In this document: positions 1-64,000 of the stretch, piece after piece
How the letters are laid out: every line of letters begins with the position of its first letter
How positions within the stretch are numbered: position 1 is the first letter of the stretch
From: Eledone cirrhosa
Lineage: Eukaryota
Direction of reading: 5' to 3'
Assembly: GCA_964016885.1 (NCBI GenBank)
Contig: OZ024749.1
Location: forward strand, 10,168,001 to 10,232,000
DNA: 64,000 bases
Made by a program: the position numbers and the translations under genes
The notes under the pieces: model-generated
What the model saw: the letters and a program-made list of their open reading frames with translations, nothing else
Databases searched by the model: none
Told to the model about the DNA's origin: nothing

Positions 1-3000
1 ACTTTAGACCCAGTCCTCATCTCCTTCTTGGGGCTTGAGTCAGACTTTAGACCCAGTCCTCACTCTCCTTCTTGGGGCTTGAGTCAGACTTTAGACCCAG
101 TCCTCACTCTCCTCCTTGGGGCTTGGGTTAGACATTAGACCCAGTCCTCACTCTCCTTCTTGGGGCTTCAGTTAGACTTTAGACCCAGTCCTCACTCTCC
201 TCCTTGGGGCTTGAGTCAGAATTTAGACCCAGTCCTCACTCTCCTTGGGGTTTTATTTAGACTTTAGACCTAGTCCTCACTCTCCTTCTTGGGACTTGAG
301 TCAGACTTTAGACCCAATCCTCACTCTCTTCTTTGGGGCTTGGGTCAGACTTTAGACTCAGTCCTCACTCTCCTCCTTGGGACTTGAGTCAGAATTTAGA
401 CCCAATCCTCACTCTCCTTCTTGGGGCTTGAGTCAGACTTTAGACCCAGTCCTCACTCTCCTTGGGGCTTGAGTCAGACTTTAGTCTTTAGACTCAGTCC
501 TCACTCTCCTTCTTGGGGCTTGAGTCAGACTTTAGACCCAGTCCTCACTCTCCACCTTGAGACTTGTGTCAGACTTTAGACCCAGTCCTCACTCTCCTCC
601 TTGGGGCTTGAGTCAGACTTTAGACACAGTCCTCACTATCCTCCTTGTGTCTTGAGTTAGACTTTAGACCCAGTCCTCACTCTCCTTCTTGGGGCTTGAG
701 TCAGACTTTAGACTTTAGACCCAGTCCTCACTCTCCTCCTTGGGGCTTGAGTCAGACTTTAGACTTTAGACCCAGTCCTCACTCCCCTCCTTGGGGCTTG
801 AGTCAGACTTTAGACTTTAGATCCAGTCCTCACTTTCCGTGCGGCTATAGTTAGACTTTAGATCCAGTCTTCACTCTCCTCCTTGGGGCTTGAGTCAGAC
901 TTTAGACCCACTCCTCACTCTCCTCCTTGTAACTTGAGTTAGAGTTTAGACCCAGTCCTCACTCTCCTCCTTGGGGCTTGAGTCAGACTTTAGACCCAGT
1001 CCTCACTCTCATTCTTGGGGCTTGAGTCAGACTTTATACCCACTCCTCACTCTCCTTCTTGGGGCTTGAGTCAGACTTTAGACTTTAGACCCAGTCCTCA
1101 CTCTCCTTGGGGCTAGAGTCAGACTTTAGACTTTAGATCCAGTCCTCACTTTCCTTGGGGCTATAGTTAGACTTTAGATCCAGTCTTCACTCTCCTCCTT
1201 GGGGCTTGAGTCAGACTTTAGACTTTAGACCCAGTCCTCACTCTCCTCCTTGGGACTTGAGTCAGACTTTAGACCCAATCCTCACTCTCTTCCTTGGGGC
1301 TTGGGTCAGACTTTAGACTCAGTCCTCACTCTCCTCCTTGGGACTTGAGTCAGAATTTAGACCCAATCCTCACTCTCCTTCTTGGGGCTTGAGTAAGACT
1401 TTAGACCCAGTCCTCACTCTCCTTGGGGCTTGAGTCGGACTTTAGTCTTTAGACTCAGTCCTCACTCTCCTTCTTGGGGCTTGAGTCAGACTTTAGACCC
1501 AGTCCTCACTCTCCAGCTTGAGACTTGAGTCAGACTTTAGACCCAGTCCTCACTCTCCTCCTTGGGGCTTGAGTCAGACTTTAGACCCAGTCCTCACTCT
1601 TCTCCTTGGGTCTTGAGTTAGACTTTAGACCCAGTCCTCACTCTCCTTGGGGCTTGAGTCAGACTTTAGACTTTAGACCCAGTCCTCACTCTCCTTGGGG
1701 CTTGAGTCAGACTTTAGACTTTAGATCCAGTCCTCACTTTCTTTGGGGCTATAGTTAGACTTTAGATCCAGTCTTCACTCTCCTCCTTGGGGCTTGAGTC
1801 AGACTTTAGACCCACTCCTCACTCTCTTCCTTGGAACTTGAGTTAGAGTTTAGACCCAGTCCTCACTCTCCTCCTTGGGGCTTGGGTCAGACTTTAGACT
1901 TTAGACCCAGTCCTCACTCTCCTCCTTGGGGCTTGAGTCAGACTTTAGACCCACTCCTCACTCTCCTCCTTGGGCTTAAGTCAGACTTTAGACCCAGTCC
2001 TCACTCTCCTCTTTGTGGCTTGAGTCAGAAATTAGACACAGTCCTCACTCTCCTCTTTGGGGATTGAGTTAGACTTTAGACACAGTCCTCACTCTCCTCC
2101 TTGGGTATTGAGTCAGACTTTAGACCCGGTCTTCACTCTCCTTGGGGCTTGAGTCAGACTTTAGATTTTAGACACAGTCCTCACTCTCCTTTTTGGGGTT
2201 TGAGTTAGACTTCAGACTCAGTCCTCACTCTCCTTCTTGGGGCTTGAATCAGACTTTAGACCCAGTCCTCACTCTCCTTCTTGGGGCTTCAGTCATACTT
2301 TAGACCCAGTCCTCACTCTCCTCCTTGGGGCTTGAGTCAGACTTTAGACCCAGTCCTCACTCTCCTTCTTGTGGCTTGAGTCAGACTTTAGACCCAGTCC
2401 TCACTCTCCTTCTTGGGGCTAGAGTCAGACTTTAGACCCAGTCCTCACTCTCCTCCTTGGTGCTTGGGTTAGACATTAGACCCAGTCCTCACACTCCTTC
2501 TTGGGGCTTGAGTCAGACTTTAGACCCAGTCCTCACTCTCCTCCTTGGGGCTTGAATCAAATTTTAGATCCAGTCCTCACTCTCCTTCTTGGGGCTTGAT
2601 TGAATCAGATTTTAGACCCAGTCTTCACTCTCCTCCTTGGGGCTTGAGTCAGACTTTAGACCCAGTCATCACTCTCCTTCTTGGAACTTGAGTCAGACTT
2701 TAGACCCAATCCTGACGCTCCTCCTTGGGGCTTGAGTTAGACTTTAGACCCAGTCCTCACTCTCCTCCTTGGGGCTTGGGTCAGACTTTAAACTTTAGAC
2801 CCAGTCCTCACTCTCCTTCTTGGGGCTTCAGTCATACTTTAGACCCAGTCCTCACTCTCCTGCTTGGTACTTGAGTCATACTTTAGACCCAATCCTCACG
2901 CTCCTCCTTGGGGCTTGAGTTAGACTTTAGACCCAGTCCTCACTCTCCTCCTTGGGGCTTGAGTTAGACTTTATATCCAGTCCTCACTCTCCTCCTTGGA

Positions 3001-3753
3001 GCTTGAGTTAGACTTTAGACCCAGTCCTCACTCTCCTCCTTGGGGCTTGAGTTAGACTTTTGACCCAGTCCTCACTCGCCTCCTTGGGGCTTGAGTCAGA
3101 CTTTAGACCCAGTCCTCACTCTCCTTGAGGCTTGAGTCAGACTTTAGACTTTAGACCCAGTCCTCACTCTCCTCCTTGGGGCTTGAGTTAGATTTAGACT
3201 CAGTCCTCACTCTCCTTCTTGGGGCTTGAGTCAGACTTTAGACCCAGTCCTCACTCTCCTCCTTGGGGCTCTAATCAGATTTTAGACCCAGTCCTCACTC
3301 TCCTTCTTGGGGCTTGAGTCAGACTTTAGACCCAGTCCTCACTCTCCTCCTTGGGGCTTGGGTTAGACATTAGACCCAGTCCTCACTCTCCTTCTTGGGG
3401 CTTCAGTTAGACTTTAGACCCAGTCCTCACTCTCCTCCTTGGGGCTTAAGTCAGACTTTAGACCCAGTCCTCACTCTCCTCCTTGGGGCTTGAGTCAGAA
3501 TTTAGACCCAGTCCTCACTCTCCTTGGGGTTTGAGTTAGACTTTAGACTCAGTCCTCACTCTCCTTCTTGGGGCTTGAGTCAGACTTTAGAATTCAGACC
3601 CAGTCCTCACTCTCCTCATTGGGACTTGAGCCAGACTTTAGACCCAATCCTCACTCTCCTCCTTGGGGCTTGAGTTAGACTTTAGACCCAGTCCTCACTC
3701 TCCTCCTTGGGGCTTGAGTCGGGCTTTAGACCCAGTCCTCACTCTCCTCCTTG

Positions 3754-5167
3754 CATCAGGTTTGAAATTTCCGAGCTTTAACAATCAACAGCAATACAAT
3801 GAAATGTAGGTCGGGAGAAATTGAAGAGATGCTTGAATGGAGAGACATGATTATATCCTGTGTACAAGAGGTCAGATGGAGAGGCTCCTCACAGGTAAGG
3901 AAGATATGTACAAATTCTTCTGCGTTGGTAGAAATAATAGTGTAGTTGCACTATTAGCAGAGAAATGGATAGATAAGGTAATCGGGGTAGTGAAAGTATG
4001 TAGTTAGATGATGAAGCTTAGCCTCGTCATTGTTAATACAATTACTATGATTCTTTTGTATATACACCATAAGCTGGGCCTCCTCTATGAAGTTCTCTTG
4101 CATGCTACCTCAAATACAATTGACACTGGGATCATATTGGCTGATGGCTTTAATGGACATTCCACAACACCAAGATGGATTCCAAGGTATGCATGGAGGC
4201 TATAGATTTGGGCTGAAAAAGAGGGATCAAGATTTCTAGAGTTTTGTGATGGAAATGACTTGACAATCTGTAACAGAAACTTCAGGAAACCAGCCAGCCA
4301 TTTGATCACCTACTGATCAAGTGCACACGTATGCTAGATTGACTTTATACTAAGTTGATAATAAGATAGGCAGATAGCCATAAATAGTAAAACTTTCCCT
4401 GGAGAAAGAAGCAACACTGCATGAGTGATTAGTAACTTAAGAGTGTGATCTAGACACACAGAAACCTTGTATTGACTGGAGAAGAAAGATGTGCAACCCT
4501 AACCCTTTAGCATTTAAATTACTATTTTCATGGTAAAAGCTTTACCTCACATAATTATCTATATAATACTAAGTCTGTGATTGCTTGCTTGCTTGTCTGT
4601 AATGTAATACAGCCAAAAGGGTGCACAATGGGAAAATACTTTGAAAGGAAGTTGCTCCTAAAATAAAACAAGTTTTGTGTAAATCAGACCACGCGTTGTC
4701 GAGATATGTGCTTTTTCCGGTTACCTTCATAAACGAGATAGTGGTTGTGACAAAGTAGATTAAAAGAGAGACATAGGGATAGGAGACAGAGAAGGAGAAT
4801 GGAAGAGAGCTGGTGATGTGTGAGTGTGTGTGTGTCTATGACCAGTGTATATAGATCACAGACACCCACATATGCATATACACACACACATTTATATATA
4901 TACATACACACACGTATATATATATATATATATGGGCCTTCCAGTTTCATTTCACATTATATACATGTCTGTATATTTTAATTATTTAAAAATATTTTGA
5001 AGTGAACGTGACCCACATAAAATTGAATCTATAAGATTTTGATGATGTTAATATTTATTTTGAGAACAATATCCTAACATCGGTATGCGTGGCCGGTTAT
5101 GGCTGGTTTGACCAGAAAGAGGTAAAATAATTCTGGCCATATATAGTTTAAATGCTGAAGAGTTAAA
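3754..5167 (+). repeat. 1.4-kb non-satellite block, copy 1 (decayed RTE-type LINE endonuclease region plus TTAA MITE)
   Basis: Near-identical to 7380-8787 and 18036-~19440. Broken translation gives CVQEVRWRG, GFNGH and FLEFCDGNDLTICNRNFRKPASHLITY, typical of APE endonucleases. Confidence 0.85.
4503..5162. mobile_element. piggyBac-like TTAA MITE within the 1.4-kb block (also in copies 2 and 3)
   Basis: Ends are (C)TAA-CCCTTTAGCATTTAAA ... TTTAAATGCTGAAGAG-TTAA, an imperfect TIR. The right half resembles the MITE at 19831-20384. Confidence 0.65.
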
Positions 5168-7379
5168 GACCCAATCCTCACTCTCCTCCTTGGGGCTTGG
5201 GTTAGACATTAGACCCAGTCCTCACTCTCCTCCTTGGGGCTTTAGTCAGACTTTAGACTTTAGACCTAGTCCTCACTCTCCTCCTTGGGGCTTGGGTCAG
5301 ATTTTAGACTTTAGACCCAGTCCTCACTCTCCTCCTTGGGACTTGAGTCAGACTTTAGACCCAGTCATCACTCTCCTCCTTGAGACTTGAGTCAGACTTT
5401 AGACCCAGTCCTCACTCTCCTCCTTGGGACTTGAGTCAGACTTTAGACCCAGTCCTCACTCTCCTCCTTGAGACTTGAGTCAGACTTTAGACCCAGTCCT
5501 CACTCTCCTCCTTGGGGCTTGAGTCAGACTTTAGACCCAGTCCTCACTCTCCTCCTTGGGCCTTGAGTTAGACTTTAGACCCAGTCCTCACTCGCCTTCT
5601 TGGGGCTTGAGTCAGACTTTAGAGTTTAGACCCAGTCCTCACTCTCCTTGGGGCTTGAGTCAGACTTTAGACTTTAGATCCAGTCTTCACTCTCTGCCTT
5701 GGGGCTTGAGTCAGACTTTAGACTTTAGACCCAGTCCTCACTCTCCTCCTTGGGACTTGAGCCAGAATTTAGACCCAATCCTCACTCTCCTTCTTGGGGC
5801 TTGAGTCAGACTTTAGATCCAGTCCTCACTCTCCTCCTTGGGGCTTGAGTTAGACTTTAGACCCAATCCTCACTCTCCTTCTTGGGGCTTGAGTCAGCCT
5901 TTAGACCCAGTCCTCACTCTCCTTGGGGCTTGAGTCAGACTTTAGTCTTTAGACTGAGTCCTCACTCTCCTTCTTGGGGCTTAAGTCAGACTTTAGACTT
6001 TAGACCCAGTCCTCACTCTCCACCTTGAGACTTGAGTCAGACTTTAGACCCAGTCCTCACTCTCCTCCTTGGGGCTTGAGTCAGACTTTAGACCCAGTCC
6101 TCACTCTCCTCCTTGGGCCTTGAGTTATACTTTAGACCCAGTCCTCACTCTCCTTGGGGCTTGAGTCAGACTTTAGACTTTAGACCCAGTCCTCACTCTC
6201 CTCCTTGGGGCTTGAGTCAGACTTTAGACCCACTCCTCACTCTCCTCCTTGGAACTTGAGTTAGACTTTAGACCCAGTCCTCACTCTCCTCCTTGGGGCT
6301 TGGGTCAGACTTTAGACTTTAGACCCAGTCCTCACTCTCCTCCTTGGGGCTTGAGTCAGACTTTAGACTTTAGACCCAGTCCTCACTGTCCTGCTTGGTA
6401 CTTGAGTCATACTTTAGACCCAATCCTCACGCTCCTCCTTGGGGCTTGAGTTAGACTTTAGACCCAGTCCTCACTCTCCTCCTTGGGGCTTGAGTCAGAC
6501 TTTAGACCCAGTCCTCACTCTCCTTGAGGCTTGAGTCAGACTTTAGACCCAGTCCTCACCCTCCTCCTTGGGGCTTGAGTTAGATTTAGACTCAGTCCTC
6601 ACTCTCCTTCTTGGGGCTTGAGTCAGACTTTAGACCCAGTCCTCACTCTCCTCCTTGGGGCTCTAATCAGATTTTAGACCCAGTCCTCACTCTCCTTCTT
6701 GGGGCTTGAGTCAGACTTTAGACCCAGTCCTCACTCTCCTTGGGGTTTGAGTTAGACTTTAGACTCAGTCCTCACTCTCCTTCTTGGGGCTTGAGTCAGA
6801 CTTTAGAATTCAGACCCAGTCCTCACTCTCCTCCTTGGGGCTCGAGCTAGACTTTAGACCCAGTCCTCACTCTCCTCCTTGGGACTTGAGTCAGACTTTA
6901 GACCCAGTCCCCACTCTCCTCCTTGGGGCTTGAGTTAGACTTTAGACCCAGTCCTCACTCTCGTCCTTGGGCCTTGAGTTAGACATTAGACTTTAGACCC
7001 AGTCCTCACTCTCCTTCTTGGGGCTTGAGTCAGGCTTTAGACCCAGTCCTCACTCTCCTTTTTGGGGCTTGAGTCAGACTTTAGACTTTAGACCCAGTCC
7101 TCACTCTCCTTCTTGGGGCTTGAGTCAGACTTTAGACCCAGTCCTCACTCTCCTCCTTGGGGATTGAGTTAGACTTTAGACCCAGTCCTCACTCTCCTCC
7201 TTGGGGTTTGAGTTAGACTTTAGACCCAGTCCTCACTCTCCTCCTTGGGACTTGAGCCAGACTTTAGACCCAATCCTCACTCTCCTCCTTGGGGCTTGAG
7301 TTAGACTTTAGACCCAGTCCTCACTCTCCTCCTTGGGGCTTGAGTCAGGCTTTAGACCCAGTCCTCACTCTCCTCCTTG

Positions 7380-8787
7380 CATCAGGTTTGAAATTTCCGA
7401 GCTTTAACAATCAACAGCAATACAATGAAATGTAGGTCGGGAGAAATTGAAGAGATGCTTGAATGGAGAGACATGATTATATCCTGTGTACAAGAGGTCA
7501 GATGGAGAGGCTCCTCACAGGTAAGGAAGATATGTACAAATTCTTCTGCGTTGGTAGAAATAATAGTGTAGTTGCACTATTAGCAGAGAAATGGATAGAT
7601 AAGGTAATCGGGGTAGTGAAAGTATGTAGTTAGATGATGAAGCTTAGCCTCGTCATTGTTAATACAATTACTATGATTCTTTTGTATATACACCATAAGC
7701 TGGGCCTCCTCTATGAAGTTCTCTTGCATTCTACCTCAAATACAATTGACACTGGGATCATATTGGCTGATGGCTTTAATGGACATTCCACAACACCAAG
7801 ATGGATTCCAAGGTGTGCATGGAGGCTATAGATTTGGGCTGAAAAAGAGGGATCAAGTTTTCTAGAGTTTTGTGATGGAAATGACTTGACAATCTGTAAC
7901 AGAAACTTCAGGAAACCAGCCAGCCATTTGATCACCTACTGATCAAGTGCACACGTATGCTAGATTGACTTTATACTAAGTTGATAATAAGATAGGCAGA
8001 TAGCCATAAATAGTAAAACTTTCCCTGGAGAAAGAAGCAACACTGCATGAGTGATTAGTAACTTAAGAGTGTGATCTAGACACACAGAAACCTTGTATTG
8101 ACTGGAGAAGAAAGATGTGCAACCCTAACCCTTTAGCATTTACATTACTATTTTCATGGTAAAAGCTTTACCTCACATAATTATCTATATAATACTAAGT
8201 CTGTGATTGCTTGCTTGCTTGTCTGTAATGTAATACAGCCAAAAGGGTGCACAATGGGAAAATACTTTGAAAGGAAGTTGCTCCTGAAATAAAACAAGTT
8301 TTGTGTAAATCAGACCACGTGTTGTCGAGATATGTGCTTTTTCCGGTTACCTTCATAAACGAGATAGTGGTTGTGACAAAGTAGATTAAAAGAGAGACAT
8401 AGGGAGAGGAGACAGAGAAGGAGAATGGAAGAGAGCTGGTGATGTGTGAGTGTGTGTGTGTCTATGACCAGTGTATATAGATCACAGACACCCACATATG
8501 CATATACACACACACATTTATATATATACATACACACACGTATATATATATATGGGCCTTCCAGTTTCATTTCACATTATATACATGTCTGTATATTTTA
8601 ATTATTTAAAAATATTTTGAAGTGAACGTGACCCACATAAAATTGAATCTATAAGATTTTGATGATGTTAATATTTATTTTGAGAACAATATCCTAACAT
8701 CGGTATGCGTGGCCGGTTATGGCTGGTTTGACCAGAAAGAGGTAAAATAATTCTGGCCATATATAGTTTAAATGCTGAAGAGTTAAA
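7380..8787 (+). repeat. 1.4-kb non-satellite block, copy 2
   Basis: Near-identical to 3754-5167 (offset 3626), with the same satellite junctions. Confidence 0.9.
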
Positions 8788-11700
8788 GACCCAATCCTCA
8801 CTCTCCTCCTTGGGGCTTGGGTTAGACATTAGACCCAGTCCTCACTCTCCTCCTTGGGGCTTTAGTCAGACTTTAGACTTTAGACCTTGTCCTCACTCTC
8901 CTCCTTGGGGCTTGGGTCAGATTTTAGACTTTAGACCCAGTCCTCACTCTCCTCCTTGGGACTTGAGTCAGACTTTAGACCCAGTCATCACTCTCCTCCT
9001 TGAGACTTGAGTCAGACTTTAGACCCAGTCCTCACTCTCCTCCTTGGGACTTGAGTCAGACTTTAGACCCAGTCCTCACTCTCCTCCTTGAGACTTGAGT
9101 CAGACTTTAGACCCAGTCCTCACTCTCCTCCTTGGGGCTTGAGTCAGACTTTAGACCCAGTCCTCACTCTCCTCCTTGGGGCTTGAGTCAGACTTTAGAC
9201 CCAGTCCTCACTCTCCTCCTTGGGCCTTGAGTTAGACTTTAGACCCAGTCCTCACTCGCCTTCTTGGGGCTTGAGTCAGACTTTAGAGTTTAGACCCAGT
9301 CCTCACTCTCCTTGGGGCTTGAGTCAGACTTTAGACTTTAGATCCAGTCTTCACTCTCTGCCTTGGGGCTTGAGTCAGACTTTAGACTTTAGACCCAGTC
9401 CTCACTCTCCTCCTTGGGGCTTGAGTTAGACTTTAGATCCAGTCTCCACTCTCCTCCTTCGGGCTTGAGTCAGACTTTAGACTTTAGACCCAGTCCTCAC
9501 TCTCCTCCTTGGGACTTGAGTCAGACTTTAGACCCAATCCTCACTCTCCTCCTTGGGGCTTGAGTTAGACTTTAGACCCAGTCCTCAATCTCCTCCTTGG
9601 GGCTTGAGTCAGACTTTAGACCCAGTCCTCACTCTCCTTGGGGCTTGAGTCAGACTTTAGACTTTAGACTCAGTCCTCACTCTCCTTCTTGGGGTTTGAG
9701 TCAGACTTTAGACTTTAGACCCAGTCCTCACTCTCCTCCTTGGGGCTTGGGTCAGATTTTAGACTTTAGACTCAGGCCTCACTCTCCTCCTTGGGGCTTG
9801 AGTTACACTTTAGACCCAGTCCTCACTCTCCTCCTTGGGGCTTGAGTCAGACTTTAGACCCAGTCCTCACTCTCCTCCTTGGGGCTTGAGTTAGACTTTA
9901 GATCCAGTCTTCACTCTCCTCCTTGGGGCTTGAGTCAGACTTTAGACTTTAGACCCAGTCCTCACTCTCCTCCTTGGGACTTGAGTCAGACTTTAGACCC
10001 AATCCTCACTCTCCTTCTTGGGGCTTGAATCAGACTTTAGACCCAGTCCTCACTCTCCTCCTTGGGGCTTGAGTTAGACTTTAGACCCAGTCCTCACTCT
10101 CCTCATTGGGGCTTGAGCTAGACTTTAGACCCAGTCCTCACTCTCCTCCTTGGGGCTTGAGTTAGACTTTAGACCCAGTCCTCACTCTCCTCCTTGGGGC
10201 TTGAGTCAGACTTTAGACCCAGTCCTCACTCTCCTCCTTGGGGCTTGAGTTAAACTTTAGACTTTAGACCCAGTCCTCATCTCCTTCTTGGGGCTTGAGT
10301 CAGACTTTAGACCCAGTCCTCACTCTCCTTCTTGGGGCTTGAGTCAGACTTTAGACCCAGTCCCCACTCTCCTTCTTGGGGCTAGAGTCAGGCTTTAGAC
10401 CCAGCCCTCACTCTCCTCCTTGGAGCTTGAGTTAGACTTTAGACCCAGTCCTCACTCTTCTCCTTGGGGCTTGAGTTAGACATTTGACCCAGTGCTCACT
10501 CTCCTCCTTGGGGCTTGAGTCAGACTTTAGACCCAGTCCTCACTCTCCTCCTTGGGGCTTGAGTCAGACTTTAGACCCAGTCCTCACTCTCCTCTTTGGG
10601 GCTTGAGTCAGAATTTAGACCCAGTCCTCACTCTCCTCCTTGGGGATTGAGTTAGACTTCAGACCCGGTCCTCACTCACCTCCTTGGGGCTTGAGTCAGA
10701 CTTTAGACCCAGTCCTCACTTTCCTTGGGGCTTGAGTCAGACTTTAGACCCAGTCCTCACTCTCCTCCTTGGGGCTTGAGTTAGATTTAGAATGAGTCCT
10801 CACTCTCCTCCTTGGGGCTTGAGTTAGACTTTAGACCCAGTCCTCACCCTCCTCCTTGGGGCTTGGGTCAGACTTTCAACTTTAGACCCAGTCCTCACTC
10901 TCCTGCTTGGGACTTGAGCCAGACTTTAGACCCAGTCCTGATTCTTCTCTTTGGGGCTTGGGTTAGACATTAGACCCAGTTCTCACTCTCCTTCTTGGAG
11001 CTTGAGTCAGACCTTAGACCCAGTCCTCACTCTCCTCCTTGGGGCTTGAGTCAGATTTTAGACCCAGTCCTCACTCTCCTTCTTAGGGCTTGAGTCAGAC
11101 TTTAGACCCAGTCCTCACTCTCCTCCTTGGGGCTTGAGTTAGACTTTAGAGCCAGTCCTCACTCTCCTCCTTGGGACTTGAGTCAGACTTTAGACCCAGT
11201 CCTCACTATCCTTGGGGCTTGAGTTAGACTTTAGACTCAGTCCTCACTCTCCTCCTTGGGGCTTGAGCTAGACTTTAGACCCAGTCCTCACTCTCCTCCT
11301 TGGGACTTGAGTCAGACTTTAGACCCAGTCCTCACTCTCCTCCTTGGGGCTTGAGTTAGACTTTAGACTTTAGACCCAGTCCTCACTCGCCTTCTCGGGG
11401 CTTGAGTCAGACTTTAGACCCAGTGCTCACTCTCCTTTTTGGGGCTTGAGTCAGACTTTAGACTTTAGACCCAGTCCTCACTCTCCTTCTTGGGGCTTGA
11501 GTCAGACTTTAGACCCAGTCCTCACTCTCCTCCTTGGGGCTTGAGTCAGACTTTAGACTTTAGACCCAGTCATCACTCTCCTTGGGGCTAGAGTCAGACT
11601 TTAGACTTTAGATCCAGTCCTCACTCTCCTTGGGGCTATAGTTAGACTTTAGATCCAGTCTTCACTCTCCTCCTTGGGGCTTGAGTCAGACTTTAGACTT

Positions 11701-14700
11701 TAGACCCAGTCCTCACTCTCCTCCTTGGGACTTGAGTCAGACTTTAGACCCAATCCTCACTCTCCTTCTTGGGGCTTGAATCAGACTTTAGACCCAGTCC
11801 TCACTCTCCTCCTTGGGGCTTGAGTTAGACTTTAGACCCAGTCCTCACTCTCCTCATTGGGGCTTGAGCTAGACTTTAGACCCAGTCCTCACTCTCCTCC
11901 TTGGGGCTTGAGTTAGACTTTAGACCCAGTCCTCACTCTCCTCCTTGGGGCTTGAGTCAGACTTTAGACCCAGTCCTCACTCTCCTCCTTGGGGCTTGAG
12001 TTAAACTTTAGACTTTAGACCCAGTCCTCATCTCCTTCTTGGGGCTTGAGTCAGACTTTAGACCCAGTCCTCACTCTCCTTCTTGGGGCTTGAGTCAGAC
12101 TTTAGACCCAGTCCCCACTCTCCTTCTTGGGGCTAGAGTCAGACTTTAGACCCAGCCCTCACTCTCCTCCTTGGAGCTTGAGTTAGACTTTAGACCCAGT
12201 CCTCACTCTTCTCCTTGGGGCTTGAGTTAGACATTTGACCCAGTGCTCACTCTCCTCCTTGGGGCTTGAGTCAGACTTTAGACCCAGTCCTCACTCTCCT
12301 CCTTGGGGCTTGAGTCAGACTTTAGACCCAGTCCTCACTCTCCTCTTTGGGGCTTGAGTCAGAATTTAGACCCAGTCCTCACTCTCCTCCTTGGGGATTG
12401 AGTTAGACTTCAGACCCGGTCCTCACTCACCTCCTTGGGGCTTGAGTCAGACTTTAGACCCAGTCCTCACTTTCCTTGGGGCTTGAGTCAGACTTTAGAC
12501 CCAGTCCTCACTCTCCTCCTTGGGGCTTGAGTTAGATTTAGAATGAGTCCTCACTCTCCTCCTTGGGGCTTGAGTTAGACTTTAGACCCAGTCCTCACCC
12601 TCCTCCTTGGGGCTTGGGTCAGACTTTCAACTTTAGACCCAGTCCTCACTCTCCTGCTTGGGACTTGAGCCAGACTTTAGACCCAGTCCTGATTCTTCTC
12701 TTTGGGGCTTGGGTTAGACATTAGACCCAGTTCTCACTCTCCTTCTTGGAGCTTGAGTCAGACTTTAGACCCAGTCCTCACTCTCCTCCTTGGGGCTTGA
12801 GTCAGATTTTAGACCCAGTCCTCACTCTCCTTCTTAGGGCTTGAGTCAGACTTTAGACCCAGTCCTCACTCTCCTCCTTGGGGCTTGAGTTAGACTTTAG
12901 ACCCAGTCCTCACTCTCCTCCTTGGGACTTGAGTCAGACTTTAGACCCAGTCCTCACTATCCTTGGGGCTTGAGTTAGACTTTAGACTCAGTCCTCACTC
13001 TCCTCCTTGGGGCTTGAGCTAGACTTTAGACCCAGTCCTCACTCTCCTCCTTGGGACTTGAGTCAGACTTTAGACCCAGTCCTCACTCTCCTCCTTGGGG
13101 CTTGAGTTAGACTTTAGACTTTAGACCCAGTCCTCACTCGCCTTCTCGGGGCTTGAGTCAGACTTTAGACCCAGTGCTCACTCTCCTTTTTGGGGCTTGA
13201 GTCAGACTTTAGACTTTAGACCCAGTCCTCACTCTCCTTCTTGGGGCTTGAGTCAGACTTTAGACCCAGTCCTCACTCTCCTCCTTGGGGCTTGAGTCAG
13301 ACTTTAGACTTTAGACCCAGTCCTCACTCTCCTTGGGGCTAGAGTCAGACTTTAGACTTTAGATCCAGTCCTCACTCTCCTTGGGGCTATAGTTAGACTT
13401 TAGATCCAGTCTTCACTCTCCTCCTTGGGGCTTGAGTCAGACTTTAGACTTTAGACCCAGTCCTCACTCCCCTCCTTGGGACTTGAGTCAGACTTTAGAC
13501 CCAATCCTCACTCTCTTCCTTGGGGCTTGGGTCAGACTTTAGACTCAGTCCTCACTCTCCTCCTTGGGACTTGAGTCAGAATTTAGACCCAATCCTCACT
13601 CTCCTTCTTGGGGCTTGAGTCAGACTTTAGACCCAGTCCTCACTCTCCTTGGGGCTTGAGCCAGACTTTAGTCTTTAGACTCAGTCCTCACTCTCCTTCT
13701 TGGGGCTTGAGTCAGACTTTAGACCCAGTCCTCACTCTCCACCTTTAGACTTGAGTCAGACTTTAGACCCAGTCCTCACTCTCCTCCTTGGGACTTGAGT
13801 TAGACTTTAGACCCAGTCCTCACTCTCCTTGGGGCTTGAGTCAGACTTTAGACTTTAGACCCAGTCCTCACTCTCCTTCTTGGGGCTTGAGTCAGACTTT
13901 AGACCCAGTCCTCACTCTCCTCCTTGGGGCTTGAGTCAGACTTTAGACTTTAGACCCAGTCCTCACTCTCCTTGGGGCTTGAGTCAAACGTTAGACTTTA
14001 GACTCAGTCCTCACTCTCCTTCTTGGGGCTTGAATCAGACTTTAGACCCAGTCCTCAATCTCCTTCTTGGGGCTTGAGTCATACTTTAGACCCAGTCCTC
14101 ACTCTCCTTCTTGGGGCTTGAGTCAGACTTTAGACCCAGTCCTCACTCTCCTTCTTGGGGCTAGAGTCAGACTTTAGACCCAGTCCTCACTCTCCTCCTT
14201 GGGGCTTGGTTTAGACATTAGACCCAGTCCTCACTCTCCTTCTTGGGGCTTGAGTCAGACTTTAGACCCAGTCCTCACTCTCCTTCTTGAGGATTGAGTC
14301 AGATTTTAGACCCAGTCTTCACTCTCCTCCTTAGGGCTTGAGTCAGACTTTAGACCCAGTCCTCACTCTCCTCCTTGGAACTTGAGTCAGATTTAGACCC
14401 AATCCTGACGCTCCTCCTTGGGGCTTGAGTTAGACTTTAGACCCAGTCATCACTCTCCTCCTTGGGGCTTGGGTCAGACTTTAGACTTTAGACCCAGTCC
14501 TCACTCATCTCCTTGGGGCTTGAGTCAGACTTTAGACTTTAGACCCAGTCCTCACTCTCCTGCTTGGTACTTGAGTCATACTTTAGACCCAATCCTCACG
14601 CTCCTCCTTGGGGCTTGAGTTAGACTTTAGACCCAGTCCTCACTCTCCTCCTTGGGGCTTGAGTTAGACTTTAGATCCAGTCCTCACTCTCCTCCTTGGT

Positions 14701-17700
14701 GCTTGAGTTAGACTTTAGACCCAGTCCTCACTCTCCTCCTTGGGGCTTGAATTAGACTTTTGACCCAGTCCTCACTCTCCTCCTTGGGGCTTGAGACAGA
14801 CTTTAGACCCAGTCCTCACTCTCCTTGAGGCTTGAGTCAGACTTAAACTTTAGACCCAGTCCTCACTCTCCTCCTTGGGGCTTGAGTTAGATTTAGACTC
14901 AGTCCTCACTCTCCTTCTTGGGGCTTCAGTCAGACTTTAGACCCAGTCCTCACTCTCCTCCTTGGGGCTTGGGTTAGACATTAGACCCAGTCCTCACTCT
15001 CCTTCTTGGGGCTTCAGTTAGACTTTAGATCCAGTCCTCACTCTCCTCCTTGGAGCTTGAGTTAGACTTTAGACCCAGTCCTCACTCTCCTTCTTGGGGC
15101 TTGAATTAGACTTTTGACCCAGTCCTCACTCTCCTCCTTGGGGCTTGAGTCAGACTTTAGACCCAGTCCTCACTCTCCTTGAGGCTTGAGTCAGACTTTA
15201 GACTTTAGACCCAGTCCTCACTCTTCTTCTTGGGGCTTGAGTCAGACTTTAGAATTCAGACCCAGTCCTCACTCTCCTCCTTGGGGCTTGAGCTAGACTT
15301 TAGACCCAGTCCCCACTCTCCTCCTTGGGACTTGAGCCAGACTTTAGACCCAATCCTCACTCTCCTCCTTGGGGCTTGGGTTAGACATTAGACCCAGTCC
15401 TCACTCTCCTTCTTGGAGCTTGAGTCAGACTTTAGACCCAGTCCTCACTCTCCTCCTTGGGGCTTGAGTCAGATTTTAGACCCAGTCCTCACTCTCCTTC
15501 TTAGGGCTTGAGTCAGACTTTAGACCCAGTCCTCACTCTCCTCCTTGGGGCTTGAGTTAGACTTTAGACCCAGTCCTCACTCCCCTCCTTGGGACTTGAG
15601 TCAGACTTCAGACCCAGTCCTCACTATCCTTGGGGCTTGAGTTAGACTTTAGACTCAGTCCTCACTCTCCTTCTTGGGGCTTGAGTCAGACTTTAGAATT
15701 TAGACCCAGTCCTCACTCTCCTCCTTGGGGCTTGAGCTAGACTTTAGACCCAGTCCTCACTCTCCTACTTGGGACTTGAGTCAGACTTTAGACCCAGTCC
15801 TCACTCTCCTCCTTGGGGCTTGAGTTAGACTTTAGACTTTAGACCCAGTCCTCACTCGCCTTCTTGGGGCTTGAGTCAGACTTTAGACCCAGTGATCACT
15901 CTCCTTTTTGGGGCTTGAGTCAGACTTTAGACTTTAGACCCAGTCCTCACTCTCCTTCTTGGGGCTTGAGTCAGACTTTAGACCCAATCCTCACTCTCCT
16001 CCTTGGGGCTTGAGTCAGACTTTAAACTTTAGACCCAGTCCTCACTCTCCTTGGGGCTTGAGTCAGACTTTAGACTTTAGATCCAGTCCTCACTCTCCTT
16101 GGGGCTATAGTTAGACTTTAGATCCAGTCTTCACTCTCCTCCTTGGGGCTTGAGTCAGACTTTAGACCCAGTCCTCACTCTCCAGCTTGAGACTTGAGTC
16201 AGACTTTAGACCCAGTCCTCACTCTCCTCCTTGGGGCTTGAGTCAGACTTTAGACCCAGTCCTCACTCTCCTCCTTGGGTCTTGAGTTAGACTTTAGACC
16301 CAGTCCTCACTCTCCTTGGGGCTTGAGTCAGACTTTAGAGTTTAGATTCAGTCCTCACTTTCCTTGCGGCTATAGTTAGACTTTAGATCCAGTCTTCACT
16401 CTCCTCCTTGGGGCTTGAGTCAGGCTTTAGACCCACTCCTCACTCTCCTCCTTGGAACTTGAGTTAGAGTTTAGACCCAGTCCTCACTCTCCTCCTTGGG
16501 GCTTGGGTCAGACTTTAGACTTTAGACCCAGTCCTCACTCTCCTCCTTGGGGCTTGAGTCAGACTTTAGACTTTAGACCCAGTCCTCACTCTCCTCCTTG
16601 GGGCTTGAGTCAGACTTTAGACCCACTCCTCACTCTCCTCCTTGGGCTTAAGTTAGACTTTAGACCCACTCCTCACTCTCCTCCTTGGGCTTAAGTCAGA
16701 CTTTAGACCCAGTCCTCACTCTCCTCTTTGTGGCTTGAGTCAGAAATTAGACACAGTCCTCACTCTCCTCCTTGGGGATTGAGTTAGACTTTAGACACAG
16801 TCCTCACTCTCCTCCTTGGGGCTTGAGTGAGACTTTAGACCCAGTCTTCACTCTCCTTGGGGCTTGAGTCAGACTTTAGATTTTAGACACAGTCCTCACG
16901 CTCCTTTTTGGGGCTTGAGTTAGACTTCAGACTCAGTCCTCACTCTCCTTCTTGGGGCTTGAATCAGACTTTAGACTTTAGACCCAGTCCTCACTTTCCT
17001 CCTTGGGGCTTGAGTTAGACTTTAGACCCAGTCCTCACTCTCCTCCTTGGGGCTTGGGTCAGACTTTAGACCCAATCCTCACTCTCCTCCTTGGGGCTTG
17101 GGTTAGACATTAGACCCAGTCCTCAATCTCCTTCTTGCGGCTTGAGTCAGACTTTAGACCCAGTCCTCACTCTCCTCCTTGGGGTTTGAATCAGATTTTA
17201 GATCCAGTCCTCACTCTCCTTCTTGGGGCTTGAGTCAGATTTTAGACCCAGTCCTCACTCTCCTCCTTGGGGCTTGAGTTAGACTTTAGACTTTATACCC
17301 AGTCCTCACTCTCCTCCTTGGAACTTGAGTCAGACTTTAGACCCAATCCTGACGCTCCTCCTTGGGGCTTGAGTTAGACTTTAGACCCAGTCCTCACTCT
17401 CCTCCTTGGGGCTTGAGTCAGACTTTAGACTTTAGACCCAGTCCTCACTCTCATGCTGGGTACATGAGTCATACTTTAGACCCAGTCCTCACTCTCCTCC
17501 TTGGGGCTTGAGTTAGACTTTAGACCCAGTCCTCACTCTCCTCCTTGGGGCTTCAGTTAGACTTTAGACCCAGTCCTCACTCTCCTCCTTGGGGCTTAAG
17601 TCAGACTTTAGACCCAGTCCTCACTCTCCTCCTTGGGGCTTGGGTTAGACATTAGACCCAGTCCTCACACTCCTTCTTGGGGCTTCAGTTAGACTTTAGA

Positions 17701-19830
17701 CCCATTCCTCACTCTCCTCCTTGGGGCTTAAGTCAGACTTTAGACCCAGTCCTCACTCTCCTCCTTGGGGCTTGAGTCAGAATTTAGACCCAGTCCTCAC
17801 TCTCCTTGGGGTTTGAGTTAGACTTTAGACTCAGTCCTCACTCTCCTTCTTGGGGCTTGAGTCAGACTTTAGAATTCAGACCCAGTCCTCACTCTCCTCC
17901 TTGTGGCTTGAGCTAGACTTTAGACCCAGTCCTCACTCTCCTCCTTGGGACTTGAGCCAGACTTTAGACCCAATCATCACTCTCCTCCTTGGGACTTGAG
18001 TTAGACTTTAGACCCAGTCCTCACTCTCCTCCTTGCATCAGGTTTGAAATTTCCGAGCTTTAACAATCAACAGCAATACAATGAAATGTAGGTCGGGAGA
18101 AATTGAAGAGATGCTTGAATGGAGAGACATGACTATATCCTGTGTACAAGAGGTCAGATGGAGAGGCTCCTCACAGGTAAGGAAGATATGTACAAATTCT
18201 TCTGCGTTGGTAGAAATAATAGTGTAGTTGCACTATTAGCAGAGAAATGGATAGATAAGGTAATCGGGGTAGTGAAATTATGTAGTTAGATGATGAAGCT
18301 TAGCCTCGTCATTGTTAATACAATTACTATGATTCTTTTGTATATACACCATAAGCTGGGCCTCCTCTATGAAGTTCTCTTGCATTCTACCTCAAATACA
18401 ATTGACACTGGGATCATATTGGCTGATGGCTTTAATGGACATTCCACAACACCAAGATGGATTCCAAGGTGTGCATGGAGGCTATAGATTTGGGCTGAAA
18501 AAGAGGGATCAAGATTTCTAGAGTTTTGTGATGGAAATGACTTGACAATCTGTAACAGAAACTTCAGGAAACCAGCCAGCCATTTGATCACCTACTGATC
18601 AAGTGCACACGTATGCTAGATTGACTTTATACTAAGTTGATAATAAGATAGGCAGATAGCCATAAATAGTAAAACTTTCCCTGGAGAAAGAAGCAACACT
18701 GCATGAGTGATTAGTAACTTAAGAGTGTGATCTAGACACACAGAAACCTTGTATTGACTGGAGAAGAAAGATGTGCAACCCTAACCCTTTAGCATTTAAA
18801 TTACTATTTTCATGGTAAAAGCTTTACCTCACATAATTATCTATATAATACTAAGTCTGTGATTGCTTGCTTACTTGTCTGTAATTTAATACAGCCAAAA
18901 GGGTGCACAATGGGAAAATACTTTGAAAGGAAGTTGCTCCTGAAATAAAACAAGTTTTGTGTAAATCAGACCACGTGTTGTCGAGATATGTGCTTTTTCC
19001 GGTTACCTTCATAAACGAGATAGTGGTTGTGACAAAGTAGATTAAAAGAGAGACATAGGGAGAGGAGACAGAGAAGGAGAATGGAAGAGAGCTGGTGATG
19101 TGTGAGTGTGTGTATGACCAGTGTATATAGATCACAGACACCCACATATGCATATACACACACACATTTATATATATACATACACACACGTATATATATA
19201 TATATGGGCCTTCCAGTTTCATTTCACATTATATACATGTCTGTATATTTTAATTATTTAAAAATATTTTGAAGTGAACGTGACCCACATAAAATTGAAT
19301 CTATAAGATTTTGATGATGTTAATATTTATTTTGAGAACAATATCCTAACATCGGTATGAGTGGCCGGTTATGGCTGGTTTGACCAGAAAGAGGTAAAAT
19401 AATTCTGGCCATATATAGTTTAAATGCTGAAGAGTAAAAGATCCTTGAAATAGTTAAAGGTTTCGAGACATATTAAAAGAAGGATGAGGAGTTAGAAATG
19501 TATAACATAGGGGAAAGGTACCAGCCAGATGGAAGGTGATATGATGGTGGAACAGTACTGTAGATAGGGCTTAGAATGTCTTGGGGGTGAGGGGTCACGA
19601 GTCATCAGGTCTATATAGCAAGAGGAGAGGCAGAAAATAAGGGGTTTGCCAATATTCTCGAGCATAAGGGTTAAACATGATGAGATTCAGCTTTGGTCCC
19701 AGGAGAAGAACTACTGATGTCATCTTGGTGAGAAGTATTTAGCTAATAATAAGCCCCTTAACTTAGCATTTGTCAACCTAGAAAAAGTCTTTGACAGAAT
19801 ACCATGCTCTGAAATCTGGTGGCTGCTTAA

Positions 19831-20384
19831 CCCTTTTGCATTTACATTAGCCTTGGAGGCACATGGCTTAGTGGTTAGAGCATTGGCCTTGCAATCGAAA
19901 GGTTGTGAGTTCAATTCTCAGACCGGGTGATGTGTTGTTTCCTTGAGCAAGACACTTTATTTCACATTGCTCCAGTTTACTCAGCTGTAGAAATGAGATG
20001 ATAGGGACTGGTGTCCCTATCATTCCACTGCAAAGTGGTCGTGGAGGTGCCACAGCAAAAAAAGCACCCAGCATTCACTGTAAATGAGGTTGGTGTTAGG
20101 AAGGGCATCCAGCTGTAGAAATCAAGCCAGCATCAATTCCCGTCCCACCCTTGCAAGCAGGGAAAAGCGGACGTAAAATGAAATGATGATGATTACTCTA
20201 TATATATTATTGTATTTTCACAGTAAACACTTTATTATTTCACATAATATCGAATCTACGAGATTTTGATATAATTTATTTTGAGAACAATACCTTAACA
20301 TATGTATGAGCATCTGGTTATGGCTGGTTTGAACAGGAGATGAGAGAATTCTGGCCAGATAATGCTGGTTTAAATGCAAAAGGA
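19831..20384. mobile_element. piggyBac-like MITE with TTAA target-site duplication
   Basis: TTAA(19827-30) CCCTTTTGCATTTA ... TAAATGCAAAAGGA TTAA(20385-88). Removing it restores the RTE RT reading frame. Confidence 0.8.
19855..20193 (+). mobile_element. tRNA-derived SINE with CORE-like body and RTE-type tail
   Basis: A box TGGCTTAGTGG, B box GAGTTCAATTC, body CCTTGAGCAAGACACTT, tail GTTAGGAAGGGCATCCAGC...(TGA)n. The tail resembles the RTE 3' end at 50850-51000. Confidence 0.8.
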
Positions 20385-20451
20385 TTAAGAAGCTAGGGAT
20401 AGCGGAATAGCTTGTGAGGGTTGTACAGAGGTGCAGCCACCATCAAAGTTA

Positions 20452-20847
20452 TTAACCATCTCGCCAACAACAACCCTGAGCACCATTTTGATCTCCATGT
20501 GTCTAACACACGTGGACATGCCTACAAAATCAGAAAACAGCACAGCTCCCATGACTTTCGTAAACATTTTTTCATGCTCAGAGTTGCTGAAGCATGGAAC
20601 AAACTGCCTGCGTCAGTTGTTACCTACCGAGACACTGCATCCTTTAAAACCCTCATGCTTCCCAAAATACGCCAAAACTACACCTGATGTACCCCTTCCA
20701 TACACATGTACACATGTGTATATCATGACTCATGCACTGTTCATTTTCCTGACGTTTGTGCATTACCCTATGTACTATACATACACTTTTTGAAGAGTTG
20801 TAGTGCACCTGAGCACTGTACACAATATTTCATTATTATTATTATTG
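20452..20847 (+). mobile_element. 5'-truncated CR1-type LINE 3' end (same family as 30851-34430)
   Basis: The C-terminal FDLHVSNTRGHAYKIRKQH...PKIRQNYT and 3' UTR closely match 33917-34430 and end in (ATT)n. Confidence 0.9.
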
Positions 20848-21269
20848 CCTTTCATCCTTACGGGGTCGATAAAATAAAGTACCAGTAATGCACTGGGTAA
20901 TTGCTGGCCTTGTGCCTAAAGTAGAAACAATTATTATTATTATTATTATTATACGTTATTTTGAAATCTTTTCCTGCATAAATAATTTTCCCCTCCCCAC
21001 CACTTCATGACTCAACGGACGACCTGATTGTGTGAAAAAATAAACTAACGTCATACACATAAAACAGGTGTGTATCATGACTCATGTACTGTTCATGTTC
21101 CTGACGTTTGTGCGTTACCCTATGTACACAATATTTCATTCAGCCGAGAGTTCAAATCCAGCCGAGGTTGACTTTGCCTTTCATCCTTACGGGGGTCCAT
21201 AAAATAAAGTACCAGTAATGCACTGGGTAATTGCTGGCCTTGTGCCTAAAGTAGAAACAATTATTATTA
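20845..21269 (+). mobile_element. Two partial tRNA-SINE copies (20845-20935, 21148-21269) around a CR1 3'UTR fragment
   Basis: Shared core GCCTTTCATCCTTACGGGGTCGATAAAATAAAGTACCAG...GTAGAAACAATT. 21068-21140 matches the CR1 3'UTR. Confidence 0.8.
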
Positions 21270-21995
21270 CCACCACCGCCACCACAGGCACCATCACCAC
21301 CACTACCACCGCCACCACAGGCACCATCACCACCACTACCACTACCACCACCATCACCACTACCATCACCACAACCACTACTGTCACCACCACCACCACT
21401 ACCACTACCGTCACCACCACTACCGTCACCACAACCACTACCACCACTACCATCACTACCACCATCACCATCACCACCACCACCACTACCACTACCACCA
21501 CCACCACTACCACTACCACCATCGCCACCACCACCACCACCACTACCACCATCGCCACCACCACCACCACCACTACCACCATCGCCACCACCACCACCAC
21601 CACTACCACCAACACCACCACTACCACCACCACCATCACCACTACCACCATCGCCACCACTACCACCACCACTACCACCACCACCACCACCACTACCACC
21701 ATCGCCACCACTACCACCACCACTACCACCACCACCACCACAACCACTACCACCACCACCACCATCACCACCACTACCATCACCACCACCACCACCACCA
21801 CCACCATCACTACCACCACCACCACTACCATCACCACCACCATCACCACCACTACCATCACCACCACCACCACCACCACCACCACCACCACCACCACTAC
21901 CACCACCACCACCACCACCATCACCACTACCACTACCACCACCACCACCACCACTACCACCACCACCACCACTACCATCACCACCGCCACCAACG
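21269..21995. repeat. (CAC/CAT/TAC)n trinucleotide microsatellite
   Basis: Directly visible; the source of the poly-Thr/poly-Val ORFs. Confidence 0.97.
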
Positions 21996-22239
21996 CCAGG
22001 TATTCTTAATGTTTGCTTTTATTTAGTTATTTATTTATTTATTTTGTTTGTTTTTAAGGATGGGATGTCGTCTCTAATATATTTCTAAAAACAAACCCAA
22101 TTTTAACGACTGACGTTGAATTTCATTAAATATAATTAATTCACCCCCCTCCCCCTCCCCCTCCCCCTTTCTTTATATACACACGTGTATATGTATATAC
22201 ACGTGTGTATATATATTTATATATATATATACACACATG

Positions 22240-22372
22240 TTTGTTTCTACGTTAGGCACAAGGCCAGCAATTACCCAGTGCATTACTGGTACTTTATTTT
22301 ATCGACCCCGTAAGGATGAAAGACAAAGTTAACCATGGCGGGATTTGAACTCAGAATGGCAAGGGCCGTAAC
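22240..22372 (-). mobile_element. tRNA-SINE copy (CCTTACGGGGTCGATAAA family)
   Basis: Reverse complement of the SINE core and B box (GAGTTCAAATCC). Confidence 0.8.
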
Positions 22373-22463
22373 TCTAATTTGAACCAAATACCAACACTGT
22401 TCGTAACTGCACTCCTTGTTATTGTTTTTGTTTTTTACTTTGCCAATATATATATATATATAT

Positions 22464-22995
22464 ATAAAAACAAATAACGAAACGAAATTAAATTTCGTTT
22501 CGTTTGTAACTCACTTTTGTATGACTGACGCTTAAACAATTAAGTCAAAAATGTACATCCACATATGTATACTGAAATACTAGTATGCATATGAATACAC
22601 ACACGTATACATATGTAGATGTACCAAGTTTTTCACTGGTCACTTTACTGTGAGTGTCCAGCTATTCTGTATGTAAACACACAGACAAACCGGTTTTTAG
22701 AGTCATACTGGTTTTTGAGGAAACACCTTTCCTCTATTCTCCAGAAAGCCAGACAAGGAATATTGAACTAGTTTCGTTGTTGTTACAACTCATCAGCAAT
22801 ATTTACCTATCTTTCGGCCTTTCTGGAGAATCGTAAAAGCACATATCGTTATATGCTTTTTCTATGAAAATTAGTAGTGGGCAGACTAATTTGCATAGAG
22901 CGTGAGTACGTACCGGTTCAACGGAGACGATAAAAACAAATAACGAAACGAAATTAAATTTCGTTTCGTTTGTAACTCACTTTTGTATGACTGAC
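22464..22995 (-). mobile_element. Putative non-autonomous retrozyme/Penelope-pLTR-like element: 466-bp monomer plus 66-bp terminal direct repeat, with an internal hammerhead
   Basis: 22464-22529 is identical to 22930-22995. (TA)n lies on both sides. Hammerhead at 22759-22803. No convincing ORF. Confidence 0.65.
22759..22803 (-). ncRNA. Minimal type I hammerhead ribozyme
   Basis: Minus strand: AATATTG CTGATGA GTTGT-AACA-ACAAC GAAA C-TA-G TT^ CAATATT. Stem I 7 bp perfect, stem II 5 bp, palindromic stem III region (AACTAGTT), complete core. Confidence 0.85.
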
Positions 22996-23064
22996 TTAAT
23001 TGTATATATATATATTTATATGAAAAAGAACACAAGAGCGTCTACAACATCAAAAGATTTTTAT

Positions 23065-23115
23065 TAGCTAACAATGTTTCTTCCTTACGTGTAACCGTAG
23101 GATTCATCAGAGCTA
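23065..23115 (-). ncRNA. Minimal type I hammerhead ribozyme (slightly degenerate)
   Basis: Minus strand: TAGCT CTGATGA A TCCTACG-GTTACA-CGTAAGGA A GAAA C-ATT-G TT^ AGCTA. Core intact; the stem II closing pair is an A.A mismatch. Confidence 0.65.
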
Positions 23116-23561
23116 TAAAAGGGGTTTGATTGGTGTTATGGACTCTACCAACCAAACACCCAAGAACAAAGAGTAAAGAGAGTAAAGAGCAAAAGTAGGG
23201 GACGATAAGTCTAATTTTGGTGCGGGAGGGTGGGGTGTTGGTCCTTGTTTACTAGCTGCGGTCATATTCATTCCCGGGAGTCGGGTGGTTAGCTGAACCA
23301 TAGATGGGGTGGCGTCGATAGTATGGTGCAGAGGGTGCGCAGAGGCTACACAAACACAAAGGGCGTAGAATACATATATACATATAGCGGAGGAGAAGGT
23401 ACATGAGGTAATTAGAAATGGAAGAAGAGTAATAATAATAATTTATAATTAATAGTGTATAATAAGGCATGGGGAAGATTACACTATAATAAGGTATAAA
23501 GGTAAGAATAAGGTAAAATATAAAGGAGGATAAACGTGGAAATAATATATATTTATAATAT

Positions 23562-23706
23562 ATATTTATTAAAATAACAGATTAGAGTTTAAGCAAAGAA
23601 TCGCTGCTTTCACCCCTAACGGGATCTTCTGAGTTTCAGAAGATCCCGTTAAGGGTGAAAGCAGCGATTCTTTGCTTAAACTTTAATCTGTTATTTTAAT
23701 AAATAT
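23562..23706. repeat. Near-perfect palindrome, ~71-bp arms, 3-nt loop
   Basis: 23562-23632 is the reverse complement of 23636-23706 with 2 mismatches. Confidence 0.95.
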
Positions 23707-23792
23707 TTGCTCTACGGTTCTTATATATTTGATATATATTTATCCTTATCGAGCTCTCTTTGGATTTTAGTCTTTAAATATATTATTATTAC

Positions 23793-23828
<36 letters not shown>

Positions 23829-23883
23829 AAACATATGTAAAAAGTAAACAGGAATAACAACAGAAACTACAATATATCTATGA

Positions 23884-23884
<1 letters not shown>

Positions 23885-23937
<53 letters not shown>
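23885..23937. repeat. (TCTA)n microsatellite at the 5' junction of the Tx1-like LINE
   Basis: Directly visible. Confidence 0.95.
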
Positions 23938-24119
23938 TATTCTGTACGTGCTGACTCTGGAGCCACTATTGCGGAAGCTGGAGCTGCTGCAGGGCACCCC
24001 GTTGGGACTGCGGAAAACGGCGTCGGCTTATGCCGACGACGTGACAGTAATGGTGTCGGAAACCTCGGAAATCGGGGCGATCGGCAACTTACTGCAGGAC
24101 TACGAAAGGCTCACAGGAG

Positions 24120-26086
24120 TATAGCGAAGAACTCGGTGTGTATGAAATGGGACAAGGAGACATGGTTTGTGTGTATAATATTTAATCAACAATTTAACAG
24201 TATAGTTAACATGTCAATGAATAAACGAAAGAATGAAGCAAAGTTAGTAGTTACCGTTTTGATTGCCAGGCAAACGCAGGCTGGCAGAAGACGCCTGGCG
24301 AAGGCCAGGCGCCGGAAGGGCTAATGAGAGGGAGAGAGGCGAAAGCTATTCGTTTTATAGGGCTCTGTCGGAAGTTACAGAAAGGGTTCTACTTCCCGTC
24401 TAGATGTTGTTAATCTATTGGGGTTGTGAGTCACAACAAGGGAGGCTACTGCTACATAACCTCCCGCCAGAATTTTAGAATATAAAAATCGAATGAAATA
24501 TGTAGCAAGTTGGCGAGAATGTTGTAACAGGCATGAAAATTACGACAAAAGAATGTTTGCAAAAATCAATGATAGATATCAAAGGTAGCCAACCGCTCTT
24601 GGCCAGAGAACGACTGGACATCTATCTATCCATCACCCAAAGATACAATGTAATAACGTAAGAGAAGAGCTCAAAGCTCAAATGTACAAAATATAGTTCA
24701 CAGGTGTGCAATCACATGACAGCAGGAAAGAAAGTGTGTTCCAAAGAATGAATGCAGGTGGTTTCTGTTCTGTGGTATATCGTGAAATTTCCAACCTCCG
24801 AATGGATTTTCTCACAGAAAGAGTGCTGCAAAAATAAATTCTCTGGATTGTTCTGCTGGTTTTGGTTGTTGGTGAAGCTGTGTTGCTGTTGATGTTGTTG
24901 TCTCGCTGAGTGAGCGTATTCGGTGTTTAAATTCACAGTAAAAAAAATTTTTTTCGGAAAAAATGAGTTGCGCAAAGTGCTAGAAATAACAGCCGAAGTT
25001 GATGGTCGATGTTGAGAATGCGTTGACCTGGAAGGGTCAAGATGCCAGCGACCAAAGAAATAAGCATTCTGAATAAATGCGCAGTTTTCAACGGCAAATT
25101 TACGTTGTAGATTTTTAAACCGGCAGATAGGAGAATATAGCTTAAGGCTGAAGAATCCTTGGCGAGAAACGTTATCTCTGGCGTGCGGCTATCTCTGTGA
25201 GTCGAGAATTTGTGCTGCCTACACGTGCCAATACAAGGTTAAGTTAGGTTTAAAAAAATAATATTTCTAACGCGTGAGAAATTGATAGTGCAAGTGTGAA
25301 AGTGACAATGATGAAAAAGAAAGGCTTCACTTAGCATAATTATTGGTGTGAACTTTGGAAAAAAAAAACTTGAACGATGAAGAAAACGATGAAAACAAAA
25401 GACAATGGTTCATCGAAAATAAATGTTCCTGTTGAAATGTTTTTAAAAAAATATCAAATTTCTTTTTTTTTTGAAAGTGTTCGTTGTAAGAAACGAGAAA
25501 CATATATATATATCGTGAAATGCGACAGTTAGTTGATGCGTGAGAGAAAAAGTCTGTCTGTGCGAAAATTTCACATGTGCGTGGTGTGTTCGTCTCTTTG
25601 ACTGAGTATTTTCATAGTTTGTCAATAAATTTGTTGTGTATTCGTAATGTTACTCACACAACACCAGATTCTGCTATTTTTTCTTTTTTCGGGGTGACCA
25701 CTTATAACAATGAACGGCTGCGTGTTGGTATCACGTCAGGGTTACCAATATAGTGAGATACTCTGGTGAGTATGAAATGGGACAAGGAGACATGGTTTGT
25801 GTGTATAATATTTAATCAACAATTTAACAGTATAGTTGACATGTCAATGAATAAACGAAAGAATGAAGCAAAGTTAGTAGTTACCGTTTTGATTGCCAGG
25901 CAAACGCAGGCAGGCAGAAGACGCCTGGCGAAGGCCAGGCGCCGGAAGGGCTAATGAGAGGGAGAGAGGCGAAAGCTATTCGTTTTATAGGGCTCTGTCG
26001 GAAGTTACAGAAAGGGTTCTACTTCCCGTCTAGATGTTGTTAATCTATTGGGGTTGTGAGTCACAACAAGGGAGGCTACTGCTACA
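24120..26086 (-). mobile_element. Small non-autonomous LTR retroelement (Gypsy-like/TRIM-like)
   Basis: LTRs at 24120-24456 and 25749-26086, near-identical, TGTAGC...CTATA on the minus strand. 4-bp TSD GGAG (24116-19, 26087-90). PBS TGGTAACCCTGACGTGAT and PPT-like GGCGGGAGG. No pol. Confidence 0.88.
25730..25747 (-). promoter_or_regulatory. Primer-binding site resembling the complement of the tRNA-Trp 3' end
   Basis: TGGTAACCCTGACGTGAT versus recalled tRNA-Trp PBS TGGTGACCCCGACGTGAT (2 differences), next to the LTR. Confidence 0.75.
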
Positions 26087-27721
26087 GGAGCAAAACTGAA
26101 CTCGGACGAGTTTGTCGGTTTACAACTCGGAACGTGGAGAGGCAAACCGATGCTGTCTGACAGCATCGTCCAACGCTGGATGGAAGGACCGGTGAAATTG
26201 CTTGGGGTCTGGTTCGGTCCAGACCTCCAGGTGGAGAAAAACTGGAATGAGGTCACAGCCAAGGTATTTGCGCTCACCCAAAAGTGGGCAGAGTGCAAAC
26301 TATCCTTGAAAGGTCGAGCGTGGTGAACACTTTTATAGCATCCGTCATCTACTACCGCTTGACTGTCGTGCCTTGTCCCCGTGAACACCTCACCAAGATG
26401 GAACGCATGCTCTTCCAGTTCCTTTGGAAAAAGCAGGCACCCCTGTTGAGGAGATCCGTCTGCTGTCAGCACCCTTCCAACGGAGGGCTGGGAATGCCGT
26501 GGCTGATGATGCGCAAACACGCGCTGAGGCTGCGGCATCTACAGGTATTCCTCACCGACCAACCGGTGTGGGCACCGTTTGTGAGACAGGCATTCCCGCA
26601 ACTTGTCTCGCTGGCGGGGCTGCAGTCCTGGGTCAAGCGGAGACCGAAGAAGATGGGCGCCTGGCACATTGAATGCGCTCAGGCGCTCACAGTCCTCGGT
26701 CAAGCGGGCACAGCAATCAGTGGAGACTCCATTTCATCATTCTATAGAGGGTTAGTACGTCACAAGGGCGACGACGTGCTCGGAGAGACTCTAGGCATCG
26801 AAGACAACGAACTCACCAGTCTGTTTGGTAGGACTTTCCGCCGGGGACCTATGGACAACTTCCAGAGGTGCCTGGCCTGGCAGTGCTACCGAGGAGCTCT
26901 GCCAGTTCGAGACAAGATCTACAGGCACGGACGCCTCGGCAAGTATCCTTCCTTCCAAGAGGAGATGTCCAAGATGCGGGCAGGACATTGAAACTGACTT
27001 GCACGCAATTGTACACTGCCCGGGCGTAACCGACCTGTGAAACTACGCAGAACAACTGCTGTTGCGTATGGGACAAATCCAGTTGACTGCCGAGTCCATA
27101 GTAAGGATCAAACCGCCAACTTCTTTCAAAAACGGAAGAGAGGCGGTTTTCCTCTGTATAGTGGCTATGGTGAAAGAGGTTATATGGTGGACGAGATTGA
27201 GAGGACTGAGGACAGATGCCTTTCTCTCCGGACAACAACTCATTCCCTTCTTCAGGTTCCACTTTAGAAGGAGAATCAGAGTGGAGAGAGAGGCACTTCA
27301 CCCCAGTAAATTTACTGAAAGGTGGGTGAATGTGGCAAAAATGGCCCGTGTAATTGGGCCTTCTCTGTATATAAACCTGTAGGTTGAAGAAGAGAGCAAA
27401 AGGAAGAAAGGAACACTTGCATAACCCGCTCCTGAAGTTGTGGCACCTCCCCCCTATTGGGGATTCCGATTGTTAAATTTGTTTGTTTCAATATTTTTAC
27501 ACGATTGTATGTAAAATCCCCGGCATGTGTCCTTGTTTTGTCCACTTTTCTTGTGCGCCCTTGAGGCTAATAAAGAAACATATCTATCTATCTATCTATC
27601 TCTGTGTCTATTTTTTCTTATAGTTGTGGTGTTTTGTGTGGGTAGATAGGTGTTGGTAGTAGTAAAAGGGATGATAGTAGTATTTGATGTGGGGGAGGGG
27701 GGCAGTATTATTTTTAGCAGT

Positions 27722-27900
27722 ATTGGTAGTGTCAGACAACATACTTTGTGGCATAGAGTTCCGGCCCTTTATGTTCTGGCTCAATTCCCACCAAGGTTAG
27801 CTTTGTTGTTCATCCTTACGGAGTCGATAAAATAAAGTACCAGTTATACACTAGGGTCGATTTAATTGATTTCCTCTTCCCAAAAATTGTTGGCCTTTGG
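27722..27900 (+). mobile_element. Diverged tRNA-SINE copy
   Basis: CATCCTTACGGAGTCGATAAAATAAAGTACCAG core with a degenerate tRNA head. Confidence 0.7.
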
Positions 27901-27983
27901 AGTGGAGAATGGGTGGGGGAGAACCCAAAGTAAATGCTGTCAGGGTGTTTTTTTAACCAAGGCCCACCCCACAGGTTTTGCAT

Positions 27984-28125
27984 CACCACCACCACTAACA
28001 CCACTACCACCAGCATCGCCACCACCACCGCCACCACCACTACCACCCCCACCCCCACCATCACAACCACCACCACCACCACCATCGCCACCATCATCAC
28101 CACCACCACCACCACCACCACCACA
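27984..28125. repeat. (CAC)n microsatellite
   Basis: Directly visible. Confidence 0.95.
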
Positions 28126-28189
28126 ACTCTACCTTTCGTTACATTTTTAATTACATCTGAACTATAAGTAAGGAAAATGTTTAAGTATT

Positions 28190-28282
28190 AACTTTGCCTT
28201 TCATCCTTACGGGGTCGATAAAATAAAGTACCAGTAATGCACTGGGGTAATTGCTAGCCTTGTGCCAAAAGTAGAAAGAATG
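28190..28282 (+). mobile_element. Partial tRNA-SINE copy
   Basis: Core GCCTTTCATCCTTACGGGGTCGATAAAATAAAGTACCAG. Confidence 0.8.
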
Positions 28283-29004
28283 ATTAAAATCTAGGATACT
28301 GAGGTGAACACGTAACAATCACATCAGGCTTATCTGGTTTCTCGAGATATGAGTAAAGCGGACATAAGCAGACCTGACCAGTATTCCATATCTTATATAA
28401 TAGATCGACAGAAGAGGGGACTTACTGGAATTGATAATTACACTCTTACTTTCTGTAGAGATAAAACCACTATTCTTCTTTTTCTTACTCTCCCCACCCC
28501 CTCTCTCTCTTTCTCTAGCCCTCTCTCTCTCTCTCTCTCTCTTTTTCTCTTCTCTCTCAACTTCTTTTACTCTATTTTTAACTGCTTCTCTCTCTCTCAC
28601 TCTCTTCATCACTCCCTTCCCCTCTTTCTTTCAATCGCCCTTTTACTCTCTCTCTCTCTTTCTCTAAATAATATAATATAATTCGATTCTCAACCTGTAC
28701 ACCAAGTCCCTTAATACTGCTAGACTGTTTTCCTTGTAATATCACATACACCATAGCTGTCTTATTATCTCCCCTTGATTGTAGCTCATCATGTCCTTGA
28801 ATATAGCGTAATGCACCACATCTCTCTCTTACATTATAGCTAAACACATCATGTCCATAATTGTACTTTACACTATATCATTGATTAGAGTTAAACTCAC
28901 CATGTCTTTGAATGAAGCACCACAACTTTCTCCTTAAGTAAAATTAAACACATGTTGTCCTTCAAAATAGCTAAACACCATATCCTCATGGAATACAACT
29001 AACT

Positions 29005-29216
29005 CCATCATATCCTCTTTAAAGACAGTTAACCCTGTCATGTCCTATTTAAAGACAGTTAACCCTGTCATGTCCTCTTTAAAGACAGTTATCCCTCTCA
29101 TGTCCTCTTTAAAGACAGTTAACCCTATCATGTCCTCTTTAAAGACAGTTAACCCTCTCATGTCCTCTTTGAAGACAGTTAACCCTATCATTTCTTCTTC
29201 AAAAATAATTAACCCC
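29005..29216. repeat. 30-bp minisatellite (CATGTCCTCTTTAAAGACAGTTAACCCTNT, ~7 copies)
   Basis: Visible tandem copies, with more degenerate copies upstream to ~28780. Confidence 0.92.
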
Positions 29217-29539
29217 CACCAGATCAGACTAAAGAAACTATTTTAATTGATATATCTTTTACTATCTACTGGTCACATCTTGCAGATATTATAAACCTAC
29301 ATAATATTCTTTGATTAAAACATCATTAACTAACGTTGTTTTATTCTGTACTTCTATACTCCTTGTATTAAGGTTGTTTGTCCATCATGGCATTTCAGTG
29401 TCGTAGAAATGCTTAGCGGTCCTCATTTTCTCTTCAAGTGTCCATTCCTTCATTAAGTTTAGCCTGCCAGCATTCAACAGTGACCAGGGTATAGCCAAAA
29501 GGCTACGGAGCCAAAAATGTAAGTCAGGCGAGAACCAGT

Positions 29540-29750
29540 GTACCTGTCCATTTCTAAGAATGTCACTGCCAGACAGCAAGGTATTCTCTCTACCTAAACA
29601 CCGCTCTCTAAATCCATCCTTCAGGAGACAGTCAAGGGAGGGCCAAAAAGGGTCAGACAGAAAATCCTGGTCCGACAACATCAAAGACTGGGCAGGTTAC
29701 AACACTGAGACCTTTCTATGTATGATGGAGAATAGAGACCAGTAGCGACG
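29540..29750 (+). mobile_element. Decayed LINE ORF2 C-terminus (RTE-like)
   Basis: Fragments KHRSL...RKSWSDNIKDWAG resemble the conserved LINE 3' end. Confidence 0.5.
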
Positions 29751-29759
29751 GCTGACTAT

Positions 29760-29876
29760 TAGTTACGTCCCTTTACGATCTGAGTTCAAATCCCGCCGAG
29801 GTTGATTTTGCCTTTCATCCTTACGGGGTCGATAAAATAAAGTACCAGTAATTGCTGGTCTAAAGTAGAAACAATT
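29760..29876 (+). mobile_element. Partial tRNA-SINE copy
   Basis: B box GAGTTCAAATCC plus the SINE core. Confidence 0.8.
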
Positions 29877-30124
29877 AAGTATATGAACACTAACTTAACT
29901 AGAGTTCATTGTGCTGATGTCATCTCTCACTTATCTAGCTAGATAACCCTCTCAATATAAAGACACTTAAGTTTACGCTACCCTCACTTTCCACACAAAA
30001 ACTAATCAACAATTTCAATACATAGCCTACTTTAAAGACTGACAACTTAAAATTATGTTTAACTCTCACCTTCATAATTGAAAGGGTCGCGTTCACCCCC
30101 ACCGCACCTAAGTTCGTCTTCACC

Positions 30125-30657
30125 CCCACCGCCGCCAGTATCACCACCACAGTAGCAACACACAAGTCCTTTCTCCCTCTCATGTCCACCACCAACACCT
30201 TCAACACAACACCACACCACACAAGTAATTTCCTCTCAAGTCCGCCGCCGCCGTCACCACCACCACCACCACCACCACAACTACCACCACCGCCATCACC
30301 ACTGCCACCACCACCACCACCACCGCCGTCACCACTGCCTCCACCACCACTGCCTCCACCAACACCACCACCGCCACCAATACCACCACAGCCGGCACCA
30401 CTGCCTCCACCAACACCACCATCACCACTACCACTACCACCACCACCACCACCACTACCACATCCGTCACCACTGCCTCCACCACCACCACCACCACTAC
30501 CACAGCCGTCACTACTGCCTCCACCAACACCACCACTACCACCGCCACCACCACTACCACCACCACCACCACCGCCACCACCACCACTACCACAGCCGTC
30601 ACTACTACTGTGACGTCTTAATACTGTCCTCATTTTTTTATGTTTTCCTTGCATTCT

Positions 30658-30716
<59 letters not shown>

Positions 30717-30820
30717 TACACATACACATACATACACACACACACACATATATATGTCGTAAATGAATTAAATGATTTAATATAAATTCTTGCTATATAT
30801 ATATATATATATATATATAT
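30125..30820. repeat. Compound microsatellite (CAC)n, (CA)n/(CATA)n, (TA)n
   Basis: Directly visible; the source of the poly-Pro/Gly/Val ORFs. Confidence 0.95.
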
Positions 30821-30894
30821 AACCAAAGATTAATATGGTTCATTGATTACTCAATGAATATACTGAAAAGACTGCGGAATCTGCTACCCATGAA

Positions 30895-31338
30895 GTGATT
30901 GCCATTGGGGTACCAGAGGACAAGGCTGATCTTCAGGCATTTGTTGCCAGCTCAGCCAAAGACCTAGGCTGTGTTCCCCCAAAGGGTGCCCTCCGCCTTG
31001 GTCGACCTGGTCCAAAACCCAGACTCATCAGGCTGTCTTTCTCGGACCCCGCAGAGGCAACCTCATACCATCTGGCCTCTGCTAAAGCTGGGCGTGAAAA
31101 TCGGATTACCTTCCGAACACGCCCAGGCCTACCACCCCATGTACGTCCAAAACTACGTGCTGCAGCTTCCTTGAATCGGAACTCAGCACAAGATGAAAGT
31201 TTCAGTCTGCGTGATGATGGGCAGATCTGGAGGTTTGTCAAGGCTGGTGAAACGTGGAAGAGAGATACCAGCTGGTCTGAGTGTGATCTACCCGCAATAA
31301 CTGGCAATGTAAAAACTGCTACAACTCTGGGAAACTAA
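30895..31338 (+). CDS. LINE ORF1 C-terminal portion (RRM-like, RLG...PR.IRLSF)
   Basis: Lies immediately upstream of the APE. IGVPE and RLGRPGPKPRLIRLSF resemble CR1/L2 ORF1. Confidence 0.6.
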   Translation: MIAIGVPEDKADLQAFVASSAKDLGCVPPKGALRLGRPGPKPRLIRLSFSDPAEATSYHLASAKAGRENRITFRTRPGLPPHVRPKLRAAASLNRNSAQDESFSLRDDGQIWRFVKAGETWKRDTSWSECDLPAITGNVKTATTLGN

Positions 31339-31389
31339 ACCAGAACAACCTGCCACCCTCTACACACCATCATAAACTGCGAGCAGGGT

Positions 31390-34152
31390 ACAAATTGTTG
31401 TCCTTAAATGCTCGCAGTTTATGAAACAAGATACATCTGTTCGAATCCTACGTCAGAAGCATCGACCCTGACTTCATCACAGTCACGGAAACATGGACAC
31501 ATTCCTTACTCTGTGATGGGGTTTTCACCATTACTGGGTACAACCTTTTCCGCAAGGACCGCATTAACCGCCGTGGTGGTGGTGTGATGGTCTACGTTCG
31601 TTCAAACTTTTCGGTAATTCCTTGCTTTGATTTGAACGATTCACAGGAAGAAGTTTTTTTCTGTGACATACGTATGACCATGTCAACACTTCTGCTTGGT
31701 GTTGTTTATCGACCCCCAAACTACCATCAGGACACACAGCTTTGCGATATCCTCAGAGTTGCTGCCAAGAAAACAGCCACTTATGTGTTTATTGCAGGTG
31801 ACTTCAATCATCCTGAGATCGATTGGGAAACCTTTCGTTGGCCACAGGGTGCAAACGATTTCCTTGAACTAGTGCTGGACTCAAACTGGTCACAAGTAGT
31901 CACCTCTCCAACAAGAGGTGACAACACTTTGGACCTGATCTTCACCACTACTCCTGAAGTGGTTATCAGTTGTACTACCTCTAGGCGACTCTGATCATGC
32001 TATGATCATTGCCAATCTGGCACTTGAGGGCAGCAACAAAAACAAGGGCCATCTCCAATCTGCTTGCTTTGATTGGAAGAGGGCGGATTGGAACTTGTAC
32101 TGCACTGAGCTACAGCGCCCAAACTGGCATGAGATGTATAACTCTGGAGATGTGAACTCTATACTCCAGAGCATCCTGGACTCAATATGGATAGCGTGTG
32201 CAGCATCAGTGCCACGGAAGCGGAAAAATAACCACCCCAAAAGTGCAATCTGGGAAACTTCAGCGGTTCGACTTGCCAGGAAAGAACGTCGGAACGCTGA
32301 ACGGGAATATAAACTGCATAGATCAGATGCCAACAGAAAAAAGCGGAATAAATCTTCTAACCATCTCAAGCAAGTGACAAAGAAGGCAGTGCTTGAATTT
32401 GAACAGTGCATCGCAACCAATCCTGACAGTAAGGTGTTCTGGAAATATGTTCATTCAAAGCAGAGACCTCACTCTCCAGTTGGTCCTCTTCGCAATCCCC
32501 ACACAAGCCAGATCACTGACGATCCCAAGGAATGCGCAGAACTCATTGCTGAGTGCTATGCAAGTATTTTTACTGTTGAAGACCAGAATGTACCATCTCC
32601 ACCATCTCTAACATCAAATTCCATAACAACTATGGAATTTACACCTGCAATGTTGCGACGTCACCTTAAGAATAAGCGCAACTATGCCTCCCCTGGTCTT
32701 GAAGGTGTGACATACCTGCTTCTCAAACGTGGCGGGGATTTCCTTTTGCGCCAGCTTTCTTTTTTCTTTCAATACTGTCTCAGCAATGGTGCTACTCCGG
32801 AGCAGTGGAAAACTGCCAGTGTCATTCCCCTGTTCAAAAAGGGCAACCGCATGTCACCTGTCAACTATCGTCCAGTCAGTCTTACTAACTGTATGGCCAA
32901 ACTGATGGAATCCTGTGTCAGAGAAACACTTTGGAACTTCTGGAGCTCTCACAGCCTCATCCGGCCCTCACAGTTTGGATTTATCCCTAACTCCAGCTGC
33001 TGTGATCAGCTTATCGAGTTTCTTGAGGACATCACCCGGATCACTGACAGCGGCTCATGGGTGGATGTTGTTTACCTTGACTTTGCTAAGGCTTTTAATT
33101 CTGTGCCACACAAAAGACTTATGGCAAAACTCTCTGCAATGGGTGTGAGGGATGATCTTTTCGACTGGCTGAAATCCTTCATTCTCAGCCGAAAGGAAGT
33201 AGTCACGGTTCTAGGACAGCATTCTTCACCATATGAGATGTCATCTGGTGTACCACAGGGATCTGTTCTTGGTCCTCTTTTGTTTGTGGCATATATTAAT
33301 GACATAGATGCCAACTTACAGAATGCCACGGTACTAAAATATGCAGATGACATCAAGCTGTACCTTGAAATCAAAAGGACTGATCCTGAAATTTACAACT
33401 CTTTCCTACAATCAGACCTGGACACAATGCAGCAATTGATCACAGACTGGCAACTGAAGCTGGCTGTGGACAAGTGTACCACCATGCATTTTGGAAGGAA
33501 AAATCCAGCGTCCACATACTCCCTCCACAACACTGACATCAAAAAGTCCTCTTGTGAACGTGACCTGGGCATTACTGTCAGCAACGATTTGCGTTGGACA
33601 AAGCATGTCTCTAAGATTGTCAAGAAGGCCGAGGGTGTCTTGGCATCACTCAGCAAGACCTTTGTTAGCCGCTCTCCAGCCATCTATTTAAAACTGTATA
33701 CAGCTATGGTGCGACCACACTTGGAATTCGCATCATCAGTCTGGAACCCCTATCTTGCTCGGAACATTGACCTCCTGGAAACTGTTCAGAGACGTGCAAC
33801 CAAGCGCATACCCTCCATCAGACACCTACCATACTCTGAACGCCTTGCTTCCCTGGGCATGGATTCATTGAAGCTCCGACGTCTGGCAATGGACTTGGTG
33901 AATACCCACAAAGTTTTTAACCATCTCGCCAACTGCAACCCTGAGCGCCTCTTTGATCTCCATGTGTCTAACACACGTGGACATGCCTACAAGATAAGAA
34001 AACAGCACAGCTCCCATGACTTTCGCAGACATTTTTTCACGCTCAGAGTTGCTGAAGCATGGAACAAACTGCCTGCGTCAATTGTTAGCTGCCGAGACAC
34101 TGCATCCTTTAAGACACTCATGCTTCCCAAAATACGCCAAAACTACACCTGA
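31390..34152 (+). pseudogene. CR1-type ORF2 (APE + reverse transcriptase), disrupted by a stop (~31422) and a frameshift (~31980)
   Basis: The APE frame (31584-31994) shifts to the 32002-34152 frame at LGDSDH. The 716-aa RT segment is uninterrupted. Confidence 0.9.
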
Positions 34153-34537
34153 TGTACCCCTTCCATACACATGCACACATGTGTGTATCATGACTCGTGC
34201 ACTGTTCATTTTACTGATGTTTGTGCATTGCCCTATGTACTGTACATGCACTTTTTTGATGAGTTGTGGTGCACCTGGGCACTGTGCACAATATTTCGTT
34301 ATTGTTATTATATCATGACTCATACACTGTTTATTTTCCTGACATTTGTACATTATTCTATGTACTATACATGCACCTTTGATGAGTTGTAGTGCACCTG
34401 AGCACTGTACACAATAATTTCATTATTATTTATTTATAGTTTTACAATAGATTAAAAGCACTCTACAATGAAGTTTTTGAAGTTATTATTATTCAGAATA
34501 ATAATAAATGAAGACGTTAACATAATCAAAATATATG

Positions 34538-34599
34538 TTTTATGATATATATTTCGAAGGTACTGTGCTGTTTTTCCAGTACGTCCTCATCAGCTAAAA
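34538..34599 (-). ncRNA. Type I hammerhead ribozyme (left-arm copy)
   Basis: Minus strand: TTTTAG CTGATGA GGACGTACTG...CAGTACCTTC GAAA TATATA TC^ ATAAAA. One mismatch at the base of stem I. Confidence 0.7.
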
Positions 34600-34903
34600 T
34601 ACATGAATTGATGTATGACATACCTCAACTGTCTTAATGGTTCAATTCCAGTATTGGAAAACTGCCAGTGTCATTCCCCTGTTCAAAAAGGGCGACTGCA
34701 CGTCACCTGTCAACTATCGTTCAGTCAGTCTTACTAGCTGTATTGCCAAACTGATGGAATCCTGTGTCTGATGTATGACATACCTCAACGGTCTTGATAG
34801 TTCAATTCCAGTATTGGCCCTTTTTGAACAGGGGAATGACACTGGCAGTTTTCCAATACTGGAATTGAACTATCAAGACAGTTGAGGTATGTCAATTCAT
34901 GTA

Positions 34904-34965
34904 TTTTATCTGATGAGGACGTACTGAAAAAACAGCACAGTACCTTCGAAATATATATCATAAAA
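34904..34965 (+). ncRNA. Type I hammerhead ribozyme (right-arm copy)
   Basis: TTTTAT CTGATGA GGA-C-GTACTG [11-nt loop] CAGTAC-C-TTC GAAA TATATA TC^ ATAAAA. Stem I 6 bp, palindromic stem III. Confidence 0.8.
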
Positions 34966-35009
34966 CATATATTTTGATTATGTTAACGTCTTCATTTATT
35001 ATTATTCTG

Positions 35010-35065
<56 letters not shown>

Positions 35066-35165
35066 GTGGGGTTTTTTTTTAACAAAATGAAAAATAACCG
35101 AGGTGTCCTACACGAGTGAAAGTATAAAGAAAAAGGGATGAAATCGAAAATGCAACTGGAAAGAT

Positions 35166-35348
35166 AATTGTTTCTACTTTAGGCACAAGGCCAGCAATTA
35201 CCCAGTGCATTACTGGTACTTTATTTTATCGACCCCGTAAGGATGAAAGGCAAAGTCAACCTCGGCGGGATTTGAACTCAGATCGTAAAGGGACATAACT
35301 ATGCTGGAAAGCATGGCGTCCGACCCTCTACCGATACTGCCAATCCAC
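35166..35348 (-). mobile_element. Full tRNA-SINE copy
   Basis: Reverse complement of 35808-35990, with A and B boxes. Confidence 0.85.
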
Positions 35349-35807
35349 CGCCAATCCACTGCAACTGGAAAGATAATGGTCAAGAGAAAGGGATGGGAGA
35401 ATTGTTCTGGTTCAGTGAATATGGTTAGTTCGCTGGGGTGTCAGAATTCAGATTTTCTATTGAATAAAGAAAGTAAAGATATGTATGTTTATTTGTGTGC
35501 TTGTGTGTGTGTGTGTTGTGTGTGTGTGTGTTTGAATTTCTTTACTTAGAAAAAAGGTGGCTCACGAAGGCTTTTTTTAAATAAACGTGATTTGATTGGT
35601 TATAAATGAAATTTGGCTGTCACGTGAACAAGTTTTCATTACATTTTTGTGCCCTTATTTGTAAATCTATTCTGTAGCCTTTATAGAGAATGTTATGACA
35701 AGGGAAAGATAGCGGTCAATAGAAAATCTGAATTCTGACACCCCAGCGAACTAACCATATTCACTGAACCAGAACAATTCTCCCATCACTTTCTCTTGAC
35801 CATTATG

Positions 35808-36090
35808 TGGATTGGCAGTATCGGTAGAGGGTCGGACGCCATGCTTTCCAGCATAGTTACGTCCCTTTACGATCTGAGTTCAAATCCCGCCGAGGTTGAC
35901 TTTGCCTTTCATCCTTACGGGGTCGATAAAATAAAGTACCAGTAATGCACTGGATAATTGCTGGCCTTGTGCCTAAAGTAGAAACAATTATCTTTCACTT
36001 TGCCTTTCATCCTTACGGGGTCGATAAAATAAAGTGCCAGTAATACACTGGGTAATTGCTGGCCTTGTGCCTAACGTAGAAACAATTATC
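35808..36090 (+). mobile_element. tRNA-SINE plus tandem partial copy
   Basis: A box TGGCAGTATCGG, B box GAGTTCAAATCC. The core is repeated at 35998-36090. Confidence 0.85.
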
Positions 36091-36593
36091 TTTCACTTAT
36101 CATAAAATTCTCTAAAAAGGCTACATGAAAATTTAATGAAAACTTGTTCACGTGGCAGCCATAATTTCATTTAAAACCAACCCCCAAAAATCCTTCGTGA
36201 GCCCCTTTTTTCAAGTAAAAAGAAATTCAAACACTCATATATGAAAAAACAACCTGTGACAACCCCCCCCCCCCCCCCCCCCCCCCACTCTTATTTGAAG
36301 AACTATTGTAACGCGAACTGGCGCGAAATTTATTATAATTATTGACAAACCAATCAAATTACTTCTCGAAAAACCTGGCATTTCGAGCCACTTTTTCCAT
36401 ATAAAACAAGTAACATTCAGAGACCAACCAGATGTGAGAAAAACCACAGACCCTCCATCTCAACTCACCTTTTGAAAAGCAGAAGAACTGCGAAACCGGT
36501 AAAGGAACCAAATAAATATATATATTTTTTTTAAAAATAAGACTCTAGTTGCATTTTCGATTTCATCTCTTTTTCTTTATATATATATATATA

Positions 36594-37285
36594 CGAGCTA
36601 AATTGCCCGGGTTACCGCTGTTCTTATTCAGATTAGTAAACAATAAATATGAAGATGTAGTTTTTTTTTCTCAAAAATATCTATATTTTATTTTTTAAAT
36701 ATCAAAATTGTAATGATAATAGAATTTAGAAATGGAAATCTGTCAACCTTAGGGTAAACAATATCCGTTGTGTAATTCATGTATGTGTAGATGTGTGTGT
36801 ATTTAATAACATACCCATTGAACGCACAAACACACACTCACTCACAGACACATACATATTCATATACAAACTGTGACGTCCTATTTTTATAATTCAAACG
36901 AAAATAAAAATGATCATACATACACTCACACACACTCACATATACTCACATACGTATACTAAGACACACTCACACACATGTATATGTATGTGTAGATGTG
37001 TGTGTGTTTAATTCTCTGAAGCCTAACATACATAACGAACGCACAAACACACACAGTCACAGACACATACACACTCATATACAAAATGTGAGTCGTCGTG
37101 GTTGTGGTTGACTATAAAAATATTATTTTAGATAAAATATTATATTGTTTTAATCCAAATGAAAATAAAAATTACATGTTGACACTCCCGGGGTCTAATA
37201 CTATTCCTTGTAAAATTTGATTTGATTTGGTCCAGCCGTCAGAGAATGCATAGGAACAGACAGACAGAGAGAGAGACAAAGAATT
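36594..37285 (-). mobile_element. Non-autonomous Helitron-like element
   Basis: Minus-strand 3' end CGGTAACCCGGGCAATTTAGCTCG|TAT (GC-rich segment, degenerate CTAG). The other end has (ACAG)n. Internal duplicated CA-rich block; (TA)n flanks. Confidence 0.5.
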
Positions 37286-37296
37286 ATATATATATA

Positions 37297-38300
37297 CTAG
37301 CCGAATTACCCGCGCCTTGCTGCATTTCACACATTTTTTTTTGTAAGAAAATGGTGATTGATTTTAAATCAGTGATATAATTTATGGAGAAAATCTCTGC
37401 ATTTCAATATTACTCAATGTAAAATGTAATGCATGAAAAATTGGAAAACATTATTTTTTGTGATATATCAAATCAAAATTACATTATTAAATCTTTTTCT
37501 TATTTTGTTTCTTGTAAATCATTTTTTCAAAATATCAATTCAAAACTTGATCATTTCATTTTTGTGTAAGGCATTATTTTCAAATTAGAAATTCAAAGTT
37601 TAATTATTTATTTTTTAACAATAAATACATGAAAATATATTTCATACTTTGTCCCAATGAAGAACTTCGGGATAAACAACATTTCTTGTCTTTCTTTGAT
37701 TGGCTAAAATGTAGAGATGTTTTTGAAACAGCCACATAAAACATGTGGGTTTGTCAGATCTACACTAATAGTTTTGAAAGTTTGTCCTTGACTCTTATTG
37801 ATGCTCATAGCAAAGCATGGCCTCACTGGGAACTGCAGCCTCTTAAATGTAAAAGGCAACTCGCTATCACTTGGTATAAGTGGAATCCTCGGAATGAGAA
37901 GAGCTTGACCTTTGTAAGTCCCGAATATAATGGTTGCTTCAATCAAGTTCTCGTGCAATCTTGTTACAACACATCTTGTTCCATTTATTAGCCAAAATGT
38001 TCACTATAGGGGGTTTAACCCCCATTAGGGTGTCTTAATATTATTGAAATTTGCTGAAATTTTGTGAATAGACATCATATCTTGTCATTTACCTATGGTT
38101 TAAATTTCATATAAGTCGAAGGGAAACAATTTTCAGTGGATTTTGTGCCCCCGGGAACCCTTTGATTAAAATTAAATATACTTATCCAAGTACCCTTGGC
38201 AATGTAGTTTCAGAATAGATATGGTTATGGGGGTCTATCGCCAAAACCATAGGAGGAGTTCGTGATCAAACAAACAGACAGGAATTACAACTTTTTATAT
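37297..38300 (-). mobile_element. Internally deleted Helitron retaining the helicase C-terminus
   Basis: Minus-strand 3' end GCAGCAAGGCGCGGGTAATTCGG-CTAG|T. Helicase fragment at 37704-37990. Confidence 0.78.
37704..37990 (-). pseudogene. Helitron RepHel PIF1-like helicase C-terminal fragment
   Basis: LIPRIPLIPSD...PFTFKRLQFPVRPCFAMSINKSQGQT is the diagnostic Helitron/PIF1 motif. Confidence 0.9.
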
Positions 38301-40005
38301 ATATTAATGTACGAAATTGCATTCAAGGATGTGGCTGAATAGCTTTATAGATCCTGCCAATTTTTCCATGCATTTGCTGAAAGCACGAACAGCACGCCCG
38401 GGTCACTCTGTACAGCTGTTTATCATAAATGATAGGAAGAGCATCCAGTTGTAGAAACCATGTCAAAAAAGGATGAGAGGACTCGACTCTTCAGTTGTGT
38501 TAAAGATATGACGAACTCTCGAGTGTTGATGTGGGCATCATAAAACATCCCTACAGACCTGTCAACTCTCCCCGTCCGACGGGGAGATCTCCCACCCACT
38601 TAGGAATGGGTGAGAAATGACTTCTCTTGTGAAAATGTGTATATCTTTCATTATGTAAAATCTCCCCATTTTGCTTCATTTCTCCTCGTTTTGGGGCATT
38701 TTTTTTCATGGTACTCCTCGTTAGATTTTGGCAAGTCTGCGCCCAGTACACTTTGTAAAGTGTTTGATGATAGGAAAGGCACCCCGCTGTACAAAACTTG
38801 CCAAACTGACGGTTAAAAAGGTGTTTCAGCTGTGTCGAAAACATAGCAACATCCCTACTGCTGGAGTCACAATAGCAAAATCTAACCTTTGCTATCAGGG
38901 AAATGGACGTTAAACGATGATGATACACATACATCATCATCGTCGTCATTATCTTTTGTAGAATACATTGTCTACTGTGCTCATTTCCTAACTTTTAAAA
39001 GCTTATGAATTTTATCCAACTATTTTGCTCATGGTCAAACTCCAGATCTCTTTGCCCTTAAAATCTGTCCAGTGACTCTTTCCTTAAACATTCTAACCTT
39101 ACAGTATGGTCAGATTTGTAGCAAGCAATGGCACTAATTCATAGCTGCGGAATAACTTGGCGTACTTTGTCACTTGCCAGCCCTTAGGCTTGGCCGTGTA
39201 GGAATAACAAAGTCGACTTCCGCCCAGCAGTTGCTTCGCGCCTTTTTTTACTTCTACCAAACAGTTGCGGTGGACACAAGAATTCACTAATTACATTCCC
39301 GGTCGATACTGGAGATACTAGCGCTTAAGATGTAGCGCTTGACAAGGAACTTTGGCCCTCTATTCACTCGAGTTGCGTTCCAGGTTTTGACCTGAGAGGA
39401 CCTAATGCAACTCGCTACTGAATTTTGTGCAGCTTGCTTCACGGTGAAACTATGTGTTAATTCGTTTTAAAGAGAATAAACCATTATTACAAGTTTGCAT
39501 ATGCTTACGGATTTTTTCATCAACTATGGAATCTATTACTAAACGTAAACACGCAGCCTACCAATTTATATCATACTTAATGATATCCTCTCCGTTATCA
39601 ATAGAGAATGCATATATGTATACAGACGTACAGTAGTATGTATATATATATACATACATGCACACATATATATATGTACGTATGGATTTACCGAACATTT
39701 ACATTTATTATAATGTTCGGTTTGTTTGTTTGTAAACAAATATATATATATACACTTGTATATATATATATATAGAAGTGTAGTAGAATAATCGAGTATC
39801 GAAAAATCGGCGCACGAGTTCACGATAAACAAAATTCGAAATGAGCGGCAGAGGGCTCAATAATTCAGATAAATCAGAGCTATAACTATCGTTAAAATAC
39901 CGACACACATAGAACATGTCTAAAATCAACCATACGACCGAAAAATTACGATCTGGAAGATTCGGGACACTCAGATAAAATATCAATAAATCAATAAATC
40001 AAATG

Positions 40006-40053
<48 letters not shown>

Positions 40054-42555
40054 TTCGCAACTAACTGCACCAGGGTTCCTGTTCCTCAGGGAATCACACT
40101 GTATGGTATACCTGTTGATATAGATCCAGCCCCTGCTTTCCCGGGTCCTGTTTCTGATCATAATGCAGCTACAAAAGCATCGAATGTTGATGAATCCTCA
40201 AATCTCAAGGGACGGGGTTCATCTGATGGAGAAGAAACAGGTCCTAACCAAACAACAAGCAAATCTCGCTTGGCTAGCTGTAAAAAGCAAATAATAGTTA
40301 GCTCCTTGAACACCAGAACCCTCCTTCCAACAGGTAGACTCCAGGAGCTGGCAGAGAATGCTAAACTTCAGAACATTGACATCCTTGCGGTCCAAGAACA
40401 CTGCTTTTTCCACCCAAAGGATGATCTCAAGTATCACACCCTAGGATCCTACCAACTTGTCACCTCTTCAGCCACCAGGAACCCTGTCAATGCCTTTGTC
40501 GGAGGAGTCGGCTGCCTTCTCTCATCTAAAGTCAGCAATAATCTTCTCATCCCATGAAAAGAATAGACTGGAAAGCCGTTTCTTCCAACAAACAACTATC
40601 CAATAGCTTCACACTTCAAGTCTATAACAGATTTCAATCTCTCTCAACTTCTGACATCAATGATGATAATATTGAGGATGTGTATGACTGTCTTAAGCAA
40701 TCAACAGAGGAAGATGCACTTGCCACCCTACCTAAAAAGAAAAGCCGAAGCCAAATGAAACCTAGTGCCTCAGAGAAGGTAGTTGAGGCAAGGGCCCATC
40801 TTAGGTCAATATCCCAATCTCACCATCAATCACCATCTCAAGGGAAAAAGATACAGCTTATCATGGCCAAAAAATCACTAGACGACGCTTATCTTAATGC
40901 TGAAGCCGACTATATCTCAGGTAGGATTGATCAGCTATCGCAACATCACATCAGCAAACACCATCATCTTGCTTGGAAGGTTGTCAAAGATCTTTCAGGC
41001 AAAAACTCAAACTCTGCAGTTAGAATCAAAGGAGGCTCTGCCAAAAAACGTCTTGAAAATGGGTCTGCTCATTTTAAAAACCTTCTAGGGAAAAAGTCCA
41101 GACTCCCTGATAACTATCAACTGCCATCCGTTCAGGTTTCAGAGCCTTTAGGAATCAACACCTCTCCTTTCACCATGCCTGAGCTCAAAGAAGCCATCAA
41201 ACAGCTCAAAGCCTCAAAAGCCTTTGGGCCGGATAATATACCTACCCTGATTTGGAAGGATGAGCATTTCCACATCCTTTTGCTCTCAACTTATGTAACC
41301 ATACTTTCGAGACCAATAAACCACCTAGCGTCTGGCATGCAGCTCAAATTATCCCCATGCCCAAAAAAGGAGATCTTTCTTTAGCCACCAACTATAGAGG
41401 AATTTCTCTCATGGCAATTGCTGCAAAAATATACAACAAGCTTCTTCTTAACCGCTTAATCCCATTTCTTGAGCCAATCCTTCGTAACAACCAGAATGGA
41501 TTTAGGAGAGGTAGATCAACACTTAGCCAGATTCTCTGCCTTCGCCGACTTATAGAGGAGTCCCAAAACCGCAATCTAGACCTTGCACTCATCTTTGTTG
41601 ATTTTTCAAAAGCCTTCGACTCAGTTGACAGGTCGGGGATGTTTGAAATTCTACAACTTTATGGGATTCCTGATAAAATCATCGCGGTCATACGTGTAAT
41701 GTATACAGATACCAAATCAACTGTCCTGACCCCAGATGGGGAAACACCACCTTTCTCAATCCTCGCTGGAATTTTACAGGGCGATACCCTTGCCCCGTAT
41801 CTATTTATCATTGTTGTGGATTATGTTTTGCGCATGTCTGTGGATAGGATTCAGGATAGGGGATACCAACTACAGCCTAGGAGAAGCTCACGCTACCCAG
41901 CAAAATACTTGACCGACACCGACTTTGCTGACGACATCGCATTGATCAGTCGGTCACTGGAAAATGCTGAGAGTCTTTTGAAGCCATTAGAGCAAGCGTC
42001 CAACTGTGTTGGACTGTACCTCAACGAATCCAAGACTGAGTATGTGAACAGATGCGCAAACAGCCCAAACTACCCCATCAGAAACCCTTAATGGTACCAC
42101 TCTTAAGCAGGTGGAAGATTACAAGTATCTTGGCGCATATATCTCCTCCTCCAAAAAATATTTTCTAACCAGGAAGGGTATGGCATGGTCAGCGTGCAAT
42201 GACATGCACGCCATATGGACATCTCAACTTACCAACAAGCTAAAACAGGAAATATTCCAAGCAACCATTAAGCCCATATTACTTTATGAATCCGAAACTT
42301 GGACACTAACATGTCCAAACTCCCTCGAGCCTCTGCCCTTCTAAAATCCCGGAGAGCTCAATTTGCTGGCCACTGTCACCGTGCCAACAATGAAATCATA
42401 TCCGCTCTCTTGCTCTGGAACCCTGACTCCAGCCTGACTAGGAGTAGGAAGCTGTCATTCCCTGACGTTATCTCTAGGGACAGGGAATTCTGAGGCATGA
42501 GAGTGAGATCCATCATCTCGACAGTAGTCGACGAATGATGATGATGATGATGATG
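40054..42555 (+). mobile_element. RTE-clade LINE, 5'-truncated, with internal deletions and frameshifts
   Basis: The APE N-half (SLNTRTL, AVQEH, GGVG) joins directly to the linker. RT motifs NYRGISL, QNGFRRGRST, FVDFSKAFDSV, GILQGDTLAP, FADD, YKYLG. (TGA)n tail; (TA)n flanks. Confidence 0.9.
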
Positions 42556-42574
42556 ATATATATATATACACAAT

Positions 42575-42716
42575 ATATAGATCAGTTTTATAAATAAATA
42601 TTGACATACCCTTAAAAAATGCAACCATTACTGTTGGAAGCTCCCGGGAGCTTCCAACAGTAATGGTTGCATTTTTTAAGGGTATGTCAATATTTATTTA
42701 TAAAACTAATCTATAT
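42575..42716. repeat. Loopless palindrome, ~71-bp arms, centred on CCC|GGG
   Basis: 42575-42645 is the reverse complement of 42646-42716 with 1 mismatch. Confidence 0.95.
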
Positions 42717-43340
42717 TGTATGTAGTTTAGAAAGCCACAACAATGCAGATGGGAAATCTCGAGGTAGGAAGTGAGTGAGAAATAGGAGAAAAGTGAAAAT
42801 TGAGAGAAACGAAAATGAAAACAAAACAAAGGTAGAAGGGTTACCGTAGTGGAGATTTAATCCCAATATTTCGGGCTCACGCCCATCAACGGGGGAAAGT
42901 TCCAAAAGGGGGGGGGGGGGGGGAACAGGCTAAGCTGGAGAAAGTTGTATTGTAGTTAAAACATAGGAATGCCATAATGGGGAAAATTCAAACGAGGGAA
43001 AGAATGCGCGTGCGCGTGATAGGCTGTGGCAAAAGCTACTGACCAATTGGGTTAAATCAATAGGGTGCGCTAGCGTGTGAAAGCCGTAAAATATGTGTGT
43101 GTAAATATATATGTGTGTGTAACTGTGTGTGTATATGTGTATGTGTGTATGTATGTGAGTGTGTGTGTGTGAAAGATAGTGGGCCGTAGAAGCTGGAAAT
43201 CAAAGGGTGTGAAATGTGGTAGGTTGTATAAACATGTGTGCGTGTATAAATATAGATGTGTGTGTGTATGTGTATGGGTATACATATAAGTGCGTGTGTG
43301 TGAAAGATAGTAGGCCGTAGGCTGTTACTGGTCACTATGG

Positions 43341-45380
43341 TTAAATTAGCCATGTCAGCTCATTTCTCTCAGCCCGGTTGTTAAGTGGGGGTCTGAGGTT
43401 CTTAATAACAAGTGCTTCCTTTATCCTTAAGGATCCGATGCTGCGTTCAGTCGCTAGGACTGTGACCAAGGGTCTGCCCTGTGGGTTTCCGCATTTAAGG
43501 ATGTGTTTACGGAAGGAAGATGCGTTGGTGTTGACATGTTCCTTGATACGAACATGTAGGGGTCGGATGGTGCTACCTATGTAAAACTTGTTACATTTAT
43601 CGCATTGAATCTTATATACGACATAGGTGCGTAGGCAATCTGCCCCCCGTATCGGGCAGTTGCTGAGGGAACACGTCCCATCTGACTCGTCGGGTTTGTT
43701 GGAGAGGCATCTTCGGAGCGAAGGTCCTGTGTGGGCCAAATGTATGTCAAGTCCCTCCCTCCGTATGGCCCTGCGGATGGCGTTCGTGGTATATTCACTC
43801 AGGTGGGGGATTTTAAAGAAGCACCTGCTTTTATCTAAATTTCTAGTGGGTGTCTGTCTATTGGGTCTGGGGTCTCTAATTCCGTTAATCAGTCGCTTGG
43901 GATATCCATTAGACTTGAGTAGATTACGGAATTGCGTGGTATGGGTGAGACCACCCATCGGGTTGCTGCATCTATTAGTGATCCGTGTAAGTTCATTTAG
44001 GACATAGCCTCTCTTAGCGTTGTTGGGGAGGGCTGAGTTGTAATGCACAAATAAGTCCTTGCACGCTGCCTTGCGGTAGAAGGTGGTGTTTATGTCTCCT
44101 TCTTCCGAGATGTTGATACGGAAGTCGAGGAGGGCGAGTGACCCGTCTTCTCCAGGGTGTTCGATGGTGAAATCGACGTGATGGTCAGTGTCGTTGAAGA
44201 TTTGGTGAATTTCATTCGCCATCTCCCGGGAAGAAGTGAGTATCAGTATGTCATCAACGTATCTGGAGTAGAAGGCGACGGCGTTGGGTTGACAGGTGTT
44301 GAGTGCCTTGCGTTCCAGGTGGTCCATGTACGAGATCGCAAGTATGCCGGACAGACTAGAGCCCATAGGTAGCCCAGAGATCTGTTTGTACGTGTGGCCG
44401 AGGAAATTGAAGAATGCATTATCCACAACGAAGGAGAGGAGTTGGTGGATGTCCGTGTGTGTGAGTCCGAAGCAGTGTAAGTTAGATGCTCGGACTCGTT
44501 CGGTCAACAGGTCGACGGCTGGGGATGCTGGTACGGAGGTATAAAGGGCGACCACATCAAGACTGAAGGCATATCCGTTGTCCTTTCTGGTGTTGGGCGC
44601 CAGATGGTGTAGTCGCTCCAAGACCTCCTTTGAGCTGCAGACGTGGGCTGGTAGTGTGTGTAGAATGGGTTTCAGTAGTGTGGAGAGCAGCCACGATATT
44701 TTGTAAAGTGGGCCCTCCACGCTAGAGACAATGGGCCTGATTTTCAAATCGGGTCCTTGTTTATGGGTTTTCACCAGGTGGTAGAAGGTGGGTAGTTTGC
44801 TGTTTCGAGTCATTATGTTGTTTTTTTTTGTTTTTTTTACCTTCTTTGGCAGTTTTCGTTGGACACAGATGTTAGTCCATATGGTGTTAATGCCTTCCTC
44901 GATTAGAGTCGAGGAGGTCCCTGTGACTTTCGAGTAGAGGCTGTCGTCATTAAGATGTTGGAGAGCTAAGTTGTTGTAGGTCTCTCTCGAGATGACACAG
45001 AATTCTTTCCCCTTGTCAGAGGGAAAGTAAACAGGGTTCCTGGATCTTAGGTTGGTGAGAGTATTAAATTGTGCATTGGTGAGGTTGCGTTTATTGTGTG
45101 TGTGTGTGTGTTGGGAAAGGATGTTAGAGATAGAATGTTTCAACCTGAGTAGTTTAGTGTCAAGTTCGTGGTTGGTGGGTGGGGGGTGGAGTGGGTTGTC
45201 GAGGTGGTACGTGGGGAGTGTGGGGTGGGTTGTGGGGTTGTAATCGATCTCGGTGTTGTTTTGGATGGCGGTTAGCCATTTCAGTTGATACGCTGTCCGA
45301 CAGAAGTTGGTTTCGATGTCGAGTTTCAGTCTATCATCGAGACGCTGTGTAATGATGAACTTGGGTCCGAGGCAGGAGAT
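43341..45380 (-). CDS. Penelope-like element ORF: reverse transcriptase + GIY-YIG endonuclease (open frame ~679 aa, 5' end missing)
   Basis: LGPKF, SDKG, IRPIVS, SLDVVALYTSVP, YKQISGLPMGS, RYVDD, LDF; VVYKIQCDKCNKFYIGST...RIKEH...H; LN. The frame stays open ~79 codons upstream of the tracked TTG start. Confidence 0.95.
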   Translation of the reverse strand: MSCLGPKFIITQRLDDRLKLDIETNFCRTAYQLKWLTAIQNNTEIDYNPTTHPTLPTYHLDNPLHPPPTNHELDTKLLRLKHSISNILSQHTHTHNKRNLTNAQFNTLTNLRSRNPVYFPSDKGKEFCVISRETYNNLALQHLNDDSLYSKVTGTSSTLIEEGINTIWTNICVQRKLPKKVKKTKKNNIMTRNSKLPTFYHLVKTHKQGPDLKIRPIVSSVEGPLYKISWLLSTLLKPILHTLPAHVCSSKEVLERLHHLAPNTRKDNGYAFSLDVVALYTSVPASPAVDLLTERVRASNLHCFGLTHTDIHQLLSFVVDNAFFNFLGHTYKQISGLPMGSSLSGILAISYMDHLERKALNTCQPNAVAFYSRYVDDILILTSSREMANEIHQIFNDTDHHVDFTIEHPGEDGSLALLDFRINISEEGDINTTFYRKAACKDLFVHYNSALPNNAKRGYVLNELTRITNRCSNPMGGLTHTTQFRNLLKSNGYPKRLINGIRDPRPNRQTPTRNLDKSRCFFKIPHLSEYTTNAIRRAIRREGLDIHLAHTGPSLRRCLSNKPDESDGTCSLSNCPIRGADCLRTYVVYKIQCDKCNKFYIGSTIRPLHVRIKEHVNTNASSFRKHILKCGNPQGRPLVTVLATERSIGSLRIKEALVIKNLRPPLNNRAERNELTWLI

Positions 45381-45388
45381 CTATATTA

Positions 45389-45453
45389 TATTTTGTCTGA
45401 TGAAAGCACACCATAATTTAACTTGGTGTCCTTGAAATATGTATAATGAAATA
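45389..45453 (+). ncRNA. Type I hammerhead ribozyme, antisense to the adjacent Penelope ORF
   Basis: TATTTTGT CTGATGA AAG-C-ACACCA [10-nt loop] TGGTGT-C-CTT GAAA TATGTA TA^ ATGAAATA. Stem I 8 bp (2 G.U), stem II 9 bp. Confidence 0.82.
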
Positions 45454-45580
45454 AATATGGTTTTATAAATATAGTTTCCATTTGTTAATCTCGTATGTTT
45501 ACTCCAAATATTTGTTGAGTGCTTTATATCAGTTATAAAAATATTTGCTTGTTGTATCCCAACAATTTAAATAGAACTTT

Positions 45581-45646
<66 letters not shown>

Positions 45647-45986
45647 ACACACATACTGTCATGCTTAATCACACCTATACAAAATATCCATATTAAATAT
45701 CCAGTTCATAAAACCTATACACACACACACACCACCACCACCAATCAGAGAGATAAGAAAGCCAGAGTAGCTAGAACCAACGGCTGTTTATAAACGCGTG
45801 AGAAAAGGCTGCCTTTCATAAGTTGTCTTAAAGCGGCTCACTACTTCACTATTTAAAGTAACTGCGACATCATGTGTAAGTATTTAAATATATATACATT
45901 CTTGTTTGTTGGTATTTTGTTTAGGCTCCTGGTCTTTTTTCTTCAGATATAGTACATTTTCTTGGGCTACATTATACAATATCCCT

Positions 45987-46059
<73 letters not shown>

Positions 46060-46849
46060 GATGGATTCAGTTTGAAATTGGTTAGACCATTATTCGACAG
46101 AGTACTCTATACTTGGGGTAGGGTGTATGTATGTATATATGTTTTGGCCAGTGAACAGTGTAGCCTGCCAGGATTAAATTACATTAAATTATCTAATATA
46201 TTCACAGAAACACACGTGTACAGAGTATGGTTATATTATAGAGATAGAGCCGGACGGCTGAGCTGTTGTTGTTTCAACAGCTCTTCCATTATCTACGCCT
46301 TGTTAGATTCTGCCGTCATGCCTTGACCTGCGACCATTTGAATGGATTACGATTGTTGTCTTTAAACATATTGATCTGTAATTGATTATGGCGGAATTTC
46401 GGTTAAATTATGATTCCCTAAAAAAAAAAGTTTGCAAATTAAAAAACAGTTTTCGCTGTCGACCTCAGTGCTCCCTTATGATAACAAAAAGCTTCGATGT
46501 GGTCACTCAACATACTGGAAATAGCAGCCAAATCTCCCTCACCTCACACAACGAAGGACACATTGAACAATGTAGTCCTGGATAAATATCCCTTAACAAA
46601 CTATATTTTTTTCATGCTTACCTCACCTCATCCCTCCCATCGTTCTCTGCCATAATCTCTGGATTTTTAATTTTTTTTCCCCGAGCGGTGGGGCTAAAAT
46701 TTAAAACTTTTTTTTTTTTAGCTGAATAGTAAATGTTAAAAAACGCAGAATTTCTAATAAATAATTAAATGAATAAATAAATAAAATAAGTTGCAGCAAT
46801 TTCCTTGGGGTACTTATTCCGAAACTTTGCTAAAATGTTCATTGCTATA

Positions 46850-47485
46850 GCAGTGATTGCCAGAATCGGCAGAGCATCGGATAACATACTTTGCGACACA
46901 GTTACGGTCCTTTACGTTCTGGGTTCAAATCTTGCCGAGGTTCGCTTTGCCTTTCAGGATATCAGTAATGCACTGGGGTCGATTAATAGACTTTTCCCTT
47001 CCCCCAAATTGTTAGCCTTGTGCTTTTGATGAGTTGTAGTGCACCTGAGCACTGTACACAATAATTTCATTATTATTTTAGATAAAAAAAACATTATTAT
47101 TTGTCAGTAATCGGTAGAGGGTCGGACGCCATGCTTTGCTTCATAGAGTTACGTCCTTTTGCGGTCTGAGTTCAAATCCTGCCGAGGTTAACTTTGCCTT
47201 TCATCCTTACGGGGTCGATAAAATAAAATACCAGTAATGCACTGGATAATTGCTGGCATTGTGCCAAAAAGTAGAAACAATTATTATTAGTATCTCTAGG
47301 GTGGTGGATTGGCAATCTCGGTAGAGTGTCGGACATAGTTTGCGGCATAGAGTTACGGCCCTTTACGTTCTGAGTTCAAATCTAGCCGAGGTTAGCTTTG
47401 CCTTTCATCCTTATGGGGTCGATAAAATAAAGTACCAGTAATGCACTGAGGTCGATTTGATTGACTTTTGTGCTTAAAGTAGAAA
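46850..47485 (+). mobile_element. Cluster of three tRNA-SINE copies with a CR1 3'-tail fragment (47023-47077)
   Basis: A/B boxes and core at ~46850-47022, 47105-47289 and 47299-47485. TTTGATGAGTTGTAGTGCACCTGAGCACTGTACACAATAATTTCATT matches 34378-34424. Confidence 0.8.
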
Positions 47486-47517
47486 TCCTTGTTATCTCTT
47501 GTCTATGAACTCCAATC

Positions 47518-50135
47518 ATGGCTGGCAGACGACAGGAAGACCAGCTCTATTATATGTCCCTGTCTATGGCTCGCAGACGATAGGGAAGACCAGCTCTATT
47601 ATATGTCTATGGCTGGCAGACGATAGGGAAGACCAGCTCTATTATATGTCCCTGTCTATGGCTGGCAGACGACAGGAAGACCAGCTCTATCATATGTCCC
47701 TGTCTATGGCTCGCAGACGATTAGGAAGACCAGCTCTATTATATGTCTATGGCTGGCAGACGATAGGGAAGACCAGCTCTATTATATGACCCTGTCTATG
47801 GCTGGCAGACGATAAGGAAGACCAGCTCTATTATATGTCCCTGTCTATGGCTGGCAGACGATAGGGAAGACCAGCTCTATTATATGTCTATGGCTGGCAG
47901 ACGATAGGGAAGACCAGCTCTATTATATGTCTATGGCTGGCAGACGATAGGGAAGACCAGCTCTATTATATGTCTATGGCTGGCAGACGATAGGGAAGAC
48001 CAGCTCTATTATATGTCTATGGCTGGCAGACGATAGGGAAGACCAGCTCTATTATATGTCCCTGTCTATGGCTGGCAGACGATAGGGAAGACCAGCTCTA
48101 TTATATGTCTCTGTCTATGGCTGGCAGACGATAAGGAAGACCAGCTCTATTATATGTCCCTGTCTATGGCTGGCATACGATAGGGAAGACCAGCTCTATT
48201 ATATGTCCCTGTCTATGGCTGGCAGGCGATAGGGAAGACCAGCTCTATTATATGTCTCTGTCTATGGCTGGCAGACGATAGGGAAGACCAGCTCTATTAT
48301 ATGTCTATGGTTGGCAGACGATAGGAAGACCAGCTCTATTATATGTCCCTGTCTATGGTTGGCAGACGATAGGAAGACCAGCTCTATTATATGTCTCTGT
48401 CTATGGCTGACAGACGATAGGGAAGACCAGCTCTATTATATGTCCCTGTCTATGGCTGGCAGACGATAGGGAAGACCAGCTCTATTATAGGTCCCTGTCT
48501 ATGGCTGGCAGACGATAGGGAAGACCAGCTCTATTATATGTCTATGGCTGGCAGACGATAAGGAAGACCAGCTCTATTATATGTCTCTGTCTATGGCTGG
48601 CAGACGATAGGGAAGACCAGCTCTATTATATGTCTCTGTCTATGGTTGGCAGACGATAGGAAGACCAGCTCTATTATATGTCCCTGTCTATGGTTGGCAG
48701 ACGATAGGAAGACCAGCTCTATTATATGTCTCTGTCTATGGCTGGCAGACGATAGGGAAGACCAGCTCTATTATATGTCCCTGTCTATGGCTCGCAGACG
48801 ATAGGGAAGACCAGCTCTATTATAGGTCCCTGTCTATGGCTGGCAGACGATAGGGAAGACCAGCTCTATTATATGTCTATGGCTGGCAGACGATAAGGAA
48901 GACCAGCTCTATTATATGTCCCTGTCTATGGCTGGCATACGATAGGGAAGACCAGCTCTATTATATGTCCCTGTCTATGGCTGGCAGACGATAGGGAAGA
49001 CCAGCTCTATTATATGTCTATGGCTGGCAGACGATAAGGAAGACCAGCTCTATTATATGTCCCTGTCTATGGCTCGCAGACGATAGGGAAGACCAGCTCT
49101 ATTATATGTCTCTGTCTATGGCTGGCAGACGATAGGGAAGACCAGCTCTATTATATGTCTATGGCTGGCAGACGATAAGGAAGACCAGCTCTATTATATG
49201 TCCCTGTCTATGGCTGGCATACGATAGGGAAGACCAGCTCTATTATATGTCCCTGTCTATGGCTGGCAGACGATAGGGAAGACCAGCTCTATTATATGTC
49301 CCTGTCTATGGCTGGCAGGCGATAGGGAAGACCAGCTCTATTATATGTCCCTGTCTATGGCTGGCAGACGATAGGGAAGACCAGCTCTATTATAGGTCCC
49401 TGTCTATGGCTGGCATACGATAGGGAAGACCAGCTCTATTATATGTCCCTGTCTATGGCTGGCAGACGATGGGGAAGACCAGCTCTATTATATGTCCCTG
49501 TCTATGGTTGGCAGACGATAGGGAAGACCAGCTCTATTATATGTCCCTGTCTATGGCTGGCATACGATAGGGAAGACCAGCTCTATTATATGTCTCTGTC
49601 TATGTCTGGCATACGATAAGGAAGACCAGCTCTATTATATGTCTCTGTCTATGGTTGGCAGACGATAGGGAAGACCAGCTCTATTATATGTCTCTGTCTA
49701 TGGTTGGCAGACGATAGGGAAGACCAGCTCTATTATATGTCTCTGTCTATGGTTGGCAGACGATAGGGAAGACCAGCTCTATTATATGTCTCTGTCTATG
49801 GTTGGCAGACGATAGGGAAGACCAGCTCTATTATATGTCTCTGTCTATGGTTGGCAGACGATAGGGAAGACCAGCTCTATTATATGTCTCTGTCTATGGT
49901 TGGCAGACGATAGGGAAGACCAGCTCTATTATATGTCTCTGTCTATGGTTGGCAGACGATAGGGAAGACCAGCTCTATTATATGTCCCTGTCTATGGCTG
50001 GCAGACGATAGGGAAGACCAGCTCTATTATATGTCTCTGTCTATGGCTGGCAGACGATAGGGAAGACCAGCTCTATTATATGTCTCTGTCTATGGCTGGC
50101 ATACGATAGGGAAGACCAGCTCTATTATATGTCCC
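47518..50135. repeat. Satellite 2: 49-bp unit (TATGGCTGGCAGACGATAGGGAAGACCAGCTCTATTATATGTCCCTGTC) with a 43-bp variant
   Basis: About 54 visible tandem copies. Confidence 0.98.
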
Positions 50136-50169
50136 TTATGCAGACATCCCTAATAGTGACCATCACTTC

Positions 50170-50850
50170 ACAATTACATATTGTATACACCCTGTATGTA
50201 TATTACATATTCTATACTCCCTGTATGTATATTAGGTATTGTATACACCCTGAATATTATATATTGTATATACCCTGTATATATAACATATCGTATACAC
50301 CCTGTATGTATATTACATATTGTATACACCCTGTATATTACATATTGTATACACCCTGTATATTACATATTGTATAGACTGTATATTGTATAGACTGTAT
50401 ATTGTATAGACTGTATATTGTATACACTATATATATTATATACACTATATATATTATATACACTATATATTATATACACTATATATATTGTATACACTAT
50501 ATATATTATAGAAACTATATATATTATAGAAACTATATATATTGTATATACTATATATATTGTATATACTATATATATTGTATATACTATATATATTGTA
50601 TATACTATATATATTGTATATACTATATATATTGTATATACTATATATATTGTATATACTATATATATTATATACACTATATATTATATACACTATATAT
50701 TATATACACTATATATTATATACACTATATATTATATACACTATATATTATATACACTATACATTATATACACTATACATTATATATACTATATATTGTA
50801 TATACACTATATTATATATACTATATATTGTATATACACTATATTATATA
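50170..50850. repeat. AT-rich 14-16-bp minisatellite (TATACACTATATATAT), continued at 51510-51790 and 52405-52550
   Basis: Directly visible. Confidence 0.93.
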
Positions 50851-51510
50851 TCATCATCATCATCATCGTTTAACGTCCATGTTCCACGCTTGCATGGGTT
50901 TGGACGGGCGTTTTCCCACTTGAGGCAAGAGTGATTGTCTTGCTCGCATAGGACTGTCTGGCGGGTTTTCTACGGCTGGATGCCCTTCCTAACACCAACC
51001 ACATTTACAGTGTGGGACTGGGAGGTTTTTACCGTGTTGCCTACACGGCCACATTACAGCGTGGACTGTGTTTTTTTTGTCGTGACACCTACACGATCTC
51101 ATTTGTTTCGGCCTGGATGTTGTGGTACCAACATAACTTTACATTGAAAGGGGCGGTGGGGGGGGGGGGTATTTTGTTAGAGATGCCTACTGACTGTAGT
51201 AGGTTTTAATTTGTATTTAGGTAAGGCGGGTCTTCTCTATTACTGAGTACCGCCAAAGATCTCGGTCCAGTGACATTGTCTTGGAGAGGTGTAAGTGTGT
51301 GAGGTCGGAATTTATCAGGTCGTCCCAGGTTTTTCTGGGTCTGCCTACTCCGTGGCTACCGTCTATCTTTATTGCCCTGCACTTTTTTATACAGCTGTCG
51401 TCTTTCATGCGCATCACGTGACCATACCAACGTAGCCTTCTCTCGAGTAAACATCTGATCCCTCTTATTTCTAATTTTTCCCTTAGTTCGTTTATGCTTT
51501 GCCGTTCACG
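50850..51510 (-). mobile_element. RTE-clade LINE 3' end
   Basis: ELREKLEI...RRLRWYGHVMRM...GRPRKTW. 3'UTR GTTAGGAAGGGCATCCAGCCGTAG and (GAT)n tail. Confidence 0.88.
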
Positions 51511-51789
51511 TGTATATAATATATATATAGTGTATATAATATATATTCTATATATTGTATACACTATATATATTATATACACTAAATATATTATATACAC
51601 TATATTATATACACTATAGATATTATATAAACTATATATTGTATACACTATAGATATTATATACACTATACATATTATATACACTATTATATACACTATA
51701 GATATTATATACACTATATCTTGTATACACTATAGATATTATATACACTATATATTGTATACACTATATATATTATATACACTATATTA

Positions 51790-52403
51790 TTCATTCCTTC
51801 ATTCGTCGACTACTGTCGAGATGACGGATCTCACTCTCATGCCCCAGAATTCAGGAACCCCGGTGCAGTTAGTTGCGAAATCCATCATCTTTTCAAATAG
51901 CTAATAATGTGTCTGGGCGCCACTACTACACACATGTGAAATAATTTGACAGCCAAGTCTTGAAGAAGGTGCTTTCTCCTCCGTGTGGTGGGTTACCCGG
52001 CGCCAGATACCAACCTGGCATTTATACCTTCGCCCAAATTGTTCGTGTTGCAAGCAATAGAGTAGTCGCTAACCAAAGCTACGGACCCACTCTATCCGTC
52101 TGGAGATACGTTGTACTAGCTTACCAGCATACTAGTAGCAGGAAGTTGACTTTTCCGGCACTGCAGCGCCTTTCGGCGGGCCGTGCTGGTTTTGGATGGC
52201 CATTGACTCCAAGAGCTCTTAAGAGCTCCCAGGAGTTCCTTTGCCCTTTGACAGGTTTTGTTTTTAGTCCTGCAGGATGTCCAAAGTCACCCTCCTCACC
52301 AAGAAATCTTGGTGGGGTTGCCAGTTTAGTCGCCAACGACCCGACCATAAGACAGGTTGTACTGGGATACATGTTACCAGTAGCACCAACTGGTGACCTG
52401 ACA
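51790..52403 (-). mobile_element. Short internally deleted derivative of the 40054-42555 RTE LINE (5' region fused to 3' tail)
   Basis: 51852-51879 (reverse complement) matches 40054-40081, and 51799-51852 matches 42486-42539. Confidence 0.82.
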
Positions 52404-52554
52404 CATATTATATACACTATATATATTATATACACTATATATTATATATACTATAGATATTATATACACTATATATATTATATACACTATATATTATATA
52501 TACTATAGATATTATATACACTATATATATTATATACACTATTTATTACATTCT

Positions 52555-52825
52555 TTCATCATCATCATCTTTATATGGGTTTGATGAATCTTCTCCAATG
52601 TAACATCTCTCCATTTAGTTCTTCCCTTATTTCCTTTGTAAGATTAGATTTCTAGAGACCAGTTTTCACCACCGCTGCCTAAGTCTTCCTTGGTCTTCCT
52701 CTTCCATAGTTTCCTTCCACTAGGAACTACTGGCATTTCTTCACCCAACAATCACCATCCATACACAGTACATGTCTCCTTCATGCTACACCTGTTTCTT
52801 CATATACCCAGCTTTTCTCTCAGCT
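52555..52825 (-). mobile_element. Decayed RTE LINE 3' end
   Basis: GGAAGAGGAAGACCAAGGAAGACTT (GRGRPRKT-like) on the minus strand and a (GAT)n tail. Confidence 0.55.
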
Positions 52826-52964
52826 CATCCAGATGGACTGCACCTGGATGGACCAGCCTTGTCGCACACACACTCTCATGCTGAATCTCCCTGAGAATTA
52901 TGTTAAGTGTACAGATGTCTGTAGCAGAATACTCAGCTATTTGCCCATAATTTCATAGTAGTAA

Positions 52965-53201
52965 GGGTGCCAGACCTATGGTAATAATGTGGGTTCAATT
53001 CCTGGGCTGGGTTGTGTGTTGTGTTCTTGAGCAAAACACTTCATTTTACGTTGCTCCAGTAATAACTGGGAGTTTAACCCTGTGATGGACTGGTATCCTA
53101 TCCAGGGGGAAGTCTTGTACTCTCAGTCGCTTCACGCCGTGAAACCAGGATAAGCACCAGCCTAACGAGCCTTCTGGCTTAAGACAGACTTTAGATTAGA
53201 T
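52965..53201 (+). mobile_element. Diverged tRNA-SINE (CORE-like body, different tail ending CAGACTTTAGA)
   Basis: B box GGTTCAATTCC, TCTTGAGCAAAACACTT, AACCCTGTGATGGACTGGTATCCTATCCAGGGGG...GAAACCAGGATAAGC. Confidence 0.7.
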
Positions 53202-53529
53202 CATCCAGATAGACTGCACCTCTAATTGAAAGGACCAGCCTTGTCATGCTGAATCTCGCTGAGAATTATGTTAAGTATACAGATGTCTGCAGAATGCTCA
53301 GTCACTTGCCCATGAATTTCATAGAATTTTACATATAGTTTATACCAATGTATTACATATTATAACAATAATGACACAGTACATGGAAGAAATATATTAG
53401 TTTAATGCTTGAAATAGCAGGAAGAGAGTCTTAACTTTTTGGACAGTAGTCCTCAGTGGTTATTAGGGTCTGTTGCATAAGCCAAGTTTGGGAGAATGGA
53501 GGGTCCGAGTTTGATTTGCCGAATTTGAA

Positions 53530-56500
53530 GGGTTAGTAAGGTTTGTTTTGCAGGAGTCATGGGAACAGGTTGGTGTTGAATTTAGGGTGTCTACTGGGGG
53601 TTAGTAAGGCAGGGGTCAAGGGAACAGGTTGGTGTTGAGTTTAGGGTGTCTACTGGGGGTTAGTAAAGCAGGAGTCATGGGAACAGGTTGGTGTTGAGTT
53701 TAGGGTGTCTACTGGGGGTTAGTAAAGCAGGGGTCAAGGGAACAGGTTGGTGTTGAGTTTAGGGTGTCTACTGGGGGTTAGTAAGGTAGGGGTCATAGGA
53801 ACAGGTTGGGATCAGTAAGGTGTCTACTGGAGGTTAGTAAGGCAGGGGTCATGGGAACAGGTTGGAGTCAGTAAGGTGTCTACTGGGGCTTAGTAAGGTA
53901 GGGGTCATGGGAACAGGTTGGAGTCAGTAAGGTGTCTACTGGGGGTTAGTGAGGTAGGGGTCATGGGAACAGGTTGGAGTCAGTAAGGTGCCTACTGGGG
54001 GTTACTAAGGCAGGGGTCATTAGAACAGGTTAGAGTCATTAAGGTGTCTCCTGGAGGTTAGTAAGGTAGGGGTCAGTAGGGTGTCTACTGGGGGTTAGTG
54101 AGGTAGGGGTCTTGGGAACAGGTTGGAGTCTATAGGGTGTCTGCTGGGGGTTAGTAAGGTAGGGGTCATGGGAACAGGTTGGAGTCAATAGGGGTCTAAT
54201 GGGGGTTAGTAAGGTAGGGGTCATGGGAACGGGTTGGAGTCTATAGGGTGTCTACTGGGGGTTAGTAAGGTAGGGGTCATGGGAACAGGTTGGAGTCAGT
54301 AGGGGTCTAATGGGGGTTAGTAAGGTAGGGGTCATGGGAACAGGTTGGAGTCAATAGGGGTCTAATGGGGGTTAGTAAGGTAGGGGTCATGGGAACAGGT
54401 TGGAGTCAGTAAGGTGTCTACTGGGGGTTAGTAAGGTAGGGGTCATGGGAACAGGTTAGTCAGTAAGGTGTCTACTGGGGGTTAGTAAGGTAGGGGTCAT
54501 GGGAACAGGTTAGAGTCATTAGGAGGTCTAATGGGGGTTAGTAAGGTAGGGGTCATGGGAACAGGTTGGAGTCAATAGGGGTCTAATGGGGGTTAGTAAG
54601 GTAGGGGTCATGGGAACAGGTTGGAGTCAGTAGGGGTCTAATGGGGGTTAGTAAGGTAGGGGTCATAGGAACGGGTTGGAGTCAGTAAGGTATCTACTGG
54701 GGGTTAGTAAGGTAGGGGTCATGGGAACAGGTTGGAGTCAGTAGGGTGTCTAATGGGGGTTAGTAAGGTAGGGGTCATAGGAACGGGTTGGAGTCAGTAG
54801 GGTGTCTAATGGGGGTTAGTAAGGTAGGGGTCATGGGAACAGGTTGGAGTCAGTAGGGTGTCTAATGGGGGTTAGTAAGGTAGGGGTCATGGGAACAGGT
54901 TGGAGTCAGTAGGGGTCTAATGGGGGTTAGTAAGGTAGGGGTCATAGGAACGGGTTGGAGTCAGTAAGGTATCTACTGGGGGTTAGTAAGGTAGGGGTCA
55001 TGGGAACAGGTTAGTCAGTAAGGTGTCTACTGGGGGTTAGTAAGGTAGGGGTCATGGGAACAGGTTAGAGTCATTAGGAGGTCTAATGGGGGTTAGTAAG
55101 GTAGGGGTCATGGGAACAGGTTGGAGTCAGTAGGGGTCTAATGGGGGTTAGTAAGGTAGGGGTCATAGGAACGGGTTGGAGTCAGTAAGGTATCTACTGG
55201 GGGTTAGTAAGGTAGGGGTCATGGGAACAGGTTGGAGTCAGTAGGGGTCTAATGGGGGTTAGTAAGGTAGGGGTCATAGGAACGGGTTGGAGTCAGTAAG
55301 GTATCTACTGGGGGTTAGTAAGGCAGGGGTCATGAGAACAGGTTGGAGTCGGTAAGGTGTCTACTGGGGGTTAGTAAGGTAGGGGTCATGGGAACAGGTT
55401 ACAGTCAGTAAGGTGTCTACTGGGGGTTAGTAAGGTAGGGGTCAGTACGGGGTCTACTGGGGGTTAGTAAGGTAGGGGTCATGGGAACAGGTTACAGTCA
55501 GTAAGGTGTCTACTGGGGGTTAGTAAGGCAGTGGTCATGGGAACAGGTTGGAGTCAGTAAGGTGTCTACTGGGGGTTAGTAAGGCAGGGGTCATGGGAAC
55601 AGGTTGGAGTCAGTAAGGTGTCTACTGGGGGTTAGTAAGGCAGGGGTCATGGGAACAGGTTGGAGTCAGTAAGGTGTCTACTGGGGGTTAGTGAGGTAGG
55701 GGTCATGGGAACAGGTTGGAGTCAGTCTGCTGTCTACTGGGGGTTAGTAAGGTAGGGGTCATGGGAACAGGTTGGAGTCAGTAAGGTGTCTACTAGGGGT
55801 TACTAAGGTAGGGGACATGGGAACAAGTTGGAGTCAGTAAGTGTCTACTGGCGGTTAGTAAGGCAGGGGTCATTAGGGGGTCTACTGGGGGTAAGTAAGG
55901 TAGGGGTCATGGGAACAGGTTACAGTCAGTAAGGTGTCTACTGGGGGTTAGTAAGGTAGAGGTCATAGGAACAGGTTAGAGTCATTGGGAGGTCTAATGG
56001 GGGTTAGTAAGATAGGGGTCATGGGAACAGGTTGGAGTCAGTAGGGTGTCTACTGGGGGTTAGTAAGGTAGGGATCATGGGAACAGGTTAGTCAGTAAGG
56101 TGTCTACTGGGGGTTAGTAAGGTAGGGGTCATGGGAACAGGTTGGAGTCAGTAAAGTGCCTACTCGGGGTTAGTAAGGTAGGGGTCATGGGAACAGGTTG
56201 GAGTCAGTAAGGTGTCTACTGGGGGTTAGTAAGGCAGGGGTCATGGGAACAGGTTGGAATCAGTAAGGTGTCTACTGGGGGTTAGTAAGGCAGGGGTCAG
56301 TAGGGTGTCTACTGGGGGTTAGTAAGGTAGGGGTCATGGGAACAGGTTAGCGTCAGTAGGGTGTCTACTGGGGGTTAGTAAGGTAGGGGTCATGGGAACA
56401 GGTTGGAGTCAGTAGGGGTCTAATGGGGGTTAGTAAGGTAGGGGTCATTGGAACAGGTTGGAGTCAGTAAGGTGTCTACTGGGGGTTAGTAAGGTAGGGG

Positions 56501-59500
56501 TCATGGGAACAGGTTAGCATCAGTAGGGTGTCTACTGGGGGTTAGTAAGGCAGGGGTCAGTAGGGGGTCTACTGGGAGTTAGTAAGGTAGGGGTCATGGG
56601 AACAGGTTGGAGTCAGTAAGGTGTCTACTGGGGGTTAGTAAGATAGGGGTCATGGGAACAGGTTGGAGTCAGTAGGGTGTCTACTGGGGGTTAGTAAGGT
56701 AGGGCTCATGGGAACAGTTTACAGTCAGTAAGGTGTCTACTGGGGGTTAGTAAGGTAGGGGTCATAGGAACAGGTTGGGATCAGTAAGGTGTCTACTGGA
56801 GGTTAGTAAGGCAGGGGTCATGGGAACAGGTTGGAGTCAGTAAGGTGTCTACTGGGGGTTAGTAAGGTAGGGGTCATGGGAACAGGTTGGAGTTAGTAAG
56901 GTGTCTACTGGGGCTTAGTAAGGTAGGGGTCATGGGAACAGGTTGGAGTCAGTAAGGTGTCTACTGGGAGTTAGTGAGGTAGGGGTCATGGGAACAGGTT
57001 GGAGTCAGTAAGGTGCCTACTGGGGGTTACTAAGGCAGGGGTCATTAGAACAGGTTAGAGTCATTAAGGTGTCTCCTGGAGGTTAGTAAGGTAGGGGTCA
57101 GTAGGGTGTCTACTGGGGGTTAGTGAGGTAGGGGTCTTGGGAACAGGTTGGAGTCTATAGGGTGTCTGCTGGGGGTTAGTAAGGTAGGGGTCATGGGAAC
57201 AGGTTGGAGTCAGTAGGGTGTCTACTGGGGGTTAGTAAGGCAGGGGTCAGTAGGGTGTCTACTGGGGGTTAGTGAGGTAGGGGTCTTGGGAACAGGTTGG
57301 AGTCAGTAGGGGTCTAATGGGGGTTAGTAAGGTAGGGGTCATGGGAACAGGTTGGAGTCAATAGGGGTCTAATGGGGGTTAGTAAGGTAGGGGTCATGGG
57401 AACAGGTTGGAGTCTATAGGGTGTCTGCTGGGGGTTAGTAAGGTAGGGGTCATGGGAACAGGTTGGAGTCAGTAAGGTGTCTACTGGGGGTTAGTAAGGC
57501 AGAGGTCAGTAGGGCGTCTACTGGGGGTTAGTAAGGTAGGGGTCATGGGAACAGGTTGGAGTCAGTAGGGGTCTAATGGGGGTTAGTAAGGTAGGGGTCA
57601 TGGGAACAGGTTGGAGTCAATAGGGGTCTAATGGGGGTTAGTAAGGTAGGGGTCATGGGAACAGGTTGGAGTCAGTAAGGTGTCTACTGGGGGTTAGTAA
57701 GGTAGGGGTCATGGGAACAGGTTAGACAGTAAGGTGTCTACTGGGGGTTAGTAAGGTAGGGGTCATGGGAACAGGTTAGAGTCATTAGGAGGTCTAATGG
57801 GGGTTAGTAAGGTAGGGGTCATGGGAACAGGTTGGAGTCAGTAGGGGTCTAATGGGGGTTAGTAAGGTAGGGGTCATAGGAACGGGTTGGAGTCAGTAAG
57901 GTATCTACTGGGGGTTAGTAAGGTAGGGGTCATGGGAACAGGTTGGAGTCAGTAGGGTGTCTACTGGGGGTTAGTAAGGCAGGGGTCATGAGAACAGGTT
58001 GGAGTCGGTAAGGTGTCTACTGGGGGTTAGTAAGGTAGGGGTCATGGGAACAGGTTACAGTCAGTAAGGTGTCTACTGGGGGTTAGTAAGGCAGTGGTCA
58101 TGGGAACAGGTTGGAGCCAGTAAGGTGTCTACTGGGGGTTAGTAAGGCAGGGGTCATGGGAACAGGTTGGAGTCAGTAAGGTGTCTACTGGGGGTTAGTG
58201 AGGTAGGGGTCATGGGAACAGGTTGGAGTCAGTCTGGTGTCTACTGGGGGTTAGTAAGGTAGGGGTCATGGGAACAGGTTGGAGTCAGTAAGGTGTCTAC
58301 TAGGGGTTACTAAGGTAGGGGACATGGGAACAAGTTGGAGTCAGTAAGTGTCTACTGGCGGTTAGTAAGGCAGGGGTCATTAGGGGGTCTACTGGGGGTT
58401 AGTAAGGTAGGGGTCATGGGAACAGGTTACAGTCAGTAAGGTGTCTACTGGGGGTTAGTAAGGTAGAGGTCATAGGAACAGGTTAGAGTCATTGGGAGGT
58501 CTAATGGGGGTTAGTAAGGCAGTGGTCATGGGAACAGGTTGGAGTCAGTAAGGTGTCTACTGGGGGTTAGTAAGGTAGGGGTCATGGGAACAGGTTGGAG
58601 TCAGTAAGGTGTCTACTGGGGGTTAGTAAGATAGGGGTCATGGGAACAGGTTGGAGTCAGTAGGGTGTCTACTGGGGGTTAGTAAGGTAGGGATCATGGG
58701 AACAGGTTAGTCAGTAAGGTGTCTACTGGGGGTTAGTAAGGTAGGGGTCATGGGAACAGGTTGGAGTCAGTAAAGTGCCTACTCGGGGTTAGTAAGGTAG
58801 GGGTCATGGGAACAGGTTGGAGTCAGTAAGGTGTCTACTGGGGGTTAGTAAGGCAGGGGTCATGGGAACAGGTTGGAATCAGTAAGGTGTCTACTGGGGG
58901 TTAGTAAGGCAGGGGTCAGTAGGGTGTCTACTGGGGGTTAGTAAGGTAGGGGTCATGGGAACAGGTTAGCGTCAGTAGGGTGTCTACTGGGGGTTAGTAA
59001 GGTAGGGGTCATGGGAACAGGTTGGAGTCAGTAGGGGTCTAATGGGGGTTAGTAAGGTAGGGGTCATGGGAACAGGTTGGAGTCAGTAAGGTGTCTACTG
59101 GGGGTTAGTAAGGTAGGGGTCATGGGAACAGGTTAGCGTCAGTAGGGTGTCTACTGGGGGTTAGTAAGGTAGGGGTCATGGGAACAGGTTGGAGTCAGTA
59201 GGGTGTCTACTGGGGGTTAGTAAGGTAGGGGTCATGGGAACAGGTTAGCGTCAGTAGGGTGTCTACTGGGGGTTAGTAAGGTAGGGGTCATGGGAACAGG
59301 TTGGAGTCAGTAGGGTGTCTACTGGGGGTTAGTAAGGCAGGGGTCATGGGAACAGGTTGCTGTTGAGTTTAGGGTGTCTACTGGGGGTTAGTAAAGCAGG
59401 GGTCAAGGGAACAGGTTGGTGTTGAGTTTAGGGTGTCTACTGGGGGTTAGTAAGGTAGGGGTCATGGGAACAGGTTGGAGTCAGTAGGGTGTCTACCGTG

Positions 59501-62500
59501 GTTTAGTAAGGTAGGGGTCATGGGAACAGGTTACAGTCAGTAAGGTGTCTATTGGGGGTTAGTTAGGTAGGGGTCATGGGAACAGGTTGGAGTCAGTAGG
59601 GTGTCTACTGGGGGTTAGTAAGGTAGGGCTCATGGGAACAGGTTACAGTCAGTAAGGTGTCTACTGGGGGTTAGTAAGGTAGGGGTCATGGGAACAGGTT
59701 GGGGTCAGTAAGGTGTCTACTGGAGGTTAGTAAGGCAGGGGTCATGGGAACAGGTTGGAGTCAGTAAGGTGTCTACTGGGGGTTAGTGAGGTAGGGGTCA
59801 TGGGAACAGGTTGGAGTCAGTAAGGTGCCTACTGGGGGTTACTAAGGCAGGGGTCATTAGAACAGGTTAGAGTCATTAAGGTGTCTCCTGGGGGTTAGTA
59901 AGGTAGGGGTCAGTAGGGTGTCTACTGGGGGTTAGTGAGGTAGGGGTCTTGGGAACAGGTTGGAGTCTGTAGGGTGTCTGCTGGGGGTTAGTAAGGTAGG
60001 GGTCATGGGAACAGGTTGGAGTCAGTAAGGTGTCTACTGGGGATTAGTAAGGCAGAGGTCAGTAGGGTGTCTACTGGGGGTTAGTGAGGTAGGGGTCATG
60101 GGAACAGGTTGGAGTCAATAGGGGTCTAATGGGGGTTAGTAAGGTAGGGGTCATGGGAACAGGTTAGTCAGTAAGGTGTCTACTGGGGGTTAGTAAGGTA
60201 GGGGTCATGGGAACAAGTTGGACTCAGTAAGGTGTCTACTAGGGGTTAGTAAGGTAGGGGTCATGGGAACAGGTTGGAGTCAGTAGGGGTCTAATGGGGG
60301 TTAGTAAGGTAGGGGTCATGGGAACAGGTTGGAGTCAATAGGGGTCTAATGGGGGTTAGTAAGGTAGGGGTCATGGGAACAGGTTAGTCAGTAAGGTGTC
60401 TACTGGGGGTTAGTAAGGTAGGGGTCATGGGAACAGGTTAGAGTCATTAGGAGGTCTAATGGGGGTTAGTAAGGTAGGGGTCATGGGAACGGGTTGGAGT
60501 CAGTAAGGTATCTACTGGGGGTTAGTAAGGTAGGGGTCAGTACGGGGTCTACTGGGGGTTAGTAAGGTAGGGGTCATGGGAACAGGTTACAGTCTGTAGG
60601 GTGTCTACTGGGGGTTAGTAAGGTAGGGGTCATGGGAACAGGTTAGTCTGTAGGGTGTCTACTGGGGGTTAGTAAGGCAGGGGTCATGGGAACAGGTTGG
60701 AGTCAGTAAGGTATCTACTGGGGGTTAGTAAGGTAGGGGTCATGGGAACAGGTTACAGTCTGTAGGGTGTCTACTGGGGGTTAGTAAGGCAGTGGTCATG
60801 GGAACAGGTTGGAGTCAGTAAGGTGTCTACTGGGGGTTAGTGAGGTAGGGGTCATGGGAACAGGTTACAGTCTGTAGGGTGTCTACTGGGGGTTAGTAAG
60901 GCAGTGGTCATGGGAACAGGTTGGAGTCAGTAAGGTGTCTACTGGGGGTTAGTGAGGTAGGGGTCATGGGAACAGGTTGGAGTCAGTAAGTGTCTACTGG
61001 CGGTTAGTAAGGCAGGGGTCATTAGGGGGTCTACTGGGGGTTAGTAAGGTAGGGGTCATGGGAACAGGTTACAGTCAGTAAGGTGTCTACTGGGGGTTAG
61101 TAAGGTAGAGGTCATAGGAACAGGTTAGAGTCATTTGGAGGTCTAATGGGGGTTAGTAAGGCAGTGGTCATGGGAATAGGTTGGAGTCAGTAAGGTGTCT
61201 ACTGGGGGTTAGTAAGGCAGGGGTCAGTAGGGGGTCTACTGGGAGTTAGTAAGGTAGGGGTCATGGGAACAGGTTGGAGTCAGTAAGGTGTCTACTGGGG
61301 GTTAGTAAGATAGGGGTCATGGGAACAGGTTGGAGTCAGTAGGGTGTCTACTGGGGGTTAGTAAGGTAGGGATCATGGGAACAGGTTAGTCAGTAAGGTG
61401 TCTACTGGGGGTTAGTTAGGTAGGGGTCATGGGAACAGGTTGGAGTCAGTAAAGTGCCTACTCGGGGTTAGTAAGGTAGGGGTCATGGGAACAGGTTGGA
61501 GTCAGTAGAGTGTCTACTGGGGGTTAGTAAGGCAGTGGTCATGGGAACAGGTTAGTCAGTAAGGTGTCTACTGGGGGTTAGTAAGGCAGGGGTCATGGGA
61601 ACAGGTTGGAATCAGTAAGGTGTCTACTGGGGGTTAGTAAGGCAGTGGTCATGGGAACAGGTTGGAGTCAGTAAGGTGTCTACTGGGGGTTACTAAGGTA
61701 GGGGTCATGGGAACAGGTTGGAATCAGTAAGGTGTCTACTGGGGGTTAGTAAGGTAGGGGTCATGGGAACAGGTTGGAGTCAGTAGGTTGTCTACTGGGC
61801 GTTAGTAAGGTAGGGGTCATGGGAACAGGTTAGTCAGTAAGGCATGGGTCATGGGAACAGGTTGGAATCAGTAAGGTGTCTACTGGGGGTTAGTAAGGCA
61901 GGGGTCAGTAGCGCGTCTACTGGGAGTTAGTAAGGTAGGTGTCATGGGAACAGGTTGGAGTCAGTAGGGTGTCTACTGGGGGTTAGTAAGGTAGGGGTCA
62001 TGGGAACAGGTTAGCGTCAGTAGGGTGTCTACTGGGGGTTAGTAAGGTAGGGGTCATGGGAACAGGTTGGAGTCAGTAGGGGTCTAATGGGGGTTAGTAA
62101 GGTAGGGGTCATGGGAACAGGTTGGAGTCAGTAAGGTGTCTACTGGGGGTTAGTAAGGTAGGGGTCATGGGAACAGGTTAGAGTCAGTAGGGTGTTTACT
62201 GGGGGTTAGTAAGGTAGGGGTCATGGGAACAGGTTAGTCAGTAAGGTGTCTACTGGGGGTTAGTAAGGTAGGGGTCATGGGAACAGGTTAGTCATTAGGA
62301 GGTCTAATGGGGGTTAGTAAGGCAGTGGTCATGGGAACAGGTTGGAGTCAGTAAGGTGTCTACTGGGGGTTAGTAAGGTAGGGGTCAGTAGGGTGTCTAC
62401 TGGGGGTTAGTGAGGTAGGGGTCTTGGGAACAGGTTGGAGTCTGTAGGGTGTCTGCTGGGGGTTAGTAAGGTAGGGGTCATGGGAACAGGTTGGAGTCAG

Positions 62501-64000
62501 TAAGGTGTCTACTGGGGGTTAGTAAGGCAGGTGTCAGTAGGGCGTCTACTGGGGGTTAGTAAGGTAGGGGTCATGGGAATAGGTTGGAGTCAGTAGGGGT
62601 CTAATGGGGGTTAGTAAGGTAGGGGTCATGGGAACAGGTTGGAGTCAATAGGGGTCTAATGGGGGTTAGTAAGGTAGGGGTCATGGGAACAGGTTGGAGT
62701 CAGTAAGGTGTCTACTGGGGGTTAGTAAGGTAGGGGTCATGGGAACAGGTTAGTCAGTAAGGTGTCTACTGGGGGTTAGTAAGGTAGGGGTCATGGGAAC
62801 AGGTTAGAGTCATTAGGTCTAATGGGGGTTAGTAAGGCAGGGGTCATGGGAACAGGTTGAAGTCAGTAGGGGTCTAATGGGGGTTAGTAAGGTAGGGGTC
62901 ATGGGAACGGGTTGGAGTCAGTAAGGTATCTACTGGGGGTTAGTAAGGTAGGGGTCATGGGAACAGGTTGGAGTCAGTAGGGTGTCTACTGGGGGTTAGT
63001 AAGGCAGGGGTCATGGGAACAGGTTGGAGTCGGTAAGGTGTCTACTGGGGGTTACTAAGTTAGGGGTCATGGGAACAGGTTGGAGTCAGTAATGTGTCTA
63101 CTGGGGGTTAGTAAGGCAGGGGTCAGTACGGGGTCTACTGGGGGTTAGTAAGGTAGGGGTCATGGTAACAGGTTACAGTCAGTAAGGTGTCTACTGGGGG
63201 TTAGTAAGGTAGGGGTCATGGGAACAGGTTAGTCTGTAGGGTGTCTGCTGGGGGTTAGTAAGGCAGTGGTCATGGGAACAGGTTGGAGCCAGTAAGGTGT
63301 CTACTGGGGGTTAGTAAGGTAGGGGTCATGGGAACAGGTTGGAGTCAGTAAAGTGCCTACTCGGTGTTAGCAAGGTAGGGTTCATGGGAACAGGTTGGAG
63401 TCAGTAGAGTGTCTACTGGGGGTTAGTAAGGCAGTGGTCATGGGAACAGGTTAGTCAGTAAGGTGTCTACTGGGGGTTAGTAAGGCAGGGGTCATGGGAA
63501 CAGGTTGGAATCAGTAAGGTGTCTACTGGGGGTTAGTAAGGCAGTGGTCATGGGAACAGGTTCGAGTCAGTAAGGTGTCTACTGGGGGTTAGTAAGGCAG
63601 TGGTCATGGGAACAGGTTAGTCAGTAAGGTGTCTACTGGGGGTTAGTAAGGCAGGGGTCATGGGAACAGGTTGGAATCAGCAAGGTGTCTACTGGGGGTT
63701 AGTAAGGCAGTGGTCATGGGAACAGGTTGGAGTCAGTAAGGTGTCTACTGGGGGTTACTAAGGTAGGGGTCATGGGAACAGGTTGGAATCAGTAAGGTGT
63801 CTACTGGGGGTTAGTAAGGTAGGGGTCATGGAAACAGGTTGGAGTCAGTAGGTTGTCTACTGGGCGTTAGTAAGGTAGGGGTCATGGGAACAGGTTAGTC
63901 AGTAAGGCAGGGGTCATGGAAACAGGTTGGAGTCAGTAAAGTGCCTACTCGGTGTTAGCAAGGTAGGGTTCATGGGAACAGGTTGGAGTCAGTAGGGTGT
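53530..64000. repeat. Satellite 3: G-rich 56-bp unit (GGGGGTTAGTAAGGTAGGGGTCATGGGAACAGGTTGGAGTCAGTAAGGTGTCTACT) with 37- and 53-bp variants
   Basis: About 190 visible tandem copies running off the window end. Confidence 0.98.

Follow-up and report, generated by a model that had tools for sequence, protein, structure and literature searches.

Hammerhead ribozyme motifs in a 64,000-nucleotide window of Eledone cirrhosa DNA likely mark the 3' ends of several Penelope-type retroelements

Type I hammerheads of the minimal, small-helix-III kind carried by Penelope-type retroelements (PLEs) are described as occurring in many sequence families per genome, mostly as single motifs derived from truncated PLEs (Cervera and de la Pena 2014, PMC4209133). 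In Adineta vaga a PLE has been described inside another PLE, in opposite orientation and with a short duplication, together with solo pLTRs (Arkhipova et al. 2013, PMC3846280). Hammerheads in PLEs, stem III of the dimer type, head-to-head inversions and targeting of (TA)n are already published, whilst literature searches at the level of listings found no paper on cephalopod hammerheads or on complementary PLE pairs. In the window analyzed here (the whole stretch of 64,000 nucleotides), the type I fold, the tiny palindromic stem III, opposite-strand pairs 100–700 bp apart and a U3-A8 variant are as described in the available part of PMC4209133, but hammerheads HH3–HH5 differ from those described there: they lack an extra base, their palindromic stem III has 4 bp and their stem II contains a C.C mismatch. 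With good confidence, we propose that HH1–HH5 likely denote the 3' ends of several Penelope-type retroelements, truncated or non-coding, which Penelope enzymes produced elsewhere in the genome likely copied into AT-rich/(TA)n sites. The local RT/GIY-YIG copy, on this view, is not the driver but a truncated guest that was likely inserted into one of these elements.

All five hammerheads of the original prediction were re-found at their places by a descriptor scan that allowed one mismatch per stem and was fixed after the motifs had been seen; a stricter descriptor without mismatches finds four of the five. The shuffle comparison proposed with that prediction came out in its favor, since 2 x 500 dinucleotide shuffles of region 18036–47500 gave means of 0.016 and 0.012 type I hammerheads and a maximum of one, against five in the real region. 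CUGANGA cores number 24 in the whole window, five of them belonging to HH1–HH5, in which the core CUGANGA ... GAAA ... UH is exact. Stems I and II are paired in every hammerhead, with single mismatches in HH2 and HH3, and stem III pairs only as a dimer. The strand sequences bear out the description of stem III as tiny and mostly palindromic: ACTAGT and ATATATAT are palindromic and ACATTGT and ATATGTAT near-palindromic, exact palindromes being present in HH1, HH3, HH4, HH6 and HH7 and near-palindromes in HH2 and HH5. As had been proposed, this is the geometry of PLE- and retrozyme-type hammerheads needing dimers. Pair 10.1-11.1 is G-C without an extra base after A9 in HH1, HH3, HH4 and HH7, G-C plus an extra base in HH6, A-U in HH5 and A.A in HH2. 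Three blemishes were absent from the earlier note, namely A10.1-U11.1 in HH5, the A.A mismatch at the base of stem II in HH2 and G.A at the first stem I pair of HH3. In an Rfam search at E <= 5, HH1 alone matched a hammerhead (HH9 at 38.3 bits, under the 52-bit gathering cut-off), with no match for the others. The three-way junction was seen in none of the monomer minimum-energy folds, and monomer folding z-scores were weak (-0.7 to -2.1). HH1–HH5 are confirmed as genuine type I hammerhead motifs, for which self-cleavage is predicted from the sequence. Among rejected candidates, Rfam miRNA matches in the window were fold-backs and simple repeats, and a relaxed-descriptor match at 25530(+) was discarded, its stem I being only 2 bp.

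HH1 (22743–22814, minus strand; C3 at 22796, predicted cleavage after GUU at 22766) is a canonical-type type I hammerhead with a 7-bp stem I containing an internal loop and a palindromic stem III. It lies in a retrozyme-like element on the same strand (22464–22995) made up of a 466-nt unit plus a 66-nt exact repeat (22464–22529 and 22930–22995, 100% identical), equal to 1.14 units, with (TA)n on both sides (22446–22466 and 23003–23015). The unit is non-coding with a GC content of 36%, and its circular fold of -158.8 kcal/mol, compared with -94.8 +/- 6.2 (z -10.2), was reached by 0 of 60 shuffles and pairs 68% of the unit; three control stretches gave z values of -0.7, 0.3 and 0.6. In being non-coding, strongly self-paired, below 45% GC, longer than one unit and equipped with a canonical-type hammerhead, it agrees with non-LTR retrozymes as described in the available parts of Cervera and de la Pena 2020 (PMC7229834) and bioRxiv 10.64898/2026.07.22.740005, although 466 nt exceeds the 170–400 nt reported there. 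The locus holds 1.14 units and one hammerhead, where a retrozyme is recognized by at least two tandem hammerhead units. The HH1 unit may be a retrozyme whose 1.14-unit length would result from copying beyond one round of circular or tandem RNA.

HH2 (23065–23115, minus strand; C3 at 23110, predicted site 23070) is part of a likely 3' end of a truncated PLE on the same strand (23016–23541; 5' boundary uncertain), in which a non-coding leader of ~450 nt precedes HH2 and a tail of 55 nt leads into (TA)n; the PLE profile gave no coding match within it. HH3 (34538–34599, minus strand; C3 at 34593, predicted site 34544) and HH4 (34904–34965, plus strand; C3 at 34910, predicted site 34959), which belong to one family, occupy a head-to-head inverted structure (34487–35016) with two 125-nt arms forming a 98% inverted repeat, each arm carrying an outward-pointing hammerhead and a tail of ~55 nt. 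With 34593(-) and 34910(+) forming the two arms of a single inverted repeat, the five motifs come down to four distinct sequences, in agreement with the earlier count. The core between the arms holds LINE-RT fragments, with 34636–34771 being 90% like 32785–32922. HH5 (45389–45453, plus strand; C3 at 45397, predicted site 45445) has the HH3/HH4 architecture with a different stem II sequence. Stem II of HH4 consists of 3 bp, a C.C mismatch and 6 bp, and between HH4 and HH5 (two families only) five of eight pairs are changed on both sides, none is broken and the C.C mismatch is kept, compensatory changes that point to selection on the fold in the ancestors of these families. The elements had been described as several independent families; "several" stands, but "independent" does not, as HH3/HH4 and HH5 share one architecture.

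A probable seventh hammerhead absent from the earlier note, HH7 (36468–36505, plus strand; C3 at 36472), has a U3-A8 core, a known swap, with G10.1-C11.1, a palindromic stem III and a 4-bp stem I, and lies 15 and 77 nt upstream of (TA)n tracts; no ORF is linked to it. Its relaxed descriptor yields 0.085 matches per shuffled region, with at least one in 34 of 400 shuffles, and among HH1–HH7 it is the only motif that chance alone may still explain. Since the PLE profile matches one ORF only and the window thus gives no coding partner for HH1–HH5, their PLE origin is argued from architecture. DNA likeness between the hammerhead elements of the window and 80 PLE loci was limited to one 21-nt match, in two loci.

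The single matching open frame (43341–45380, minus strand; 679 aa) encodes an RT and, at the C-terminus, a GIY-YIG domain (Pfam RVT_1, E 1e-11; GIY-YIG, 21.9 bits with a cut-off of 22.6). Around 190 N-terminal residues are missing, homology beginning at the GPKF motif, and an 859-aa relative matches at 50% identity from its residue 191. In a 33-sequence alignment the CCHH-type GIY-YIG residues C593, C596, H609, H615 and H626 are invariant, as are linker cysteines C570, C575 and C582, which form C-x4-C-x6-C. The clade of this ORF may be Nematis. As far as the available part of Craig et al. 2021 (PMC8557442) extends, the ORF shares with the endonuclease-bearing PLEs Penelope/Poseidon, Neptune, Nematis and Hydra the order RT then GIY-YIG, two internal cysteines, conserved histidines, GxKF and DKG motifs and a cysteine linker, and 5' truncation, inverted 5' copies and (TA)n preference are likewise found in those elements. 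It differs from them in lacking an inverted or tandem pLTR of its own and in its linker, published as CX2-5CxxC for Neptune/Nematis. No upstream repeat of 42722–43340 was found, and the local copy has neither the full-length frame nor the upstream pLTR of an autonomous element. That this ORF belongs with or mobilises HH1–HH5, as originally predicted, is not upheld, because ~190 residues are gone, the frame is antisense to 45397 and it is an apparent later insertion; the hammerhead elements may plausibly be mobilised by relatives of the ORF. The viral contigs searched contained no relative of the ORF, and no RNA data are listed for 43200–45560, which says nothing on expression.

The PLE's own minimal hammerhead, HH6 (42862–42896, minus strand; C3 at 42892), lies 449 nt after the ORF stop and was absent from the earlier note. 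The 619-nt 3' region, when shuffled 3,000 times, never gave a match of this kind. HH6 shows all four traits of PLE minimal hammerheads as given in the available part of PMC4209133 (an extra base after A9, G10.1-C11.1, palindromic 15.2-16.2 and covarying stems) but differs from them by U4C and A6U, whereas U4 and A6 are present in 13 of 13 relatives. A sense minimal hammerhead is found 48–434 nt downstream in 13 of the 17 relative loci that reach the C-terminus; of the four without a match, one has a degenerate motif by eye and one only 116 nt of flank. Hammerhead matches in the 80 loci are on the ORF strand in 27 of 29 cases. Although the descriptor does not demand it, the 3-8 pair is preserved in 14 of 14 hammerheads, and in six relatives it is A3-U8, which was not noticed in the available part of PMC4209133; percent-paired values for the relatives' hammerheads are inflated, as rows were chosen for pairing. 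HH6 is likely the ribozyme of the ORF element itself, and with its altered core it is likely weak or dead. Of 352 differences, the 40 listed include no HH6 core position, which is no proof of a consensus.

In the explanation proposed here, a PLE protein would nick AT-rich DNA and start reverse transcription 50–140 nt behind the ribozyme (300 nt for HH1). Short copies would thereby keep the hammerhead and a tail abutting (TA)n, whilst early stops and fold-backs would account for truncated 5' ends and for arms arranged head-to-head. Where one transcript holds two tandem copies, the palindromic stem III would enable them to pair and cleave as a double hammerhead; poor cutting would be expected of single or outward-pointing copies, as in the window. 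Compatible with this account of origin, and differing from it solely in function, is a somewhat unlikely reading in which the motifs are decayed relics hitch-hiking in a terminal repeat, the ribozymes never having mattered for spread. In favor of that reading, ribozyme mutants leave insertion in vitro unaffected (PMC11167929) and Naiads, in the available part of PMC8557442, spread without canonical hammerheads; moreover HH2, HH3 and HH6 each have at least one flaw, and a copy from a second organism also carries the altered core of HH6. The compensatory changes between families, indicating ancestral selection on the fold, argue against it.

(TA)n had been predicted ~50–300 nt downstream of four motifs, and the measured distances are 300 (HH1), 55 (HH2), 55 (HH4) and 139 nt (HH5), whereas HH3 is 3,723 nt from a downstream (TA)>=5 tract. 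A random position has such a tract within 300 nt downstream 16% of the time, and (TA)n within 320 nt downstream of four of four distinct elements has a probability of 7.5e-4 under random placement, the threshold having been chosen afterwards and HH1 and HH2 sharing one tract; with tracts of at least 7 units the HH2 distance rises to 604 nt. Two run X5 contigs (second organism) pass from the HH5 family into (TA)n, leaving at 45486, and together with these distances they support the TA preference suggested for the 3' ends. Although HH3 and HH4 share terminal sequence, (TA)n accompanies HH4 alone, and the tract is therefore external to the element. The same asymmetry, together with (TA)n on both sides of the HH1 element and the PLE traits of 5' ends that fold back, arms that face outward and a palindromic stem III, makes it improbable that LINE (RTE/CR1-type) enzymes moved the HH2–HH5 elements as SINE-like repeats bearing hammerheads, with (TA)n closeness reflecting LINE-type simple-repeat tails or TA-rich background. 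Such an origin would be consistent with two LINE RT ORFs in the window, the LINE fragments 90% like a local copy within the HH3/HH4 structure, 20 (TA)>=5 tracts in 29 kb and a LINE-like ORF region (40542–42091) also downstream of a (TA)n tract.

The ORF-bearing element, a 5'-truncated endonuclease-bearing PLE (42722–45378, minus strand), was likely inserted into the HH5 element in opposite orientation, because 13-bp near-identical repeats flank it and contigs join its flanks without the ORF. The upstream part of the HH5 element (42646–42721, plus strand) ends in the left duplication copy (42709–42721), and the downstream part (45379–45583, plus strand) comprises the right copy (45379–45391), HH5 and a 139-nt tail directly followed by (TA)n at 45584–45642; this presumed target-site duplication is 13 bp with one mismatch. 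A fold-back (42567–42724) with 79-nt arms and no spacer lies at the HH5 element's 5' end, and four contigs connect 42582 to 45380 on opposite strands. In run X1, joints bypassing the ORF were 42706>45380 (one contig) and 42708>45379 (two contigs), 12 contigs had the letters of 42694–42707 ahead of 45378 and 25 went from 42721 into the hammerhead core; loose contig ends were observed at 42721 and 45378. The bridging public contigs, aligned at 80% likeness, presumably represent other family copies rather than an empty allele of the locus. In X1, X5 and X6 contig depth over HH5 greatly exceeded that over the ORF, and the reverse held in X7, depth not being copy number, and 42572–42672 was uncovered in X6 and X7 contigs. 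In nesting and head-to-head junction palindromes the arrangement is like that of Adineta vaga Penelope insertions as described in the available part of PMC3846280, which reports no cross-mobilisation between co-existing PLE types; the host element here is, unlike that case, a short non-coding hammerhead repeat. HH5 starts within 20 nt of the ORF truncation point and PLEs typically have inverted 5' pLTRs (PMC8557442; PMC3846280, available parts), which would fit HH5 being the inverted pseudo-LTR of the ORF element, capping its truncated 5' end, with the ORF family driving all hammerhead elements. There is little chance of this, and for the local copy it is largely refuted by the lack of any match between 45380–45583 and the ORF element's 3' region (42722–43340), the joints without the ORF, the duplication on both sides and the different, minimal type of the clade's own hammerhead at 42892.

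Chance matching in AT-rich repeat DNA, with which the weak monomer folds and eight matches of the HH4/HH5 letter pattern in 596 billion bases of prokaryote DNA would agree, is refuted for HH1–HH6 by five motifs against at most one in 1,000 shuffles and by stem covariation between families. By eye none of the eight prokaryote matches forms hammerhead stems, and these are chance; the viral contigs searched held no match to the pattern.

Three endonuclease-less PLEs (L048, L062 and L064; 56–68% alike) carry a canonical and an A6U hammerhead 755–784 nt apart, whose stem III strands, instead of being palindromic, are exactly complementary to one another. Each pair could on that account be an obligate asymmetric double hammerhead cutting the downstream site only; A6U hammerheads would then be conserved silent partners in PLEs, and HH6 would either be one of these partners or prove that a PLE family has spread despite a dead ribozyme, a proposal that we regard as doubtful. 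Lunse, Weinberg and Breaker reportedly worked on PLE hammerhead dimers and may already describe A3-U8, A6U or complementary-pair variants. Beyond the HH6 core and the complementary pairs, the present data are annotation of known repeat kinds. The window nevertheless sets natural test cases side by side, namely a retrozyme-like unit, two related families whose stems covary, and a PLE family with a two-change ribozyme core. The complementary pairs of related loci would provide a clean and cheap system for asymmetric double-hammerhead cleavage, and if the HH6 core were the family consensus, spread without cleavage would be shown in nature.

A structure-aware scan of the window recovered exactly the five hammerheads of the original prediction, HH1 (C3 22796, minus strand), HH2 (C3 23110, minus), HH3 (C3 34593, minus), HH4 (C3 34910, plus) and HH5 (C3 45397, plus), which represent five of its 24 CUGANGA cores. 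Two sets of 500 shuffles gave means of 0.016 and 0.012 hits with a maximum of one, using a descriptor fixed only after the motifs had been seen. The observation is thus confirmed, whilst the interpretation placed on it is supported in part and corrected in part. Stem III is palindromic or near-palindromic in all five, HH2 and HH3 each carry one mismatch adjoining the core, and HH1 was the sole motif of the five matched by Rfam, with a score below threshold. The three-way junction was absent from every monomer minimum-energy fold of HH1–HH5, which fits dimer-type ribozymes yet provides no support on its own; by analogy with published systems, motifs of this type would be expected to cleave as dimers (PMC4209133 and PMC6765202, in the parts available). 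HH3 and HH4 are two arms of one inverted repeat. HH4 and HH5 have a common architecture, and five of eight counted stem II pairs are changed on both sides with none broken, in a comparison of two families only, indicating that these are relatives rather than the independent families originally proposed.

The motifs lie in repeat-rich animal-type DNA, where satellites are located at 1–18035 and 47518–64000, and the interval separating them contains microsatellites and fold-backs as well as LINE RT frames and numerous SINE-like copies. Satellite periods of 44, 49 and 56 bp were observed at 1–18035, 47518–50136 and 54064–63994, and a 1.45-kb unique stretch is present three times (3724–5172, 7347–8792 and 18003–19444) at above 98% identity. 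Non-LTR retrotransposons occupy 31425–34152 (plus strand; an RT frame of 737 aa, with AP endonuclease) and 40542–42091 (plus strand; RT split over frames), and a SINE-like repeat forms an inverted pair at 35148–36007, with at least 10 pieces within 20798–47485. The element carrying HH1 (22464–22995) comprises a unit of 466 nt together with a 66-nt exact repeat and is flanked on both sides by (TA)n. This unit is predicted to fold much more stably than its shuffled versions (z −10.2, none of 60 as good; three control stretches gave z −0.7, 0.3 and 0.6), resembling retrozymes, which are likewise described as strongly self-folding in the part of PMC7229834 available. HH2 stands at the end of a non-coding stretch of approximately 500 nt. 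Upstream of it is a fold-back (23562–23706) with 71-nt arms, each starting with a stretch that resembles a hammerhead core, accompanied by a short hairpin, and a clear stem III was not seen in either arm. HH3 and HH4 form a head-to-head structure enclosing LINE fragments; the RT fragments between the arms (34636–34771 and 34817–34855) are antisense to the hammerheads and 90–100% like 32785–32922. A probable seventh hammerhead, HH7 (36468–36505, C3 36472, plus strand), has a U3–A8 core with (TA)n 15 nt downstream, and HH7-type matches arise in 34 of 400 shuffles. It lies inside an element at approximately 36087–36593, of which a partly matching inverted copy (35123–35711) lacks HH7.

The reading frame at 43341–45380 (minus strand) encodes RT and GIY-YIG on the strand opposite to HH5. 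Its alignment to an 859-aa relative (50% identity) begins only at residue 191 of that relative, indicating that it is 5′-truncated. The closest relatives of this ORF (P0003–P0045, 32–53% identity) are mostly on contigs of 2.7–3.4 kb, about one element length. Sequence comparison within the window revealed no HH5 counterpart at the 3′ end of the ORF element. A 13-bp repeat with one mismatch was present at 42709–42721 and 45379–45391, and contigs of sequencing run X1 join 42706 to 45380 (one contig) and 42708 to 45379 (two contigs). In the same run 12 contigs have the letters of 42694–42707 ahead of 45378 and 25 continue from 42721 into the hammerhead core; all were placed at 80% likeness and presumably represent other copies of the HH5 family. 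Contigs bridging the flanks without the ORF, together with the 13-bp repeat, identify 42646–42721 and 45379–45583 as halves of what reads as a single short element that carries a hammerhead and has a fold-back at its 5′ end. The AT-rich flank of stem I in this element is the likely insertion site of a Penelope-like element (PLE) at 42722–45378, a nesting similar to that described in a rotifer (PMC3846280, in part). The proposal that the local ORF drove HH1–HH5 is not supported, as this copy is truncated, antisense to HH5 and likely the later insertion, and so cannot have moved them.

A relaxed scan found a further motif, HH6 (C3 42892, minus strand), in the ORF sense 449 nt beyond the stop. 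Among the best 80 of 131 related RT loci, 27 of 29 matches were on the ORF strand, and 13 of the 17 close relatives reaching the C-terminus have a sense minimal hammerhead 48–434 nt downstream. HH6 and these 13 share an extra base after A9, a 4-bp stem II closed by G–C and a loopless palindromic stem III, and no HH6-type match arose in 3,000 shuffles of the 619-nt 3′ region of the window. The 3–8 pair, which is outside the descriptor, is kept in all 14 rows (six C–G, six A–U, one U–A and one U–G): A3–U8 replaces C3–G8 in six of the 13 (L005, L007, L014, L017, L019 and L026, 48–92 nt past the ORF match), with U3–A8 in L020 and U3–G8 in L013. U4 and A6, also outside the descriptor, are invariant across the 13 relatives, whereas HH6 has C4 and U6. 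Since U4C reduces activity and A6 changes give low activity (PMC3088659, where A6U itself is not among the changes in the part available), HH6 probably cleaves weakly or not at all. Two contigs of run X7, from another organism, hold a copy carrying a deletion, in which the altered core recurs; the alteration is therefore probably not private to this locus.

Three related loci, L048 (1710/2481), L062 (2914/3698) and L064 (2251/3006), encode PLE-like RTs and carry, after the RT, a canonical and an A6U hammerhead on the plus strand, 755–784 nt apart, in regions 56–68% alike; a GIY-YIG match was absent from the matched part of their RTs. The six-letter stem III strands are non-palindromic and exact complements in all three, and in each locus the two hammerheads have the same stem I, with approximately 90 nt of repeated sequence following both sites. 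This arrangement suggests an obligate asymmetric double hammerhead and is the most unusual lead obtained, though published PLE hammerhead variants may already include such pairs.

Shared targeting of (TA)n had also been proposed. From the predicted cleavage sites the next downstream tract of at least five units lies at 300 (HH1), 55 (HH2), 55 (HH4) and 139 nt (HH5), all within 320 nt, but at 3723 nt for HH3, and 16.5% of random positions have such a tract within 320 nt. Random placement gives probabilities of 7.5e-4 for four of four distinct elements and 3e-3 for four of five motifs, with a cut-off chosen post hoc and one tract common to HH1 and HH2; with a minimum of seven units the HH2 distance becomes 604 nt. 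Independent support, small but direct, comes from two contigs of run X5, from another organism, that exit the HH5 family at 45486 directly into (TA)n. The terminal letters of HH3 and HH4 are identical and (TA)n adjoins HH4 only, suggesting that (TA)n is a target and not part of the element.

Literature searches, at the level of titles and listings, found no publication on cephalopod hammerheads, and the words 'hammerhead' and 'ribozyme' are absent from the main text of a 2026 octopus repeat annotation (PMC13282606). Every trait on which the proposal rests is already in print, and a 2026 preprint, available in part, argues for an origin of animal retrozymes in the terminal repeats of PLEs. In the accessible parts of published work, PLE protein nicks AT-rich DNA, reverse transcription begins at an internal RNA position lying 3′ of the hammerhead, and insertion in vitro is retained in ribozyme mutants (PMC11167929); PLE insertions are frequently 5′-truncated with inverted copies, and cysteine-linker clades favour (TA)n (PMC8557442). 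An internal RT start, truncation and (TA)n preference would together yield short hammerhead-plus-tail copies facing (TA)n, and such copies may thus be accounted for by known PLE insertion behaviour.
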